Below are positions 1 to 64,000 of a DNA stretch of 64,000 nucleotides, one piece after another. Source of the DNA: Candidatus Dormiibacterota bacterium (lineage in GTDB: Bacteria; Chloroflexota; Dormibacteria; Aeolococcales; Aeolococcaceae); assembly GCA_963709585.1 (NCBI GenBank), contig CAVPXI010000013.1, forward strand, positions 96,001-160,000. Reading direction: 5' to 3'. The position numbers and the translations under genes were made by a program. The notes beneath the pieces were generated by a model. It was not told where the DNA came from. It ran no database searches and saw only the letters and a list, made by a program, of their open reading frames with translations. Every line of letters begins with the position of its first letter. Position 1 is the stretch's first letter.

Positions 1-63
1 CCGCTGGAACAACATCGCTCGTGTCCTGGCGGCCATCTTTGCCGGACTCAGCGGCGACGAGGA

Positions 64-1899
64 GTGACCTCAACCGCTCGCCGGATCCACATTCCGTCAG
101 ACCTTCACCGACGAGCCCTCGACTGGGTACGAGGCACGCAGGGCGGGATCATCGCGATCGCGCTCGTGGTCGGCGCCGGCGGCGGACTCGGGGCGATCCT
201 CTTTCGCGACATCATCCGCTGGTTCACCCTGCTCTTCACCGGTCACAGCGATTACAGCGCCGCTGGACACGCGATCAATCCCAATGTGCCGTGGCTTGGC
301 ATCTACTTCGTCGTTCTCGCGCCCGTTGTCGGGGGTCTCATCTACGGCCCTCTGATCCAGCTCTTTGCTCCTGAAGCTCGAGGCCACGGCGTCCCCGAAG
401 TCATGCTCGCCGTGGCTGATCGGGGCGGGAAGATCCGACCTCAGGTGTCTGTCGTCAAGTCGCTCGCCTCAGCGATCTGCATCGGCGCGGGCGGGTCGGT
501 GGGACGCGAAGGCCCCATCGTGCAGATTGGCTCGGCGCTGGGCTCCTCGATCGGGCAGGTGCTGCACGTCTCCGAGAACCGATTGCGTTTGCTCGTCGCT
601 TGCGGTACGGCCGCCGGTATCTCGGCCACGTTCAACGCGCCTATTGCCGGTGTCTTCTTCGCGCTCGAGCTCATCCTCCAGGACTTCGCCGTGGACTCCT
701 TCGGTGCTGTCGTGCTCGCGTCGGTGACCGCCGACGTCATCGGACGCGCGGCGTTCGGCAACCAGGCGTTCCTCACGCTGCCCGCGTTCCACATCGTGTC
801 CACCTGGGAGTTCGGCCTCTACGCGATCCTCGGGGTGCTGGGTGGCGTTGCCGGGCTTGCATTCATCCGCATCCTGTACGGGACCGAGGATCTCCTGGAT
901 CGCATGTGGCATGGCCCCGAATGGCTGCGTCCGGTGGCTGGTGGCGTGCTCCTCGGACTCCTGCTGCTGGCGCTCCCCGAGCTCTATGGCGTCGGCTATC
1001 CGGTACTCCAAAACGCGGTCGCCGGACAGATCGTTCTCGGGCTGCTCCTGGTGTTGCTCGTTGGCAAGATGCTCGCCACAAGCCTGACGATCGGCATCGG
1101 TGGATCCGGCGGTGTCTTTGCTCCATCACTGTTCATGGGCGCGATGCTGGGTACCGCGTTTGGTCTGGTCGCCAACCTGCTGTTCCACGGTTCGGTTGCG
1201 CCCGCCGGGGCGTACGGGCTCGTTGGTATGGGGGCGGTGTTCGCGGGGGCAGCACGAGCGCCGATCACAGCCGTGATCATCATCTTTGAACTCACCGGCG
1301 ACTACACCATCATCCTGCCTTTGATGGTCGCGATTGTCGCGGCCACCGGGCTCAGCAATCTGTTGTCCAAAGACACCATCTACTCACTCAAGCTGCGTCG
1401 GCGCGGGATCGACATTCTCAGATCACGCAGCGCCAACCTCATGCAAGAGATTCGAGTCCGCGATGCCATGCAGCCAGTGCCAGAGCCACTCCTGGTCACG
1501 ACGCCCATGGACGACTTGGTCGGCCGGTTTGCGCGGCGCGACGTAGCCGCGCTCCCGGTGGTGGATGTTGATGGCGGGTACCGCGGCGTGGTGACCGCCG
1601 GAGAGCTCGAAACCGCCTTGGGTAACGACACGTTCGACATCACCGCGGGCGACCTTGCCCACCTGGCAACCGCCGTTGCACCAGACGCGCCCCTTGACAC
1701 CACGCTCTCGCAGTTCGTCCAGCAGGGCACCTCGGCATTGCCGGTGATGGACCCAGGCGGTTCGACCATCCTTGGATGGCTGACCCATCGCGACATCCTG
1801 GCCGCATACCAGACGCGGGTCGAATCAGACCGAGCCGACACCCGCAGCTCGCAGTCTTCGGCGGTGAAACCGGAGTCAGCGAAAGGAGCACCCTCGTGA
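64..1899 (+). CDS. ClC-family chloride channel/antiporter with C-terminal CBS domains
   Basis: 611 aa; ClC signature motifs GHGVPE, GREGP and GVFAP; many TM segments; CBS-like C-terminus. Confidence 0.93.
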   Translation: MTSTARRIHIPSDLHRRALDWVRGTQGGIIAIALVVGAGGGLGAILFRDIIRWFTLLFTGHSDYSAAGHAINPNVPWLGIYFVVLAPVVGGLIYGPLIQLFAPEARGHGVPEVMLAVADRGGKIRPQVSVVKSLASAICIGAGGSVGREGPIVQIGSALGSSIGQVLHVSENRLRLLVACGTAAGISATFNAPIAGVFFALELILQDFAVDSFGAVVLASVTADVIGRAAFGNQAFLTLPAFHIVSTWEFGLYAILGVLGGVAGLAFIRILYGTEDLLDRMWHGPEWLRPVAGGVLLGLLLLALPELYGVGYPVLQNAVAGQIVLGLLLVLLVGKMLATSLTIGIGGSGGVFAPSLFMGAMLGTAFGLVANLLFHGSVAPAGAYGLVGMGAVFAGAARAPITAVIIIFELTGDYTIILPLMVAIVAATGLSNLLSKDTIYSLKLRRRGIDILRSRSANLMQEIRVRDAMQPVPEPLLVTTPMDDLVGRFARRDVAALPVVDVDGGYRGVVTAGELETALGNDTFDITAGDLAHLATAVAPDAPLDTTLSQFVQQGTSALPVMDPGGSTILGWLTHRDILAAYQTRVESDRADTRSSQSSAVKPESAKGAPS

Positions 1900-1987
1900 T
1901 CGCTCGGTGGTGCGTCGCCATCCTCGCCTGCGCTGGTCGCGACTGACCTGGCCTCTCCCCGCTGCACGACTGTTCCATAATCTGCAC

Positions 1988-2635
1988 ATGCGTGCAGCAC
2001 CGGGCGATCTCACCGCTGCGGCCACGATCCGGGAGACAGCCATGCGGCTCTTCGCCCGACGGGGTGCCGCTGCAGTGACCATCCGCGACATAGCCGCCGA
2101 GGCAGGCGTCTCACCCTCGCTGGTCATTCACCACTACGGGTCGAAGCAGGGACTGAGGGAGGCGGTCGACAATCGCGCGATCGCCCTCGTCAACGCTTTC
2201 GTCACCGAGCTCACGGCCGCTTCCGGTGGGGGGCCGAGCGCGTCACTGGCGGCAGCGCTCTCCAGCGAGCTCGAACGAGATCCGCTGCTCCCGGGGTACC
2301 TGCGACGCCTCCTCGTCGACGGTGGTAAGCCTGCCGAGACCCTCTTTCGGAGCCTCTTCGAGGCGGTGCTCTCGGGCTATGCAACCCTTGAAGCGGCGGG
2401 GCTGGTACGACCTTCGTCCGACGCCGAGGTCAGAGCCGCCTTCCTGCTGGTCAATGACCTTGCGGTTGTGCTGCTTCGTGACCAGGTGCACGAGGTCCTC
2501 GGCATTGATCCTCTCGCGCGCTCGGGGATGGAGCGATGGACCGCTCAGGTGCTCGACGTCTATTCGCGCGGGGTGCTGACGATCGGTGAGGTCTCTTCCA
2601 CTGAAACGGATCCGCCTCGGGGGGCCGGGTCATGA
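1988..2635 (+). CDS. TetR/AcrR family transcriptional regulator
   Basis: N-terminal HTH 'IRETAMRLFARRGAAAVTIRDIAAEAGVSPSLVIHHYGSK'; in-frame ATG at 1988 chosen as start. Confidence 0.9.
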   Translation: MRAAPGDLTAAATIRETAMRLFARRGAAAVTIRDIAAEAGVSPSLVIHHYGSKQGLREAVDNRAIALVNAFVTELTAASGGGPSASLAAALSSELERDPLLPGYLRRLLVDGGKPAETLFRSLFEAVLSGYATLEAAGLVRPSSDAEVRAAFLLVNDLAVVLLRDQVHEVLGIDPLARSGMERWTAQVLDVYSRGVLTIGEVSSTETDPPRGAGS

Positions 2636-3546
2636 CGGTTGTGGTGAGCGCAGAGAAGCTGACCAAGACCTTTGGGACACACCGTGGCATCGTCGGCGTT
2701 GACGTCAGCGTCGCGGAGGGAGATATCTTCGGGTTCCTTGGCCCGAACGGGTCCGGCAAGTCAACAACGATCCGTCTCCTGACCGGCCTCTTCCACCCGA
2801 CGTCCGGCACCGCAAAGGTCTTCGGACTCGACCCCATCGCAGACGCTGTCGCGATTCATCGACGTGTTGGATATCTTCCAGGGGAACTCGCGCTCCACCC
2901 TCGCCTGACCGGGCAGCAGCACGTCGACTTCGCCGCCAGGGTCCGCGGTCTGCAGGACAGAACCTTCCTCCATGAATTGGTGGACCGGTTCCAGATCGAC
3001 CTCGAGCGGCCCACTCGCACGTTGTCCAAGGGCAATCGACAGAAGATCGGCATCCTGCTCGCCGTCATGCATCGACCTGAGCTGGTCATCCTCGACGAGC
3101 CGACATCGGGACTTGACCCCCTGATGCAGGACGAATTCGAACGTCTGATGCGTGAACTGGTAAGCACCGGGGCGACCGTCTTCCTCTCTTCCCACGAACT
3201 CGACGAAGTGCAGCGCGTCACGACCCGCGTGGCGATCATCAAGGACGGACACCTCGTCGTCACCGACACGGTCGAGGCGTTGCGCCGGCGGGCACCTCGG
3301 ACCATCGAGTTCTCCTTCCCAAGGACCGTCGATCCGAAGCCCTTCGCATCGATCGAGGGCGTTCAGGTCGTCGCCGCCACTGGGCAACGCATCACTCTGG
3401 CGCTCCGCGGTGCCGTTGCCCCCGTACTTCGCGTTGCTGCCGAATTGGATCCGCTCGACATCGTCGCTCGTCCAGCCGATCTCGACGAACTCTTCCTCAC
3501 CTACTATCGGGACCCATCCGCGGAGGAGCCGGTCGATGCGCGCTGA
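2632..3546 (+). CDS. ABC-2 type exporter ATP-binding protein
   Basis: Walker A GPNGSGKST, signature LSKGNRQK, Walker B VILDEPT; ATGA overlap with tetR. Confidence 0.93.
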   Translation: MTVVVSAEKLTKTFGTHRGIVGVDVSVAEGDIFGFLGPNGSGKSTTIRLLTGLFHPTSGTAKVFGLDPIADAVAIHRRVGYLPGELALHPRLTGQQHVDFAARVRGLQDRTFLHELVDRFQIDLERPTRTLSKGNRQKIGILLAVMHRPELVILDEPTSGLDPLMQDEFERLMRELVSTGATVFLSSHELDEVQRVTTRVAIIKDGHLVVTDTVEALRRRAPRTIEFSFPRTVDPKPFASIEGVQVVAATGQRITLALRGAVAPVLRVAAELDPLDIVARPADLDELFLTYYRDPSAEEPVDAR

Positions 3547-4325
3547 CATCGCAGTCATCGACCTCCGCTTACGCCGGCGAGCCCTCCTCAGCTACGTGGT
3601 GGGGATGGCGTTGTACGCGTTGGTCATCGTGGCGCTGTACCCGCAGTTCAAGGGCGCCACGAGCCTGGATCAACTCACAAAGAACGGGTCGACATTCGCG
3701 GCACTCTTCGGGGCGACGGGGTCATTGACGTCACCGAGCGGATGGCTCGACGCCAACATCTATGAGAACTTCCTCCCGCTCATCATGCTGCTCATCACCG
3801 TGGGCTACGGGGCGTCCTGCATTGCCGGACAGGACGAGGACGGCACGCTGTCGCTTGCCACGATCCTCCCGATATCGCGACGCGCTGTGGTGCTTCAAAA
3901 GGTCGGAGCGTTGACCGTGCAGGCGCTCCTGCTCGCGATCGCAACCATGGGGTGCGTGCTCATCGGAAGGCAGTTCGATCTCTCCTTCCCCCTCACGCAT
4001 CTCGCCGGATTGAGTTTCTGGGGTCGCGCTCCTCGGCGTTGACTTTGGACTGTGTGCCCTCGCCGCCGGGTCGATCACCGGCAGCCGCGGGACCGCGCTC
4101 GGCGTCACCGCAGCGCTGGCCGCTGCCTCGTATCTGGTGAGTTCACTCGCCCCAGTAATCGGATGGATTCGCCCGGCTCGGTACGCATCGCTCTTCTACT
4201 GGTCGGTCGGAAACCAGCAGCTTGCCAACGGTCTCAGCCTCGCGTCTGTTGGGGTGCTGATCTCCGTCGGGGCCCTCTTGACACTGACCGGGGTTGCCGG
4301 GTTCCGCAGGCTCGACCTTCACTGA
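3536..4325 (+). CDS. ABC-2 type permease, split by an apparent frameshift near 4015 (probably a sequencing artefact)
   Basis: ORFs 3410..4042 and 4137..4325 join into one hydrophobic permease if one base is removed near GAGTTTC (4012-4018). Confidence 0.8.
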
Positions 4326-4543
4326 TTCGATCAAGACAGTGGCTGTCGCAGGCAGGGCGGCGCCGACTCCCGCCCGGATCGGCTCGGTCGCTGCAGTACT
4401 GTGGCGCAGAGCAACGGCAGCGACCGCCGACGGCGGACGGTTGAGCCTGCAGACGTGGATGCACCATGGCGGCGCCATATCCGCGAAAGAGAGAAAGCGA
4501 GCCGGTCCCGCCGCCGCATCGGCGGAACTGGGGCTGACGATTC

Positions 4544-4750
4544 CTAGTTGCTGAGACCGTGGCTGATGTTGGAAAACACGTTGTTCACCTGATGGCCGAC
4601 GGTTGTGAGGATGACGATGACCATGATCGCAATAAGGACGAGGATAAGGGTGTACTCCACCATCCCCTGTCCACTCTCATCCGGACCGTCGAGCACCTCT
4701 GCCAGTCGAGTCAACGCGAACTCACGGAAGCGAAAGACCGAGGATTGCAT
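4544..4750 (-). CDS. flp: Flp family type IVb pilin
   Basis: 'ESGQGMVEYTLILVLIAIMVIVILTTVG...VF' prepilin cleavage/EY motif; AGGAG RBS upstream of ATG 4750. Confidence 0.88.
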   Translation of the reverse strand: MQSSVFRFREFALTRLAEVLDGPDESGQGMVEYTLILVLIAIMVIVILTTVGHQVNNVFSNISHGLSN

Positions 4751-5624
4751 GGATTCTCCTGAGCAGTGTTGATTTGAGATCACGATGCAAGACCGACTTG
4801 AAAGTCGCCGAAATATCCTGCGACAGGCGCCCGTACCATCAGGCAACCCCGCGTGACGGAGGTGTGACGTGGGCCAGGCTTCCCTCGGTTCGTATACCGC
4901 TGGGATCAACGTGCGCAAAGGGCTCGACGTGCTGGTCAACCCGGATGTGACCGGAGAGGTCGACAGGCGCACACGGTCCATGCCGTCAGGAGCGCGTAGA
5001 CGCAGCGGGCGAGTTCGACCACTGCTCGGTCGCGCCATGTGCCGAGCCGTATGAAGCCAATGGGGACTGCAGGCTGCACCTACGGCGAATAACGGACCAC
5101 GGCGACGCGGGTGACTCGCATCGTTTACGTATGGCGCCCTACCGCGGCGCGCTTTGGTCGGTCGATGGCTGTGAGCGCAGCGCGGACTCGGTCGGCCTTT
5201 GCCGCGACCACTACCTCATGTGGATCCGCGAGGACCCTGCCCGTCCGCGCTGTTCCGTCCCCGAATGCGGGCGAGGCGCCGAGATCCGCAGATCGGTGCA
5301 AGATGTGACGAGAAGGGGAGCACCTGCAACTCATTCCCTTCCTGAAGGAGGCCCTTGGCATCGCGCCAGGGGTCTCTCTTCATGCGAGAACGCCGAGGCC
5401 GCCGAGTGGTTACGGACCTGGTGTATCGCCTTTCTTTGGGACCGGCACTCCCGGCCTCGACTGTCTATGCTGCAAACGAGGGCCGGGTAAGCCACTCACA
5501 TCCTTCTCGGCGATCGGGCCGTACATTCCCCGACCGTCCGCAAGACCTGCCCGGCCCCCATGTCAACTGACGGTCCTTTCGCGGACAGACGGGATATCGG
5601 CACGCTGCGAGGATTGCGGGGCCG

Positions 5625-5795
5625 ATGATCGTTTGCCCCGCCTGCGGCTCCGACCGGCTGATCCCCCTGACGTTCGGTCTCGTGCTAGGAGATGACAAGG
5701 TCGACCTGCCGAGGCGACCCGTCGCCAAGTGCGCGAACTGCGGAGAACGGACCTACGTCAGCGCCAGAGCTCACCGCGCGCTCTCGGCAGACTGA
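5625..5795 (+). CDS. Small Zn-ribbon protein (CPxC...RPxAKCxxCG family), 56 aa
   Basis: Translated by hand (not in the ORF track): MIVCPACGSDRLIPLTFGLVLGDDKVDLPRRPVAKCANCGERTYVSARAHRALSAD; paralogous to 10820..11023 and 50309..50521. Confidence 0.72.
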   Translation: MIVCPACGSDRLIPLTFGLVLGDDKVDLPRRPVAKCANCGERTYVSARAHRALSAD

Positions 5796-5963
5796 GCTCC
5801 CCCGACCGGCCTACCCTGACCACGCGCTGGGGTGTGCGAGTGTTCCGTCCGGCGAGGCGGCCACCCGCATCCGCGTTGTCGACCGACCAGTCTCTGACCG
5901 GCTCGTATGGGCGCGGCAGCGCCGAACGTCGAGGCGAACGAGTAACTTGAAGGCAAGGATCAA

Positions 5964-6107
5964 GTGCGAATCGATAACTTCTCATTCGGCTCCATCCAGA
6001 TCGACGGCCGGACCTACGCCCACGACGTGATCATCGATCGGGGCCAGATCCGCAAGCGCAGGAAGGGCGCGTCGAAGCGTCACCGCGAGAGCTATGGACA
6101 CACGGTG
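5964..6107 (+). pseudogene. N-terminal fragment of an Mth938-like domain protein
   Basis: 'MRIDNFSFGSIQIDGRTYAHDVII...RRKGASK...YGHT' resembles the Mth938 N-terminus; similarity is lost afterwards. Confidence 0.6.
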
Positions 6108-6244
6108 TCGATGGCGTCCAGTGGGCGCAAAGCTCATTCCCAAACCCGGCTGACCTCGATGTTCTCGAGGCTGCCGCTGCGGCCCCCGATCCGCTCTCCG
6201 TCCTGAAGCAGCGCACAGTAGCGGCGCCGTCTAAGAACCCTGAC

Positions 6245-6502
6245 ATGACGGAGGCCAATCGGCACGCTGCTGCACTCATCAGCATCTGGATATCGCACGG
6301 CGGCTACAGCGGAGAGCTGCAGAAGGCTCTGGACACGGCGATTGGTGGTGATGGTGCAAGAACGGTCGTCCCGGGCCTCGTCAATCTCTGCGCATACCTT
6401 GCCGCGATGGTCGGAACGCTCATAGGCTCGTCACCGTTGTCCCTGATCGGTGGCCTCACCATGGAAGCAGAGCCGCCCGAGGGGCCGGTACCGTCTCCAT
6501 GA
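6245..6502 (+). CDS. Hypothetical protein
   Basis: 85 aa ATG ORF with plausible composition; no recognisable motif. Confidence 0.4.
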   Translation: MTEANRHAAALISIWISHGGYSGELQKALDTAIGGDGARTVVPGLVNLCAYLAAMVGTLIGSSPLSLIGGLTMEAEPPEGPVPSP

Positions 6503-6640
6503 GAGGTGCCAGGGGCTCTCCGCCCACCCACGGCGAACGAATTTCGATCACGCTTGAGGAGCCTGAGTGCGGCGTGATCGGCGGGCGAAGAGAGGGCTTC
6601 GTGCCGAAAGTTCGAATAAGGAGATCTTCCCCCGTGAAAA

Positions 6641-6662
6641 CTGCGGAGCTAGGATTCGAACC
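6641..6662 (-). other. Possible tRNA 3'-end remnant (T-loop to discriminator; Gln-like), att-like
   Basis: Minus strand reads GGTTCGAATCCTAG-CTCCGCA-G; only 22 nt. Confidence 0.35.
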
Positions 6663-6681
6663 GCAGACACACCGGGGGTTT

Positions 6682-6820
6682 GACCGTCTCCAGGCCAAGC
6701 GTGGACGTCTGATGGACGTCTGATGGACGGGGCGGCGGGAGACGGGGGTCTCCCGCGCGCGTACCACCGGCGCGCACGGAGTTGACTTCTCTTATCGGTT
6801 CGGTGCAGCTACGTGAGGGG
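6682..6820 (-). repeat. G-family att-like repeat G1 (decayed tRNA-Gly 3' half plus arms)
   Basis: Three TGGACG at 11-bp period, GCGGGAGAC-GGGG-GTCTCCCGC inverted repeat (6735-6756), TTCTCTTATCGGTTCGGT; aligns with G2-G4. Confidence 0.85.
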
Positions 6821-6883
6821 GTTGTTCTCAGGGCATCGAGCGATGCGGCTGCATTCGCGTTCGGGCGAGCGGGCGTTCCGCGT

Positions 6884-7378
6884 TTAGACGTCGCCGCCGA
6901 CGCTGTTGGTCGTGGTCCGGCGGAAGGTCGCGCGTGATGACGACGGCGACACAAGTGCGATGAAGATGACCGCGTTCACCGTGACGGTCACGATCCCTGG
7001 TATCGGGGTCGTGGCGATCCTGACGAACAGGACTCCGATGGCGATCCACACGACGCAGAAGAGCAGCGCGCTGATGAACATGGTCCGCGTCAGTAGCCAC
7101 CTCGACCCCACGGTCCACAGGCCCCATCCACCCATCGTGGCGATGACGATGCCGACTTCGACGACCCACCCGCCGATCGGGGGGTCGCCCGGAGGGTCGT
7201 TCACGATGCCGGGCAGGCCGCTGCCGCCGCGCAGCACGATCAAGCCGCCCACGACAAGGAGGGTGCCGAGAAGCAGCCACCAGGCACTCTCGATCCCGAG
7301 CAGCAAGCGCGCGATCGCGACGCCGCGAGGAAACGGTGCTGCCCGTGTCCGATCGGTCAACACGCTGTGCTCATCCAT
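6884..7378 (-). CDS. Hypothetical membrane protein (about 4 TM)
   Basis: Four hydrophobic stretches; ATG at 7378. Confidence 0.65.
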   Translation of the reverse strand: MDEHSVLTDRTRAAPFPRGVAIARLLLGIESAWWLLLGTLLVVGGLIVLRGGSGLPGIVNDPPGDPPIGGWVVEVGIVIATMGGWGLWTVGSRWLLTRTMFISALLFCVVWIAIGVLFVRIATTPIPGIVTVTVNAVIFIALVSPSSSRATFRRTTTNSVGGDV

Positions 7379-7543
7379 CGCCTTTGCGTGATCCTGCGCG
7401 CGCGTACAGACCGACAGAGGTATGTGCACGAAATTCACAGGAAACCGTAAGGCAAACGTAACGACCGCGCAAGGTCGCGCCCGCATAGTCCTGCTCAGTG
7501 CTGCTCGGCATCCTGCCAGGCGCCGCCCGTCGGAGGTTCAGCG

Positions 7544-9361
7544 ATGATCGCGTTCGGATACCTGGGTGACGAGTTGCGCCGTCGCTGGGGTCGAACCGTC
7601 GTCACCGCACTTGGTCTGGCCGCCGGGGTTGGTCTCGTCATGGGAATCATCGGCGTGTCCGCGGGGCTGAGCGCGGCACAGAACCAGGCACTGTCGCCGC
7701 TCTCGTCGGTCGGGACCGACATCATCGTCACCAGAACGGTGGGTGCGACGACGACTGCAGCTGCATCACCGAGTCCGTCCCCTGGGGCAACGCAGAGCGG
7801 GGGGACCGGAGGCGGCGGGTTCTTTGGTCCAGGCGCTGGCGGCGGTGGTGGGGGCGGTGGCGGTGCCGGCCTCGGGGGTGCCGGCCTCGGGGGTGCCTCT
7901 TCAACCATCAGCCAGCTCAATGCTGCGGATCAGGCGGCGCTCTTGAACGCAAACTCATCGGTGCTGACCGATCTCGCCAAACTCGGCCCGTCAGGCACGG
8001 CGTTCGTGCACGACTTCTTCGTTCCCGGGACGCTCATTACGTTCCCCCAGGTTGCTGTTCAGGATGTGGCTTCAGTTCCTGGCGTGGAATCCGCCGTACC
8101 CGGACTGTCGCTGCAGGCGATCCATGAGTTGGGAACCGTACCGGCGATCACCGACACGGTGACAACCGGTGGCCAGACGATCACGTCGGTTGAGAAGCCA
8201 GCGCCGCTCACCGCTGCTGAACAGAAGTCGGTGTCCGCCTGCATCCGGGCCGCGGGAGGCTTCACGCGGCCCTCACCGGGAGCCACCCCAAACCCCGGGG
8301 GCGACGGTGGAGGTCGGGGATTCGGTGCGGCCTTTACGAAGTGCCTGCCGGCGCGTTTCCAGCAATACGAAGCCAAGGTGGTGGTGCCGACTTAAACCAT
8401 CACCCGCATCCTCAACCCGCCAACCACGAACACCCAGACCAAGACCTACACCGCAGCGGCAGTGAATCCGACAAACACCACCACGGGGCTGATCACCAGC
8501 GCGCAGGTCGTGTCTGGCAGCTGGTTCTCCTCGACGCCAGCCGATGAGATTCTCGTCAACACCGCCTATGCCTCGAGCAACAGCATCAAGGCCGGTCAGA
8601 CGATGACCATCAACGGTACGGTGTACACGGTCCAAGGGTTGGTGGCCCCGACGCTCACCGGCGACGTGTCGGACCTCTACTTCGATCTGACCACCCTGCA
8701 GTCGCTGTCGACCAACTCGTCGCGGGTCAATGAGGTCCTCGTCAAGGTGTCCAAAGCGAGCGATGTCGATGCAGTTGCCGCAGCGATCAAGGCCAAGCTC
8801 CCCGGAGCGCAGGTGCTCACCGCGAAGTCGCTCGCCAATCAGGTGACCGGTAGTCTGGCCAACGCTCAGACCATCGCGGCCAACCTTGGCGGCGCCTTGG
8901 CGGTGATCATTCTGCTCGCTGCGTTCCTGATCGCTGCCCTGCTCACCACGTCGTCCGTCAGCAAGCGTGTCCGCGAGATTGGCACCCTTCGCGCCATCGG
9001 CTGGCGCAAGGCTCGCGTAGTGCGCCAGATCATGGCCGAGACCGTTGGCATCGGCATCGTCGGGGCCGTGATAGGCGTGCTCGCTGGACTCGCCGTCGCG
9101 GAAGCCGTGAACCTCTTCGGGCCGACGCTGTCCTCAACGACGTCTGGCTTGTCCGTCGGTGCGTCGACGGCCAGCACTCTCTTCCATCAAGCTACGACGG
9201 CGTCGACCAGTCAGTCGCTGCACCTCCAAGCCGTGATCACGATCACGACCGTGCTCCTGGGCGTCGGGTTCGCGCTCCTCGGCGGACTCGTCGCGGGCGC
9301 GCTCGGTGGTTGGCGAGCGGCACGACTGTCGCCTGCGATCGCCTTGCGAGATTTGGGATGA
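7544..9361 (+). CDS. MacB/FtsX-family ABC permease, interrupted by in-frame TAA at 8393-8395 (probably CAA)
   Basis: ORFs 7544..8395 and 8462..9361 share a frame; C-terminal 'RVREIGTLRAIGW' and 'RLSPAIALR' FtsX motifs. Confidence 0.85.
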
Positions 9362-10065
9362 CGACCATGGACGTGGCGACCCCCCTCTACCAGCTCCGAG
9401 GCGTCGAACGCCGCTACCTCAAAGGTGCGGCGGAAGTGGTCGCGCTCCGCGATGTCGACCTCGAAATCACCCGGGGCGAGTTCATCTCCATCGAAGGACC
9501 CTCCGGTTCGGGCAAGAGCACACTCCTCCAGCTCGTCGGGGCGCTCGACACGCCCAGCGCCGGAACAGTGCAATTTGACAACCAAGATCTGTCCAGAGCT
9601 CGGGATCGCGCCTTGACGGACATCCGGGCGACCCGGATTGGCTTCATCTTCCAGCAGTTCAATCTGATTCCCACCTTGAGCGCGGCCGACAACGTCGCCA
9701 TCGCCGTCGACCCGCACGTCTCCAAGACGGACCGCCGCGCTCGAGCCCTGGAGTTGTTGGCATCAGTCGGCCTGGCGCAACGTGCGCATCACCTGCCGTC
9801 GCGCATGTCGGGTGGCGAGCAACAACGCGTCGCTATTGCTCGGGCGCTCGCCAATCGTCCGGAGGTCATCATCGCCGACGAGCCCACGGGAAACCTGGAC
9901 TCCAAGAGCGCCGCCGACGTCATGGAACTGCTGGTTGGGTTGCGATCGGAGACGGGTGTCACCGTGATCGTCGCCACCCACGACGAGGAGGTCGCCAAGC
10001 ATGCCAGCCGTCGCATTCGGATCCGCGATGGCGCTGTCGTATCCGATACAGCCGCGCAGCAATGA
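9358..10065 (+). CDS. LolD/MacB-type ABC ATP-binding protein
   Basis: GPSGSGKST, MSGGEQQRVAIARAL, IIADEPTGNLD. Confidence 0.93.
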   Translation: MTTMDVATPLYQLRGVERRYLKGAAEVVALRDVDLEITRGEFISIEGPSGSGKSTLLQLVGALDTPSAGTVQFDNQDLSRARDRALTDIRATRIGFIFQQFNLIPTLSAADNVAIAVDPHVSKTDRRARALELLASVGLAQRAHHLPSRMSGGEQQRVAIARALANRPEVIIADEPTGNLDSKSAADVMELLVGLRSETGVTVIVATHDEEVAKHASRRIRIRDGAVVSDTAAQQ

Positions 10066-10161
10066 CCACCGGTCGCTGCTAGCCGGCTCGCTCACTACCG
10101 CCCGTACAAGCCGCTCGGGTGGCCGCGCTGGCTCCGCGACTGCGACGGAGGCTCGTGCGCC

Positions 10162-10692
10162 ATGACCGACAGACCGCGCCCGCCGACCGAAGACGAGCGG
10201 TTGGCCTTTGATGCTGCGACGCGGGGGTCTCCCAGGGAGTTCGTCCGCATCTGCCGCCGGGCTGGCAAAGAGCCGGGACGCATGCTCGATAGGTTTGACG
10301 CGACGCCGTGGCGTTGGTTGTACTACTTCTCGCCGTCGGACTTGGTGAGCGACGGGATGCGAACCCTGCCCTACCCACCAGAGATCCGAGCACGACTCGA
10401 CGCGACTCGCAAATATGTCGAGGCCCCAAAATGGCAGCGCATGTTTTGCGTCAGTAGACGTGCCGCCGGTTGCCGCTACGGTCACGCGCCTGCGCGACCA
10501 GGGGGGCGATGCCGTCGCCGACCCGGGACCCGTCTGGCGATGCCAGCACGAGCACGGCAGCAGCGCGTGTGTGCGATGCGGCATCTGGTAACCGTTGCGC
10601 TTCATCCGCGACGTCTGGAGGTACAACCGATGACCGACACGGAGCAGACACTCCTCCTCTGGCCGTATCCGCACGCACCTTGGTTGTGGTAG
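10162..10692 (+). CDS. Hypothetical protein (3' end uncertain)
   Basis: GGAGG RBS before the ATG; first ~95 aa look protein-like, the remainder does not. Confidence 0.35.
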   Translation: MTDRPRPPTEDERLAFDAATRGSPREFVRICRRAGKEPGRMLDRFDATPWRWLYYFSPSDLVSDGMRTLPYPPEIRARLDATRKYVEAPKWQRMFCVSRRAAGCRYGHAPARPGGRCRRRPGTRLAMPARARQQRVCAMRHLVTVALHPRRLEVQPMTDTEQTLLLWPYPHAPWLW

Positions 10693-10819
10693 ACGTAGCC
10701 CTCGCTCGGGTGATCGTTGAGCGAAGTCGTATCCGTATGGAACGCTGCAACCTTGGCCACTTGTTTCCGAGTTACCTCTCCCAGGAACGACGTCTGTTAG
10801 CTACCGCACCGAGCGGGGG

Positions 10820-11023
10820 ATGCATGAGCGCATGCCCACAATTACGTTGCTGCTCTGCCCGTGGTGTCACTCCACCCGGCTCGTTCTGCTGACCTACACG
10901 GTGCCAGCCGTGGCAGGCACACGCGATCTGCCCGGGACTCGGCCGAGTGCGAAGTGCGTCGCGTGCGGGCACGCGCTGCTCGCGCGAGACGTCCCCGTGC
11001 GCATGTTGCCGAGGTCAGACTAG
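10820..11023 (+). CDS. Small Zn-ribbon protein (CPxC...RPxAKCxxCG family)
   Basis: CPWCHSTRLVLLTY...RPSAKCVACG; paralogous to 5625 and 50521; exact start uncertain. Confidence 0.68.
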   Translation: MHERMPTITLLLCPWCHSTRLVLLTYTVPAVAGTRDLPGTRPSAKCVACGHALLARDVPVRMLPRSD

Positions 11024-11050
11024 GTTGTGGCGATCGTGTCGGCGTTACCT

Positions 11051-11174
11051 ACCGTCACAGGCGCGACGTGGACGTCTCATGGACGGGGCGGCGGGAGACG
11101 GGGGTCTCCCGCGCAAGTACCACTACGACTGGCGGAGTTGTTTTCTCTTATCGGTTCGGTACCGCTGCGTAAGG
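11051..11174 (-). repeat. G-family att-like repeat G2
   Basis: TGGACGTCTCATGGACGGGGCGGCGGGAGACGGGGGTCTCCCGCGCAAGT...TTCTCTTATCGGTTCGGT. Confidence 0.85.
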
Positions 11175-11410
11175 AGATGGCTCGCAGGAATGGAGCGATG
11201 CGGCTGCAGTATCCTTCGGGCGATCATAACCGAGCCGGACTTTGCTGACCACTTCGCCGACTGGAGGCGTGGCTCGTGAGCTGTCGGTTCATCTGCGCCA
11301 GGTCGGGTGACATAACGCTCGTGTGGGGGAGAGTGGCGAGTTGTTAGTTGAGCAGGTGACCGCCCGCCCATTCGCGCCTGGATGCCAGTGTGGGTCATCC
11401 AGGCGGTGAG

Positions 11411-11992
11411 CTATCGCAGCTCATCGATGCTGTCGAGGAAGCTAAGCGCGCGTTGCTTAAGCAGCTTCGCGGCACCTTCGTCGTAGTCGGGCAGGCTGTT
11501 GTCAGCGAACAGATGGCGGTCGCCGGGATATAGGAACAGTTCCGCGCCCTCTACGGTCTCAACGAGCTCTCGCGCGGCAGGGAGGTCCTCCATCGCCCAC
11601 TCGTCGGCCTCCATCATGTGGATCTGGAGCGGAACTCCCGGCGGCCACGAGCCGCCGAACTCGGAGGCCGGGAAGGCAGCGCTAAACAGCAAGCATCCTT
11701 TCGCGCCGGGACGCATCTGGGCGAGCATCTGCGCTCCCATCACCCCGAGCGAGAAGCCGGCATAGACGAGCTCGTTCGGCAAGCTCTTAGCGGCGAGTTG
11801 ACACCGCTCTAGGATCGTGTCGAAGCCGACCTGCTTGGCGTAGTCAACGCCCTCGTCGAGCGTAGCGAACGTCTTGCCCTCGTAGAGGTCCGGGGAGTGA
11901 ACCGTGTGCCCGGCTGCGCGGAACTCGTCGGCGAACGCAAGGAATCCGGGTGTCTCTCCCTGCGCGTGGTGAAATAGCAATATCTCGGCCAT
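11411..11992 (-). CDS. Dienelactone hydrolase family (alpha/beta hydrolase)
   Basis: LLFHHAQG, GFSLG nucleophile elbow, YPGDRHLF. Confidence 0.88.
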   Translation of the reverse strand: MAEILLFHHAQGETPGFLAFADEFRAAGHTVHSPDLYEGKTFATLDEGVDYAKQVGFDTILERCQLAAKSLPNELVYAGFSLGVMGAQMLAQMRPGAKGCLLFSAAFPASEFGGSWPPGVPLQIHMMEADEWAMEDLPAARELVETVEGAELFLYPGDRHLFADNSLPDYDEGAAKLLKQRALSFLDSIDELR

Positions 11993-12323
11993 CACGGGAT
12001 TTTCTACCACACCAGAGCTACCAGACCTTGACGCACCCGTCATCCACGGTCAGAGCAATCTGGACCACACTGGCGTAGCACCTTGTTTCTTGAGCGTTCG
12101 ACGCGATCGAAGCAAACCGGGCTCGAGCCGCTCTCGCCGCCGCGGCTTGACAAAAGGTGGAAGCCTCGCGAGACTCCGGCCGCGGAGCGGAGCTACGAGT
12201 TTGGCGGTAGTGTCGCCGTCCGTTGACACCGGCGAAGGCGAAGACCACGCTATGGCCCCATCATCCGACCGTCGCTGTCAGATCGGGGATGGGCGACAAC
12301 GGCACGGTCCGTAGACTCATACC

Positions 12324-12911
12324 GTGTCCATTCAGGTGCGCCCGGCGACTCCGGATCTGTGGAGCGACCTTGTCACGGTGTTCGGTCACCGCGGTGACGA
12401 TCCTTCGTGGTGCTGGTGTCGCCTATTCCTTCGTCCGGCAGCCCGCGAATCTGCAGCATCGGAACCGCCACCCAACAATCGCGACGCGCTGCGGAAGGAG
12501 ATCACCGATGCCGCCATACCGCCAGGGCTCCTCGCTTATGTCGACGATCAGCCGGTCGGATGGACAAGAGTTGGTCCTCGATCAAGTTTCGCTGGCGTTG
12601 GCGGCAACACAGCATTGGCAAGAGTGCTCGCGGAGGATCCAGGAGTTTGGTGGGTGACTTGCTTTGCGGTCGACAGCCGCTACCGGCGATGCGGGGTCGG
12701 GTCAACGCTACTCAGGGCGGCGGTCGAGTTCGCCCGTGAGCACGGTGCGACAGCGGTCGAGGGTCATCCGGTCGATGTGGCTGCCCTGCGCGCTGCTCGG
12801 GTCGGAGGGTCCGCCATCTACACAGGAACCGTGGCCATGTTCTCCGCTGCGGGGTTCACCGAGATTGCACGCAGCTACCCCACCCGGCCGGTGATGAGGC
12901 TTCTGGTGTGA
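12324..12911 (+). CDS. GNAT family N-acetyltransferase
   Basis: CWC motif, 'VTCFAVDSRYRRCGVG' acetyl-CoA motif A, 'VEGHP'. Confidence 0.88.
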   Translation: MSIQVRPATPDLWSDLVTVFGHRGDDPSWCWCRLFLRPAARESAASEPPPNNRDALRKEITDAAIPPGLLAYVDDQPVGWTRVGPRSSFAGVGGNTALARVLAEDPGVWWVTCFAVDSRYRRCGVGSTLLRAAVEFAREHGATAVEGHPVDVAALRAARVGGSAIYTGTVAMFSAAGFTEIARSYPTRPVMRLLV

Positions 12912-13608
12912 TGCCCGGACAGTCGGGGAAGACCCTGATCGAACATCAACGCGCCCCGAGAAATATCGGCACACGGTCAAGTCCCCGGTAGTGGTGTGAA
13001 TTCGGTGGAGTTCTCACAGCGTTCGGCCAGCTACGCGACGAGTTCAGACGCTGACAACATTCTCGGGCGAGCACGCGTCGCGTCCTTTGCCGGCATCCCG
13101 CGTGTCGTCTTCGCCGACCGGAGGTTGCTGCGATGGGTCTCACGGCCGACAAGGCTCGTCTGGGTGGCATCGACGCTGCCGCCGCTGAGATTAGCGTCGC
13201 CGACAGCGTGGACCCCTCCTGGACCTACGTACGAGATCCCCGTGGCGCCGTGGGCGTGGTCGCGGATCGCAGTCGTCGCGTGCTCGTGGGACGTGGACGT
13301 GCGCGCCGCTCGCCAGCGAGTGGCTCCACCAGGCTGCTCTCGCAATCCGGGCCGAGCTCTCGGTCGATGTCCTGTTCGACCAGGTCGCACAATATCCACC
13401 TACAGCGAGGCGTACCTCGCAGTCCTGGCCCGACTGGACTGGTAGGACCGGACAAGAATCGACGTCATGGCTCGGCGCAACGGCGTGAAACTGCGCTGGG
13501 AGAGTTCAGCTGCCGCATCTCACGCTGGAACCACACAGCGACCACACTCCATCGCACGTCCAACGAGCGCGCGTCCACGAAACGTGGCTGTCGAGCGCGA
13601 TATTTTGA

Positions 13609-13747
13609 TGAGCGTCTCATGCGCGGCGTGGACGCGTCATGGACGTCTGATGGACGGGAAGTGAGCAAGGGGGTCTCCCGCGCGAATACTACCGACGCGC
13701 GCGGAATTGATTTCTCTTATCGGTTCGGTGCGGCTGCGTAGGGGGGG
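13609..13747 (-). repeat. G-family att-like repeat G3
   Basis: TGGACGCGTCATGGACGTCTGATGGACG...GGGGGTCTCCCGCGCG...TTTCTCTTATCGGTTCGGTGCGGCTGCGTA. Confidence 0.85.
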
Positions 13748-14011
13748 TTCGCCGCCGTGACTTCTTCCGTCACTTCCGAATAGCCACCGACGAGCAGCAT
13801 ATGCACTTCGGTCTCGAGCCAGTTTGAGCAGGAATGTTGATCGAGGGCGCTGTCGGCTGGTGATATTTGTGTGCCGAGGTTGGCATGGGGCTGGCCTACT
13901 CAAACCTGGCAGAGGTACGCGAGCGCCTGGCCACGATCGCCAAGCCAGCGAGGTCATTGACCTCCTTCGGGGTCGGGAATCCGGGGCACCTCCTAGAAGT
14001 ACAGTTGTTCA

Positions 14012-14485
14012 ATGCCGAATCGTACGAAGGGCGCCTCGCTTGGCGTCCTAGTTGTAGCGTTCGGGGCATCGTGCGGCCAGCACGCGCAGCTCCCGACTAC
14101 GACGTCGGCTCCGACGAGCGCACCGGCGCTTACCTCGACGGCGGGAACTTACCCCGCCACCTTCGTCGGCGCCATCCAGGATGGCCTTGACCTCTTCAGT
14201 TCCACCAGCGGCAAGCCCATTCGCCGGCTCACCACCGCAGCCCTAAGTGGAGGTGATCAGTACCCAAGTCTCATCGGTGACGGTGAGATGGTCTATTTCG
14301 TTCGCGCCATATCCTCATGCGGCGAGAGTGGCTCGTCGGGCGGCATATGGGCCGTGTCCGCGGACGGCGGGCCGGCATCCGCCGTTGTCCCAACTCCGCC
14401 ACAGGACGTCGATCTTGTCCCGATCGTCAGTGGCGACGGCGAGATGCTCGCATGGGAGCGAGCGCGCCTCGCGGAGGAGCGCTGA
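14012..14485 (+). CDS. Putative lipoprotein with a TolB/WD40-like repeat fragment, probably truncated
   Basis: Signal peptide ending 'FGASC'; 'YPSLIGDGEMVYF' and 'PIVSGDGEMLAW' repeats. Confidence 0.45.
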   Translation: MPNRTKGASLGVLVVAFGASCGQHAQLPTTTSAPTSAPALTSTAGTYPATFVGAIQDGLDLFSSTSGKPIRRLTTAALSGGDQYPSLIGDGEMVYFVRAISSCGESGSSGGIWAVSADGGPASAVVPTPPQDVDLVPIVSGDGEMLAWERARLAEER

Positions 14486-14849
14486 CACCTCCCTCTCACT
14501 GCGGTCGCTGGTCGGGTCGAGGTCCGGCATCGTGGTCATTCTGACCCTTCCGGGCCCCCCTTCCTGACCATCGATAATGGAAAGGTATCGCTCGTGAGGA
14601 GGCGGAAAGTGGACGGCCTGCCGTGACTAAGAACCTCATCCCCAGCCAAGCCGCGCAGCTCGCCCGTCTCCGGGCGCTCGAGCGGCTGCCCGAGGCTACG
14701 CAACGGCGAGCAAGGCACCCCACACTCTCCGGGCGTGCAGTCGCGACCTCCGCGACCTCGAAGACGTCTATCGCAATGCCGGTGGCCTTCCACTCCTCGA
14801 GGCCTTAATGCGCGATGCGACGACATCGAAGGCGAACCCGATGTTAGAT

Positions 14850-14967
14850 GACCGTCTGAGGCGCGGCGTGGACGCGTCATGGACGTCTCATGGACGGGGC
14901 GACGGGAGACGGGTCTCGAACCCGCAAGTTCAACCTTGGGAAGGTGACGGTCTGTTCTTGGTTCGGG
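14850..14967 (-). repeat. G-family repeat G4 containing a recognisable tRNA-Gly(CCC) 3' half (about 14903-14945)
   Basis: Minus strand: ACC-TTCCCAA-GGTTG-AACTT-GCGGG-TTCGAGA-CCCGT-CTCCCG (anticodon loop CCC, T-arm, acceptor 3' strand); no D-arm or 5' acceptor strand; same TGGACG x3 arm as G1 and G3. Confidence 0.82.
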
Positions 14968-15048
14968 TCACGGACAAAACCCTCGCCCGATAACCGACGC
15001 GTTTGCACAGCTCGAGCTGTTCACGGTTCCGACCTCAGTGGTTATCCT

Positions 15049-15357
15049 CCGCCGAGAGTCGCGCGACTTAGAGTGGTTTTGCAGGAAAGAACATCAATCA
15101 GGGAATGCGTACTAGTCCCTGCAAAGTGACTGATCCCCGCAAGTTGGAATCGGCTGCATTTGAGTGGAAATGGCTTCACTGCAGTGCAATGGGATGCGAA
15201 TCGGGGAGACAGGACTTCGAACCTGCGACCCCTGGTCCCCCAGACTAGTCCTCATTTCCCGATGCGGGCTGAGTTCGATTTAGAGTGGTTTTGTGGGGAA
15301 TTGGTTGGAATGACGACTAGAGCGCGCGTTATGGATTTCGTTGGAATCGCGTGGACA
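15049..15357 (-). repeat. P-family att-like repeat P1: arm B + tRNA-Pro(GGG) 3' half (15201-15248) + right arm
   Basis: Family core reverse-complements to CTGGT-CTGGGGG-ACCAG-GGGTC-GCAGG-TTCGAGT-CCTGT-CTCCCCG-A; this copy has one extra T and CTAGT in the anticodon stem. Confidence 0.93.
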
Positions 15358-15393
15358 TGATGCGGGTACTCAGCGCGCAGCGGACCACCTTTC

Positions 15394-15792
15394 TCAGCCC
15401 CTCATCAGCACTTCAGAGTCGGCAACGGAGGTGACGTCAACGCCGCCATGCACGCCGAGCGCGAGGAGGTCGGCGTCGCCGGTGACAAGAGCATCGGCCG
15501 ATCCGGTTATGGCTATCGCAAGGATCTGATCGTCATCGGGATCCCGACAGACGCGCGGAACCTCAATCGGCGTCACCACATCGGCCATGGCCTCGAGCTC
15601 CGCTCGCACCGCGACAGCCCGATCGCTCGCCCAGCCACAGGTCTCGACGAGCACGGCCTCCAGCTCACGGAGGATCGCGGGACCGATGATCAGGGTGTGA
15701 TCACCACGGAGGACGTCGTCGAGGAGACGTCGCGGGCGTCCACCAAAGTGGAGCGCCGACACCAGCACATTGGTGTCGAGAACGACCCGCAC
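15394..15792 (-). CDS. PIN-domain (PIN_3/VapC-like) toxin, copy 1
   Basis: MRVVLDTNVLVSA...CRDPDDDQILAIA...LVTGDADLL. Confidence 0.92.
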   Translation of the reverse strand: MRVVLDTNVLVSALHFGGRPRRLLDDVLRGDHTLIIGPAILRELEAVLVETCGWASDRAVAVRAELEAMADVVTPIEVPRVCRDPDDDQILAIAITGSADALVTGDADLLALGVHGGVDVTSVADSEVLMRG

Positions 15793-16053
15793 TCAGCGTG
15801 TTGGTTTGCGGCGAGAGCGGCTGCGTCGCGATTTCACCGCAGCTACGACGCTATCTTCAGTCAGGGCACCAGCAGCCGCTCGGTCTTCCCCATACGCAAA
15901 GAGCTGATCCCATCGCTTGCGTCGCTCCGCGTACTGGCGGAACGCTTCTCGCAAAAGTTCGCTGCGCGTCCGGCCCTCCTGGTGCGCCAAGCGGTCGACC
16001 TCGACCGCGAGCTCTGGCGGGAGCGAGATGGTCACTGTCCCGGTCGTGCGCAT
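15793..16053 (-). CDS. Ribbon-helix-helix (CopG) antitoxin, copy 1
   Basis: VTISLPPELAVEVDRLAHQEGRTRSELLREAF; directly upstream of the PIN gene. Confidence 0.9.
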   Translation of the reverse strand: MRTTGTVTISLPPELAVEVDRLAHQEGRTRSELLREAFRQYAERRKRWDQLFAYGEDRAAAGALTEDSVVAAVKSRRSRSRRKPTR

Positions 16054-16186
16054 GAACAGGACGATAACACGAAGTCTTACCCGATAGGACCGCCGAACGG
16101 ATCGGGCTCACAGTGAACTCGGGCAACCATAGATGCGCCAATGGTGACATTGGCCTGCCGGAGGTCAATTTGCCGAGGACCGGAAG

Positions 16187-16432
16187 CGATCTTCGGTTTC
16201 TCGGCCCGAAACGAAGAAGAGCGTTCTCGCTCCGATCAGGGCCTCGCGCATAGCGGCGGTGTCCGCATACGAGGGGTGCGGCGACCGCGATCGCCCCCGC
16301 CATGGGCGGCGCCGTCCCAACGCTGCGGACGATCAACCGCTGGGCGACGCCGCGGTCCGCGAGGCGTCGTGCCACCCGTCCGCCAAGGGCACCGGTGGCA
16401 CCGGTGATTGCGAGGTCTGGCAGCGTCAGATT
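16187..16432 (-). pseudogene. N-terminal part of an NmrA-like NAD(P)-binding SDR (inverted relative to the rest of the gene)
   Basis: Minus strand 'LAITGATGALGGRVARRL...' Rossmann motif, continuing after a frameshift to 'LFFVSGRETEDR'. Confidence 0.7.
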
Positions 16433-16479
16433 GACTCCATTCCGAGCGGTGTAAGTATCCCGCCGAACCCCACCGACCG

Positions 16480-16770
16480 CGGTGGCACCACTACTCGGCG
16501 ATCGAGGCGGCCCTCGGCGCCGGCGTGGAGCGGATCGTCTACGTCTCTTTTCTCGGCGCCGCACCGGATGCGACGTTCACGCTAGCGCGGCAGCACTACC
16601 TCACAGAGGAGCGGATCCGAGCTGCGGGAATCCGGTACACCTTCCTGCGATCCAGCCTTTACGCCGACTTCGTACCGTTCATGACCGGAGATGATTTGGT
16701 GATGCGCGGTCCCGCCGGGACGGGTAAAGTCGGCTGGATATGCCGCGATGACATCGCTGACGTGGCAGCT
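16480..16770 (+). pseudogene. Middle part of the same NmrA-like SDR, ending just before repeat P2
   Basis: 'HYSAIEAALGAGVERIVYVSFLGAAPDATFTLARQHYLTEERIR...RDDIADVAA'. Confidence 0.72.
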
Positions 16771-16787
16771 CGGACGAGCTCGATGAA

Positions 16788-17270
16788 AGCTGTAAGCGCT
16801 ATGTAGGCGATTGACTGCCACAATCCGATCCATGAGCAGCGGCATCCGGCCTCAACCGTGGAGATTGATGCCTTTTGCAGGAAAAGTACTTATTCGCGTT
16901 TAGAGCACTACACCACGTGGGCGCGCAAGCGCCCAAACGCACTGCGCAACCTCTCGTTGCGAACTCAAGTCGGGCGATTGTCGGGGAGACAGGACTCGAA
17001 CCTGCGACCCCTGGTCCCCCAGACTAGTCCTCATTTCCCGATGAGCGCTGAGTTCGATTCAGACTGGTTTTGCCGGGAATTGGTTGGAATGACGACTAGC
17101 GCAGTTGCGATGGAATCCATTGGATTCCCGTCAACACGCACCCACGGTGCTGGACATTACTTCCCTCCCTCACCCCTCTGGACTTTGGGCATTCTGACGG
17201 CCGTCGGGCGCGTCGATCATCTGAAGCCCGTGGATCTGCTGACAGGGCGCTTGTGTGCCGGAGATCGCCT
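16788..17270 (-). repeat. P-family repeat P2: arm A + tRNA-Pro 3' half (16981-17027) + extended right arm
   Basis: Arm A starts CTGTAAGCGCTATGTA; core TCGGGGAGACAGGACTCGAACCTGCGACCCCTGGTCCCCCAGAC; right arm TTGGTTGGAATGACGACTAG. Confidence 0.93.
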
Positions 17271-17403
17271 CACTCGGTTTAGCATCCGCCTCAGGGCTGA
17301 CGCTCAGGCTTGGATCTCTCCCTCCATGTGGGATGCTGGCGCGGTGACCGGATGGGCCGCGCTCCACCAGATCATCGGGATGGCCGGAGCGAGCTCGCCT
17401 CTG

Positions 17404-19701
17404 TCAGAGGCTCGAGGAGATCCAGCCTGCGATCTGTGCACGTGAGTTGAAGCCAAGCTTGTTGAGGATGTGACCAACGTGGGTGGCGACCGTCCGTTCG
17501 GAAATGAATAGCCGGGCTGCGATCTGCTTGTTGCTGAGACCTTCCGCGACCAAGGCCGCGACCTCAGCTTCACGCTTCGCGAGGGGTCCGGAGTCCGCGC
17601 CGGAGAACGAAGCGGCCTCGCGCTGCTCGGATTCGCCGAGCGCCAGCCGCACCGCCGCGTGGCGGTCCAGGCGTTGCCCCGCCTCAAGCTCGGCCTCAAA
17701 TTTCGCTGCCCCGAGGGCTCGCATGGCCAATTCCCTGGCCTCGGTCTGGTATGGCGCATGCGGTCCAATAACCTTTGCGCCGGCGCCGGCACCGATGGTC
17801 TGCGCCGCCCCGAGCAGCCGGGCTGCGAGGCGCGGCTGGCCGGAGGTCGCGGCGAGCCAACTCATCGCAGCCAGAACGTAAAACTCGGCGATCCGGTCGT
17901 CGAACTGCCGCGCGACCCGCAACGCCTCGGCGGCACCCGCGTGTGCTTCGTCAAGGTCGCCCTTCGTGATGGCAATCGCACCGACATTGCGGAGCATCGA
18001 TGCCAGGTAAAAGAGGTCGCCAGCGTCGCGACTCAGGAGCATGCCCGCCGATGATGTCGCTGCGGCGGCGTCCATGTCATTTGCGAAGAACGCATGGACA
18101 GCTCGCGCCTGCACGAGCTCGATGGTCGCGGCATAGTCGCCGACAACAGCAGTGATCGCTTCGGCCTCATCCAGAAGGTCGCCGGCACCTGTGGGATTGC
18201 CGATCTGGTTCTCCGCGTTGGCGGCGACCGAGAGTGCCTGCGCCAGTTCCGCCGGCTGCCGGGTTTCCCGAGCCGTTGCGATGGCGCGAGCGAGCCATGG
18301 CCTGGCGGCTGCAGGGTCGGCCTGCACCACACTCAGCCAGCCACGAAGGACGAGAGCGCGCACCTGCGTGCGCGGAGACGCCTCCCCTGATGCAAACAGG
18401 AGATCCAGCCAGCGAATGCTCTCCGTGGTTCCGTGGGTGATCCAGTAGTACCGCAACGAGGCCGCTACATCGAGCCCTCGGCCGGAGTCTCGGTGCGAAA
18501 CGCAGTGCTGGAGTACCGCTCGAATGTTGTCGATTTCGAGCTCCACCCAGGCGAGCCAATCACGGAGCTGGTACCGGCCCTCGGCCTCGGTCGACAGACA
18601 CGTCTTCCAGTAATAGTCGACGCAACGCTCCGATAGTTCGCCGTCCTCATGTTCGTCGCGCAACTTGAGCGTGGCGTACTCGCGCATGGTTTCGTGAAGT
18701 CGATAACAGTCACGGCCCCCGAAGTCTTCCTTCATGAGCAGCGATTTCTCGACCAGTGATGACAGCAAGTCCAACGTGTCGGTTGCGGCCAGCTCGCCGT
18801 CGGTGCACACCGATTCGACGTCGTCGAGCGTGAATCGGGTGGCGAAAACGGAGAGTCGCCGCAAGACGTGCCGTTCACGCGCCGTCAGCAGGTCGTAGCT
18901 CCAGTCGATGGTCATCCGGAGCGTTTGATGTCGCGGCAGCGCGGCGCGGCTCCCTCCGGTGAGGAGGGCGAAGCGATCACGCAGACGCTCGAGGATCTGC
19001 TCCACGCTGAGGACCCGGGTTCTGACCGCCGCGAGCTCAATCGCCAGCGGCAGGCCATCGAGGCGCCGGCACACGGCAACCACAGCTGCCTGGTTCACAT
19101 CGGTGAGGACGAACGTGCCGGACGCCGCGGCTGCCCGCTCGGTGAACAGGACGACGGCTTCGTTCTCTCGCACGTGGGCGAGCGGTTCGGTTCCATCGTC
19201 GCGAGGCAGCTGGAGTGGCGTGACGGGCACCACGTGTTCGCCCGCCACCTGGAGCGGCTCCCGGCTGGTGGCGATCACGCGGATGTTCGGAGCGGAGCGA
19301 AGGGCCTCAGCGATGAGCTGAGCCGCCGCATCGAGAACGTGCTCGCAGTTGTCGAACACCAGCAGCAACGCTTTGTTCCGCCAGAAGGACCTCAGGATCT
19401 GCAGCGGCTCCACGCCGGCTTGGTCACGGAGGTCAACGGCCGCAAGCACGGCGCTGGGCACAAGGGCGGCATCGCGCACCTCGGCGAGTTCGACCAGCCA
19501 GGCGCCGTCGCTGAATCCGCGTGAGAGGTCGTCTGCAGCCCGCAATGCGAGCCGGGTCTTCCCCACTCCTCCTGGCCCGACGAGGCTGACGAGCCGGGCG
19601 GCCGCGAGTTTCTGCCTGATCTCGGCGAGCTCGCGGCGGCGGCCCACGAAGCTCGTGGTCTCGGCGGGCAGATTGCCCGAACGGTGACGTGGTCTCGCCA
19701 T
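17404..19701 (-). CDS. STAND (NB-ARC-like ATPase)-TPR-LuxR HTH transcriptional regulator
   Basis: [31 protein letters not shown]; C-terminal '[30 protein letters not shown]'. Confidence 0.93.
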
Positions 19702-19812
19702 GGTGAGTCCGAACCTACCCCTCAATCACGAGCGCTGATGTCCTTCGACTACGCATCGAATCCGTAATCCTGACGATTCGGCCGGTCCGGCCCCTGGCTC
19801 AGCCTGACACCC

Positions 19813-20031
19813 ATGACACACGAGCTGCCGAATCATCGGGTCGCGGCGACATTCGTCAGCCGACCTCCCATGCGTCAGATTGCCCGAGCGTCGGGTGTGA
19901 CCGACGTGGTGGTCGATGGCTGCCAGCTGCGCTGCGTGGTGCACGGCAGCTTTCAGCCCCTGCTCGAGGCGCTGCGCGGCTACGAGGTCATCAGCCTCAC
20001 TTCCATTCCGACCTCGGACGGAGGTGATTGA
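19813..20031 (+). CDS. Small protein resembling the C-terminal domain of ABC-2 ATPases
   Basis: 'GVTDVVVDGCQLRCVVHGSFQPLLEAL' resembles the tail of 2632..3546. Confidence 0.45.
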   Translation: MTHELPNHRVAATFVSRPPMRQIARASGVTDVVVDGCQLRCVVHGSFQPLLEALRGYEVISLTSIPTSDGGD

Positions 20032-20128
20032 TGGCCACAAGGCGAATCACGTCTCTCGATCCCGACCAGCCTGACGCATCCACATCGCACCTCAATCGGT
20101 GCTCATTCATCAAGACAAGGAGAACGAC

Positions 20129-20815
20129 ATGACCGTCACACCGAACACCCTCTTCCGAGCGACCGGCGTTGCCACGGCGGTGGCAGGAATGATCTTCATC
20201 GGCGTACAGATCGGGAGTCCGCACCTGGACGGCGCCACCATCACAACGACCAACGCGGTCGTCCGCGACAGCCTCAAGGTCCTCATGGCTGCCCTGGCGC
20301 TCGCCGGGATCAGCGGTCTGTACCTGTTCCAGGTGAGGAAGATCGGCGTGCTCGGCCTGGTCGGGTACCTCACCTTCGCCACCGGCTACCTGACGATGCT
20401 CGGGATTGAATTCGTCGGCGCTTTCGTCCTCCCGTCGATCGCGCACAGTTCCCCCGCCTACGTCAGCAATGCCATCGCCGAAGCCACCAACGGCACCGTC
20501 ACCGGCAGCATCGGGCTGATCAAGGTCGCGATCCTGGTCAACGGGATCACCTACGTCGTCGGCGGTGTCATCTTCGGCATCGCACTCTTCCGCGCCAATG
20601 TCCTCGCTCGATGGGCCGCCGTGCTCCTCGCCTGCGGCAGCGTCGCAACCGTCGCAACCGGCGTCATGCCGCAGTACGAAAGGCTGTTCGCTTTTCCCAC
20701 CGGCATCGCCCTGATCGGCCTCGGGTACTCCCTGTGGCAGGCGCAGCGCTCGCCAGCCTCTCGGGCCATCACCAGCTCGGTGAGCTCGCAACTCGAGGCG
20801 GCCGGAGCCAAGTGA
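20129..20815 (+). CDS. Hypothetical membrane protein
   Basis: AAGGAG RBS; about 6 TM segments. Confidence 0.8.
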   Translation: MTVTPNTLFRATGVATAVAGMIFIGVQIGSPHLDGATITTTNAVVRDSLKVLMAALALAGISGLYLFQVRKIGVLGLVGYLTFATGYLTMLGIEFVGAFVLPSIAHSSPAYVSNAIAEATNGTVTGSIGLIKVAILVNGITYVVGGVIFGIALFRANVLARWAAVLLACGSVATVATGVMPQYERLFAFPTGIALIGLGYSLWQAQRSPASRAITSSVSSQLEAAGAK

Positions 20816-20925
20816 CCGTCCGCGTGGCAGCACACCCCACCCCGATCGACCGCGTCGATCGGGTGGGTGCCAGTCGTCAATTCAAAAACCAAACGATCAC
20901 GACCCGATCACAAGGAAACATCCAA

Positions 20926-21654
20926 ATGACCACATCGCGAAAAACCGCGCTCGTTGTCGGAGTGCTGTTCATCCTCACCTTCATCACCTCGATCGCAGGA
21001 GAGCTCTCCTACGGCTCCGTCCTCAGCGATCCCCACTACATCACCAGTGCCGGCACCGACACCGGCGTGTTGGTGGGTGCGTTCTTCGAGATGTTCCTCA
21101 TCATCACTAATATCGGTTGCGCAGTGGTGTTGTTCCCGCTGCTCAAGCGTCAGAACGAGGCACTCGCCCTCGGCTACGTCACCGCTCGCCTCGTTGAGTG
21201 CACGTTCATCCTGGTCGGCATCCTGAGCGTCCTTGCGGTCGTCACACTGCGACAGCACGCCGGGAGCGCAGATGCGGGCTCACTCATCGTTGTCGGCAAG
21301 TCGCTGATCGCCATCAAGGCGTGGACACTGCTGCTCGGGCCCGGATTCGTCGACGGAATCGGGACTGGACTGATCCTGGGCTGGCTGATGTACCGGTCAG
21401 GGCTCGTGTCGCGCCGCATGGCGCTCTTCGGCGTCGTCGGTGGTCCACTGCTGGCCGCTTCAGGGATCGTTGTGCTGTTGGGCGTGATCCCACAACAATC
21501 GGCATTGCAGGGCATCGCGACCATCCCGGAGGTGATCTGGGAGGGGTTCTTGGGCTTGTGGCTCACCTTCAAGGGATTCAACGCGGTTGCTGTTGGTGCC
21601 GGCGAAACCACAGACGTCCGTCAAGCCGTAGTGATGGCTGCTGTTGATGCGTAG
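20926..21654 (+). CDS. DUF4386-like membrane protein
   Basis: 'TALVVGVLFILTFITSI', 'LALGYVTARLVE', 'LMYRSGLV', 'WEGFLGLWLTFKGF'. Confidence 0.8.
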   Translation: MTTSRKTALVVGVLFILTFITSIAGELSYGSVLSDPHYITSAGTDTGVLVGAFFEMFLIITNIGCAVVLFPLLKRQNEALALGYVTARLVECTFILVGILSVLAVVTLRQHAGSADAGSLIVVGKSLIAIKAWTLLLGPGFVDGIGTGLILGWLMYRSGLVSRRMALFGVVGGPLLAASGIVVLLGVIPQQSALQGIATIPEVIWEGFLGLWLTFKGFNAVAVGAGETTDVRQAVVMAAVDA

Positions 21655-21683
21655 TTCCTCGGAAAGGGCCAGACTGCGACGCC

Positions 21684-22958
21684 ATGGCCGAGGTCACCTT
21701 CGAACCGGCGGTGGCTTCGTTGCGCCGGGAGGTGCCCACGGCACGAGTGGGAGTCGGGTTCATCTCCCTCTTCACGTTGGCGTACATGAGCGCCAATCTC
21801 GTCTTCCAGGCGCCGATACTGGTAACCCTTCCCTTGAAGGTCAGCTCGCTTGTCGGAATCAAACAAGCTCCGGGGAGCCTGGCGCTTGTCGCAAGCATCG
21901 GCGCTTTCGTGGCCATCTTCGGGAATCCCTTCTTCGGGCGGATGAGTGACCGCACGACGTCACGACTGGGGATGCGAAGGCCATGGATGGTCATCGGCGT
22001 GGTCGGCGGCACCGCCGGCGTCGCCATCGTCTCCTTCGCACCCAGCATCCCGGTTGTTCTGCTCGGCTGGTGCATCGCGCAGCTGTTCTTCAACGCGATG
22101 CTGGCTTCGCTCGCGGCGGTGCTTCCCGATCAGATCCCGGTCGCGCAACGCGGCACGGTCTCCGGTGTGCTGGGCATCTGCCTGCCGATTGCGGCGGTGA
22201 GCGGCACGTACATCGTGAAGCTCTTCAGCGGACAACACATCGCCACATTCCTTGTCCCGTGTGCGACGGGGGGCTTCTTCATCCTGCTGTTCGCGGTCGT
22301 GTTGAATGACCGGCACCTTGCGAAGGCGGATAGGCCGACTTGGTCCATACGGGAATTCGCAAGTACCTTCTATGTGAAACCGCGGACCAGCCCTGACTTT
22401 GCCTGGGCTTTCGCCAGCCGCTTCATGTTCCTGATGGCCTACGCCCTGCTCGCGACGTACGAGGCCTACTATCTGCTGCAGAAGATCGGCACCGCCGTGG
22501 CCGACGTGCCGCAACAGATCTTTCTCGGCACGCTCGTGCAGGGGGCCGTCATCGTCGCCGCGTCGCTCATCGGTGGGCATCTCTCCGACCGGACGCGCCG
22601 GCGAAAGATCTTCGTGTTCACCGCTGCGATCGTCTATGGCCTGGCAATGTTCGCGCTGGCGATAGCCAGCAGCTTCAACGGGTTCCTCGTCGGCATGGCC
22701 ATCAGCGGACTCGGTTTCGGCGTGTTTGCGGCTGTCGATCTCGCGCTCGTCGTTGACGTGCTCCCGAATCCGGGTCACAACGGCAAGGATCTCGGCGTGT
22801 TCAACATCGCGGGCGCGCTCCCGTTCTCGCTGGCGCCGGCGTTGGCGCCGACGATCCTGGCGATCGGCGGCGGCAGCTATGGTGTGCTATACGCCGTTGC
22901 GGGCGTCTGCGCCATCCTCGCTGCTGTCGCGATCATGGGCGTGAAGGGTGTCCGCTGA
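21684..22958 (+). CDS. MFS transporter
   Basis: Motif A 'GRMSDRTTSRLGMRRPW' and 'GHLSDRTRRRK'; about 12 TM. Confidence 0.92.
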   Translation: MAEVTFEPAVASLRREVPTARVGVGFISLFTLAYMSANLVFQAPILVTLPLKVSSLVGIKQAPGSLALVASIGAFVAIFGNPFFGRMSDRTTSRLGMRRPWMVIGVVGGTAGVAIVSFAPSIPVVLLGWCIAQLFFNAMLASLAAVLPDQIPVAQRGTVSGVLGICLPIAAVSGTYIVKLFSGQHIATFLVPCATGGFFILLFAVVLNDRHLAKADRPTWSIREFASTFYVKPRTSPDFAWAFASRFMFLMAYALLATYEAYYLLQKIGTAVADVPQQIFLGTLVQGAVIVAASLIGGHLSDRTRRRKIFVFTAAIVYGLAMFALAIASSFNGFLVGMAISGLGFGVFAAVDLALVVDVLPNPGHNGKDLGVFNIAGALPFSLAPALAPTILAIGGGSYGVLYAVAGVCAILAAVAIMGVKGVR

Positions 22959-23489
22959 GCAGGGCCCGCCGTAGGTCGGCTCGCCCGCAAGGACTGAGTG
23001 CCATCGGAGCGACCAGCTTCGTGGCTTAGGGCGATGAGCAGCGGGTTCAGGCTCTATAGGTCCATATCGGTCCCGCTGCGAGGCCTGGATACAACCCAAC
23101 GGTCGGCCCGCTCGCTCGTCGCTCATCTCTATTGTCGTTGAGCACCCCGCTTACCGACGTAAGCATCGGCGCATAGTCTTGCCAGGAGTGGTCTGGTGAC
23201 AGCATGCCCGTGTGGCCGAGTACTACAGCGCGCCGATACCATGTCTGTCTCAATACAGAGCCGCGCCCGCACTGTCTCACCGCTGACGCTGGGCCTATGA
23301 GGGACTACAAAGGGCACCGTGGCTAAAAGGGAGGAATTCCCTAGTCGGTACCTTGAAGAAAACCGGGCAAGCCCGAACCACCTGAATGGGGCTCTGAACG
23401 CGAGTAAATCAGTGCGACAGCGTGGCCTCTGCTCTGCAAGCAGAGGCCACTGCGAACCGGGTGGTCAACACGGTGGACCGATCAGGCGG

Positions 23490-24230
23490 TCAACCCTGCC
23501 CGCCCTTGACTGACATGAAGCCGTTGATCGTTTCGATGTAGGCGGTCATGGTCGTCGTGCAGCCCGTGGTGCTCCGTGCCGTGGTGTATTCGGCGTTGAA
23601 CCGGTAGGTGCCGCTGCCGTCGAGCTGCGAGAGGCTGCCGGTGGCGACTGAAACGCTGAACGGCCCGGTCTGAGTGATGGTGCCGACGCAGGTCTTGGGG
23701 TCGAAACGGACGGTCGGCTGCCCAGTACTATGATCGATGCGGAAGGTGCTCCCGTCGATGACCGCGTTGTCGACGGCTCTACCCGGATGCTCGATCCCGC
23801 CTGCGTTGATCACTCCTGTCACGATGATGGCGCCGGGACCGGCTGGGTTGGTCGATGAGACATAGAAACGCTCGGTTGACCCGGAGGGGGCTGGACCCCA
23901 GCCGTGAGGTCCGAAGCCCGACCACGCGCTGCCTGCATCTGGGCTGCCCCATACGCTCCAGGGGTTTACGTCCGCCCCACCAGGTGTTGTCGACGGTGCA
24001 GTCGTCGTCAGTGCAGTGACCGAGGCCGTAGTCGAGGTGGCGGCCGCCGACGCGCCGATCACCGCCGCGAACGATGCGGCCGCCACAACACCCCCAGCGA
24101 TGACCGCCGCGACGACCCGAGACGATCTGCGCCAGAGGAAGAGGCCGATCACGGTGAGCCACAGGGTGCCGAAGACCAACGGAAAGATCCACCAGAAGGC
24201 AAAGCCGCCGCCGACCAAGTATCCGGGCAT
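23490..24230 (-). CDS. Hypothetical membrane-anchored/secreted protein
   Basis: GGAGG RBS; two N-terminal hydrophobic helices, Thr-rich linker, beta-rich C-terminal domain with two Cys. Confidence 0.62.
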   Translation of the reverse strand: MPGYLVGGGFAFWWIFPLVFGTLWLTVIGLFLWRRSSRVVAAVIAGGVVAAASFAAVIGASAAATSTTASVTALTTTAPSTTPGGADVNPWSVWGSPDAGSAWSGFGPHGWGPAPSGSTERFYVSSTNPAGPGAIIVTGVINAGGIEHPGRAVDNAVIDGSTFRIDHSTGQPTVRFDPKTCVGTITQTGPFSVSVATGSLSQLDGSGTYRFNAEYTTARSTTGCTTTMTAYIETINGFMSVKGGQG

Positions 24231-24322
24231 GTCGTGTTCCTCCGAGTCGTGTGTTGTATGCAACGGCACCATCGTCGGAGGCTCGCGGTACTCCTGTCGT
24301 CCGTCCGGAAGCGACACCTTCG

Positions 24323-24342
24323 GCTACGTCCGGCGGCGTAGC
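24323..24342. promoter_or_regulatory. Palindromic operator GCTACG-N8-CGTAGC
   Basis: Same palindrome and similar flank at 55422-55441. Confidence 0.5.
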
Positions 24343-24417
24343 TCAGTGACGACTTGCTTACGGCAGCGCTTGGCTCGCCGACACGTGCGCTCGTCCCTGA
24401 CAAGTCAGAGGAACCGC

Positions 24418-24447
24418 GATGTCCATTTCTCGATGTTCCCGTTCGTC
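24418..24447 (+). promoter_or_regulatory. Putative ECF42-type promoter (TGTC(C)A...CGTC)
   Basis: GATGTCCATTTC...CCCGTTCGTC, conserved in the second operon copy (61519-61547, minus). Confidence 0.5.
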
Positions 24448-24493
24448 TTAGGACTGAAGACCAACCGAACCGCCACTCACAAGGAGAGTCGCC

Positions 24494-24886
24494 ATGTCGT
24501 CGAATCAGGAAGCCACCGCCGTTGAGGTCGCTCGGGCTCACGTTGCCGCGTGGGGCAAGCACGACTACGAGGTCGCGCGCGCCGCGCTTGCAGCCGATGT
24601 CCACGTTTCGGTCTCGAGCGTCGATCCCGAGGCACCGAAGGTCGACACCACGGGGGTCCAGGACTACATGCAAGGTCTGATGCAGTTCGGTCATGCCGTG
24701 TTGCCGGGCACGACCACGGTGAACTCCGGGGTCGGCGATGAGACGCGGGCGCTGTTACACGTGACCTCGCGCGTGAAGTTCGGGCCAGATGCGCCAGAGA
24801 TGACGCTCCGGGGAGCGCGCCTCTATCGACTTGACGAGGATCAGAAGATCATCGACGAGCAGGTGGTGTTTTTCGTCACGCTGTAA
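24494..24886 (+). CDS. SnoaL/NTF2-like protein, copy 1
   Basis: 'VARAHVAAWGKHDYEVARAALAADV'; AAGGAG RBS; duplicated at 61080..61472. Confidence 0.85.
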   Translation: MSSNQEATAVEVARAHVAAWGKHDYEVARAALAADVHVSVSSVDPEAPKVDTTGVQDYMQGLMQFGHAVLPGTTTVNSGVGDETRALLHVTSRVKFGPDAPEMTLRGARLYRLDEDQKIIDEQVVFFVTL

Positions 24887-24975
24887 TCACGCGGCGGTAG
24901 CCGGGGGCCTCTTGAGGCCTCCGGTCGCTCGCGGTTGTTTGGCAGCAGCCAGCGAACAACTTGAAGGAGGACCCG

Positions 24976-25317
24976 ATGCGATATGCGATGTTGGTCTACG
25001 TCGACGAGAGGACAGACAGGAGCGAGGAGGCTGTCGAGAGCGAATACGCCGCGTTCATGGCGTTCCAGGACGAGATGGAAGCCCGTGGAGTTCTGGTCGC
25101 ACGCGAGCGTCTGCGCGAGGCGACGCTCTCGACGACGGTGAGGGTTCGAGACGACAGGCTCGTGGTCGCCGACGGTCCTTTTGCCGAGACCAAGGAGCAG
25201 ATCGCCGGCTTTTACGTCATCGAGGTCGCGGATCTCGACGAGGCGATCGAGATCGCTTCCCAGAATCCGGGCGCCCGCTCCGGCACGATCGAGGTCCGAC
25301 CAGTGTGGCAGCTCTAG
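24976..25317 (+). CDS. YciI/DGPF family protein, copy 1
   Basis: DGPFAETKEQIAGFY and IEVRP motifs; GGAGG RBS. Confidence 0.92.
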   Translation: MRYAMLVYVDERTDRSEEAVESEYAAFMAFQDEMEARGVLVARERLREATLSTTVRVRDDRLVVADGPFAETKEQIAGFYVIEVADLDEAIEIASQNPGARSGTIEVRPVWQL

Positions 25318-26562
25318 CCGATGCGCAGGCGGCGGTCGACGAGGCCTTCCGGGCCAACTGGGGTCGCGTCGTCGCCTACCTGATCCACGTTACTGGCGAT
25401 TGGGACCTGGCCGAGGAGTGCGCCCAGGATGCGTTCGAGCGGGCTATCGCTCGCTGGCCACGCGATGGGATTCCATCGAGTTCCTGCGGCCTGGTTGAAA
25501 ACGACTGCGCGAAATCGTGCACTGGACCGGATGCGGCGAGACACGGTGGGCGAAGCCAAGCTCAGGGAGGTTGCTGTGACGGGACCCGCAGCACGTCACG
25601 ACGACGACAACGACAGCGGGATTGACGACGATCGGCTTCGGTTGATGTTCACATGCTGTCACCCAGCGCTCCCGGTCGAGGCTCAGGTGGCGCTGACGCT
25701 TCGCACACTCGCGGGTTTGACGACACCCGAGATAGCACGCGCCTTCCTGCTCCCTCAGGAGACGATGGCGAAGCGGTTGACGCGCGCTAAGCGCAAGATT
25801 GTCGAGGCACGCATTCCATATCGCGTGCCGGATGCGCGCCATCTGCAGGAGCGGCTGCGCGCGGTGCTGGCAGTGATCTACGCGCTTTTCAACGAGGGCT
25901 ACGGCGCGAGCACCGGCGACGAGCTGATTCGCAAGGAACTCTGCTCGGAGGCGATCCGTCTGGGACGGTTGCTGGCGGAGCTTATGCCCGATGAGCCAGA
26001 GGCCCTTGGGTTGCTTAGCCTCCTGCTCCTTCAGGACTCGAGGCGCCAGGCACGCATCGACGGCGAGGGCGAGTTGGTGACGCTGGCGGACCAAGATCGC
26101 GCGCTCTGGGATCGAGCCGGGATCGACGAGGCGTGCATGCTCCTCGATCGAGCCATGCGGCATCGACGACCGGGGCCGTACCAGTTGCAGGCCGCGGTCG
26201 CAGCCTGCCATGCCCAGGCTCGGACCTCCGACGAGACGGACTGGCGGGAGATCGTGGTCCTCTATGACCGGCTGAGCGAGATTGCACCGACGCCGGTTGT
26301 GCTGCTCAACCGCGCCGTGGCTGTGGCGATGGCCGACGGGCCGGCGGTGGGACTCGCGCTGCTCGTCGAGCTGGAACAAGCGGAAGTCCTGTCCGGTTAC
26401 TACCTGCTGCCCGCGACGCGTGCCGATTTGCTCAGACGACTGACGCGCCACGCTGAGGCGCAGACGGCATATCGCGAAGCGCTTGCGCTGGCGCCGACCG
26501 ACGCCGAGAAGCGGTTTCTTCTTCGGCGCCTATCTGAGCTAGCCCCGCCGGGCGACCGATGA
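25305..26562 (+). CDS. ECF42-type RNA polymerase sigma factor with C-terminal TPR, copy 1; apparent extra base at 25478-25483
   Basis: 'DLAEECAQDAF', 'DDRLRLMFTCCHPAL', 'GPYQLQAA'; removing one T from GAGTTC restores 'DGIPSSPAAWL'. Confidence 0.88.
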
Positions 26563-26575
26563 CGGGGCCGGTTTG

Positions 26576-26720
26576 TCGGGGAGACAGGACTCGAACCTGC
26601 GACCCCTGGTCCCCCAGACCAGCACTTATTCGCGGATTCGGGTTGAGTTCGACTTACAGTGCTTTCGTCGGGAAATGGTTGGAATGACGACTAGACCGTG
26701 CGGATTGGAATCGCGTCGAC
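26576..26720 (-). repeat. P-family repeat P3: tRNA-Pro 3' half (26576-26622) + right arm, no left arm
   Basis: Perfect core including the full anticodon stem; starts 14 bp after the sigma-factor stop. Confidence 0.93.
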
Positions 26721-26828
26721 GTACCTCCGGGTAGAGCGACTCCTCGATGCTTTGGTTCGTGCTCAAAATCATCCAGTGCCCGCGTCCCTGCTAAGCGCAG
26801 GCGTAAAAAGCGCTTCGCGGGGCGAGGG

Positions 26829-27826
26829 TCACACCGCCTTGCTCGGGTTGGACGGATCGCGAACGTCGCTCAATGCATCCTCGTATCCTCCAGTGGCCCC
26901 TAAGCTTGACGCTCTGAGCCAGTTTCGAAGTTCGCCAACCGCGGCAATTGCGGTCTCGCCGTCGCCGGCGCACGGGATCACGTTGAAGACTGAGCATCCG
27001 GCCTCGATGTAAGGGCTCAGGAACTCCGCGACCTGCGCGGGGGTGCCGTAGGGCGAGTAGCGTTCGAAATTCTCGAATGGCGCCTGGTAAAAGGTCTGCA
27101 TCTGCGCGGCGAGTGGCTCGCGCGCGGCCTCACGCGTGTCGGCGAAGCCGCACCAGACGTTGAGCGCATGCTCGAACCCGCCCGAGTCTCTGCCGGCCTC
27201 CGATGCCTCCCGCGTGATGAGATCGCGCACCGTTGCGAACCTCCGTGAGGACACCCAGATGCCGAGCCACCCATCGCCGCGCCTGGCGGCACGGCTGACC
27301 GCCGCATCGGATCGTCCGCCGACGATAAGAGGTATCCGTGGCGACGGCGCGGGCACGATCAGGGCTTCATGGAGCGAGAAGAACTCACCGTCGAACGTCA
27401 CCGGCCTGCCCTCGGCGAGGTTGCGCAGGATCTGAAGGCATTCATCCATCCGGCGTCCACGCGTCTTCGGGTCCACCCCGCAGATCTCGACCTCGTGGCG
27501 ATCCTCGCCGCCGATCCCGATGCCGAGTGTCGAGCCGGCCAGGCGCGAGTTGCGCGAGAGTTCGCGAGCTGACGGGCGAGCGGAACCGGGTGGCGCAACG
27601 GCAGCAGGTAGAGCCCGACATACACGGGCAGGTCAGCCTGAGCACTGAGCAGCGATGTCGCTGTGATCAAGCCGTCCGAGCCTGCTCCGACAAAGAAGCT
27701 CACGTGATCGCCGACGCAGAGGTGGTCGACGCCTGCGTTGAGAGCGCGAGCAAGCGCCGTATCGAGCTCGGGACCGACCTTGATCGGTCCCGGTGAAGGG
27801 AAGCACCCGACGCGGACGCTAGCCAC
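26829..27826 (-). CDS. LLM-class flavin-dependent oxidoreductase (frameshifted near 27530 and 27560)
   Basis: 'GVDHLCVGDHV', 'LLPLRHPVPLARQ', 'IPLIVGGRSDAAVSRAARRGDGW'. Confidence 0.82.
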
Positions 27827-28190
27827 TGGGGGTCACCGCGATCGCGTCGATCGAGACCAACAGACCGCGGGGCAGTACTACGTTGGCCGGCGCCGAGCGC
27901 GCCGGTGGCGGATCCGGCATGTGCCGGTTGTATACCTCGTTGATCGTCGGGTAATCAGCCACATCGGTTTAGAAGATCGTGGTCTTCACCACGTCTGCCA
28001 TGGTTGCGCCCGCGGCGTCGAGAATCGCAGCCAGGTTGACCAGCGCCTGCTCAGTCTGCGCGGCGGCACCGTCGGGCACGGCCCCGGTTGACGGGTCGAT
28101 TCCCGCCGTCCCGGAGCAGAACACGAAGCCGCTGGCCACGATCGCCTGGCTATAAGGGCCGAGTGCCGCGGGGGCGCGTTCAGTCGTCAC
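27819..28190 (-). pseudogene. RidA/YjgF family protein with in-frame TAA at 27969-27971
   Basis: 'APAALGPYSQA...VVKTTIF*TDVADYPTINEVY...PPARSA...LPRGLLVSIDAIA' in one frame. Confidence 0.82.
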
Positions 28191-29421
28191 TGCTCGTCGA
28201 GTTCATCGATTCTCCTGTCCTCTGAGTCGAGCTTCGGACCACCGACTCGATCTGCTCTGTGGAGTACACGTCGTCGACCGGGATCATGCCGCCGAGCGCC
28301 CCGATAATCCGCGTCACTGTCTCGGGTCGTCGCGACGCAGCCTCGTAATAGCGTCGCAGGTGGGCTGGCAGGGGCTTGAGAGCCGCCGCGCTCAGGGTCA
28401 GGCGAAATCCGTTAGCTGTCGCGTCATCGCGGCGCCGCTGGTAATCGATGAGTGCCTCCTTCCACGGGCGAGCCCCGACCAGTGCCGAGTGGGCGGCGGC
28501 GGCCAGCATCTCCGCGGACGCGAACGCGTCCGACATGCCGAACCCGGTCGTCGGGTCCTTGTGATGACCCGCATCGCCGGCAAGCGCCCAACCGTTGCCG
28601 TAGGACTTGCGGTAAAAGTTCACGAGATCGCTCGCGCCTCGGAATCGCTCCTCGCGGCGTCCAGATGCGATCTCATCGTGCAGACCGGGGATCGCCTCGA
28701 GCGACTTCATGAAATTCCCCTCGATGTCGCGCCGGAACTCGGCGAACTCTGACTGGTGCCCGCCCACATAGACGCAGGTCAGGTCATCATTGGTCGGCCA
28801 GCGCAGAATCAGCCGGCCGGGGCGCATGTGATAGGTCGGCGACCTGGTAGGAACGCCGCTCCAATACGAGTAGTACACAAAGGTCAGTGGCGGCTCCAGC
28901 ACGTACGGCTCAGCGCCGGCCTCCGCGGCGATCACCGAATGGCGTCCATCCGCGCCCACAACGAGGCGAGCATCGATACGCCTGGCAGCACTGGACGATG
29001 GTTTGATATCGACACCGCAGGCGTGCCCATCAGACCACCTCAGCGATCGCACAGACGTGCGGTCGAAGAGTTCTACCCCCACCTCGAGAGCCGCACCAAC
29101 CAGCATGCTGTCGAGTACGGTCCGCCGAGGGCAGAAAGCTGCGCTCACTTCTCGAACCGACGGTACCTGGCCAGTGAGCGAAACTGAGCCGAAGTCAAAC
29201 GTCAGCGACGGGATCGGTTGGCAGCCACGTGATTGGAGGCGGTCGAGCAGCCCCCAGGACTCCAGCAGCGCGGCACCGTGCGGCCACAAAAAGTGGCTCG
29301 AGATGGTGTCGCTCGGGAACTCGGCTCTGTCGACCAGCGCGACGCGGTGACCGCGCCGCGCCAGGAGCATCGCGAGTGACGCTCCGGCGCAGCGCGCTCC
29401 CACGACGACGACGTCGTACAT
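28180..29421 (-). CDS. FAD-dependent oxidoreductase (geranylgeranyl-reductase/monooxygenase-like)
   Basis: 'YDVVVVGARCAG', 'VGADGRHS', 'LAGDAGHHKDP'. Confidence 0.9.
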   Translation of the reverse strand: MYDVVVVGARCAGASLAMLLARRGHRVALVDRAEFPSDTISSHFLWPHGAALLESWGLLDRLQSRGCQPIPSLTFDFGSVSLTGQVPSVREVSAAFCPRRTVLDSMLVGAALEVGVELFDRTSVRSLRWSDGHACGVDIKPSSSAARRIDARLVVGADGRHSVIAAEAGAEPYVLEPPLTFVYYSYWSGVPTRSPTYHMRPGRLILRWPTNDDLTCVYVGGHQSEFAEFRRDIEGNFMKSLEAIPGLHDEIASGRREERFRGASDLVNFYRKSYGNGWALAGDAGHHKDPTTGFGMSDAFASAEMLAAAAHSALVGARPWKEALIDYQRRRDDATANGFRLTLSAAALKPLPAHLRRYYEAASRRPETVTRIIGALGGMIPVDDVYSTEQIESVVRSSTQRTGESMNSTSSDD

Positions 29422-29446
29422 CGTCGGTCAGCCCAGGGCGGAGGGG

Positions 29447-29674
29447 TTAGCCGACGGGTTGACCAGCCGCGAGCGCCTTGACGTCGGCCGTCGTGAGGGG
29501 ATTGCCGGCGATTCCCCAGTCCCCACTTTTGACCTCCTCAACGATGACCCACGTCACCGGACGCAACGCCTCGCCCTCGATCTCCACCATCGTATCCGTG
29601 AGCCTGCGGACGATGTCGCGCTTCTGGCTCTCATTGAACACTCCCTCGATCAGCTTGACGTTCACCAAGGGCAT
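29447..29674 (-). CDS. 4-oxalocrotonate tautomerase family protein
   Basis: M-Pro1 'PLVNVKLIEG...WGIAG'; AAGGAGG RBS. Confidence 0.92.
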   Translation of the reverse strand: MPLVNVKLIEGVFNESQKRDIVRRLTDTMVEIEGEALRPVTWVIVEEVKSGDWGIAGNPLTTADVKALAAGQPVG

Positions 29675-29692
29675 CGTGGCCACCTCCTTGAA

Positions 29693-29750
29693 TAGCACGA
29701 CCGATCGGTCGTTTGTTGTGGTGAGGACCATAACACGACCGTTCGTGCTA
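29693..29750. promoter_or_regulatory. TetR operator pair in the divergent promoter
   Basis: Perfect palindrome ACGACCGATCGGTCGT (29697-29712) and related site ACGACCGTTCGTGCTA (29735-29750). Confidence 0.65.
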
Positions 29751-29762
29751 TACAAGTCCCTG

Positions 29763-30419
29763 ATGCCATTACAGACCACCCGCGGCCTCGCCACCAGGCA
29801 AGGAATCCTGGAGGCTGCGACGGCCATCGCGAGCGTGGAGGGTCTCGAGGGCCTGACGCTTGGTCAACTCGCCGCCGACCTCTCGATGAGCAAGAGCGGC
29901 CTCTTCGCCCACTTCGGCTCCAAGGAGGACCTGCAGCTGGCGACGATCGAACATGCCCGGCAGATCTATGTTGACCAGGTGATCCTTCCGGGCCTGGCCC
30001 ACGCGCCCGGTATCGCGACGCTCTACCAACTCTGTGATCGGTACCTCGCCCTCATGGAGCGGCGAGCCTTCCCCGGTGGGTGCTTCTTTGCCGCGGCGAT
30101 GGCGGAGTTCGACGCGCGGCCAGGTGTCGTACGCGACACGATCGCGATGTTGCAACGCCAGTGGCTGGACCTGCTCGAAGGGGCAGCCCGGGACGGAGTC
30201 CGCCTCGGCGAGCTGAATCGTGGCGTCGATTCGGTCCAGCTCGGCTTCGAGCTTGAAGCCGCGATGCTCTCCGCCAACTGGTACTTCCACCTCTACAGTG
30301 ATGCCCGGTTCTTCGCCCTATCCCGGGCCGCCGTACAACGCACGCTAAGAGCGGCGGCGACGTCGAAGGGTCGACGCACGCTCGAAGGTACGGAAGAGGC
30401 GGTCACGCAGGGCCGCTGA
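29763..30419 (+). CDS. TetR/AcrR family regulator
   Basis: 'GLEGLTLGQLAADLSMSKSGLFAHFGSKE'; 'FPGGCFF'. Confidence 0.92.
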   Translation: MPLQTTRGLATRQGILEAATAIASVEGLEGLTLGQLAADLSMSKSGLFAHFGSKEDLQLATIEHARQIYVDQVILPGLAHAPGIATLYQLCDRYLALMERRAFPGGCFFAAAMAEFDARPGVVRDTIAMLQRQWLDLLEGAARDGVRLGELNRGVDSVQLGFELEAAMLSANWYFHLYSDARFFALSRAAVQRTLRAAATSKGRRTLEGTEEAVTQGR

Positions 30420-30555
30420 GAGGGCGTTGCCAGTGTCCCCCTTGGTCTCCGGTCTCCCGGGGCCGAGGCCACACCGACGTTCGCAAACAAAGTCCGCGCG
30501 AGCCCTATGCGGGTCCGGTTGACGGCGCGAGGGCTTCGGCCGCAAGCTCCCAGCT

Positions 30556-33051
30556 GTGCCACGTCGCCGACTTCCCACCGGGACGGTCACCCTCCTCTTC
30601 ACGGACATCGAAGGGTCGACGCGCCTCCTGCAGGAGCTCGGCGACGGCTACGGCGTCGTCCTGGGGGAGCACCGCCGACTGCTACGTGAGGCCTTCCAAC
30701 GACACGATGGCATCGAGGTGGACACGCAGGGCGACGCGTTCTTTTATGCGTTCGCGAGGGCCACCGACGCTACCGCGGCAGCCCGAGAGGGCCAAGCTGC
30801 GCTGGCCGGCGGCGCTGTCCGCGTGCGCATCGGCATGCACACTGGCGAGCCGGTTCTGACCGACGAGGGCTATGTCGGCATCGACGTCCACCGGGCGGCG
30901 CGCATCTGCTCGGCGGCGCACGGAGGCCAGACGATTCTTTCGGACGCGACCGCCCGCCTTGTTGAGGCCGACCTCCGAGACCTCGGTGATCAGCGCCTCA
31001 AAGATCTGGATGCGCCGCTGCATTTGTACCAGCTGGGGCAGGATAATTTTCCCCCGCTGCGCACGCTCAACCTCAGCAACCTTCCGATCCAAGTGACGGC
31101 ACTTATCGGCCGTGAGCGCGAGTGTGATCAGGTGAGCACGCTGGTAGGGGAGCATCGTCTGGTCACGCTGGTCGGTCCGGGCGGCTGCGGCAAGACGCGA
31201 CTCGCCTTGCAAGTCGCCGCCGCAGCGATCGATGAGTTCAAGGATGGCGTCTTCTGGATACCCCTCGCCCCAGTGCGCGAGCCGGACCTTGTGGAGCCGA
31301 CCATCGCCAAGGTTGTGGGCATCTCCGGCGGCCTCGCTGCTCATCTCGCCAACCGTAAGGCCCTCCTCCTCCTCGACAATTTCGAGCAGCTCATCGACGC
31401 GGCCCCCAACCTCGGCGAGCTGCTCGGAGCAACAACAGCGCTCAAACTGCTGGTCACCAGCCGCGAACCGCTTCAGCTCTCGGGCGAGTGGGAATACGCC
31501 GTGCCGCCGCTGCCACAGAACGACGCGATCGCCCTCTTCACGGAACGAGCGCGGGCGTTGAAGACCGACTTCGAGCCGGACGCCGCCGTCGCCGACGTCT
31601 GCCGCCGTCTTGACGGACTGCCGCTTGCGATCGAGCTTGCCGCAGCACGCGTGAAGGTGCTCGGACCCCAGCAGCTTCTCGACCGGCTGGGACGGCGCCT
31701 CGATGTCCTCACTTCCGGAACACGCGACGTCCCGACAAGACAGCGAACACTACGTGCGACGATCGACTGGAGCTACGAGCTCCTCGCTCCCACGGAGCAG
31801 GAGCTCTTCATGCGGCTCGCGGTGTTCCTGGGCGGTTGGACACTGGACGCAGCGGAGGCAGTCGCCGACGCCGGCATCGACACCCTGGAGTCGCTCGTCG
31901 TCAAGAGCCTGGTGGGTCGCAACGGAGATCGGTTCGGAATGCTGGAGACCCTCAGGGAGTACGCGCTCGAACGCCTGGATGCGTCGGGTCAGAGCGAGCG
32001 CTTGCGCGACCGGCATGCTCGCTTTTTTCTCGAGCTGGCGGAGATGGGACATCCCGAGGTCGAGCGCGGCGAGCAGGCAAAATGGACGCACCGACTCGGC
32101 GCCGAGCATGACAACCTACGCGTCGCACTGCAGCACTTCGTTGAGGCCGGCGACGCGGGCCTCGAGGAGCGGCTGGTAGCGGCGATCTGGAAGTTCTGGT
32201 TCGACCAAGGGCTGTGGGAGGAGAGCAGCCGCGCCGTAGAGCACGCGCGCACTATGAGCTCAGGCGTGACGCCGGCCCGGACCGCAGTTATGCAGGGCGC
32301 GGCCTGGATCGCCTGGCGGCGGGGCGACGGGCTTGCGGGGGCACGATTCGCTGAGCAGAGCCTAGATCTCAGCCGGGCGCTCGGCGACCCGCGGCAGATC
32401 GCCACGTCGCTGAGAATCCAGGGCATCTGCTTCATGAGCGAGGACCTCGAGCGTGCTGCCACGCTGTTCCAAGAAAGCATCGACCTCTGCGAGTCCTGCG
32501 GGGATCAAATTAGTCTGACGGCGGCCCTCAACAACCTCGCCATCATTTCGAAAGAGTCCGGAGATAATCGCGGCGCGGCCGACCGGCTCGAACGCGCGGC
32601 GTCGATCGCTAGACAGTCGGGCAACCCTCGTGGCGTTTCGATCTACACGATGAACCTCGCTAATTCGGAGCGAGATCTAGGCGAGTACGCTCGGGCTCGG
32701 GCACACTTCGCCGAGAGCCTTTCGGCCGCACGAAGTCTGGGCATCCGCGAGGTCGTCACGGAAAGCTTGTATGGGGCCGCCGTCCTCGCGGACCTGGTCA
32801 GCGACCATGGGTGGGCCGGTGCGCTCGTCGGAGCCGCGCGACGAGAGGGCGACTTCGGCCACGACTTCGACCTAGACTTCGACCGTGTCGCGGTGGAACG
32901 CGCGCTGACGAGCGTGGAAGAGCATCTCGGTAGCGATGGTCTTGCGAGGTCTATCGCCGCCGGTCGCGCAATGACACTGGACGCCATCGCCGAGTACCTG
33001 GAGGGAGGAGCCACCGGCTCTCAGACACCCGAACTGTCAGGCGATCCCTGA
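30556..33051 (+). CDS. Class III adenylate/guanylate cyclase-like domain + STAND ATPase + TPR protein
   Basis: 'VTLLFTDIEGST', 'GDAFF', 'RVRIGMHTG', [23 protein letters not shown]-terminal TPRs. Confidence 0.92.
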   Translation: MPRRRLPTGTVTLLFTDIEGSTRLLQELGDGYGVVLGEHRRLLREAFQRHDGIEVDTQGDAFFYAFARATDATAAAREGQAALAGGAVRVRIGMHTGEPVLTDEGYVGIDVHRAARICSAAHGGQTILSDATARLVEADLRDLGDQRLKDLDAPLHLYQLGQDNFPPLRTLNLSNLPIQVTALIGRERECDQVSTLVGEHRLVTLVGPGGCGKTRLALQVAAAAIDEFKDGVFWIPLAPVREPDLVEPTIAKVVGISGGLAAHLANRKALLLLDNFEQLIDAAPNLGELLGATTALKLLVTSREPLQLSGEWEYAVPPLPQNDAIALFTERARALKTDFEPDAAVADVCRRLDGLPLAIELAAARVKVLGPQQLLDRLGRRLDVLTSGTRDVPTRQRTLRATIDWSYELLAPTEQELFMRLAVFLGGWTLDAAEAVADAGIDTLESLVVKSLVGRNGDRFGMLETLREYALERLDASGQSERLRDRHARFFLELAEMGHPEVERGEQAKWTHRLGAEHDNLRVALQHFVEAGDAGLEERLVAAIWKFWFDQGLWEESSRAVEHARTMSSGVTPARTAVMQGAAWIAWRRGDGLAGARFAEQSLDLSRALGDPRQIATSLRIQGICFMSEDLERAATLFQESIDLCESCGDQISLTAALNNLAIISKESGDNRGAADRLERAASIARQSGNPRGVSIYTMNLANSERDLGEYARARAHFAESLSAARSLGIREVVTESLYGAAVLADLVSDHGWAGALVGAARREGDFGHDFDLDFDRVAVERALTSVEEHLGSDGLARSIAAGRAMTLDAIAEYLEGGATGSQTPELSGDP

Positions 33052-33242
33052 GCAGCCGTCACGCCTTATCGCTTATGTTGGCCCGTTGGCATCGATCACC
33101 ATGTTGGCGAACTCTCCACCCGCGGCGACGAGTTTCGCACCCGCTGCGCAACCCACACTGTGCAGCAGCACTGCCGCACCGGATACGCGCGCGGGTTTGT
33201 TCAAGTCCAAGGCCGGCCTTCTACACGGTCGATCGCCGTCAG

Positions 33243-33718
33243 AACTGTAAGCGCTATGTATGCGCTGGACTGCCACAATCTCTGGCTATGAGCGGCGGCA
33301 TCCGTCCTCACTCGCGGAGATTGACGCCTTTTGCAGGAAACGTGATTATTCCCGGTTAGAGCACCACAACCCGTTCGCCCGCCGGCGCCTGACAACTTCG
33401 CAACCGCCCGCCGCGAACTCGACCTGCGCGTCCGTCGGGGAGACAGGACTCGAACCTGCGACCCCTGGTCCCCCAGACCAGTCCTTATTTACCGCCGCGT
33501 GCTGAGTTCGATTTAGAGTGCTTTCGTCGGGAAATGGTTGGAATGACGACTAGAGCAGGTGCGATGGAATCCGTTGGAATTCCGTCAACACGCAGCCACG
33601 TGTACCGGACATTGCTTCCCTCCCCCACCGCTCGAGACTTTGGGCATTCTGACGGCCGTCGCGCGCGTCGAGCATCTGAAGCCGCTGGATCTGGTGACAG
33701 GACGCTCATGTGCGCCAG
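33243..33718 (-). repeat. P-family repeat P4: arm A + tRNA-Pro 3' half (33435-33481) + extended right arm
   Basis: Aligns with P2 over about 480 bp. Confidence 0.93.
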
Positions 33719-33816
33719 CGACCATACGCCGATGGCTTCGCAAGCGCCTCTCGAAGGGTGTCCAGCCGTAGATCATTATGGCGTGGGTCGAACACGCGCG
33801 GATTCGTCCCCCACGG

Positions 33817-34410
33817 CTAGCTTCCGGCAGCTGCCCCGCGGCCCGAGCTCAGCCACTCGTCACGGGTGATGGCGTACTCGACCTCACCGTATTCGACGCC
33901 GGGAATGCCGTCAGGGTAATCTGCCGGAAAGCTGCGCACATAGTGCATGCCGAGCGACGTCATCACCGCCTGTGACGGAGTGTTGACCGCAAGTGTCTGG
34001 GCAAAGATGCGGCGCAACCGGATGTCCATGAAGCCGTATCGCATCAGCTCACGCGATCCTTCAGAAGCGAATCCCCGCCGCCAATGGCGGCGCTGGATGC
34101 GATAGCCGAGGTCGGCCTGGTCGGTGCTGTACGGCTGGCCCAGCCCCTCGGGTGGCTGCAGGATCCACCAGCCGACGAAGTCCCGACCGACGAACCCCAC
34201 CCAGAAGCCCAGTCCCGGCACGGTTCCGGCGGCTGCTATGCGGCGCTGATGGGCCTCCTTCACCTCTGCTCGTGTTCGGGCGCCTGGGTTGAGATAGCGC
34301 AACACCTCCGGGTCCGAATCCAGCTCGACCTCGAGCTCGAGGTGTTCATCGGCGAGCGGCACCAGCTCGATGCGGTCGGTGCGGAGTACGGGTTGCGTCA
34401 CGTGCGGCAT
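33817..34410 (-). CDS. GNAT (RimJ/RimL-like) N-acetyltransferase
   Basis: 'LRTDRIELVP', 'LGYRIQRRHWRRGFASEG', 'NTPSQAVM'. Confidence 0.9.
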   Translation of the reverse strand: MPHVTQPVLRTDRIELVPLADEHLELEVELDSDPEVLRYLNPGARTRAEVKEAHQRRIAAAGTVPGLGFWVGFVGRDFVGWWILQPPEGLGQPYSTDQADLGYRIQRRHWRRGFASEGSRELMRYGFMDIRLRRIFAQTLAVNTPSQAVMTSLGMHYVRSFPADYPDGIPGVEYGEVEYAITRDEWLSSGRGAAAGS

Positions 34411-34686
34411 GGTAGTGCCGCTTAAGAGGTGGCCGAGAGCAACCGCGAACTGACCGCGTCCGTCAGGTGGTTCGGAGCCGGCGGGACTGTCGGGGGAGGA
34501 TCGGCACTAACCGTGGTCACGCAGGGCATCCTCGGTGACGACGTCGGATTGCTCCTGGTTCTTGCGTTGGTTGGCATGGGCGCTTCCTTCGCCATCGCCG
34601 GACGGACGACGTCACGGCACCGACCGAACGCACGACGCCAGGTACGGTAGCCCCACCGCCGCTGGCGGGCGATGGTTTGCCGCTGG

Positions 34687-34880
34687 GTACTGGGATGATG
34701 CCGGCGAGGACCTCCCAGTCACGGACTGACCCTGCTAGGTACCGGCGCATTGCCTTCCCAATGATTCGTCGTCCGTGACCGGAGGCCCTTGTTCGGGCAA
34801 TCAGCGGGCGAACGTGACCTGATAGGAGCCTGTGCAAGAGGCCCGTCCCAGTACTGTCCGTCCACCTGCCGCTGACGCAC
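34687..34880 (+). ncRNA. Putative IS110 bridge RNA region upstream of the truncated transposase
   Basis: Two large stem-closed loops (GTCACGGAC/GTCCGTGAC; TCAGCGG/CCGCTGA); TCCCAGTAC (34846-34854) is complementary to GTACTGGGA (34687-34695). Confidence 0.5.
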
Positions 34881-34912
34881 CGACCTCATTCCCCAGGTGA
34901 CGAGGACGAGGT

Positions 34913-35336
34913 ATGACAGAGGTCAGGATCGCACAGAGAACCGAGCGTGTTGTGGTGGGAGTCGATACCCATGCTGACCTTCACGTTGCCGCAGCGCTCG
35001 ACCCGCTTGGGCGCATGCTCGGCCGTCTCGAGGTCGGGACGACCACGCGTGGGTACGCGCAATTGCTCAAGCGGGCGCACACGTTCAGTCCGACAACAAC
35101 ATTTGGTATCGAGGGAACTGGCGCTTACGGCGCTGGCCTGGCTCGTTTCCTCGTCGACGCCGGCTGCGAGGTTATCGAGATCAATCGGCCGGATCGTCGC
35201 GCCCGCCGCGGACATGGCAAGTCGGATCCCATCGACGCCGAGGCAGCAGCGCGATCGGTTGCTCGCTGGTGGACCGCTCTGCATCGCCAAGCGTGACCAC
35301 GACCGGGTCGGCATGATCCGCACGCTCCGGGTCTGA
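34913..35336 (+). pseudogene. IS110 family transposase, N-terminal DEDD domain only
   Basis: 'VVGVDTH', 'GIEGTGAYG', 'GKSDPIDA'; C-terminal domain absent. Confidence 0.88.
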
Positions 35337-35519
35337 CCCAACGGTGACATCCACGGCCATGGTGTGAATTCTTTTGCGTCCCCCATAGCCTCCGTGTCCG
35401 CTAACGGGGGCAGCCCACGACGCCTGCAATGCGTGCGCGGAGCGGTATTCGAGAACGGCAAACGTGAGGCTCTAACGAGCGTCCGGCGTCAGTGGACCGC
35501 CGACTCCCCGGATCGGATC

Positions 35520-36227
35520 TCACACCGGGCTGGGTAGTACGGACGGCCCGCCTGGTGGGACCAGCCGATAGCCGGCTCCTCGCACCGCGTGGAGCAGCGG
35601 TTTCAGTTCGGGTGCGTTGATCTTGCGTCGCAGGTACCCGACGTAGACGTCAACGACATTGCTGCCCGGCTCGAAGTCGTACTCCCAGACGTGGTTGAGC
35701 ATCTGCGTGCGTGAGAGCACCTGATGCGGATGTCGCATCAGGTATTCGAGCAACGCCCACTCGCGCGGTGCGAGGTCGATTCTCCTGCCCGCACGCCAGG
35801 CCACCTTGGTGAGCAGGTCGAGCCGGAGATCTTCGACCACGAGTTGATTTGACGTCTGCTGGTCGGCGGACCGGAGAGCGGCGCGAATACGCGCAAGGAG
35901 CTCGTCGAAATCAAAGGGCTTGGTCACGTAGTCGGTCGCCCCGGCGTCAAGCCCCCAGACCTTGTCCTTCACGTCGTCTCTGGCTGTGACGATCACCACC
36001 GGGAGATCCGGCCGGCGGGAGCGCAGCAGGCGTAGCACGGACCGTCCGTCGACGCCGGGGAGCCCAAGGTCGAGGAGCACCAGATCGATGTCCTCCTCAC
36101 CGGCCTCGACTGCAGCCACCGCCTCATCCCCGTCGCGCGCGATCAGAGTCGCATACCCCTCGGCTCGGAGCCCCTTTGAGAGGAACGCCACGATGCCTGC
36201 GTCGTCTTCGACAATAAGGATGTTCAC
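35520..36227 (-). CDS. OmpR-family response regulator
   Basis: ILIVEDD, LLDLGLP, DYVTKPF, SNVVDVYVGYLRRK. Confidence 0.95.
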   Translation of the reverse strand: MNILIVEDDAGIVAFLSKGLRAEGYATLIARDGDEAVAAVEAGEEDIDLVLLDLGLPGVDGRSVLRLLRSRRPDLPVVIVTARDDVKDKVWGLDAGATDYVTKPFDFDELLARIRAALRSADQQTSNQLVVEDLRLDLLTKVAWRAGRRIDLAPREWALLEYLMRHPHQVLSRTQMLNHVWEYDFEPGSNVVDVYVGYLRRKINAPELKPLLHAVRGAGYRLVPPGGPSVLPSPV

Positions 36228-37690
36228 CGCGCACCATGGTGTTTATTTGACGGCGAGACCGAGTTGATGGACGACGCCGGCAGGACCATGCGTACGGTAC
36301 ATCCCACGCCAGGTGCGCTCTCCAGGTCGGCGCGGCCGCCGTGCGCCTCGGCGATGGCTCGAACGATCGTGAGCCCCAGGCCGGCGCCATGATTCTGACC
36401 AGTGTGGACAAAACGTTGAAACACCGCCGCCTGATCCTCGACGGGAATGCCCGTGCCGGTGTCGGCGACTGCAAAGACAAGCGCGCCGTCGCATGACGCG
36501 CGGAGCGTGATCGAGTTGTCAGGATCGGTGGCGCGGACGGCATTGTCGACCAGGTTGAGGAGCGCCCCTCGGACCTTGTCGAGGTCGATGCTGACGACAG
36601 CGTCGGGCACCGGTTCGAGCGCCCAGTGACGTGGAGCGAGCCCTTGCGCCGAGGTGAAAATGTCGGCCATGAACGAGCGCAGATCGACGGCTTCTGCGTC
36701 GAGGAAGCCGGGCTCCGCGGACTGCCCCAGGAGGAGGAGCTGGTTGACGAGCGCGTTGGTGTGATCGATCTCGTTGATGACCAGAGAGAGCGTGTCGGCG
36801 GCCTCGTCGGGATGATGGATACCCCCGCGTCGCAGGACGTCGAGATGGCCCCGCATCACCGTCAGCGGTGTGCGCAATTGATGGGACACGTCGGAAAGGA
36901 GACGCCGCTGTGAGACGAAGGCAGTCTCGACGCGCTCGAGCATCATGTCGAAGGTCTGCGCTAGCCTGGCCAGCTCATCGTCGGGGCCTTGGTAGTCGAG
37001 GCGCCGGCTCAAGTCGTCGCGGTTGATCGTCGCGGCCGTCTCGGTCAGTTGGGCGAGCGTACGGCGGACGCGCCGCAGGAGCAGGTAGCCCGCCACCACG
37101 GCGATGACGAGCGCACTCCCGGCCTCCCCCGCAACCAACGGCAAGATGGCCGCCACCTGGTCCTGGACGACGCCGAGGTCCACGCCTGCGACGAGTACCC
37201 CGGCGGTATGGCCGCCGGCGAGGATAGGGCTCGCGACCACACGGTAGGTCGTGCCATTGACGAGCACGTCCGCGACCGTCGGACCCGGCGGCGGGCTCGC
37301 CACCCAGCCGCGAACACGAGGAGCCGTCGCCAACACGCTGATGGATGGTGCCGCGCCGACCTCGCGTCCGCCGAGGCCGATGATGAGCACGGTCCCATTC
37401 GGGCGTGGGTTGGTGAGGAGATACGCAGCGCTGAAGGCGAGCAGGTCCTGGCCGGCAGGACGGTGGCTCGCCGCTTGCTGGTATTCGGGCAGCTCCTCCG
37501 TAAGCGCGGCCTGAGCTTCTGCGACCTGGTGGCTCGAGAGGGCCACGTACGTGAGCGCCAGGACGAGACCAATCGTGACCGTGAGGAGGACGGCGTGCGT
37601 GAGGAGCAGGCGCGTCGTCAGGTTGAGCCTTGGTACGGCTCGAGGCGTGACCCGGTTGTCGGTGTCGGTTCGCCAGCGGCCGATCCGCAT
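36224..37690 (-). CDS. HAMP-domain sensor histidine kinase
   Basis: H-box 'DVSHQLRTPL', N-box 'NLVDNA', G-boxes 'DTGTGI' and 'GAGLGL'. Confidence 0.93.
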   Translation of the reverse strand: MRIGRWRTDTDNRVTPRAVPRLNLTTRLLLTHAVLLTVTIGLVLALTYVALSSHQVAEAQAALTEELPEYQQAASHRPAGQDLLAFSAAYLLTNPRPNGTVLIIGLGGREVGAAPSISVLATAPRVRGWVASPPPGPTVADVLVNGTTYRVVASPILAGGHTAGVLVAGVDLGVVQDQVAAILPLVAGEAGSALVIAVVAGYLLLRRVRRTLAQLTETAATINRDDLSRRLDYQGPDDELARLAQTFDMMLERVETAFVSQRRLLSDVSHQLRTPLTVMRGHLDVLRRGGIHHPDEAADTLSLVINEIDHTNALVNQLLLLGQSAEPGFLDAEAVDLRSFMADIFTSAQGLAPRHWALEPVPDAVVSIDLDKVRGALLNLVDNAVRATDPDNSITLRASCDGALVFAVADTGTGIPVEDQAAVFQRFVHTGQNHGAGLGLTIVRAIAEAHGGRADLESAPGVGCTVRMVLPASSINSVSPSNKHHGAR

Positions 37691-37914
37691 GTCAGAGCAG
37701 CTTAGCGATGCGCGTCGGGCATCTTCCAGGGATGGTTCCCTCAGGTGGTCCGCGCGTTGCGTCCGCCATGTGAGCTGCGGATGGGTCTTCGCTGCAGGAA
37801 CCCGATGAGCACACTCGATGAGAGAACTGTCACCCCGGTCTCATGGTGGGCTCACGAGGCGCACGCACGGTTGGTGAAACGCATCAACCAGTGTCCAAAG
37901 GAGGACCAGAGACC

Positions 37915-38541
37915 ATGTTCAAGCGCCAACTCGCCGCCGCCGTCCTATCCGCCGCGATCGGGGGGACCGCCCTCCTCGCCGTCGTCCCCACACGAGCAGC
38001 GACCGGGATCATCCCCAACGGTCACTGCAGTGGAACCAGCCAGTATTCGCTTCAGGTCCAGAAGGAGGACACGGGCCAGATCAGCGTTGACTGGGGTGTC
38101 GACATGACCCGCCATACGGCAGGCGTCGCCTGGCATATCACCGTGGCCGACAACGGGCGTGTGGTCGTCAACACGACGGTGAAGACGATTGCCGATGGAT
38201 CGTTCAGCCTGACGCGGCTCCTTGCGCCGCAGGCCACGAACAACATCACGGCATGGGCGAGCAACCCCATGACGAGGGAGACCTGTTCGACCAGCACCGC
38301 TTCCGTTCCGCCTGCGGTCGCCCCGCCTGCAACGGGACACGCCGTCCCGCCGACGGCTTCGACTCCCTCCACAACCATCGCGCCGTCCCATTCGGGGACG
38401 CCCGCCCATGAAGTTAGGGCTGTCGCAACGAGCCATGCATCCCCGGCGCTCCCGATCGCAGTCGCCATCATCATCCTGGTCGCGGTCGGTGGCGGAGCCT
38501 CATACCTCGCGGTTCGGAACAGCCGGCGCCGATCGGCCTGA
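37915..38541 (+). CDS. Secreted protein with Pro/Thr linker and C-terminal TM anchor
   Basis: AAGGAGG RBS; signal peptide; divergent from the two-component system. Confidence 0.72.
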   Translation: MFKRQLAAAVLSAAIGGTALLAVVPTRAATGIIPNGHCSGTSQYSLQVQKEDTGQISVDWGVDMTRHTAGVAWHITVADNGRVVVNTTVKTIADGSFSLTRLLAPQATNNITAWASNPMTRETCSTSTASVPPAVAPPATGHAVPPTASTPSTTIAPSHSGTPAHEVRAVATSHASPALPIAVAIIILVAVGGGASYLAVRNSRRRSA

Positions 38542-38658
38542 CCGATACCACCTACCGAGAGAGAGTCGCCGCGAACGGCCCCTAAAAATGGCAGCGGCGA
38601 CTTTCTCTCTTGTCGTCAGCCTTGTTCATCACCGCCCAGTGCTCCGATGGGTCTTGGC

Positions 38659-38967
38659 CCGCCGAGGGTCGCGCGACTTAGAGTGGTTTTGCAGGAAAGA
38701 ACATCAATCAGGGAATGAGGACTAGTCCCTGACAAAGTGGCTGATCCCCGCAAGTTGGAATCGGCTGCAATTGCGTGCCAACGGATGCACTGCAGTGCAA
38801 TGGGCTGCGAATCGGGGAGACAGGACTCGAACCTGCGACCCCTGGTCCCCCAGACTAGTCCTTATTTCCCGCCGAGTGCTGAGTTCGATTTAGACTGCTT
38901 TCGTCGGGAAATGGTTGGAATGACGACTAGAGTGCGCGTTTTGGATTTCGTTGGACTCGCGTGGACA
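38659..38967 (-). repeat. P-family repeat P5: arm B + tRNA-Pro 3' half (38812-38858) + right arm
   Basis: Collinear with P1 on both sides of the core. Confidence 0.93.
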
Positions 38968-39003
38968 TGATGCGGGTACTAGGCACGCAGCGGTCCACCT
39001 TTC

Positions 39004-39402
39004 TCAGCCCCTCGCCAGCACCTCGAAGTCGGCCACGGAGCTGATGTTGACGCTGCCATGCGCGCCGAGCGCGAGTAGGTCCGCGTCCCCGGTCACAAGA
39101 GCATCGGCCGATCCAGTGATGGCTATCGCAAGGATCTGATCGTCGTCAGGATCCCGGCAGACGCGTGGAACCTCAATCGGCGTCACCACCTCGGCAATCG
39201 CCTCGAGCTCGGCTCGCACCGCTGCAGCCCGATCGCTCGCCCAGCCACAAGTCTCCACGAGCACGGCCTCGAGCTCGCCGAGGATCGCGGGACCCATGAT
39301 CAGCGTGTGGTCACCACGGAGGACGTCGTCGAGGAGACGGCGCGGGCGTCCGCCAAAGTGGAGCGCCGACACCAGGACATTGGTGTCGAGGACGACGCGC
39401 AC
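39004..39402 (-). CDS. PIN-domain toxin, copy 2
   Basis: Near-identical protein to 15394..15792. Confidence 0.92.
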   Translation of the reverse strand: MRVVLDTNVLVSALHFGGRPRRLLDDVLRGDHTLIMGPAILGELEAVLVETCGWASDRAAAVRAELEAIAEVVTPIEVPRVCRDPDDDQILAIAITGSADALVTGDADLLALGAHGSVNISSVADFEVLARG

Positions 39403-39663
39403 TCAGCGTGTTGGCTTGCGGCGGGAACGGCTGCGGCGCGATTTCACCGCGGCGACGACGGTGTCTTCGGTCAGGGTGCCGGCAGCCGCTCGTTCTTCTC
39501 CATACGCAAAGAGCTGATCCCATCGTCTGCGTCGCTCCGCGTACTGGCGGAACGCTTCGCGCAAAAGTTCGCTGCGCGTCCGGCCCTCCTGGTGGGCCAG
39601 GCGGTCGACCTCCACCGCGAGCTCTGGTGGGAGCGAGATGGTCACTGTCCCGGTCGTGCGCAT
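39403..39663 (-). CDS. RHH (CopG) antitoxin, copy 2
   Basis: Near-identical protein to 15793..16053. Confidence 0.9.
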   Translation of the reverse strand: MRTTGTVTISLPPELAVEVDRLAHQEGRTRSELLREAFRQYAERRRRWDQLFAYGEERAAAGTLTEDTVVAAVKSRRSRSRRKPTR

Positions 39664-39934
39664 GAACAGGACGATAACACGAAGTCTTACCCGACAGAGC
39701 GGCAGAACGGGTTACGCGCCCCACTCCACCAAAGTCAGGACACCCCAGAGTCTCTATGAAACCCAGGGCGGTGCAAGCCGTTTTGTGGCGTCCGGTGACC
39801 TCCGTCAACATGCGGGACGGGTCGTCGTGCTTCGGCGGGAAGGTCTCCGTCGGGCGTTGAAGAGGAGCGGAGCTGACTAAAAGGCGCACGCGAGTGCGCG
39901 TCGATCTATGCCCTGATGATGAAGGTCTACACGC

Positions 39935-41837
39935 TCATTCTGTCGGCACAGCCGCACGCGCCCGCGCCTGATCGATCTCCCAGGCGGCATTTATCAGCCC
40001 GATGTGGCTAAAGGCTTGAGGAAAGTTGCCGAGCAGCTCGCCGGTTCGGACGTCGATCTCCTCGGCGAGCAGACCGACGTCGTTGGCGAAGCCAGATAGT
40101 CGTTCGAAGAGCGCTTGAGCGCGATCGATCTCGCCTGCCTGGGCGAGACAGCAGGCGAGCCAGAACGAGCAGATCACGAACGTGCCTTCCTCCCCAGTCA
40201 GCCCGTCTGCGTTGAGCCCCGCCTCGTTTCGATAGCGGAGCACGAGACCATCCTCGGTGAGGTCTCGAGCTATCACCTCGATCGTCGCCCGCATCCGCGT
40301 GTCAGTGGCCGGCAGGAATCCGACGAGCGGCATGAGCAATGCGGCAGCGTCAAGTTCATCAGAGTCCAACGATTGCGCATAGGCGCCCCTTGTGGCGCTC
40401 CAGCCCCGTGTCAGCACTGCGTCGCGGATACGATCACGCTCCGTCGACCAGATTCCCGTCTTCGCGTGCTCGCCGAGCTTTGGTGCGAGCTGTATCGCGC
40501 GGTCGAGCGCGGCCCAGCAAAGCACCTTGGAAGAGAGGTGGTGGCGAGGCTCACCGCGCATCTCCCACATCCCCGCGTCGCGTTGCTCCCAGCCTCGCGC
40601 AGCCGCATCGGCGAGTCCCGCCGCGAATCGCTGGATCTCGGGGTGCAGCTCGCCAAGGCGCTCCTGGTAACGGTTCAGCGTGTCGAGCAGCTCGCCATAG
40701 ACGTCGAGCTGCGTCTGCGCCCATGCACCGTTGCCGATGCGCACCGGCTTGGAGTTGCGCCATCCGGCGAGATGAGGCAGCTCGCGCTCGCTGAGGTCGT
40801 GCTCCCCGCCGATGCCATACATGATCTGCAGCGAGTATTCGGCTCCGGCACCCCCACCCGCGGAGCTGGTCATGAAGGAAACGAAGTCCGCGACCTCGAC
40901 GGGACAGCTGCCGACATAGAGCGCCTGCAACGTGAAGCTCGCATCGCGTATCCACGCATAGCGATAGTCCCAATTGCGCTCACCACCGATGGCTTCGGGC
41001 AGCGATGTCGTCGGTGCGGCGACCATCGCACCGGTCGTACGGTATGTCAAACCCTTGAGCACTCGCGAGCTGAAGCGCACGAGCTCATGCTGCGTTCCCG
41101 GGTAGATGTCATGCAGCGCCTCCCAGGAGCGCCAGGCTTCGAGAGTGTCATCGATACGCGCCGGCACGGCCGCCGCCGGGGTCGGCTGCGGCGCAGCGCT
41201 CTCGACCGCACTCCAACGCAGCGCGAATCCGACGTTTTCGCCGACTCCCCACCGCGAATCGCGAGCGCATCGTTGCGCCATCAACTGTGACCGCGACTGA
41301 CGAGTTGATGGCGAGCTGATTGGGGCCGCCGAAGGTGCGCCCGCCCTCCTCCGTCATGCGAAACAACGGGCGCACCAGGCCATACTCCGGGCGCGGCGCA
41401 AGCTCCATCGCCATGTCAACTCGTCCGGACACGCCCTCAACGTTGCGCAGTACCTCGTGCGGCGCGTGCAACCCGAGGTCGTGCCCGCGCTGGCCGGCCT
41501 CTGCGCCCATCACGTCGACCAGGCGTACGGTGCCCGTGGCGGTCACGAACGTCGTCTCCAGTGCGAGCGTCCCGGGCAGGTAGCACCGCTCGACGCCGAA
41601 GCTCGTCACCGGGCGAATTGACCAATGGCCGGCGTGCGGATCCAGGATACGTGCGAACACCGCTGGGCTGTCGAAGCGAGGCAAGCACAACCAGTCGATC
41701 GACCCCTCACGGCTCACGAGCGATGCAGACGAGCCGTCGGACAGGAATGCGTACTCGGCGATCGCAACGCCATCAAGACGAGCGGTGTCCACCGCGTCTG
41801 TGGACGGTGGGGTCTGAGACATCGGACTGGCGGCCAT
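39935..41837 (-). CDS. Glycoside hydrolase family 15 (glucoamylase/trehalase-like); apparent frameshift near 41247
   Basis: 'IDWLCLPRFDSP', 'PTTSLPEAIGGERNWDYRYAWIRD', 'GNFPQAFSH'; start uncertain. Confidence 0.9.
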
Positions 41838-41998
41838 GGTAGCGGTCGCCCGGCGTGCTGCGGCGTGGGGGACAGCCACAGCAGTTCATCGAGCTCCGAA
41901 GCGGGGATCAGACCGGACTCGGCATTGCTCCAGCCCCTGCCCACCAGCATATTGTCTGCCTCTCCGGCTGCGGCGTAGCGGCATATGCTTTCTCCCGA

Positions 41999-44803
41999 CT
42001 AGACATGATCGACATCGCGCTGCTCTGAGGGCACCGGTGCAAGGGCGTCACGGAGTGCAGCTCGGGACGTGATGCCGAGCTTGGGGAAGACTCTGTACAG
42101 GTGCGCTCCGACGGTGCGATGGGAAAGGAACAGCCGCGCTCCGATCTGCTTGTTACTCATTCCTGAGGCGGCCATCGTCGCAATCTCGCGTTCTTGCGGC
42201 GTGAGCGCGTCCGGCATCTGACTACGAATTCTCGGCACCGCGTAGCCGGTGGCCCGGAGTTCGTTGCTGGCGCGCGTCACCCATGGTTGAGCGCCCAGCC
42301 GCCGGAAGACATCTAGCGCGGCGCCGAGCTGCGTTCGCGACTGGGTAAGGGCGCGTGCCCGGCGCAGGCGCTCCCCATAGGCCAGGTGAATGCGTGCCAA
42401 GTCGAACGGCCAGCGGTTACTGCCCGGGATGGCGATTGCTTCCTCGAACAATGCGATGGCGCTGTTGTCGGGTGTAGCGAGGGCAGCGGACCCGCGGGTC
42501 AATAGAGCGAGTCGTGGGGAGAGGGCGGCGATGTTTGCTTCTTGCATGGCGGCGACGTGGGCAGCCGCCTCGTCCTGGCGGTTGGTGTGCACAGCACCCA
42601 TGACGAGGTCAAAGGCAACCCAAAGGGCGTGAGGCGTGTGGGAGGCGAGGACTCCTGCCGGGCTGACGGCGCTCGCCTGCTGGTATGCGTCCTCGAAGTC
42701 GCCGCGGCCGATGGCCGCAAGCGCCCTGGCATGGCAGCAGTATTGCTGGACAGTCAGAGCTCCCCGCGGCGTTGCCGATTGAGCCATGTTGTCGGTCAAT
42801 GCCTGCATGGTGTCGTTGTCACCGCGTGAAGCCGCGAGGAGGGCACTTACGAATTGGCCAGGCCAACCGAGGAGCCGATACCCATGTGTCTCGCAGAGCC
42901 GGAGGGCCTCGTCGAGCAGTTGCTCGGCCTCATCCCACCGACCCGTCGCGTAGTCGTCAACCGCGACGAGAATGAGAGCGTTGATCGACGAGGCGACGGC
43001 ACCGCCTTCTCGTCCGTCCTTGACAACCCTCCACAACGCTTCCCGGCATCCTGCCAGCCGATCCACATAGGTCGCGGCGATGCCAATTCGCACAATGTAG
43101 GTCGGGTCGACCTCATCTCTCAAGCCGGCGATTGCAGCCTCGAGCTGGTCGAGTGCCGCGGAACCGGCTTCGACTGGATCCGCAAACGTATAGCTGCAGA
43201 GCAGCAGATCGGTGGGGATGCGAGGTGTGAGACGGCCGACCGCGACATGGAATGGTTCCCACAGGCTGGCGCGTCCGCCGAAAAAGCAGATTAGCACCAG
43301 CGTGTGGAGAGCGTTCAGCAGCGTTTGATCGTTGAAGTCGTAACCGTGAGGCGTCGTCTCGATCGCCCCGACCAGCAGGGTGTGGGAGGTGTCGACATCG
43401 CCGTCCTCATTGAGCAGGCGATAGGCGGCTGCGGTCGCAGCTTGCAAGGACCCCGCAAGCGTGGGGTCAGCTCGGCGCGCGTCCGCGAGCAGGCTGCGTA
43501 CGTTCCGCAACTCCCCGGTCACGTCAGCTCCGACGTACGCCGCCTCGGCCAGCCGCCGGCCGCGGTCCGAGCCAAGCCGGCTGAGATCCGCTGACCTGAG
43601 CAGCGCCGCGACGGCACCCGTCGCGTCTCCTCGTTGCAGCGCGCGGCGCGCCGTCTCCGTGAGCAGCCGGGCTACTCCCTCGTCCGGTCCCACCGTCGCT
43701 GCCGAGAGGTGCCACGCGCGTCGATCGGGCTGATCTGCCAATGCTTCGGCCAATGCACTGTGGGCTCGGCGGCGCCCCGTCCACGTGGATATCTCGACAA
43801 CCGTCGAGCGCACGATGGGGTGGTGGAACGCCACCCGTTGGGTGCGCTCGTCCACCCGCACCAATCGCGCCCTTTCCGCTGGAGCGAAACCTTCAAGACC
43901 GCCGGATCCGGAAGCGGCGGCCTCCAGGACGCGAAGATCGCCGGTGCCGTCCAAGGCCGCCAGGATAAGGAGCTTGCGGCTTGAAGCGGGAAGGTCGCTG
44001 ATCCGCGATGCGAACATCCTGTGGAGGCGTCGGCTCAGCGGGAGCAAGGCGGGCATCGCCTGGAGGGCGTTGCGTTGCGGGAGGCTGAGCGCAACTGGCA
44101 ACTCCAAGATTGCCAGCGGATTACCCTGGGCCTCTGACAGGACGCGCCGACACACCGTTGCGGCAAGCGCCGGGAACCGGGAGCTCAATAGCCTGCTCGC
44201 CGCGTCACCGTCCAGTGGCTGCAACTCGTGAAGCGGCAGCCCGGCGCGCTCGAAGAATCCTCCTGCTCCGGACCGCAACGCTGCAATAAACCCAGCCCTG
44301 CCTCCACCAAGGCGTCGAGCGACAAATGCCAAGACAGCGGCACTGGAGCGGTCGAGCCACTGGAGGTCATCGACGATCAGCAGCAGGGGGCCGGCTCTCG
44401 CGATTTGGTGCACGAGCGCGAGCGCTGCGTTGGACACGACGACCCGGCCAGTACCTGGTCCCTCCCCCAACCCCAACGCCACCGACAGGGCGCCTCGGTG
44501 CGAGCCAGAGAGCTGCTCGAGTTCCACGCCCACGGGAAGAAAGAGTTGGCTCAATCCGGAGTAACTCAACTCAGCCTCGAATTCAACGCCAGCGGCGCGC
44601 AAAACCCGGGTGTCAGCCGACGCAGCGACCTCGGCAGCCATATCCAAGAGCACAGACTTGCCCACACCCGGCTCCCCGGCTACGAGCAGTGCCCCGCCGC
44701 GGAGGGCGGCCTCGTCCAGGAACGATTGAAGGAGCTTGAGCTCTCCATCCCGTCCGATTAGAGCGTCGGTCACCTCCCGTCGTGGAGGCATGCGTGTGGC
44801 CAC
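41999..44803 (-). CDS. Large ATP-binding LuxR-family (LAL-like) regulator
   Basis: GEPGVGKS, IVDDLQWLD; C-terminal 'LTPQEREIA...SNKQIGARLFLSHRTV'. Confidence 0.93.
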   Translation of the reverse strand: MATRMPPRREVTDALIGRDGELKLLQSFLDEAALRGGALLVAGEPGVGKSVLLDMAAEVAASADTRVLRAAGVEFEAELSYSGLSQLFLPVGVELEQLSGSHRGALSVALGLGEGPGTGRVVVSNAALALVHQIARAGPLLLIVDDLQWLDRSSAAVLAFVARRLGGGRAGFIAALRSGAGGFFERAGLPLHELQPLDGDAASRLLSSRFPALAATVCRRVLSEAQGNPLAILELPVALSLPQRNALQAMPALLPLSRRLHRMFASRISDLPASSRKLLILAALDGTGDLRVLEAAASGSGGLEGFAPAERARLVRVDERTQRVAFHHPIVRSTVVEISTWTGRRRAHSALAEALADQPDRRAWHLSAATVGPDEGVARLLTETARRALQRGDATGAVAALLRSADLSRLGSDRGRRLAEAAYVGADVTGELRNVRSLLADARRADPTLAGSLQAATAAAYRLLNEDGDVDTSHTLLVGAIETTPHGYDFNDQTLLNALHTLVLICFFGGRASLWEPFHVAVGRLTPRIPTDLLLCSYTFADPVEAGSAALDQLEAAIAGLRDEVDPTYIVRIGIAATYVDRLAGCREALWRVVKDGREGGAVASSINALILVAVDDYATGRWDEAEQLLDEALRLCETHGYRLLGWPGQFVSALLAASRGDNDTMQALTDNMAQSATPRGALTVQQYCCHARALAAIGRGDFEDAYQQASAVSPAGVLASHTPHALWVAFDLVMGAVHTNRQDEAAAHVAAMQEANIAALSPRLALLTRGSAALATPDNSAIALFEEAIAIPGSNRWPFDLARIHLAYGERLRRARALTQSRTQLGAALDVFRRLGAQPWVTRASNELRATGYAVPRIRSQMPDALTPQEREIATMAASGMSNKQIGARLFLSHRTVGAHLYRVFPKLGITSRAALRDALAPVPSEQRDVDHV

Positions 44804-45211
44804 CTCGGTGTAACCCGTCTTGGATCCAGCATACGACGCGCTGGCGAGCGCGGATCGGGCGCCATCTCATGGCGTCCGCAGTCGCCAGTCGATCGCGACG
44901 TTGCTTGTCGGCGTCGCCGCCGGCCTGGCCCGCTAAGTCCGAGTCACCGTCGTGCCGATCCCGTTCGCCGTATTAGCCATCCTGCGCATTCGCGAGGTGG
45001 TTATTCTCTCCTCGCCGGCCGGCTTCCGATGCTCTCCAGCCTTTCCGATCATTCGTCGGGTCTGGCAGCTCCCGCAGCGCTGACGTCACTTGGTTCGCGG
45101 ATGTCCTTGTCCTCGACCGCGATGCGGGCGCAATTGGCCTGAGAACCAGCTTCCTCCTGGTCTTTTATGACCGACGAACCGTTCATGCCGACGGCGTGAA
45201 GTCCGACGTCC

Positions 45212-46984
45212 CTACTCCGCTGGAAGCGGCATGCGCCCGCGAGGGATCGAGAGAATGGCAACCAGAAACGCTGCCGCCATGATCGCGGCCATGACGTAGA
45301 ACACCGTCTGCGTTGAATGTGCGAACGCCAGCTGAACATCGTGCACAAGTCCCGGCGCCTGCCCTCCAGCGGAACCCGCGTTCGGCGCGGTCGATCCGAA
45401 CGATGAGGCGACTCTGCCCGCAACCACAGCCGGCACGCCGTCCTTGATCAACGCAGACGCCACATTGGTCAGGTTCTGGCTAATGAGGGTCGCGCCGAGC
45501 ACGGCGAGACCGAGGCTGGCACCGAAGTTGCGTACGGTCTGGGTGATTCCGGTGACCTCGCTGTAGCTGGTGCTCGGGGCCCGGTTGACCGCATCCGTGC
45601 TGGCCGTCCCCAGCATCAGGCCGATTCCTGCGCCGGCGAGAATCACGTAGGCGACCTGCGCCCCCAGTGACAAGTCGGTGAGCTTCCCCGCGAGCAGGAA
45701 GAACCCGACCGCGCTGAGTGCGCAGCCGACGACGACGGCGGGTCGGGCGCCGCGCTTATCCAGGATCCGGCCACCGATCTGGGCCATGACCACGAACCCG
45801 AGAAAGAAAAACATGATGTAAAGGCCGGCGTTCGTCGCGCTCTCGCCGAGCGACACCTGCGCGTACACAGCAGCGAAGAAGAAGAACGGTATGAAGACGG
45901 CGGACACCAGACCGAGCACCGCGTTCTCGACCGCAAAGCCGCGATCCTGGAAGATCTGCAAGCGGAGGAGCGGTTCGGGCGTGTGCAACTCCCACGCGAC
46001 AAACCCGACCATCAGTAGAAGGCCAACGGCGATGCATGCCCAGGTCGCGATGCTTGCCCACCCCCAGGTCGTGGCTTCCTCGAGGCCGAGAACTATCAAT
46101 CCCATCGCACCGGTGACCAGCACCGCGCCGCGGTAGTCGAGCTTCGCCGGATGACGTTCTTCCGACGGTTTTGCTCTCCAGATCAATATGAGCGCAACGA
46201 TCGCTACCGGAATGTTGATCCAGAAGATGGATCGCCACGTCCACTGGGTGAGGTAACCGCCCGTGATCGGGCCGATTGCGGTCAGTGCGCCGGAGATGCC
46301 GAAGAAGATCGCCATCGCCCGGCCCCGTTCACGTAGCGGAAACGCCGCGACCACGATGCCCACGGCCGCCGGGAACATCAGCGCCGCGGTCGCGCCTTGG
46401 ATAACTCGGAACGTGATGATCCACGCCGTCGCAATGCCGCCTTGGGGCGTGAATCCGCAGAGGGCTGATGCCATGGCGAACCCGGCCACGCCGATCACCA
46501 CCATGCGCCGACGGCCGAGAACATCGCCGAGCTTGCCGCCAAAGGCGAACAGCGCCGCCAGTGCCAGCAGGTACCCGTTGATGATCCATTGCGATCCCGT
46601 TGCGGTCAGCGACAGCTCCTTCTGCAGCTTAGGAATCGCGATCGCAACGATCGTCTGATCGATGAAGGTCATCGCTACAGCCACCACCATCGCTGCAAGC
46701 ACGAGGTTCCGGTTTGTCGACCCACGACCCGACGCCGGCGGGGTGTCCAGGGCTGACGCTCCGAGCCGCGTGCGGTCCTGGTCTGGCGCTTTAGCCCGTT
46801 GTGAATGCCGCACGATCCCCGCCCTCTGGCCGGCGATCTGTGGGTCTGGATGGGCTCTGTGGAGCATTGGCAGGTCCCCGTATTCGTCGAGTGCGGCGTA
46901 GTGCCGTGCCGCGAGTGCAGCGTGATCCGTCCATCCCACTCGGGCTAAAGTCAAATGACTGCGATTTGCTCTACCCGGGCTCAC
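45212..46984 (-). CDS. DHA2 (EmrB/QacA) MFS transporter; true start probably downstream of 46984
   Basis: 'FIDQTIVAIAIP', 'GKLGDVLGRRR', 'WRSIFWINIP'. Confidence 0.88.
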   Translation of the reverse strand: MSPGRANRSHLTLARVGWTDHAALAARHYAALDEYGDLPMLHRAHPDPQIAGQRAGIVRHSQRAKAPDQDRTRLGASALDTPPASGRGSTNRNLVLAAMVVAVAMTFIDQTIVAIAIPKLQKELSLTATGSQWIINGYLLALAALFAFGGKLGDVLGRRRMVVIGVAGFAMASALCGFTPQGGIATAWIITFRVIQGATAALMFPAAVGIVVAAFPLRERGRAMAIFFGISGALTAIGPITGGYLTQWTWRSIFWINIPVAIVALILIWRAKPSEERHPAKLDYRGAVLVTGAMGLIVLGLEEATTWGWASIATWACIAVGLLLMVGFVAWELHTPEPLLRLQIFQDRGFAVENAVLGLVSAVFIPFFFFAAVYAQVSLGESATNAGLYIMFFFLGFVVMAQIGGRILDKRGARPAVVVGCALSAVGFFLLAGKLTDLSLGAQVAYVILAGAGIGLMLGTASTDAVNRAPSTSYSEVTGITQTVRNFGASLGLAVLGATLISQNLTNVASALIKDGVPAVVAGRVASSFGSTAPNAGSAGGQAPGLVHDVQLAFAHSTQTVFYVMAAIMAAAFLVAILSIPRGRMPLPAE

Positions 46985-47541
46985 CCCGGCGCGCCCAAGA
47001 GGTTCCGCAGCTCGCTCGCATGGCTCTCTTCGCGTTCGAGGATGCTCTCGAGAAGGCGGCGGGTCGTCGGATCGTCCGCGCCGATCCAGCGGATCATCTC
47101 TTGACTTATCTGGATAACGATGCGCGACGCAATCAGGTTCTCCTTGAGCATCAGGCTCAACTCGGTGCCGATGTACGTGTGGTACGCCGTATAGGCTCGG
47201 CTTGCCAGGCTCACGGGGTCGAGATCAGGAATCCCGCCGAGCTGATTGATGCGCAGGGCAAGGGTCACGGTGTTGTGCAGTTCGTCGGCCGCATTGGAGG
47301 CGAAACATCGAGCCACCTCCGTAGCATTGATGCCCGCAGCCACGGTGGCGTGCTGCTGGTAGCGCAGCCAGCAGACGATCGCGGACGCGAGCATTGTGTT
47401 GAGTACGGAGATAACGGCCAGGACATCCGCTTTGTACGCGGGCGTCACGGGACCCTCCGCCATATCCTGAAGAGCGCGATCCCGCAGGGTGCGGATATCC
47501 AAGTGCGACCCGGTCTTCCACTCGGCCTCGACCAACTCCAT
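46981..47541 (-). CDS. Ferritin-like (bacterioferritin/DPSL-like) protein
   Basis: 'EGPVTPAY...VCWLRY..H', 'RINQLGGIPD', 'ENLIASRI', 'DPTTRRLLESILEREESHA'. Confidence 0.78.
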   Translation of the reverse strand: MELVEAEWKTGSHLDIRTLRDRALQDMAEGPVTPAYKADVLAVISVLNTMLASAIVCWLRYQQHATVAAGINATEVARCFASNAADELHNTVTLALRINQLGGIPDLDPVSLASRAYTAYHTYIGTELSLMLKENLIASRIVIQISQEMIRWIGADDPTTRRLLESILEREESHASELRNLLGAPG

Positions 47542-47774
47542 ACGGTGATATTGCCCGAGCCGAGCGCCACCGGCATCAGTCATATGACTGGACCCGGTAT
47601 CGAGTCGCACCACCGGCCTCAGCCCTCTCCGCGGCAGCGATCGGTGATGCCGACCCAGCGTGGAAATCGAGATCATTTGACTGAAGACGCGGGGGTGCTC
47701 GGGGTCTCAGCATCCGCCCATTACCGGCGCACAGATCGGCCGGCCCCGCCTAGCAGACACGAGAAGGAGACGCC

Positions 47775-48287
47775 GTGACCACCAGTGAGCTATTGCTGAA
47801 CCTAGGCATTCTGGCGTTCGTGTTGCTGACGGGACTGGGAACTCGAGCCTTGACGCGGCGGCGCTACACATTGCCTATCGTCATCGTGGCCGTCGTCGCC
47901 GTCGTATTCCTGCGGACCATCCCAACCTCCGGCAACGATATCGGCATCGTAGTCACCCTCGGCATAGCAGGCGTCGCTTTCGGGCTGCTCGCTGGTGCGC
48001 TGATGAGCGTAAACAAGTCAGCCAGCGGTTCGCTCGTCACGGAGGCGGGCGCCGCCTATGCAGCCATTTGGATCGCGGTCATCGTGGGGCGCATCATCTT
48101 TGCGTTCGGTGCCGACCATTGGTATGTCAGCCAGATCGCGTCATTCTCACGCCAGTACGAGATAACGGGCGCGTCGGCATGGACAGCTGCCTTCGTGATG
48201 ATGGCACTCGCCATGGTGTTAGCTCGTGTTGCTGTGACCGCAGTCAAGGCCACGCGCTTGACAGGCTCTTCCCAGGTGTACGCATAG
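47775..48287 (+). CDS. Hypothetical membrane protein
   Basis: AAGGAG RBS; about 5 TM segments. Confidence 0.75.
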   Translation: MTTSELLLNLGILAFVLLTGLGTRALTRRRYTLPIVIVAVVAVVFLRTIPTSGNDIGIVVTLGIAGVAFGLLAGALMSVNKSASGSLVTEAGAAYAAIWIAVIVGRIIFAFGADHWYVSQIASFSRQYEITGASAWTAAFVMMALAMVLARVAVTAVKATRLTGSSQVYA

Positions 48288-48461
48288 GACCGGGGACGGT
48301 CGACTACACACGTTCTGGACGCCATGCGTTCGCATGCCGTCGCCAGCAGACACCGCTGCCGCACGGGACACCGCGGCTCGGCTCATGGACATCGATAGGG
48401 TCGTCGTCCGGTCGGCAACTCGTCCCCAGCGTCAGTACAGCGCGAGCGCGAACGGGCCGAG

Positions 48462-48730
48462 CTAAAGTGCGGTGATCGGGAAGACGAAATTCATCACGCC
48501 CATCGGCTGACGTCGGCGGTTCAATGCGAGGTCATAGGCGAGGAGGGCCGCGTAACAGAAACAGACGGATAGATCGAGCCACGCGACTGCGGTCAGCCAG
48601 ACGGTGCTATCACCTTTCCCCTCCTTACTTCGCAGTCCCCATCTTAGACGACGTCCGTTTTCGACTCGCGTTCCTTCCGGGCTTCGTTTCGTCTCTGTCG
48701 CCGTGCGTCTTCCCGTTGCTTCCGGCCCAC
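48462..48730. pseudogene. Gene debris: DUF4396-like N-terminus (minus, about 48462-48605) and CcdA-like N-terminus (plus, about 48660-48730)
   Basis: 'WLTAVAW...RRQPMGVMNFVFPITAL' and 'LAFLPGFVSSLSPCVFPLLP'. Confidence 0.5.
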
Positions 48731-48809
48731 CAGACCGCTCCTCTGAAGAGCCTTCGGGCGCAGGCTTGCGTCTATAACCCGCCGCCAAGAACAGATGGAG
48801 ACCTTTGGA

Positions 48810-49199
48810 ATGACAACACCCGACAACATTAGCGTTGTCCCAAGCGACGCCACGTTCGAAGAGACCCTAAAGCGGCTTCGGGAAGCGATCGCCGAACGTG
48901 GCCTGACCCTCTTCGCCGAGATCGATCACGCGGGGAACGCACGCGCCACCGGCCTCGAGATGCCACCGTCGACCGTGTTGATCTTCGGCAGCGCCATCGC
49001 CGGCACCCCGCTGATGTTGAAGGCACCCGACATCGCCCTTCAATTGCCTCTTCGCGTGCTGGTGCGCGAGGAAGGCATGGGTGGATCCGTGCTTGCCTAC
49101 GGCGACCCCCGGGAGCTGGCGCGGACCTTCAACGTCGAGGAAATCGCGGCGGGGATCATGGGGCTCTCCGCGCTGGTCCATGCCGTGGCTCGGCGTTGA
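48810..49199 (+). CDS. DUF302 domain protein
   Basis: 'GLTLFAEIDHA', 'VLIFG...GTPLM', 'LQLPLRVLV'. Confidence 0.88.
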   Translation: MTTPDNISVVPSDATFEETLKRLREAIAERGLTLFAEIDHAGNARATGLEMPPSTVLIFGSAIAGTPLMLKAPDIALQLPLRVLVREEGMGGSVLAYGDPRELARTFNVEEIAAGIMGLSALVHAVARR

Positions 49200-49363
49200 G
49201 CGCGGCGCCGCTCCATTCGGCGTCGAGTGGCACCACGGTAGCTGGCGCGAACGTGGCGGCGCGCTCCAGAACTCCTTTGAGGAATCACGTGACTGGGGAT
49301 GCTGCGACAAGTCCACGTAAGAATCAACCGGACTGGACGTCGACGACACTGGTTCAACTCAGA

Positions 49364-49610
49364 TGGTGCCGGGGAGACAGGACTCGAACCTGCGGCCCCT
49401 GTTCTCCCAGACTAGTCCTTATTTCCGGCTGCGAAGTCGACTTCAGAAGGAGTGGTTTCGTATGGAATTGGTTGGAATGACGACTACACCAGGGGCGATC
49501 AAATCCATTGGAATTCCGTCAACACGCACCCACGCGTGCTCGACATTGGTTCCTCCCCTACGGTTCTGCACTTCGCGCATTCTGGCGGCCGTCGTCGAGC
49601 ACCTGAACCG
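49364..49610 (-). repeat. P-family repeat P6 (degenerate core 49370-49415) + extended right arm
   Basis: CGGGGAGACAGGACTCGAACCTGCGGCCCCTGTTCTCCCAGACTAG...TTGGTTGGAATGACGACTA; left flank is neither arm A nor arm B. Confidence 0.9.
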
Positions 49611-49634
49611 TGCAGCGCGTAGAGTGGATGAGCG

Positions 49635-49820
49635 GTGGCGATCCTCCCAGCGTTCCACACCCTTATGGACTTGGCTCGCTACGGCGTGAATGCGACCGAG
49701 GTCTTCCACGACCGGACGGAGTGTTCGGTTGGCCAGAAGATCCTGCTCGACGGCAAGGGCGAGTTGGGTCAAGGGGGCCGTCGGCGCTGCGCGGAGTGCC
49801 GCAACTACGAAACAGTCTGA
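49635..49820 (+). CDS. Small His/Cys protein, possibly metal-binding
   Basis: 'VFHDRTEC...G...GGRRRCAEC'. Confidence 0.4.
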   Translation: MAILPAFHTLMDLARYGVNATEVFHDRTECSVGQKILLDGKGELGQGGRRRCAECRNYETV

Positions 49821-50308
49821 AATCGTCAATCAAGCTGACCCGCTCCGTGCTTTGGCGCTACGGACGCCGAATCGTGGACCGAGTTTCGCGCGCTGCCTCA
49901 GCGCCATCGCGGTCGCGGCCGAGCTTGACTCGATGGCCACGAAAGAGCGTGCAGTCGCTGCTGACGAGCGGCGGATGGAGGCGCGTCGCGTCGCGCTGCT
50001 CCGGACCTCTGAGCGTTGAGCGTACCTCGCGCAGGGACGATGCCGGTCCTTCACGAATAAGGGCCGCCCTACCTGAATGCAGCCAGGTTGGTCGACCGCT
50101 TCATCTGAGACTTCGACGCGCTCGATGCGCTCTGTGAGACGTGAGACGTGCGTAGACGACCGGCCAAGAAGGCACCTGCTGCGGAGCGGGTCCGTTTGAA
50201 TGTGGGGGCCGGGCCAAAGCCCTGCGGACGTACGCGCAAGCGCTCGTCACTCCAGGGTTAAGAGGGATGTTTTTGCCTTTTGCCCGGCCCTCGGCCACCA
50301 GCATAGGC

Positions 50309-50521
50309 TTATTGGTGAGACTTAATTTGGGGAGCCGATTCGCTCGGATCATCTCGATGGGTGACCCTGTCCGGATAGACCCGAGCCCCGCACCCGGGAC
50401 ACTTCGCGATGGGCCGCATGATGACTACCTCGGGCCGCTTCAGATCACCCTTCCGCGTCCGAGCGACATGAAAGGTCAGCGGGACGAGCCGGTCGGCTCC
50501 GCACTCAGGGCATGGCCCCAT
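50309..50521 (-). CDS. Small Zn-ribbon protein (CPxC...RPxAKCxxCG family)
   Basis: CPECGADRLVPLTF...RPIAKCPGCG. Confidence 0.72.
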   Translation of the reverse strand: MGPCPECGADRLVPLTFHVARTRKGDLKRPEVVIMRPIAKCPGCGARVYPDRVTHRDDPSESAPQIKSHQ

Positions 50522-50959
50522 GGCCAGTTCATCGTCTCACTCTTACAGACGCGACAGTGGCAAATAGCTGCCCTGCGACGGATGCCCTGCGCCCGGTGGT
50601 GAAGACAGTGGATCAGCTCGCTTTCGAGCTCGATCGGAACGACGTCTCGAACGCCTGACGCTTCGCCGACATCCGACCCTGCGCGCACGACCCGCCGCCG
50701 CCTCGGCCGGTGGCCACGGTCGGGACGCGGCCCCCTTCCGCGACTACTCGCAGAATGCCAGGGAGCAGAACCTCGAGCCCGAGGTCTCGGCGCGATCTCG
50801 GCGGTAGCGGGGCCCCTTCGACTACGTCAAGGTCGATCACTGGACGATGAAGGCCAACTCGCCCCCGGCAAGACAGACGAGGAGTGGGGGTCGGGCGAGG
50901 ACCCTGATAGCGCGAGAGGGAATGTACGGCCAGTCGCCAGGGAGAAGTGACTCTAATGG

Positions 50960-51132
50960 GTGGCGAGCAGCTCGGCTGAGGAGCAAGCTGCTCCCGAGCC
51001 GCCGGCGGGTGACCACTCTTCGACTCAGAGCGCTGAGCTCCAGGCCTAGACCGTGGCCCCGACGGTTGGCGAGGAGACAAGACGGCCGGTGGGATGTCGT
51101 GCCCCGAGCACTGATCCATTAGGGCGCCGCGA
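50960..51132 (+). ncRNA. IS110 bridge RNA (target-binding and donor-binding loops)
   Basis: GTGGGATGTC (51089-51098) equals the right end; CCATTAG (51116-51122) is the reverse complement of left end CTAATGG; GCCTAGA (51044-51050) is the reverse complement of target TCTAGGC; ACTCT (51015-51019) equals the left target flank. Confidence 0.78.
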
Positions 51133-51176
51133 TGCTCCTCCGGCTCGTTGTCGCGTTCACACAGGAGGAGCGCCAC

Positions 51177-52391
51177 ATGGTCTACCTCGGCATCGATTGG
51201 GCGGAGGCGCACCACGACGTGTGTCTCCTTGACGAGGCAGGAGCCCGTCTCGACAAGGCGCGCGTCCCCGATGGGATCGAAGGCCTGGCACGCATCCATG
51301 AGCTGGTCGGGGCGCACACCTCGAAACCCGAGACCGTGGTGGTTGGCATCGAAACCGACCGCGGTCTGCTGGTGCAAGGGTTGGTGGCCACCGGGTATCA
51401 GGTGTATGCCCTGAATCCGTTCGCGGTGAGTCGCTACCGCGATCGCCATACCGTGTCGCGGGCGAAGTCGGATCCGGGCGACGCCAAGGTGTTGGCCGAG
51501 TTGGTCCGCACCGATCGCCAGAACCATCGCCCGATGGCGGGCGACAGCGAGCTCGCGGAGAGTCTGAAAGTGCTCGCCCGCACCCATCAGACGTTGGTGT
51601 GGGCGCGCGTCCGGCATGCCAATCAGCTGCGCGGCGCGCTGCGGGAGTTCTATCCCGCTGCACTGGACGCGCTGGGCACGGAGTTGGCCGGTCGGGACGC
51701 ACTGGCGTTGCTCAGCCGAGCACCCACGCCCGAGCAAGGACGGCGGCTGACTCTCAACCAGCTCCGGGTGGTGCTGGCGCGTAGCGGGCGCCGTCGCGGG
51801 ATCGCCCCCCGCGCTGCGGCCTTGCAACGCGCACTGCGTGCGCCGCAACTGGCGCCGCCGCCGCTGCTCGCCAGGGCGTATGGCAGCTCGGTGCTGGCCA
51901 TGGTGCGCGTGATCAGCGAGTTCAATGCGCAGATCGCCACCCTCGAGGCCGAGCTTGCCGAGGCTTTTGAAGATCACCCGGACGCCGAGATCCTGCGCAG
52001 TCTGCCCGGACTTGGTGTGATCCTCGGCGCCCGGGTCTTGGCGGAGTTCGGTGACGACCGGACCCGCTATGAGAATGCCAGAGCGCGACGCTGCTATGCC
52101 GGCAGCGCTCCGATCACTCGTGCCTCAGGCACTCGGTCGGTGGTCCTGGCGCGTGTGACGCGCAACCGCCGTCTCGCCGATGCGCTCTACCTGTGGGCCT
52201 TCTGCACCCTGACGCATTCAGCGGGCGCACGTGCCTATTACGCGGCTCATCGTGCCCGCGGCCACACCCACCATCAGGCGCTGCGTGCCCTCGCCAACCG
52301 TCTCGTCGGCATCCTCCACGGCTGTCTCGAACATCGCTGCTGCTACTCCGAACGCGTGGCCTGGCCACCCATCCGTCAGGCTGCTGCTTGA
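51177..52391 (+). CDS. IS110 family transposase/recombinase
   Basis: 'YLGIDWA', 'GIET', 'KSDPGDA' (DEDD), 'SLPGLG', 'AGSAPITRASG'; AGGAGG RBS. Confidence 0.96.
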   Translation: MVYLGIDWAEAHHDVCLLDEAGARLDKARVPDGIEGLARIHELVGAHTSKPETVVVGIETDRGLLVQGLVATGYQVYALNPFAVSRYRDRHTVSRAKSDPGDAKVLAELVRTDRQNHRPMAGDSELAESLKVLARTHQTLVWARVRHANQLRGALREFYPAALDALGTELAGRDALALLSRAPTPEQGRRLTLNQLRVVLARSGRRRGIAPRAAALQRALRAPQLAPPPLLARAYGSSVLAMVRVISEFNAQIATLEAELAEAFEDHPDAEILRSLPGLGVILGARVLAEFGDDRTRYENARARRCYAGSAPITRASGTRSVVLARVTRNRRLADALYLWAFCTLTHSAGARAYYAAHRARGHTHHQALRALANRLVGILHGCLEHRCCYSERVAWPPIRQAAA

Positions 52392-52760
52392 CGACTTATC
52401 CCCGTGGGATGTCTAGGCTCGCCCGGCCCGCGCGCTCAGCATAGGTCAGTCCGAGGCGGTCAATTGACGCTCGATGCGCTAGCGGGCCGACGTGAGCGGC
52501 CGCGTCTCTTCAGGCTCGCCGTCACAGTGGCAATTCGTAGCCCTGAATGGCTAGGGCTCACCTGCTCGACATGCGGCAGCAAGTTGTTGCAGGCGTTTAG
52601 GACGGTCGACGGCGACGCCACCGTGGAAGCTGATTGGCGGAACGACTCAACCCGGAGCTCAATCTCGACCATGACCACGATCGTCGTAAAGCGGGATACA
52701 CACACCCGTCACAGAGCGCGACGGTCGCGTCCGAAGGCGCGTCGCAGGAAGCACCTATCA

Positions 52761-53109
52761 AAACTGTAAGCGCTATGTATGCGCTGGACTGACACAATCT
52801 CTTGCGATGACCAGCGGCATCCGCCCTCAACCGTGGGGATGGATGCCTTTTGCAGGAACAGCCATTATCCCTGGTTAGAGCACTACGCCACGTGGGCGCG
52901 CAGGCGCCCAAACACACTGTGCAACCTCTTGTTGCGAACGCAAGTCGGGCGTCCGTCGGGGAGACGGACTCGAACCTGCGACCCCTGATCCCCCAGACCA
53001 GCGCTTTGCTCCCGATGCGGGCTGAGTTCGACTTAGAGTGCTTTCGTCGGGGAGTGGTTGGAATGACGACGAGACCGTGGCTTTCGGAATCCATTTGAAT
53101 CGCGTAGAC
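52761..53109 (-). repeat. P-family repeat P7: arm A + tRNA-Pro 3' half (52956-53001) + right arm
   Basis: Arm A start AAACTGTAAGCGCTATGTATGCG; core with a 1-bp deletion and one substitution. Confidence 0.92.
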
Positions 53110-53383
53110 ATCAACAGGCGCGAGAAAGCAGTCAGCTTCCAACGCCGATCCACCCCGAATCTACTCGGCAACGTTCCCTGCGACCAGGGCGATCCCTCCG
53201 CGCTGGAAAAGGCAACAAAGCCCGCCGCGACAAACTCTAACGCGCTCGTTGCGCGTTGTCTCGACCTCGGGAGGTGGCAGGCACTGCACCTAACGCGGTC
53301 CTAGCATCGACGATGCGCGTTGGCTGCGCCGACCCAACTCGCCCACATGGCGAGGTGGGCGGCGGCGGAATGCGAGGAATGGA

Positions 53384-53563
53384 TCACTTGGGTTTGGCGC
53401 TGGAGCGACGCTTCCGTCGGTCCCGGATGACGTAGATCGGAGTACCGATGATCGCGGCGAGCATCAGGATCGGGACGATGATCCACGGCCCGATGTGAAA
53501 GCTCTCCCCGCTATTTGCGGCTGTCGCGATCAGTTTGACGGCGATGATCATTTGCTGATGCAT
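53384..53563 (-). CDS. Small single-TM protein (59 aa)
   Basis: Translated by hand: MHQQMIIAVK...GPWIIVPILMLAAIIGTPIYVIRDRRKRRSSAKPK; follows the ABC permease; purine-rich RBS. Confidence 0.5.
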   Translation of the reverse strand: MHQQMIIAVKLIATAANSGESFHIGPWIIVPILMLAAIIGTPIYVIRDRRKRRSSAKPK

Positions 53564-53626
53564 GTTCCTAGCTCCTTGGGGGTGATTCTGATGGCTGGTT
53601 CGGGGCGCATTGACAGAGCGCCCAGG

Positions 53627-54415
53627 TCACGTGATGTCGCGCAAGACCGTGGTACGCGCGGCAATGAGCGATATGACTGCGGCGATACCGGCGATGAGTG
53701 CCGCGGAAGCGATGACAGGCAGCGATGTGCCTCCTGCCAGCCCGTGGGCGGGACCGAAGGCGGCGTTGCCGAGTGTGGCCCCGGCCATGGTGGTGGCCGC
53801 GGTGTACGGGAGGTAGGGGCGAACCGACGTGTACAAGCCGCCGATGAGCGACTCGATCACGATGGCCCAGACGAAGATGCCGATGACGATGGCGAGTTGG
53901 GATCGGACGAGCGAGCCAAGGGCCACTCCGAGGACAGCGAGTAGGGCTGCGCCGAGCATGGCGCCGGCGACGTGGCCGACGAGTGTTCCCGTGCTCAGTG
54001 CGACGTGGTCGCCTTGCGCAGCCACGAAGATGAGACCGACGGTGGTGGCGATGATGCCGGCGAGAAGGCCAAAGAGAGAGCCGACGATTGCAGCGGCGAT
54101 GGCTTTGGCTACCAGAACCCGAGGTCGTTTGGGGGTGGCGAGGTACGTGAGGGTGGCGCTGGAGTGGCGGAACTCGCCATTGGCCACGATCGCACCCAGC
54201 ACAGCAGCCAGGAGCATGGCGAACCCGGTCACGGTGGTCACGCTTCGAAGACCTTCCGCAGTGGAGATCGGGGGTGCACCGCTGCCGGCGCTGCCAGCTT
54301 GGCCGCCTTCGAGTATTGCGAAGAACCCACTCAACGCAGCCGCCGCGGCGATCAGCCCGTAGGTGAGGCGCATGGTGCGCAGCTTGAGTAGTTCGGTGCG
54401 AACCAGCAGCGTCAT
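53627..54415 (-). CDS. ABC-2 type permease
   Basis: 'RTELLKLRT', 'GEFRH...TYLATPKR'; about 6 TM. Confidence 0.9.
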   Translation of the reverse strand: MTLLVRTELLKLRTMRLTYGLIAAAAALSGFFAILEGGQAGSAGSGAPPISTAEGLRSVTTVTGFAMLLAAVLGAIVANGEFRHSSATLTYLATPKRPRVLVAKAIAAAIVGSLFGLLAGIIATTVGLIFVAAQGDHVALSTGTLVGHVAGAMLGAALLAVLGVALGSLVRSQLAIVIGIFVWAIVIESLIGGLYTSVRPYLPYTAATTMAGATLGNAAFGPAHGLAGGTSLPVIASAALIAGIAAVISLIAARTTVLRDIT

Positions 54416-55320
54416 CGGGCGACCTCGCTTCGCTCGGCGTCCGCGGTAAGTCGGAGAAAAATGTCTTCGAGGTCTGCGGCGTCGGTGTTGGTTTCGAAGA
54501 GTGGGATTCCCTGTCCGGCGGCAAGGGTGCCGACCTGTTCCCCGCTTGCGCCGCTGACCTTAAGCCGGTCTGGCGCGATTATCTCGGCCGTGAAGCCCTT
54601 CGCCGAGAGCGCGGCAGCCAGGTCTTGGGCTCGCGGGGTGCGTACCCGGACGACGTTACTGGTTGTGGCGATAAGGTCAGCGAGCGTGGCCTGAATGACG
54701 AGCCGGCCCCGATCGAGGATCACCACGCTGTCGACGGTCTGGGCGACCTCGGCGAGGAGGTGGCTGGATACAAGTATCGTGCGTCCCTCCGTCGCGAGTT
54801 GACGAAGGAATTGGCGGAGCCAGTGCACGCCTTCAGGGTCGAGCCCGTTGGCCGGCTCATCGAGGACGAGGATCTGCGGGTCGCAGAGCAATGCGGTGGC
54901 CAGGCCGAGTTGTTGGCGCATGCCGAGGGAGAACTGCCCAGCCCGGCGGTGAGCGGCGTGGGTGAGGCCGACGATGTCGAGCACCTCGTCGACCCGAGCG
55001 GGCGGGGCCCCGCCCACCAGGGCCTCGATTCGGAGATGGTTGCGGGCCGTGCGCCCCGGATAGGCGTTCGAGGATTCGAGGACGGCGCCGACGACACGCA
55101 TGGGTGCAACCAAGTCACGGTACGGGCGGCCATTGATAGTGGCTGTTCCCTCGCTCGGCTCGATGAGGCCGAGGATCATCCGCAACGTGGTGGTCTTGCC
55201 GGCGCCATTGGGCCCGAGAAACCCTACGATGCTGCCGCGCTGCACCGTGAAGCTGACGTGGTCAACGGCGGTCAGGCTGGCGAAGCGCTTGGTCAGCCCT
55301 TCGACCTCGATCACCGCCAC
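54412..55320 (-). CDS. ABC transporter ATP-binding protein (BcrA-like)
   Basis: GPNGAGKTT, FSLGMRQ, VLDEPANGLDP. Confidence 0.93.
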   Translation of the reverse strand: MAVIEVEGLTKRFASLTAVDHVSFTVQRGSIVGFLGPNGAGKTTTLRMILGLIEPSEGTATINGRPYRDLVAPMRVVGAVLESSNAYPGRTARNHLRIEALVGGAPPARVDEVLDIVGLTHAAHRRAGQFSLGMRQQLGLATALLCDPQILVLDEPANGLDPEGVHWLRQFLRQLATEGRTILVSSHLLAEVAQTVDSVVILDRGRLVIQATLADLIATTSNVVRVRTPRAQDLAAALSAKGFTAEIIAPDRLKVSGASGEQVGTLAAGQGIPLFETNTDAADLEDIFLRLTADAERSEVAR

Positions 55321-55421
55321 TATCGCGACCGGACTGGTGCAATAACGATCGTGCGTTGGTTCATGCAGACGATGCTGACGGGCATTGCGCCGCGTGTCGT
55401 CGGGCCGGGAGCGGCTCGTCG

Positions 55422-55441
55422 GCTACGTCAGTGGGCGTAGC
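55422..55441. promoter_or_regulatory. Palindromic operator GCTACG-N8-CGTAGC
   Basis: Lies between the ABC operon and a divergent NarL-type two-component system; repeated at 24323. Confidence 0.55.
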
Positions 55442-55531
55442 GACGAGGGCACAACTGCGCCCGGAACCGCAGCTCGCAAGCCGCTGCTAAGGCGATGCGC
55501 TGGGGGAAGCGGGTAGCTACGCTGGGCCTCG

Positions 55532-56726
55532 ATGGATCACGTGCATCGGGAAACCAGCGTCACCGAGGGAGGGACGGAACGACGACGGGGGTGGTTCGCG
55601 GACCTGAGTTGGCGTCGGTATCTGGCTCTTCCCGCCGTGCTATTAGTGGTGCAACTAGCCGGAGCAATCGCCACCACAGCCAGTCAGCAGGGCCAGCAGA
55701 CTCCCCTCGGCGTCGCGGACTGGATCTTGCTGGTTGTAGGTCCGCTGGCGCTGACGTTCTGCCACCGCCACCCGGTTGCTGTGCTCTGGGTGACACTCGC
55801 GGCCACGCTCGCCCCCTCAGGGTCATGGTCTGCGAACCTAAGCCTCATCGTCGCCTTTTTCATCGCGGCCACCGGCGGGCTCCGGCGAGCCGCCTGGCTG
55901 GTGATCGTGGCCGGCTATGTCTGCAGTGTTTGGCTGGCCCCGCTCGTCTTCGGCCATTCGATTGCGACACTGCAGTTCGCGCTTCTCCTGTTCGGGTGGC
56001 TGACCGTGCTGGTGATCGCGGCCGAAGTGGTCAGGATGCGCCGTGAGCGCAGTATCGAGACCGACGCGGCCCGCCGAACTCGCCTCAGAGCGGCGAGCAA
56101 GCGAGGAGCGACTGGTGATGGCCCGGGATCTCCACGACGTGATCGGCCACAACATCTCGCTCATCAACGTGCAAGCTGGAGTGGGCCTCGACCTGATGGA
56201 CACTCACCCCGAACAGGCCCGCGTCGCCCTGGCGGCGATTAAGGCCTCCTCGAAAGACGCCCTCGACGAACTGCGCACCATGCTCGTCGCACTCCGCCAG
56301 ACGGGTGAGGAAGCACCGCGCTCACCGACCCCAGGCCTCGCCCGACTCCCCGAGCTGATCAAGGTGACACGCGCCGCCGGTCTTTCAGTGGTCACCGAAG
56401 TTGCCGGGGACCCGATGCCGCTGCCCACCCCGGTCGACCTGGCGGCCTACCGAATCATCCAAGAATCGCTCACGAATGTCGCCCGCCATGCAGGACCAGC
56501 GACCGCAACCGTACGCCTCACGTATGAGCGCGACACGCTGGTCATCGAGATTGCGGACGACGGCGATACCCAACGAGTCAACGCAGTGCTGCCATTCGGT
56601 GCGGGCAGCGGGATCCCCGGCATGCGCGAGCGCGCGACGGCCCTCGGAGGTCGCCTCGACGCCGAGCCGCGTCCGGGTGGAGGGTTCGCCGTGACCGCCC
56701 GCCTACCGCTCGGAGTGCCGGGGTGA
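55532..56726 (+). CDS. HisKA_3 (NarX/DesK-like) sensor kinase; apparent frameshift at 56076-56081
   Basis: TM region followed by 'EERLVMARDLHDVIGH', 'QESLTNVARHA', 'GIPGMRERA'. Confidence 0.88.
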
Positions 56727-57388
56727 TCCGCGTGCTCCTCGCCGACGACCAGGCGCTCGTCCGCGCCGGCTTCAAAGCCCTGCTCGATGCGCGGGACGAC
56801 ATCGAGGTCGTCGGCGAAGCCGCCAACGGCACTGAGGCGGTGTCGATGTGCAAGACGCTGACGCCCGACGTGGTGCTCATGGACATCCGCATGCCTGAAC
56901 TCGATGGCCTCGAAGCCACCCGCCAGATTGCCGACGACGCCCGCCTCTCAAGCGTGCGCATCATCATCCTCACCACCTTTGAACTCGACGAATATCTCTT
57001 CGACGCCCTACGTCACGGGGCGAGTGGATTCTTGGTCAAAGACACCGAGCCGGCTGATCTCGTAACTGCCGTGCGGGTTGTAGCCGCAGGGGACTCCCTG
57101 ATCTCGCCCAACATGACTCGCCGCCTCGTCGCCGAGTACGCCGCCCGAGCCAAGGAGCCGCGGCCCCCCGATGAATTGGCGGCGCTCACACAGCGAGAAC
57201 GTGAAGTCATGTGCCTCGTAGCGGGAGCGTTGACCAATGACGAGATTGCCGAGCGCCTCTACATCAGCCCAGCCACCGCGCGCACCCATGTCAGCCGGGC
57301 TATGAACAAGCTCGGCGCCCGGGACCGCGCACAACTCGTGGTGCTCGCCTACGAGACCGGGCTCGTTCGCCCAGGATGGCTCGCCTGA
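56723..57388 (+). CDS. NarL/LuxR-family response regulator
   Basis: VLLADDQ, LMDIRMP, LTQREREV...TARTHVSR. Confidence 0.95.
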   Translation: MIRVLLADDQALVRAGFKALLDARDDIEVVGEAANGTEAVSMCKTLTPDVVLMDIRMPELDGLEATRQIADDARLSSVRIIILTTFELDEYLFDALRHGASGFLVKDTEPADLVTAVRVVAAGDSLISPNMTRRLVAEYAARAKEPRPPDELAALTQREREVMCLVAGALTNDEIAERLYISPATARTHVSRAMNKLGARDRAQLVVLAYETGLVRPGWLA

Positions 57389-57707
57389 GCGGGGCGCGTC
57401 TGAGAGCCGTGGACCACCAAGTGCGACTGCTACTAGTCAATCCGGTGAGCGCCCCCCTCCAGCGGGGTTACCCGCCGGGACCATCGAGCGAGTTCGCAGT
57501 CGTACATGGCGGCGAACACCTTGACGATGTCCGCAATTCGGAAGCGTTCACTCGGGTCGCTGCTGACGTGTTTCACTCGCCTTCTTCCGATCCGCCAGCC
57601 CCCCGTGGCTCGAAGCACTGGCCCGGTTCGATTCCGCTCACGCGCTCTTCGCACACGACCTCTCGGGCCTGGAGTTCGCAAACAACCACCCTCCCGACAA
57701 AACGGTA

Positions 57708-58190
57708 GTGCCCACACTCGGACGGTTCACCGCCGGGATTTCACAATTCGCCAATAGGCGCGGCATTTACCTTGGGCGGCGGTCGACGAAGATCCATGTG
57801 GCTCTCTACCGGCGGACCGGCGGCAGGATCGGCGGCCATCTCCCCGGCTGGAATCAGGCCCGGATCCTCCTCCTTGACCACACGGGCGCTAAGACCGGCA
57901 CGAGGCGGACGTCTCCGCTGATGTACCACGAGGATGACGTTACCGTCGCCGTCGTGGCTTCGAAGGGCGGCCAGCCCACGCACCCGGCGTGGTTCCACAA
58001 CCTGAAAGCGAATCCGGACACGACGATCCAGATCGGCTCGGTGGTTCGGACTGTCCGCGCTCGCGTCGCGACCGACGAAGAGCGCGACCGCCTCTGGCCG
58101 AAGTTCGTAGCCTTCTACCCCGGCTACGACTTCTTCCAAAGCCATGCGAAGAGTCGGAAGATCCCGATCGTGATCCTCGACCCTCGTTAG
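57708..58190 (+). CDS. Nitroreductase-like deazaflavin (F420)-dependent oxidoreductase (DUF385)
   Basis: 'GAKTGTRRTSPL', 'VASKGGQPTHPAWFHNLKANP', 'RKIPIVIL'. Confidence 0.9.
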   Translation: MPTLGRFTAGISQFANRRGIYLGRRSTKIHVALYRRTGGRIGGHLPGWNQARILLLDHTGAKTGTRRTSPLMYHEDDVTVAVVASKGGQPTHPAWFHNLKANPDTTIQIGSVVRTVRARVATDEERDRLWPKFVAFYPGYDFFQSHAKSRKIPIVILDPR

Positions 58191-58830
58191 CAGAAAGCCT
58201 CGGCCTTCCCCAGGCGCGCCGTCGACTTCCCTGAGAGTCGCCCTCTCAAGGAACAATCGCTCAGATCCTCGGGCCCGGGCGCCACCTCTCGTCCTCGCTT
58301 CATCGCTCCCCACTCACCTCCGCTTTCGTGCAACTGCTTGCGAATCTCTTACGGGCGTTCCGATGTCGAGCGTCGGAAGCACGTTGGAGTCTGACCGCGC
58401 AATCCTGTGCCCGAGTGCAGCGCCACCACCGGGGGACGGACCGCGACTGCTGGTCTCGACATGAACCCCGACACGACCGCGTAGAACGACTGCGCGGTGT
58501 TCTCATCCAGCACCGAGCGATAGATGAACCCCCCGGAAAACTGGAGACTCTGGGGTGTCCAAAGTTCAGCCACCGACAGCCGAGGGTCGAGCGGCGGAGC
58601 GCCGCCAGGGTGTCCGCCCGCACGGCTGCCCCACAGTCCGAGCCGTGGACCTCTCCCCGATCGATCGTGCTGAAGCAGCTGTCCATCTTCGAGAACTGTT
58701 CGAGCATCTCGCGGATGCCGCCGATTTCGTGCTGCCACGCGACCCAAGTCGATCTCATCGCCGGGAGCGTTGGCGATTGCTCCCCGCGCCGTCACGCCGG
58801 CCAGGTGGAGCGCATAGACGGGCGCGGCCA

Positions 58831-59260
58831 AAACTGTAAGCGCTATGTATGCGCTGGACTGCCACAATCTCTAGGCATGAGCAGCGGCATCCGGCCTCGA
58901 CTGTGGGGAATGATGCCTTTTGCAGGAAAAGTCATCATTCCTGGTTAGAGCACTGCACAACGTGGGCGCGCAGGCGCCCAAACACACCGCGCAACCTCTC
59001 GTTGCGAACTCAAGTCGGGCGTCCGTCGGGGAGACAGGACTCGAACCTGCGACCCCTGGTCCCCCAGATTAGTCGTCATTTCCCGATGAGTGCTGAGTTC
59101 GATTTAGACTGGTTTTGTGGGAATTGGTTGGAATGACGACTAGAGCACGTGTGATGGATTCTTTTGGAATCGCGTGCACACGCTCGGCGAATTGTGCCGC
59201 CTCCCTTCGCGGCTCTCCCCAACCGCTCTCCCGACTCTATCGACTTTGGGCATTCTGGTC
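58831..59260 (-). repeat. P-family repeat P8: arm A + tRNA-Pro 3' half (59026-59072) + right arm
   Basis: Aligns with P2, P4 and P7. Confidence 0.93.
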
Positions 59261-59402
59261 TGCCACGGAGACCATCGGCAGCAACAGCGGCTGGCGTGCC
59301 CCGTGACGTGACCGGGCGCTCGTCTGGGAGGCGATCATGGTCCTCGAATGGTTCCGCACTCATGGGCGGTGAACATCGTCGGGAGCGAACCCGATAAAGA
59401 GG

Positions 59403-60661
59403 TCAGCGGTCGCCCGACGGAGCCAGCTCGGAGAGGCGTCGATGAAGAAATCGGCGCTCGGCGTCTGTCGGCGCCAGCGCAAGCGCTTCGCGATATGCCG
59501 TTTGCGCCTCTGCGTAGCGCGTCAGGCGTCTGAACAAATCGGCACGCGTCGCGGGCAGCAGGTAGTAACCGGACAGGACTTCCGCTTGTTCCAGCTCGAC
59601 AAGCAGCGCGAGTCCCGCCGCCGGCCCGTCGGCCATCGCGACAGCTACGGCGCGGTTGAGCAGCACAACCGGCGTCGGTGCAATCTCGCTCAGGCGGTCA
59701 TAGAGGGCCACGATCTCCCGCCAGTCCGTCTCGTCGGAGGTCCGAGCCTGGGCATGGCAGGCTGCGATCGCGGCCTGCAACTGGTACGGCCCCGGTCGTC
59801 GATGCCGCATGGCTCGATCGAGGAGCATGCACGCCTCGTCGATCCCGGCTCGATCCCAGAGCGCGCGATCTTGGTCCGCCAGCGTCACCAACTCGCCCTC
59901 GCCGTCGATGCGTGCCTGGCGCCTCGAAGTCCTGAAGGAGCAGGAGGCTGAGCAACCCAAGGGCCTCTGGCTCATCGGGCATAAGCTCCGCCAGCAACCG
60001 TCCCAGACGGATCGCCTCCGAGCAGAGTTCCTTGCGAATCAGCTCGTCGCCGGCGCTCGCGCCGTAGCCCTCGTTGAAAAGCGCGTAGATCACTGCCAGC
60101 ACCGCGCGCAGCCGCTCCTGCAGATGGCGCGCATCCGGCACGCGATATGGAATGCGTGCCTCGACAATCTTGCGCTTGGCGCGCGTCAACCGCTTCGCCA
60201 TCGTCTCCTGAGGGAGCAGGAAGGCCCGTGCTATCTCGGGTGTCGTCAAACCCGCGAGTGTGCGAAGCGTCAGCGCCACCTGAGCCTCGACCGGGAGCGC
60301 TGGGTGACAGCACGTGAACATCAGCCGAAGCCGATCGTCCTCAATCCCGCTGTCGTTATCATCGTTGTCAGGCGCTGTGGGTCCCGTCACCCCAACCTCC
60401 CTCCGCTTGGCTTCGCCCACTGTTTCTCGTCGCAACCGGTCCAGCGCACGGTTTCGCGCAGTCGTTTTCAACCAGGCTGCAGGAACTCGATGGAATCCCA
60501 TCGCGTGGCCAGCGAGCGATCGCCCGCTCGAATGCATCTTGGGCGCACTCTTCGGCCAGGTCCCAATTGCCGGTAACGTGGATGAGGTAGGCGACGACGC
60601 GACCCCAATTTGCCCGGAAGGCCTCGTCGACCGCCGCCTGCGCATCGGCTAAAGCGGCCAC
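59403..60661 (-). CDS. ECF42-type sigma factor, copy 2; apparent extra bases near 60485 and 59928
   Basis: Collinear with 25305..26562. Confidence 0.86.
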
Positions 60662-60990
60662 ACCGGTCGGACCTCAATCGTGCCGGAGCGGGCGCCCGGA
60701 TTCCTAGAAGCGATCTCGATCGCCTCGTCGAGATCCGCACAGTCGACGACGTAGAAGCCGGCGATCTGCTCCTTGGTCTCGGCAAAAGGACCGTCGGCGA
60801 CCACGAGGCCGTCGTCGCGGACCCTCACCGTCGTCGAGAGCGTCGTCTCTCGGAGACGCTCGCGCGCGACCAAAACTCCTCGGGCCTCCATCTCGTCCTG
60901 GAAAGCCATGAACGCAGCGTATTCCGTCGCGACAGCCTCGTCGCTCCGTTCGGCGCTCTCGTCGACATAGACCAACATCGCATATCGCAT
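60649..60990 (-). CDS. YciI/DGPF family protein, copy 2
   Basis: DGPFAETKEQIAGFY. Confidence 0.92.
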   Translation of the reverse strand: MRYAMLVYVDESAERSDEAVATEYAAFMAFQDEMEARGVLVARERLRETTLSTTVRVRDDGLVVADGPFAETKEQIAGFYVVDCADLDEAIEIASRNPGARSGTIEVRPVWPL

Positions 60991-61079
60991 CGGGTCCTCC
61001 TTCAAGTTGTTCGCTGGCCGCTGCCAAACAACCGCGAGCGGCCGGAGGCCCCAAGAGGCCCCCGGCGACCGCCGCGTCA

Positions 61080-61472
61080 TTACAGCGTGACGAAAAACAC
61101 CACCTGCTCGTCGATGATCTCCTGGTTCTCGTCGAGTCGGTAGAGGCGAGCCCCCTGAAGCGTCATCTCAGGCGCATCAGGCCCGAGCTTCACGCGCGAG
61201 GTCACCTGCAACAGCGCCCGCGTCTGATCACCGACCGCGGAGTTCACCGTGGTCGCGCCCGGCAGCACGGCCTGACCGAACTGCATCAGACCTTGCATGT
61301 AGTCCTCGATCCCCGTGGTGTCGACCTTCGGCGCTTCGGGATCGACACTCGTGACGGAAACGTGGACATCGGCTGCAAGCGCGGTGCGCGCCAAGTCGTA
61401 GTCGTGCTTGCCCCACGCGGCAACGTGAGCCCGAGCGACCTCAATGGCGGTTGCTTCCTGATTCGACGACAT
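61080..61472 (-). CDS. SnoaL/NTF2-like protein, copy 2
   Basis: Paralogue of 24494..24886. Confidence 0.85.
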   Translation of the reverse strand: MSSNQEATAIEVARAHVAAWGKHDYDLARTALAADVHVSVTSVDPEAPKVDTTGIEDYMQGLMQFGQAVLPGATTVNSAVGDQTRALLQVTSRVKLGPDAPEMTLQGARLYRLDENQEIIDEQVVFFVTL

Positions 61473-62064
61473 AGCGACTCTCCTTGTGAGTAGCGGTTTG
61501 GTTGGTCTTCGGTCCTAAGACGAACGGGAACATCGGGAAATGGACATATCGGGCGTCTGACTTGCCAGCAACGGGCGGAGGGCGCCGTCACTGGCCACCA
61601 GGGCGAAGGCATGCAGGGGTCCCCGCCGGTGGGCGCCGTTTCTCGCACCGCGGATGCAACACAGGGTCGACGGCGCCGGATTGTCTGGGGTGGCGCTACC
61701 TGGTGCGTGAACCACGAGAGGACAACAACGCTGGCGTCGCGCACCGTGCTCGATGCTGGCTTCACGAAGGCCAAGCATCCCGGCCACCCCTGCTACTTCA
61801 TGGTGCCAGGCGGCTGAGCCTCCAGCCTCTCCCGGGACGGATCACGGCTTAGCAAACGTGACCGTCAAACCGGGGCACGCCCCCGCGCCGGTCCTTCGCC
61901 CTGAGTGGCCCGGGGCGGGACCTTGCACGTAGACGAGGTGGTGTCGTTGTGACGCACGGTGTTTACCCTGGGTGAGCGTGGCATCATGTGACTGGCGAGA
62001 TGAGCCGTGAGCACCGGCAGGTCGATGGCAACTGATTGAGCATGACCGCTGTCGTTTGCGCTGC

Positions 62065-63082
62065 TCAGCCGGGAAGGGTAATCGGGAGCCCGAAGCTAGA
62101 GAGCACACCGTTGTCGAACCTGGTGATGGCGGAGATCCGGTCCCCGGCCAGTGTCACCACCTGCAGACCGACCGCGTGCAGCACGGCACTATGTGGGTCG
62201 GGCCGGTACAGGCCGAAGGCCAGTTCGCCGTTGGCCCGGGTCGGGACTAGGCGGAACCTGCGTCCCGTCCGGAAGATCGCGGCGAAGAAACGGGTCACCA
62301 CGTCGAGCCCCTGGTACTCCAACGGCAGGGGCGGCATGGCCACCAGGACGTCCTCGGTGAGCAGCGCGACCAACCCATCCAGGTCGCCGCTGGCATAGGC
62401 CTGCGTGAGCTTTTCAACGAGCCGGCGTTCAACGAGGGAGCCAGGTGCGGGCGGTGGCTCATGCAGCCAGGTCGAAGAATGCCGGCTGCGCAGCGTGGCG
62501 CGTGCGCGTTTCAGCGCGCTGGTCACCAACTCCTCGCTCAACTCGAGGATGTTGGCGACCTCGCCGGCGCGAAAGCCCAGGACGTCGCGGAGGATGAGCA
62601 CGACTCGCTGCCGGGGCGGCAGCAGCTGCAGTGCGGTCACGAACGCCAGCGAGATGGCTTCCCGTGAACTCGTAGCGCGCCTCAGGCCCGGGCTCGCGGT
62701 CGACCAGCCCCTGTAGGAGCGTGTCCGGGTACGGCTCCAGCCAGAACACCTCGCCCAGGCCCGTAGGCTCGGGAACCTCAAGGTGCAGCACGGGCAAGTC
62801 CACGTGCGGACGCCGTCGCGCGGCGCGCAGCGCGTTGAGGCAGCGGCTGGTCGCGATCCGATACAGCCAGGTGCGCATCGAGGCACGCCCCTCGAAGGCT
62901 TCCAGCCCTCGCCACGCCGCCAGCAGTGTTTCCTGGAGCGCGTCCTCGGCGTCCTGCACTGACGCCAGCATCCGGTAGCAGTGGACCTGCAGCTCGGCCA
63001 GGAACGGGTCGACGAGCCGGCGGAACGCCTCCTCGTCTCCAGCGCGGGCCCGATCGATCAGGTCTGTAGTCAGCAACTCCAC
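62065..63082 (-). CDS. ECF sigma factor with C-terminal SnoaL-like domain (SigG-like); apparent frameshift near 62668
   Basis: 'LQVHCYRML...DAEDALQET', 'WLEPYPD', 'LAFVTALQLLPPRQR', 'TRANG'. Confidence 0.87.
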
Positions 63083-63249
63083 CCGTCATCGCCTCGTCTC
63101 ATGGTTGCTCTGGCGCCTGCACCGGTACTGACCCCGGGCAGCGGGGAAACTGGGCGCTCGTGGCCGCCCAGTGTATCGGCGCTTCGGTGTCTAACCAAGC
63201 GATGAGCCAACTCACCTCTTGGGCCGGCACGAGCAGAAGGAGTCAATCC

Positions 63250-63601
63250 ATGGCGACGTTCTTGTTCTCCTACCGGGTGCCGCGCACCCCCCTCGCGCAG
63301 GTGCTGGCAGCACTCGACGAGCCGGCCCGCGAGACACGTATGGCTGCGTGGAATGCGTGGTTCGAAGGGACTCGGCGACCGCCTCGTGCAGCGGGGAAAC
63401 CCGGTCAACGACGCGCAAGCGCTTGGCAAATGCACCGCTGCCACCAGGATCGGGGGCTATTCGTTGGTGTCCGCCAACCTCGATGCGGCGGTCGCGCTGG
63501 CGAAGGGATGCCCAGGTTTGGAGTGGGGCGGCGGCGTCGAAGTCGGCGAGTTCATCGAGATCGGACAGCCGCAGCGCACCCAGGCGGAGGCGCGGCCGTG
63601 A
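63250..63601 (+). CDS. YciI-related protein; apparent frameshift near 63367
   Basis: 'MATFLFSYR...AAWNAWFE' joined to 'GLGDRLV...IGGYSLV...AKGCP...GGVEVGE'. Confidence 0.75.
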
Positions 63602-64000
63602 CCAACCGAGTTCGTGCGTCGTGGTTCCGCCACAGTCGCGCACGACCGTAGGCGATCGGTGCGCATTTGGACGCTGGCGCTCACGTCGTTGGCGGCGTTC
63701 ATGGTGTCGCTGGACGCGCTGGTCGTCGTCACTGCTCTGCCGTCGATTCAACGCGACCTCCGCGCTGACCTGTCCACCCTTGAGTGGACGCTCAACGCGT
63801 ACACACTCGCGTTCGCGGCGGGCATCGTCACCGCCGCCGCGCTCGGAGACCGCTTCGGCCGCCGCCGGGTGTTCGCCGGAGGCCTGGCGCTGTTCAGCGT
63901 GGCCTCGGCCGCGTGCGCGCTGGCGCCGACACCTGAGGCGCTGATCGCTGCCCGGGCCGTGCAGGGATTGGGAGCCGCCGTGGTGACCCCGCTTGCCCTG
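63598..64000 (+). CDS. DHA2 MFS transporter, 5' part (runs off the window)
   Basis: 'AAFMVSLDALVVVTALP', 'LGDRFGRRR'; the GTG start joins this frame if one T is removed at 63608-63613. Confidence 0.85.

Follow-up and report, generated by a model that had tools for sequence, protein, structure and literature searches.

Junctions of a probable tandem stack of integrase-less cassettes at tRNA-Gly(CCC) 3' ends, nested in a tRNA-Pro array of a Dormibacterota genome

In a 64,000-nt window of a Candidatus Dormiibacterota genome, we found four repeats (G1 to G4) which, with a probability that we put at roughly 0.8, mark the junctions in a tandem stack of small integrative cassettes that lack an integrase and target the 3' end of tRNA-Gly(CCC). 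These repeats are recombination junctions and not decayed tRNAs; the exception is G4, in which a G left arm is joined to a tRNA-Gly 3' fragment that was already there and belongs to an element of another type. The array sits here at a secondary tRNA-Gly fragment within a ~200-kb tRNA-Pro array, and it is a variant form of the tandem-accretion kind (CIME, ssrA-island, tycheposon-like). The data below demonstrate its junction logic, its exchange region, its modular cargo and the absence of a linked recombinase.

The four junctions and the cassettes between them

The repeats named in the preliminary description proved to be real, co-oriented and far above chance expectation. A repeat search of the window recovered a four-copy direct family at 6692, 11048, 13619 and 14859 (77 nt, 61-77% identity to G1), together with a longer three-copy repeat shared by G1-G3 (78 nt, 77-86% identity), and the mean column identity in a MAFFT alignment of the four sites was 67%. 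The phased arm pattern TGGACGNNTNATGGACG occurs seven times in the window, each time on the plus strand and inside G1-G4, against an expected count of 0.03 from shuffles. The perfect inverted repeat reported earlier for G1 and G2, GCGGGAGAC-GGGG-GTCTCCCGC, is present at 6735-6756 and 11091-11112.

Each G is laid out as a left arm, a core and a conserved right arm of ~75-130 nt. In window orientation, the left arm comprises a GATGACCGTCT... stretch and two or three TGGACG units in 11-bp phase, and the right arm reads ...GTACCAC...TTGATTTCTCTTATCGGTTCGG...GCTGCGT.... All four junctions are on the plus strand. G1 (6641..6877; profile match by nhmmer at C13:102681-102877, where C13 is the 212-kb contig that holds the window) has TGGACG at 6702, 6713 and 6724, then its palindromic core, and a right arm extending to ~6877. 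G2 (11015..11236) has two units at 11069-11085 before the palindrome and a long right arm to 11236, and G3 (13600..13796) has three units at 13629-13656, a core at ~13661-13684 with a mutated left half, and a right arm. The hybrid junction G4 (14842..14975) joins a G-type left arm, with three units at 14869-14896, to a minus-strand 3' fragment of tRNA-Gly(CCC) (tRNA positions 28-70) at 14903..14945; as had been read from its fold, this fragment matches the genome's own tRNA-Gly(CCC) (C4:124614-124685), with 95.3% identity over 43 nt to C4:124641-124683. The right flank of G4 belongs to another element type, and ARAGORN found no whole tRNA in the window.

The proposal of a second array, of tRNA-Gly(CCC) specificity and nested in a Pro array, stands: co-oriented P junctions at C13:90529 and C13:111201 bracket the G array. 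The neighbouring junction of the surrounding tRNA-Pro(GGG) array, P1 (15201..15358, plus strand), lies outside the G system, and its homology begins at 15032-15049, some 65-85 bp after G4, in keeping with the ~80 bp first estimated between G4 and arm B of P1.

As to the cargo, the exporter between G1 and G2, the hydrolase and GNAT gene between G2 and G3 and the mere fragments between G3 and G4 all agree with the Pfam results, on whose hits our gene statements rest, the crude codon-based gene caller having missed, for instance, a PIN/RHH pair. Cassette 1 (6878..11014) holds an ORF at 6884-7438 (minus), an FtsX/MacB_PCD (MacB-like) permease gene at 7544-9361 (plus), interrupted by an in-frame stop at 8393-8395, and an ABC ATPase gene at 9358-10065 (plus). 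Cassette 2 (11237..13599) carries a dienelactone hydrolase (11411-12010, minus) and a GNAT acetyltransferase (12324-12911, plus), and cassette 3 (13797..14841), with short ORFs only and no family hit, is probably decayed. Genes thus lie on both strands, within and between cassettes. By BLAST, cassette 1 has a duplicate copy at C13:180570-185112 with 92.7% identity; in a comparison of the interval G1-G2 with G8-G9, the stretch running from the core to the following left arm is 93% identical, its borders falling at the cores; the outer left arms agree at 72%, the outer right arms at 80-88%, and farther out the similarity is random. The cargo of the window's cassettes was found in none of the relatives' G loci, where the junctions alone match, and cargo is unrelated from genome to genome.

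Exchange at the tRNA-Gly(CCC) 3' end

Five further G copies lie on C13, giving nine in two clusters, all on the same strand, and the nhmmer profile found none elsewhere in the 3.52-Mb genome. A dispersed REP/MITE repeat in both orientations, the alternative raised in the preliminary description, is ruled out by this distribution. Within the genus, the core and right arm were found in 10 of 42 genomes; the whole G1 site (6682-6830) was found in none of 16 genomes of the neighbouring family, and the triple arm in two of 401 genomes sampled across the phylum, both members of this genus. The phylum sample was GTDB-based and very broad, and all genomes were MAGs with a completeness of 61-92%.

The palindromic core is present in 21 of the 27 profile hits in this genome and its relatives, and a core of the G1-G3 type also occurs in 41 distinct pattern-selected sites, metagenomes included. 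The earlier view that these sites had diverged away from tRNA sequence is therefore not borne out, since the non-tRNA form of G1-G3 is the conserved core of the family and not the product of drift. What the consensus core retains of the tRNA is a block of 13 nt, GCGGGAGACGGGG, identical to the tRNA-Gly 3' end, and it is to this block that the exchange maps.

The mapping draws on sites of several types in relatives. In attL-type sites, found in one genome (G008, locus L011) and at loci L022 and L038, all from Candidatus Dormibacterota, the TGGACG arm directly follows an intact tRNA-Gly(CCC); in attR-type sites, the native downstream flank of tRNA-Gly is followed by the core and then the G right arm. 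With the shared 13-nt block, these sites present the insertion pattern of a tRNA-targeting island of the tyrosine-recombinase type, namely insertion at the 3' part of the tRNA, which stays intact, and recurrence of the exchanged segment at the opposite end. Sorted by eye according to left flank, 20 of the 41 distinct sites have the TGGACG arm, 5 the flank of this genome's own tRNA-Gly and 14 unique DNA directly after a tRNA-Gly-like 3' terminus, and arms and cores are freely combined among sites (alignment A2).

Metagenome contig L051 shares 95.4% identity over 715 nt with the DNA beyond this genome's tRNA-Gly islet and is collinear with it as far as ...GTCAGCGG(G/C)AGACGGGG, past which it continues into a G core and a right arm of the G6/G9 type, where this genome has the tRNA-type repeat of another islet. 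L051 is an attR-type case at the orthologous site, with a different occupant and a switch exactly at the 13-nt block. A secondary site at C13:66433 is empty in this genome and carries the TGGACG arm in another (G022). Between tRNA-Gly and the conserved gene downstream of its 3' end there are 64-128 nt in five loci and 1.4-3.4 kb in four, as at an insertion hotspot; in this genome the gap is 2.7 kb. Breakpoints between strains, the comparison proposed at the outset, do coincide with G sites.

From these observations we propose the following mechanism. Read in the sense of the tRNA, a junction consists of a P arm, a core and a P' arm, equal to the attP that the ends of neighbouring cassettes would form when excised. 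The left arm, as seen in window orientation, is the P' end of the left-hand cassette and the right arm the P end of the right-hand one. Strand exchange takes place within the 13-nt block, which corresponds to the 3' strands of the acceptor and T stems, so that insertion leaves the tRNA intact. Together with the rest of the cassette core, the block makes up a 9-4-9 palindrome. This is a dif-like inverted repeat such as a simple tyrosine recombinase dimer could bind, and such an enzyme presumably acts in trans, with the TGGACG units as a possible binding site of an accessory or arm-binding factor. New cassettes would be added at the site nearest the tRNA, displacing older ones outward; here the stack would have entered not the tRNA-Gly gene but a spare tRNA-Gly 3' fragment (G4) in an interval of the tRNA-Pro(GGG) array. 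The cassettes may still be able to move. As a possible instance of the dif-like form (two inverted arms and a 6-bp centre), the core has perfect arms of 8-9 bp around CGGGGG/GGGG, the outer arm positions agreeing in just 8 of 11.

Recombinase search and relation to known systems

On the G-bearing contigs examined, no element-encoded integrase was found beside an att site. PF00589 has 11 matches in the genome, none on C13, and none was found on the G contigs of genomes G015, G017 and G022; searches of C13 and these three sets of G contigs for serine recombinases (PF00239, PF07508) were likewise negative. The 212-kb contig holds no adjacent element with a cognate integrase for mobilisation in cis. 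With ten integrases as queries against all fetched loci, tblastn found none inside the cassettes and only an Xer-like gene upstream of tRNA-Gly, present among the G-bearing loci in L011, L016 and L038. The core pattern had no match in IMG/VR viral contigs, and no phage or free attP was therefore found. The window also contains IS110 elements (51123-52388, and a fragment at 34901-35293); because none lies near any G site, we rejected them as linked elements.

This Xer-like gene lends itself to an unlikely alternative, namely that a resident integron-like platform, consisting of the chromosomal Xer-like integrase with the tRNA-Gly(CCC) 3' end as primary site, captures recombinase-less G cassettes, the other arrays being secondary insertions. 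The gene lies 90-200 nt upstream of tRNA-Gly(CCC), directly upstream of the intact tRNA in 10 of 11 fetched loci, and encodes a two-domain Xer-type recombinase, to which the dif-like inverted repeat of the G core would be suited. Integrase, tRNA-Gly and G-type junctions occur together in L011 (G008), L016 (G010) and L038, with a G-like attR 1.5 kb behind the tRNA in L016. Linked at these three loci, the enzyme nevertheless does not co-occur with G across the genus: orthologues are found in 16 of 42 genomes and G in 10, both in only two, so that 2 of 10 G-positive genomes have the gene against 14 of 32 G-negative ones. Five loci that carry it have an empty site, and the present genome has nine G sites, yet its best homologue shows only 33-35% identity. 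Furthermore, the gene in G008 is flanked on one side by the intact tRNA and on the other by a decayed 5' piece of tRNA-Gly (positions 4-39); this placement suggests a small element of its own, with recombination near the anticodon arm and not at the 3' end. We set it aside as the G enzyme and keep it as a minority rival.

Somewhat less improbable, though still tentative, is a lineage-specific gene-capture system of Dormibacterota, in which recombinase-less cassettes might be shuffled in trans by a chromosomal simple (Xer-like) tyrosine recombinase. Each cassette would bear a full and conserved attP of ~160-210 bp, made up of a phased TGGACG arm, a dif-like palindromic core with only 13 nt in common with tRNA-Gly(CCC) and a right arm, and the cassettes would move back and forth between the gene for tRNA-Gly and spare pieces of it lodged in the arrays of other tRNAs. 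If true, this would be a functional analogue of the integron on a tRNA site, nesting arrays within arrays.

Returning to the integrase-less tandem stack, we compared it with known systems. The Dehalococcoides host of the ssrA islands is presumably a related lineage, Dormibacterota being grouped with Chloroflexota. These islands lie in tandem downstream of one small-RNA gene (tmRNA), bounded by a 20 bp direct repeat of its 3' end with extra conserved sequence beside it; 16 islands encode a serine recombinase, and 15 have no integration module and were suggested to be cis-mobilizable (McMurdie et al. 2011, PMC3146451). The G array shares the tandem stack behind a small-RNA gene 3' end, the conserved sequence beside the repeat and the lack of an integration module; it differs in its tRNA-Gly(CCC) target, a 13-nt identity set in a palindromic core, long arms, a recombinase in no island and a secondary site of insertion, within the array of a different tRNA.

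CIMEs, in the summary of Pavlovic 2004 and Bellanger 2011 given in PMC5704250, keep attL and attR without integration or transfer genes, and are described there as decayed ICEs or IMEs beside a functional helper. The G cassettes likewise have att sites on both sides and no integration or transfer genes; unlike CIMEs, they number at least nine, are small (1-10 kb), carry unrelated cargo, have no helper on the 212-kb contig and conserve both arms at every junction. For the tycheposons of Prochlorococcus, the preprint describes successive integrations at an island tRNA that push older elements outward, leaving partial tRNAs and degenerate remnants, with adaptive accessory genes as cargo; what defines these elements is that they bring a tyrosine recombinase and replication modules of their own, and the partial tRNAs are simple pieces of tRNA (Hackl et al., bioRxiv 10.1101/2020.12.28.424599). 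The G cassettes have no recombinase and a core remodelled into a palindrome with phased arm repeats, plain partial tRNAs being found only at G4 and related secondary sites.

The dif modules of Acinetobacter plasmids (PMC13141974, PMC6449649) are recombinase-less units with short inverted-repeat sites on which a simple tyrosine recombinase of the host is thought to act, the 28-bp sites alternating in XerC/XerD orientation on plasmids. The likeness to these Xer-dependent modules extends to recombinase-less units, short inverted-repeat sites and stacking at one site, whereas the G sites share a single orientation, measure 160-210 nt and lie on the chromosome in linkage with a tRNA, and Xer action on them is putative. 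IMEX such as the CTX phage are also Xer-dependent elements, and accessory sequences on one side of the Xer core (cer, psi) parallel the TGGACG arm.

Chromosomal integrons and CALINs are arrays of recombinase-less cassettes with conserved recombination sites between them, some without a nearby integrase, and in this the G array resembles them. However, the long imperfect hairpin typical of attC is not formed by the G sites: in single-stranded DNA folds, consistent pairing is confined to the 22-nt core (z-scores -0.8 to -3.1), and an attC-like reading was rejected. Cassette genes lie on both strands, unlike the mostly promoterless cassettes of one orientation, and the linked Xer-like integrase is not of the IntI type (TIGR02249, 18.8 bits against a cut-off of 265). 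Of the cassette system first suggested, we therefore retain att-flanked integrase-less islets stacked by site-specific recombination; the integron-type features, which we tested, were not found.

Dormibacterota are an uncultured lineage of soil and permafrost, and a full-text search on Dormibacter genomic islands returned no paper that, by its title and the opening of its abstract, deals with mobile elements of the lineage. At this locus one can follow, down to the sequence, how such genomes acquire and rearrange accessory genes (exporters, hydrolases, acetyltransferases, redox enzymes and regulators) where no plasmid, phage or integrase genes lie close by; insertions of this kind make up much of one 212-kb contig. 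With a profile of the junctions, or with a 27-nt pattern for the core, flexible regions and the borders of cassettes can readily be marked in metagenomes. Should the enzyme be found, the pairing of a target of 13 nt taken from a tRNA with a compact palindromic core and its phased accessory arm would make a new, well-defined site-specific recombination system, bearing on how recombinase-less cassettes (integrons, CIMEs) arise and persist.

Fossil and RNA readings, and the short-read contigs

Part at least of the array may be fossil, because the G3 core is damaged and cassette 3 looks decayed. That the whole is fossil, with dead att scars arranged, the duplicate of G1-G2 in G8-G9 included, by homologous recombination and segmental duplication and with no site-specific activity in the lineage, we consider very improbable. 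It would fit the lack of a linked recombinase, the in-frame stop in the MacB-like gene and the want of a proper attR end: the profile found no distal attR left of G1, and the array is incomplete or rearranged, since its distal end, G1, is an attP-type site. Nevertheless, intact cores stand beside unrelated cargo in several species and in metagenomes, the high identity of the duplicate ends at cores and not at arbitrary points, and a close relative has another occupant at the orthologous tRNA-Gly site. Homologous exchange between 150-nt repeats of 80-90% identity would not yield the series of attL, attR and hybrid sites.

A structured RNA (a tRNA-like small RNA, terminator or regulatory element) accompanying accessory operons is scarcely credible: despite a strong GC hairpin at the core as the sole consistent element in all folds, a T-loop-like GGTTCGA(A/C)TCC just past the right arm in some metagenomic copies and a 94-nt cloverleaf-like fold that can be drawn for one copy (L053), no T run follows the hairpin, folds of nine copies (plus strand of the right arm) gave z-scores of -1.8 to +0.5 with no shared structure, and such an RNA would not account for the way the left flank changes, precisely at the 13-nt block, between the tRNA, the native flank and the arm. 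Known RNA families were rejected with Rfam, which at E up to 1 matched no G site and returned just true tRNAs in window positions 6000-17500 and six G loci. One sub-threshold Rfam tRNA hit fell at P2.

In Logan short-read contigs of four runs, G4 alone is bridged, and the contigs break inside the G1-G3 cores; the cassette order across G1-G3 is therefore that of the deposited assembly, which they neither confirm nor contradict. No circular form or clean excision joint was seen. An alternative joint from 11078 to 6712 (X5) was discarded, being a single contig of depth 3.4 that runs on into a foreign right arm and could be an assembly chimera at the repeat, and a joint from 7942 to 11813 (side 21, X3) was too weak to count. 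On contigs X1 and X2, G2 has a third 11-bp unit at 11068, a case of population variation inside the arm.

The G family and its palindromic core

In the 3.52-Mb genome (24 contigs, 88.8% complete), of which the window covers C13:96001-160000, the four co-oriented repeats of the preliminary description proved real. A repeat search, with alignment A1, recovered a 4-copy direct repeat family at window 6692, 11048, 13619 and 14859 (sites G1 to G4), and G1-G3 share a 3-copy extension. The phased arm pattern TGGACGNNTNATGGACG, built of TGGACG units, occurs seven times in the window, always on the + strand and always within G1-G4, against 0.03 expected. The inverted repeat ascribed to G1 and G2 is indeed a perfect palindrome around GGGG, GCGGGAGAC-GGGG-GTCTCCCGC, and the kinship of G4 with tRNA-Gly(CCC) holds over 43 nt at 95.3% identity to the gene on contig C4 (tRNA positions 28-70); ARAGORN found no tRNA in the window. 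The cargo is also as claimed, namely, in order, a MacB-like permease with an ABC ATPase, a dienelactone hydrolase with a GNAT protein, and fragments. G4 itself is a hybrid, in which the G left arm is fused to a spare tRNA-Gly fragment and the right flank is foreign; its junction with the adjoining tRNA-Pro-type site recurs in the relative G015.

BLAST and an nhmmer profile located nine G copies in the genome, all of them on the + strand of contig C13 and none outside it. One cluster spans window 6.7-14.9 kb and the other C13:165.7-185.1 kb. When relatives were included, the profile gave 27 hits, 21 with a palindromic core, five with a tRNA-type core (two being real tRNA genes) and one, G3, with a half-mutated palindrome. 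The palindromic core is therefore the consensus and not a product of decay. The preliminary interpretation is partly supported: the reading of a second array tied to tRNA-Gly(CCC) and nested in the Pro array stands, and the proposal that the sites have diverged away from tRNA sequence is not supported in that form. The core retains 13 nt of the tRNA, extended to an inverted repeat, and we infer that this would fit a simple tyrosine-recombinase core site.

The core pattern is present at 9 genome loci and 23 metagenome loci, with no match among viral contigs. Core and right arm together were found in 10 of 42 genomes of the genus. In a phylum-wide sample of 401 genomes, the triple arm occurred in two, each of them belonging to the same genus as the studied genome. 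Rfam returned no match at G sites and the RNA folds of these sites had no common structure; in DNA folds, the core hairpin is the only consistently paired part.

Several minor features were also noted. A + strand T-arm-like GGTTCGA(A/C)TCC stands just past the G right arm in seven loci of relatives and metagenomes (L024, L028, L047, L053, L030, L041 and L052), followed in some copies by GCGGGAG, a repeat of the core left half. To the left of G1 (window 6641-6700) and of G6 (C13:175672-175730), a common hairpin CTGCGG-N14-CCGCAG encloses a T-loop-like GGATTCGAACC and may be the remnant of another tRNA-derived site. A segment at window 12975-13025 is repeated as 51-69 nt on C14, C7 and C4 (87-92%); many read contigs stop or diverge there, and a small mobile element may terminate at this point.

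Junction switching and cassette duplication

Junction types lacking in the window are found in relatives. The attL type, next to the target, with an intact tRNA-Gly(CCC) followed directly by the TGGACG arm, occurs in G008 (L011), L022 and L038. At other sites, of the attR (far end) type, a tRNA-Gly-like 3' terminus passes directly into unique DNA and then core and right arm. G015 and G017, like several metagenome contigs, have hybrids with another element type, in which the G right arm with its palindromic core comes after a different flank; this flank is the one downstream of the studied genome's own tRNA-Gly, where it forms the terminus of another islet, 2.7 kb long. The left flanks of 41 distinct sites selected by pattern were classed by eye: 20 carried the TGGACG arm, five the other-islet type, 14 unique DNA, one a species-native flank, and one was truncated. 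In alignment A2, cores of two types occur in free combination with the various left arms and with several right flanks, and the switch always falls at GCGGGAGACGGGG.

The clearest case of a junction switch between genomes is metagenome contig L051, where a breakpoint between strains coincides with a G core. Over its initial 715 nt, this contig matches the DNA past the studied genome's tRNA-Gly islet at 95.4% identity, and the two are collinear to ...GTCAGCGG(G/C)AGACGGGG and then diverge, L051 continuing as a G core and right arm nearly identical to G6/G9 and the studied genome as a tRNA-type repeat. That the 3' end of tRNA-Gly is a hotspot is seen from its distance to the conserved downstream gene, 64-128 nt in five congeners and 1.4-3.4 kb in four. 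A secondary site, the tRNA-Gly fragment at C13:66433, is empty in the studied genome and bears the TGGACG arm in G022.

Within C13, the G1-G2 cassette has a second copy, G8-G9, at 93% identity from the first-site core through the second-site left arm; outside this unit, the outer left arm is 72% identical and the outer right arm 80-88%, with random similarity further out. Judged from sequence, such a duplicated unit is that which would be expected for exchange at cores. The cargo of the window cassettes was absent from all G loci of relatives, where the junctions alone match.

Five soil runs, X1 to X5, contain 46-92% of the sampled sequence words of this population. Contigs of four sequencing runs cover the region and break at G1-G3. 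At G2 (window 11068), the contigs of runs X1 and X2 hold one extra 11-bp TGGACGTCTCA unit, i.e., a third; arm copy number is therefore variable in the population. A single weak contig links the end of the G1-G2 cassette to a foreign right arm. The MacB-like permease (window 7544-9361) contains an in-frame stop at 8393-8395, which reflects either variation between strains or a mistake of assembly: X1 and X2 contigs have C instead of T at window 8393, giving a sense codon, and the paralogue at C13:181319-183220 is a single open 634-aa frame.

The search for a recombinase

PF00589 matched 11 times in the genome, with no match on C13 nor on the G-bearing contigs of G015, G017 and G022, and no serine recombinase family was linked to G sites. 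A single integrase type was seen on G-bearing loci, a Xer-like protein of 311 aa that scores under every NCBIfam cut-off. That this protein is the G enzyme is suggested by its physical linkage to tRNA-Gly, its gene lying 90-200 nt upstream of the tRNA on the G-bearing L011, L016 and L038. However, 16 of the 42 genus genomes have an orthologue (61-73% identity), and only two of these also have the G core and right arm. Moreover, the G008 gene (L011:10218-11580) has the intact tRNA-Gly(CCC) on one side and a decayed 5' fragment of that tRNA on the other, an arrangement repeated at 10 further loci, and the integrase keeps this position in 16 of the 42 genomes. It thus resembles a separate small element recombining near the anticodon arm; this element looks as though it supplies the 5' part of the tRNA, the reverse of the usual orientation. 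Given this rare co-occurrence and the look of a separate element, we keep the Xer-like integrase as a minority candidate only.

The surrounding tRNA-Pro array and related systems

As the preliminary description proposed, the G sites are nested: both clusters sit within intervals of a much larger tRNA-Pro(GGG) array (C13:11768-211583), whose 16 co-oriented junctions, each with 41-53 nt of tRNA-Pro(GGG) at 93-100% identity, span nearly the whole 212-kb contig and end at an intact tRNA-Pro (C13:211509). Eight junctions fall in the window, at 15201, 16981, 26575, 33435, 38812, 49370, 52956 and 59026. Like G4, the tRNA-Gly(CCC) 3' fragments at C13:15338 and C13:66433 lie 0-150 nt from Pro junctions, and spare tRNA-Gly sites seem to travel along with tRNA-Pro-type cassettes.

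The arrangement is of a known kind, to which belong the tandem islands at ssrA in Dehalococcoides, 15 of them without integration modules (PMC3146451), CIME accretion (PMC5704250) and tycheposon islands (bioRxiv 10.1101/2020.12.28.424599). Unlike these, the G sites have a phased arm and a remodelled palindromic core, with tRNA identity confined to 13 nt; recombinases are wholly absent across many small cassettes, and the array is nested at a secondary tRNA-Gly fragment within the tRNA-Pro array, itself about 200 kb long.

The Pro array also contains a duplicated SnoaL-YCII-sigma factor/DUF6596 module (window 24388-26563 and 59402-61577, 93%, inverted), a duplicated PIN/ribbon-helix-helix toxin-antitoxin pair with its Pro junction (window 15049-16100 and 38659-39710, 90.7%, direct), and an intact IS110-family transposase gene (window 51123-52388) together with a fragment of another (34901-35293). 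A second tRNA-Pro array, with four or five junctions beside another tRNA-Pro, occupies C14:17964-71703. Five tRNA-Ser(GGA) 3' fragments of 23-58 nt, in one orientation at C14:158838-179862 and separated from the tRNA-Ser gene by about 55-75 kb, are a third tRNA-fragment array in this genome. Additionally, single distal tRNA fragments were observed for Gln, Leu, Lys, Phe, Thr, Gly(GCC/TCC) and Pro(TGG).

Follow-up and report, generated by a model that had tools for sequence, protein, structure and literature searches.

A stack of integrase-less islands behind tRNA-Pro(GGG) in a Candidatus Dormiibacterota genome, probably built by repeated site-specific insertion

Introduction

Flexible islands beside tRNA genes are common, and their construction is usually hard to read since the scars decay. 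In actinomycetes, the pSAM2-type elements have a tRNA-Pro target, with an identity segment that starts at the anticodon loop and reaches the 3′ end, and an attP of a few hundred base pairs; they are single and autonomous, with int, xis, rep and tra, and we know of no integrase-less stacks of them. The ssrA islands of Dehalococcoides lie in tandem downstream of one small-RNA gene, with more than 12 direct repeats of its 3′ end within 100 kb; according to their description (McMurdie et al. 2011, PMC3146451), 16 have a six-gene integration module and some, which lack it, are called possible cis-mobilizable elements. CIMEs, as presented in PMC5704250, keep attL and attR, have lost their integration and transfer genes, share one target gene, at whose 3′ end they stack with other elements, and can be moved by the integrase of a neighbouring ICE, for example ICESt1 of Streptococcus thermophilus (Pavlovic 2004 and Bellanger 2011, cited there). 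In Prochlorococcus, tRNA-targeting elements with tyrosine recombinases, the tycheposons, build flexible islands (Hackl et al., bioRxiv 10.1101/2020.12.28.424599). With the ssrA islands, tandem accretion and cis-mobilizable elements, the concept is already in print, and the locus described here is an extreme example of a known route to accessory-gene build-up.

This locus consists of about 20 small islands stacked behind tRNA-Pro(GGG), none with an integrase of its own in the source genome. Like the ssrA islands, it has conserved bases beside the repeat; the cargo there is strain-specific. The same paper gives the ssrA islands a tmRNA target, a 20-bp repeat, a T-loop crossover and a CcrB-like serine recombinase, whereas here the target is tRNA-Pro(GGG), the repeated block is ~52 nt, the candidate recombinase is an Xer-like tyrosine one and the arms are far longer. 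Neither a DsiB/CcrB-like serine recombinase nor an ssrA target was found: the target is a tRNA, and the sole PF00239 match of the genome (C4:351897) lies outside the arrays. As in a CIME, there are att sites on both sides and no integration or transfer genes. However, the CIMEs reported in PMC5704250 are tandems, as opposed to a stack of ~20, and are described there as decay products, whereas in the present stack six-frame searches gave no integrase remnants, and the arms are of two sharp-edged types. As with tycheposons, neighbours are split only by a partial tRNA, newcomers push older elements inward and partial tRNAs are scattered; the preprint reports fragmented integrases and an average of 1-2 elements per genome, and the phylum and the integrase lineage are different here.

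Results

The window, meaning the whole 64,000-nucleotide stretch that was analysed (GCA_963709585.1, CAVPXI010000013.1:96001-160000), belongs to contig C13 of a MAG whose assembly is 88.8% complete. A repeat search gave one family of eight co-oriented copies, spaced 1779, 9595, 6859, 5377, 10557, 3586 and 6071 bp apart. A 33-nt core pattern allowing at most three mismatches also matched the window eight times, always on the plus strand, as against 0 expected from 100 shuffles. All eight co-oriented 3′-fragments of tRNA-Pro(GGG) reported in an earlier sequence-only reading were thereby recovered in place, with spacings that agree to within 1 bp. That observation is real but understated, as the array continues far past the window on both sides. 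The features are as follows.

6713..14934, minus strand: second co-oriented repeat family, four copies, nested in the cassette left of P1; the last copy (14880-14934) is a tRNA-Gly(CCC) 3′ fragment
15049..15367, minus strand: junction P1; type-B P′ arm 15049-15200, tRNA-Pro(GGG) 3′ block 15201 to ~15253, whose T-loop has gained one nucleotide, P arm to ~15367; extension to 15516 common to P1 and P5
15368..58831, no strand assigned: seven integrase-less cargo intervals, P1 to P8 (Pfam)
16788..17258, minus strand: junction P2; type-A P′ arm ~16788-16980, tRNA block 16981 to ~17032, P arm to ~17146; extension to 17258 common to P2 and P4
26576..26741, minus strand: junction P3; only tRNA block and P arm, without a conserved P′ arm
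33243..33713, minus strand: junction P4; type-A P′ arm, tRNA block from 33435, P arm and extension; 95% identical, with its flanks, to a junction of congener G032
38659..39126, minus strand: junction P5; type-B P′ arm, tRNA block from 38812, P arm overlapping into the 3′ end of the vapC (PIN) gene
39004..39663, minus strand: vapBC-type toxin-antitoxin pair (PIN 39004-39402, RHH 39403-39663), adjoining the P arm of P5
49370..49584, minus strand: junction P6; degraded tRNA block, altered at three points 3′ of the anticodon stem; P arm present, P′ arm not shared
50948..52417, plus strand: insertion sequence of the IS110 family, within the P6-P7 cassette; its transposase is at 51132-52391
52762..53120, minus strand: junction P7; type-A P′ arm, tRNA block from 52956 with one substitution and one deletion, P arm
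58832..59257, minus strand: junction P8; type-A P′ arm, tRNA block from 59026, P arm and extension

Anatomy of the junctions

The reverse complement of the core is tRNA-Pro(GGG) from position ~23/24 to 75, and ARAGORN gives no whole tRNA in the window, which confirms that the 5′ half is missing there; no Rfam family matches the junctions at gathering scores. The layout is attP-like: a conserved P arm, the tRNA block (positions ~23-75) and a P′ arm. Thirteen of 20 partial copies match the gene perfectly over the whole stretch between the anticodon loop and the 3′ end, and seven of the 20 have changes 3′ of the anticodon stem. Positions 23-31, by contrast with the gene, are different in 19 of the 20, and this polymorphism stays linked to the P arm. 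Such restriction of the sequence differences to the 5′ flank of the anticodon loop is the signature of a tyrosine integrase crossing over in the loop. Together with the common orientation and the intact tRNA (see below), the anatomy supports reading the repeats as att-type junctions that site-specific insertion at tRNA-Pro(GGG) has left behind.

On the right, or P-arm, side, TGGTTGGAATGACGAC is exact in all eight window copies, 88-89 nt from the core anchor (0.01 expected), which bears out the right-arm motif of the sequence-only reading. That reading also gave every copy a shared right arm of 110-250 bp; the sharing holds and the length does not, as the universal part measures ~50-110 bp by BLAST and ~110 bp by alignment, similarity over 130-450 bp being limited to subsets of copies. 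Over the whole set, 19 of 20 P arms contain a perfect GGAATGACGAC, which lies between +88 and +92 relative to the anchor, and all but two of its 21 genomic occurrences are in these P arms. The hexamer TGGAAT is phased in the P arm at about +89, +115 and +125, and by hand count about 47 of its 59 plus-strand copies on C13 are inside junctions.

On the left, BLAST and alignment confirm type A at P2, P4, P7 and P8 and type B at P1 and P5; P3 and P6 are without any shared left arm. The type-A arms (10-11 copies) and type-B arms (five copies) have sharp shared outer boundaries, with unrelated cargo beyond. Type B aligns with the P′ arms of integrase-bearing elements up to about the 8th codon of int, and type A shows no sign of a conserved ORF. 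A start-motif pattern finds an int-like start in three of 22 sites, and in those three it stops ~13 codons later. Arm subtypes have no clear link, either between the two sides of a junction or between the two ends of a cassette. The P′ arms were also examined for the P-arm 11-mer in inverted form; this idea was dropped, the match being exact in only two of 22. The single-strand fold of the junctions is only weakly better than that of shuffled sequences (z = -2.09), and a promoter and terminator scan of P1-P2 gave nothing above shuffles.

Distribution in the genome

The whole genome has 23 core matches, all on the plus strand: 17 on C13, six on C14 and none on any other contig. Each set is closed by a tRNA-Pro(GGG) gene that is intact, co-oriented and encoded on the minus strand, at C13:211509-211583 and C14:71628-71703. 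The first of these, 51.5 kb beyond the window end, is the intact gene that had been predicted past position 64000; the integrase that had been suggested as its possible neighbour is not there, as none adjoins the tRNA on C13. The stack extends over ~200 kb on C13, and a second one, of 54-58 kb, lies on C14. Considering that the genome is a MAG and that C13 and C14 share no more than 87% identity at their der-tRNA ends, the two arrays may come from different cells.

Cargo of the islands

The window cargo identified by Pfam includes LuxR/STAND and TetR regulators, an ECF sigma factor with DUF6596, two-component systems, ABC and MFS transporters, F420-dependent and flavin enzymes, and GH15. By heuristic ORF calls, the cargo genes are on both strands and come with regulators, and the genes that flank the junctions mostly converge on them; the sigma-factor/DUF6596 ORF (25429-26562) ends 14 nt ahead of the P3 block. 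A PIN-like stretch related to the one at P5 adjoins P1. Several cargo genes are split or truncated, and these, with the mutated tRNA blocks and the inserted IS, are signs of decay. Two further copies of the IS110 element, 99.8-99.9% identical, are on C14 and C7.

Recombinases

Six-frame searches of the whole genome with PF00589 and PF00239 gave neither a tyrosine nor a serine recombinase in either array; of the 11 PF00589 matches, C13 has none and C14 has none ahead of 321 kb. Pfam was run on 68 ORFs of the window and 131 others on C13, with eight locus-border ORFs set aside, and detected no integration or transfer genes in the islands. The sequence-only claim that no cassette has an integrase is therefore upheld by both methods, with the correction that the P6-P7 interval does contain a mobile-element gene, the IS110-family transposase, which is the sole one. 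Six-frame searches also detected no integrase remnants on C13 or in the first 321 kb of C14, and as regards an origin by ICE or IME decay, the type-B arm keeps only the start region of int. The cognate integrase was not found in the source assembly, where the best match is 32% identical and adjoins a different tRNA.

It is, however, present at 88% identity or more in eight of 41 congeners. At seven of nine named congener loci the integrase is preceded by an intact tRNA-Pro(GGG) whose end is 85-113 nt away; at one of the nine it is preceded by a partial core. By its matches to Xer proteins this integrase is Xer-like, a group that also contains integron integrases. Its predicted structure has core-binding and catalytic domains only, after a low-confidence N-terminus of ~40 residues, and the model shows no arm-binding domain that would explain the conserved arms.

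Insertion polymorphisms and rearrangements

Congener G008 is assembled in two forms, one with the order der-tRNA-[int ... 90.6 kb ...]-P arm-core-A arm and the other with der-tRNA-A arm, the flanks being 99.2% and 98.9% identical and the break near tRNA position 27. The 90.6-kb element, whose insertion is exactly at the tRNA, encodes a TraI-type helicase, ParA, ArdC, RadC and SSB, and is conjugative-looking. In the source genome, C13 has an extra integrase-less island of 12.7 kb between the tRNA and the island that adjoins the tRNA on C14; this common island is 97% identical over 5.3 kb, with a der-tRNA flank of only 87%. In G019, five integrase-less islands separate the tRNA from the sole integrase-bearing junction. 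Homology between arrays breaks at the anticodon-stem/loop region. Island order differs between arrays, and some homology ends away from any core, so other rearrangements must also act.

Among the 15 joints listed, of 43, for the short contigs of four public read runs (X1, X4, X6 and X8) against window positions 13001-33000, none ran from core to core. One joint in X1 and X4 goes back from 26693 to 14918 (side 34) and is outside the cores. A loose end at 26626 continues into the tRNA 5′ half; the core there is common to the gene, and this end is thus uninformative.

Discussion

The locus was probably formed by tandem accretion of non-autonomous, CIME-like islands at tRNA-Pro(GGG) through repeated site-specific insertion. 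To judge from the anatomy of the junctions, an incoming circular element would carry an attP composed of a P arm (~110 bp, in which TGGAAT repeats are phased and GGAATGACGAC hardly varies), a tRNA copy from the anticodon stem to the 3′ end and a P′ arm, 100-250 bp long. Strands would be exchanged in or beside the anticodon loop by a Xer-like tyrosine integrase, the tRNA copy of the element would complete the gene, and the old 3′ half would be displaced downstream; after repeated rounds, neighbouring islands would be separated by junctions of the order P arm / tRNA block / P′ arm. The integrase would be supplied in trans by rare integrase-bearing relatives such as the 90.6-kb element of G008 with its conjugation-type genes, or else the islands may travel in cis, joined to such an element. 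As for the shared in-trans recombinase of the sequence-only reading, a cognate integrase exists in congeners but was not found in the present assembly; this part is an inference, and mobility in the source genome is putative. The arms would presumably serve recombination. Since they keep both arms and lack integrase and transfer genes, the islands fit the definition of cis-mobilizable elements.

The most serious alternative, in our opinion an unlikely one, is that nothing moves now and that the stack is fossil, the scars of integrase-bearing elements since deprived of their mobility genes, with arms that look conserved only through recency or mutual homogenising of the copies. The missing cognate integrase, the seven altered tRNA blocks, the damaged cargo with its IS and the loss of the P′ arm from P3 and P6 are all as this would have it. 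On the other hand, no integrase remnant was detected on C13 or in the first 321 kb of C14, and independent decay would not give type-A and type-B arms sharp common boundaries beside unrelated cargo. Moreover, an integrase-less island has the same insertion signature as an integrase-bearing element, and in G019 five integrase-less islands are closer to the tRNA than the integrase-bearing one. The lack of remnants and the sharp shared boundaries suggest that the islands may be a self-standing non-autonomous class.

It is more improbable still that homologous recombination between the 200-450-bp junction repeats drives most gain, loss and reshuffling of islands, with att mattering only for the first insertions. 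The junctions are indeed co-oriented and 80-95% identical over hundreds of bases, and the differing island orders and off-core breaks would be natural consequences; but in both of the well-resolved polymorphisms the break is near tRNA position 27 rather than at varying points of the repeat, and the 23-31 polymorphism is linked to the P arm. Such recombination is in any case compatible with site-specific accretion and not exclusive of it.

Large chromosomal integrons also contain toxin-antitoxin pairs, and the present locus resembles an integron in that one site-specific recombinase system stacks many short units in one orientation with one repeated site between them, a toxin-antitoxin pair included; the candidate integrase is even in the Xer-like group that is home to integron integrases. 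Nevertheless, a true integron-like platform, in which a fixed integrase and primary site capture promoterless cassettes behind a platform promoter, is very improbable and is already contradicted on three defining features. Neither tRNA in the source genome has an adjoining integrase, and that of G019 is five junctions off the tRNA; the congener integrase scores 41.6 bits with the integron-integrase model TIGR02249 against a cut-off of 265; and the sites are double-stranded, attP-type tRNA fragments, not attC sites, which are imperfect palindromes that recombine as folded single strands. The units are multi-gene, with their own regulators and genes on both strands converging on the junctions, and IntI, attI and platform promoter logic are all lacking, so the label "integron-like" of the sequence-only reading does not stand except as an analogy. 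Finally, a dispersed repeat of MITE or SINE type, however well it would suit short, non-coding, tRNA-derived sequences in many copies, can be dismissed, as the genome-wide distribution already contradicts it: the 23 copies are in one orientation in two clusters, each ending at the parent tRNA, 19 of the 21 GGAATGACGAC sites are in these junctions, and there are neither terminal inverted repeats nor target duplications.

We tentatively raise the possibility that the genus keeps a true cassette system on tRNA-Pro(GGG), that is, a pool of integrase-less multi-gene units, inserted, excised and passed between species through the Xer-like integrase of rare conjugative helpers, with a standardised attP module of ~350 bp, two sharp-edged types of P′ arm and tRNA-Gly(CCC)-derived sub-cassettes inside. 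About 20 junctions are still readable here; both arms survive in them and the crossover signature is clear, and they belong to a soil phylum without a cultured model. The relatives supply a candidate integrase and a candidate conjugative helper, and hence a defined recombinase/site pair, which makes it testable whether a rare helper can keep a whole class of integrase-less islands mobile. Even with immobile islands, the locus would keep its value as a clean record of one insertion after another at a single site; if the cassette system is real, it would amount to a counterpart of the integron that is independent, double-stranded and based on a tRNA, and that governs 6-8% of the genome.

The junction repeats and the extent of the array

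A repeat search of the window recovered a single family of eight co-oriented copies (P1–P8), spaced 1779, 9595, 6859, 5377, 10557, 3586 and 6071 bp apart, at the places proposed by the sequence-only reading. Both a 33-nt core pattern (up to three mismatches) and the 16-mer TGGTTGGAATGACGAC matched eight times in the window, always on the plus strand, with approximately zero matches expected from shuffled sequence for either; in all eight copies the 16-mer and the core anchor are 88–89 nt apart. These matches bear out the repeats, and ARAGORN found no whole tRNA in the window. The assignment of the left arms, hereafter P' arms, was also correct: type A at P2, P4, P7 and P8, type B at P1 and P5, and no left arm at P3 or P6 in common with other junctions. 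The right arm (P arm) is indeed shared by all copies, but over about 50–110 bp rather than the proposed 110–250 bp; stretches of 130–450 bp are common to subsets only.

The array extends well past the window, which is positions 96001-160000 of contig C13. In the 3.52-Mb assembly (24 contigs, rated 88.8% complete) the core plus right arm has 23 matches, all on the plus strand: 17 on contig C13 (from 11768 to 211561) and six on C14 (from 13466 to 71680), one of the latter being a 25-nt remnant. C13 carries 16 junctions across about 200 kb, six of them to the left of the window and two to the right, with core-to-core distances of 1.8 to 41 kb, and its G+C content (0.646) is below that of the other large contigs (0.66–0.68). 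The intact, co-oriented tRNA-Pro(GGG) predicted to lie beyond the window was found by ARAGORN, and there is a second on C14. Both form the high-coordinate end of the repeats on their own contig, are co-oriented with these and adjoin the gene der (EngA):

C13:211509-211583, minus strand, intact tRNA-Pro(GGG)
C13:211636-212147, der (EngA) fragment at the contig end, followed by the tRNA and an array
C14:71628-71703, minus strand, intact tRNA-Pro(GGG)
C14:71756-73162, full der (EngA) gene, followed by the tRNA and an array

The C13 fragment, inside which the contig ends 564 bp past the tRNA, duplicates the full C14 gene at 87% nucleotide identity, and the der-tRNA flanks of the two contigs are likewise only 87% identical. 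Since the assembly is a metagenome-assembled genome (MAG) with two such der copies, the C13 and C14 arrays may represent separate loci, parts of one long locus or a pair of related populations binned together. In the congener G008 the der-tRNA is also present twice, but there the copies share 99.2% identity.

Anatomy of the junctions

Read in tRNA orientation, each junction consists of a P arm, a tRNA block and a P' arm. Of the 20 partial copies, 19 have an exact GGAATGACGAC in the P arm, located at +88 to +92 relative to the anchor; this sequence occurs 21 times in the genome, 19 times in junction P arms and twice elsewhere. The hexamer TGGAAT repeats in this arm at about +89, +115 and +125, and by hand count about 47 of its 59 plus-strand copies on C13 lie within junctions. 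The tRNA block comprises tRNA positions ~23/24 to 75. In 13/20 partial copies the portion that runs from the anticodon loop to the 3' end is identical to the gene, while positions 23–31 are unlike the gene in 19/20, the usual changes being a G-to-A within the anticodon stem, on its 5' strand, and a T-to-G four bases upstream of that. Such an imperfect 5' side next to a gene-identical 3' side is as expected if strands were exchanged within or beside the anticodon loop. Type A P' arms (about 150–250 bp) occur at 10–11 of 22 sites, including the flank of the intact C13 tRNA, and type B (about 100–160 bp) at five, including the flank of the intact C14 tRNA; the remaining six sites have another arm or none shared. 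Both types have sharp outer boundaries common to their copies, beyond which the cargo is unrelated. The flanking genes converge on the C13 junctions (right gene on the minus strand at about 14/16, left gene on the plus strand at about 11–12/16, by GC3-based ORF calls).

Cargo of the islands

A six-frame PF00589 search of the genome gave 11 tyrosine recombinases, several beside other tRNA genes, with none on C13 or on C14 before 321 kb; PF00239 gave one serine recombinase in the whole genome, on C4. With the Pfam searches, these results confirm that integrases are absent from every cassette. Pfam was run on 68 window and 131 other C13 ORFs from a GC3-based heuristic, eight border-crossing ORFs being excluded. 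The intervals are not free of mobile elements: P6–P7 holds an IS110-family transposase, the sole mobile-element gene among the scanned C13 ORFs. The cargo is otherwise accessory: LuxR/STAND and TetR regulators, ECF sigma factors with DUF6596, two-component systems, ABC and MFS transporters, F420- and flavin-dependent enzymes and hydrolases. Several cargo genes are split or truncated. Features in window coordinates are:

39004-39663, vapBC-type pair (PIN and RHH), abutting the P arm of P5
39935-41284 and 41148-41879, split GH15 glycosidase
50948-52417, IS110-family insertion sequence in the P6–P7 interval
59403-60645, split or truncated sigma/DUF6596 gene

A PIN-like stretch related to the vapBC PIN abuts P1 (15394-15792), and the arm-plus-PIN unit also occurs at C14:17964 and in the congener G019; such units may stabilise the islands. 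A monooxygenase/TetR module is duplicated in two different islands (window 28230-30430 and C13:12459-14659, 98% identical), and a SnoaL/sigma/DUF6596 module occurs twice in opposite orientation (window 24388-26563 and 59402-61577, 93% identical), the same gene end facing a junction in both copies. The stretch at window 34683-35000 (~320 bp), possibly the terminus of a further repeat or insertion sequence, has two or three copies at 89–95% identity in several congeners; contig C13 of G010, for example, has three.

The genome has three IS110 copies, 99.8–99.9% identical (on C13, at C14:312653-314121 and at C7:92758-94228), so the element is probably active; their near identity also argues that these contigs share a population. 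Rfam gave a single match in the window: the sRNA Ms_AS-4 (52001-82, minus strand), positioned within the transposase gene and antisense to it. A second co-oriented repeat family, with nine copies on the plus strand of C13 only, forms two clusters inside two large tRNA-Pro islands:

window 6713-6821, 11069-11177, 13604-13746 and 14844-14934, plus strand, second repeat family
C13:165682-185052, plus strand, further copies
C4:124614-124685, intact tRNA-Gly(CCC) gene

Window 14880-14934 (minus strand) corresponds to tRNA-Gly(CCC) from the anticodon stem to the 3' end, and in the other copies a short acceptor-like hairpin persists together with a conserved tail. This family is present in 11/42 genomes of the genus, and no integrase was found near it.

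The integrase in congeners

The core and arm match 35 of the 36 genomes sampled from the genus, 28 of which have an arm-including copy as judged from best E-values; copies were scored up to 14 per genome, and their numbers are minima. Of 24 genomes from the neighbouring family, 23 match at the level of the tRNA itself only; this count, alone among those given here, includes the three unpublished genomes G039, G048 and G056. A tyrosine integrase of 332–345 aa directly follows one junction in G019, a single contig, and in G016 it directly follows the intact tRNA, itself after der. The cognate enzyme was found at 88–100% identity in 8/41 congeners. It is absent from the assembly under study: the best match there, next to tRNA-Gly(GCC), reaches 32% identity. 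The missing 11% of this genome could hold the enzyme. In a named collection there are nine integrase loci, from records titled Candidatus Dormibacterota or Dormibacteraeota MAGs; an intact tRNA-Pro(GGG) ends 85–113 nt upstream of the gene at seven, a partial core takes its place at one, and the last has neither. Judged by its sequence, the enzyme is Xer-like. Its structure model (mean pLDDT 74) has a helical core-binding domain and a catalytic domain, preceded by an N-terminus of about 40 low-confidence residues. No arm-binding domain that might read the conserved arms is visible in this model.

Insertion polymorphisms and mechanism

The G008 genome was assembled both with and without an insert at the tRNA: der, tRNA, int, about 90.6 kb, P arm, core and type-A arm in one form; der, tRNA and type-A arm in the other. 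Between the two forms the common flanks match at 99.2% identity (2119 bp) and 98.9% identity (269 bp); the latter match begins near tRNA position 27. Genes for a TraI-type helicase, ParA, RadC, ArdC and SSB in its first 13 kb make this element look conjugative or mobilizable; the integrase-bearing element of G016 has different genes (D12 methyltransferase, phosphoesterase, ORC/Cdc6-like protein). The C14 island abutting the intact tRNA and the second C13 island share 97% identity across 5.3 kb. Their homology stops 27 nt into the tRNA; on C13, an additional 12.7-kb island lacking an integrase separates that point from the tRNA. G019 has five integrase-less islands (1.9–10.6 kb) between the tRNA and its integrase-bearing junction; if new arrivals enter at the tRNA, these five came after the integrase.

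The most likely mechanism is serial site-specific insertion at tRNA-Pro(GGG) by a Xer-like tyrosine integrase, whose crossover at the anticodon loop would leave attP-like junctions. It seems probable to us, for this reading as a whole, that the islands are, or recently were, moved by the integrase of a rare helper element, which could act in trans or carry them in cis within a composite. The junction anatomy, the distribution and the polymorphisms are observed; current mobility, what the arms do and where the enzyme comes from are inferred. The alternative of a purely fossil stack is distinctly less probable.

Island order varies among genomes, the tRNA-adjacent C13 island being the most distal one in G019 (94% identity), and homology also stops in places that are not at a core; other kinds of rearrangement therefore operate as well. 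That reshuffling proceeds mainly by homologous recombination between the repeats is compatible with movement by a helper integrase, but improbable as the main account. In one contig each of the public sequencing runs X1 and X4, from different studies, window 26693 is joined to 14918 (side 34 nt), that is, the right-arm end of P3 back to just left of the P1 left arm, not core-to-core.

The sequence-only reading had likened the array to an integron. The genes adjoining the junctions mostly point toward them, again by GC3-based calls, and the islands thus look self-contained rather than promoterless cassettes; a true integron-like platform is very improbable. A dispersed repeat, with every genome match on one strand and the intact tRNA at the array's end, is the least credible explanation of all.

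Relation to known systems

In Dehalococcoides, McMurdie et al. (2011, PMC3146451) describe multiple tandem islands downstream of ssrA. Direct repeats of the gene's 3' end, more than a dozen in number, delimit these islands, and further conserved bases adjoin the repeat; some islands lack an integration module and are termed possible cis-mobilizable elements. The recombinase of that system is of the serine type, whereas the congeners studied here have a tyrosine integrase. For tycheposons, the relevant text (10.1101/2020.12.28.424599) describes neighbouring elements with only a partial tRNA between them, older ones pushed inward by arrivals, and islands with scattered partial tRNAs and fragmented integrases. 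Cis-mobilizable elements (CIMEs), with att sites at both ends and their integration and transfer genes lost, are defined, as is accretion, in an IME review (PMC5704250), and the islands of the present genome, bounded by att sites and lacking such genes, fit that definition. A literature search on Dormibacter and integrase gave no paper about such an array, judged by title and abstract. Compared with these three systems, the present one differs in its scale of about 20 junctions, in arrays wholly without integrase genes or remnants, in long, sharp-edged arms of two types, in its host phylum and in the second, nested repeat family. The array is genuine and well preserved, and it exemplifies a known process operating on an unusual scale.
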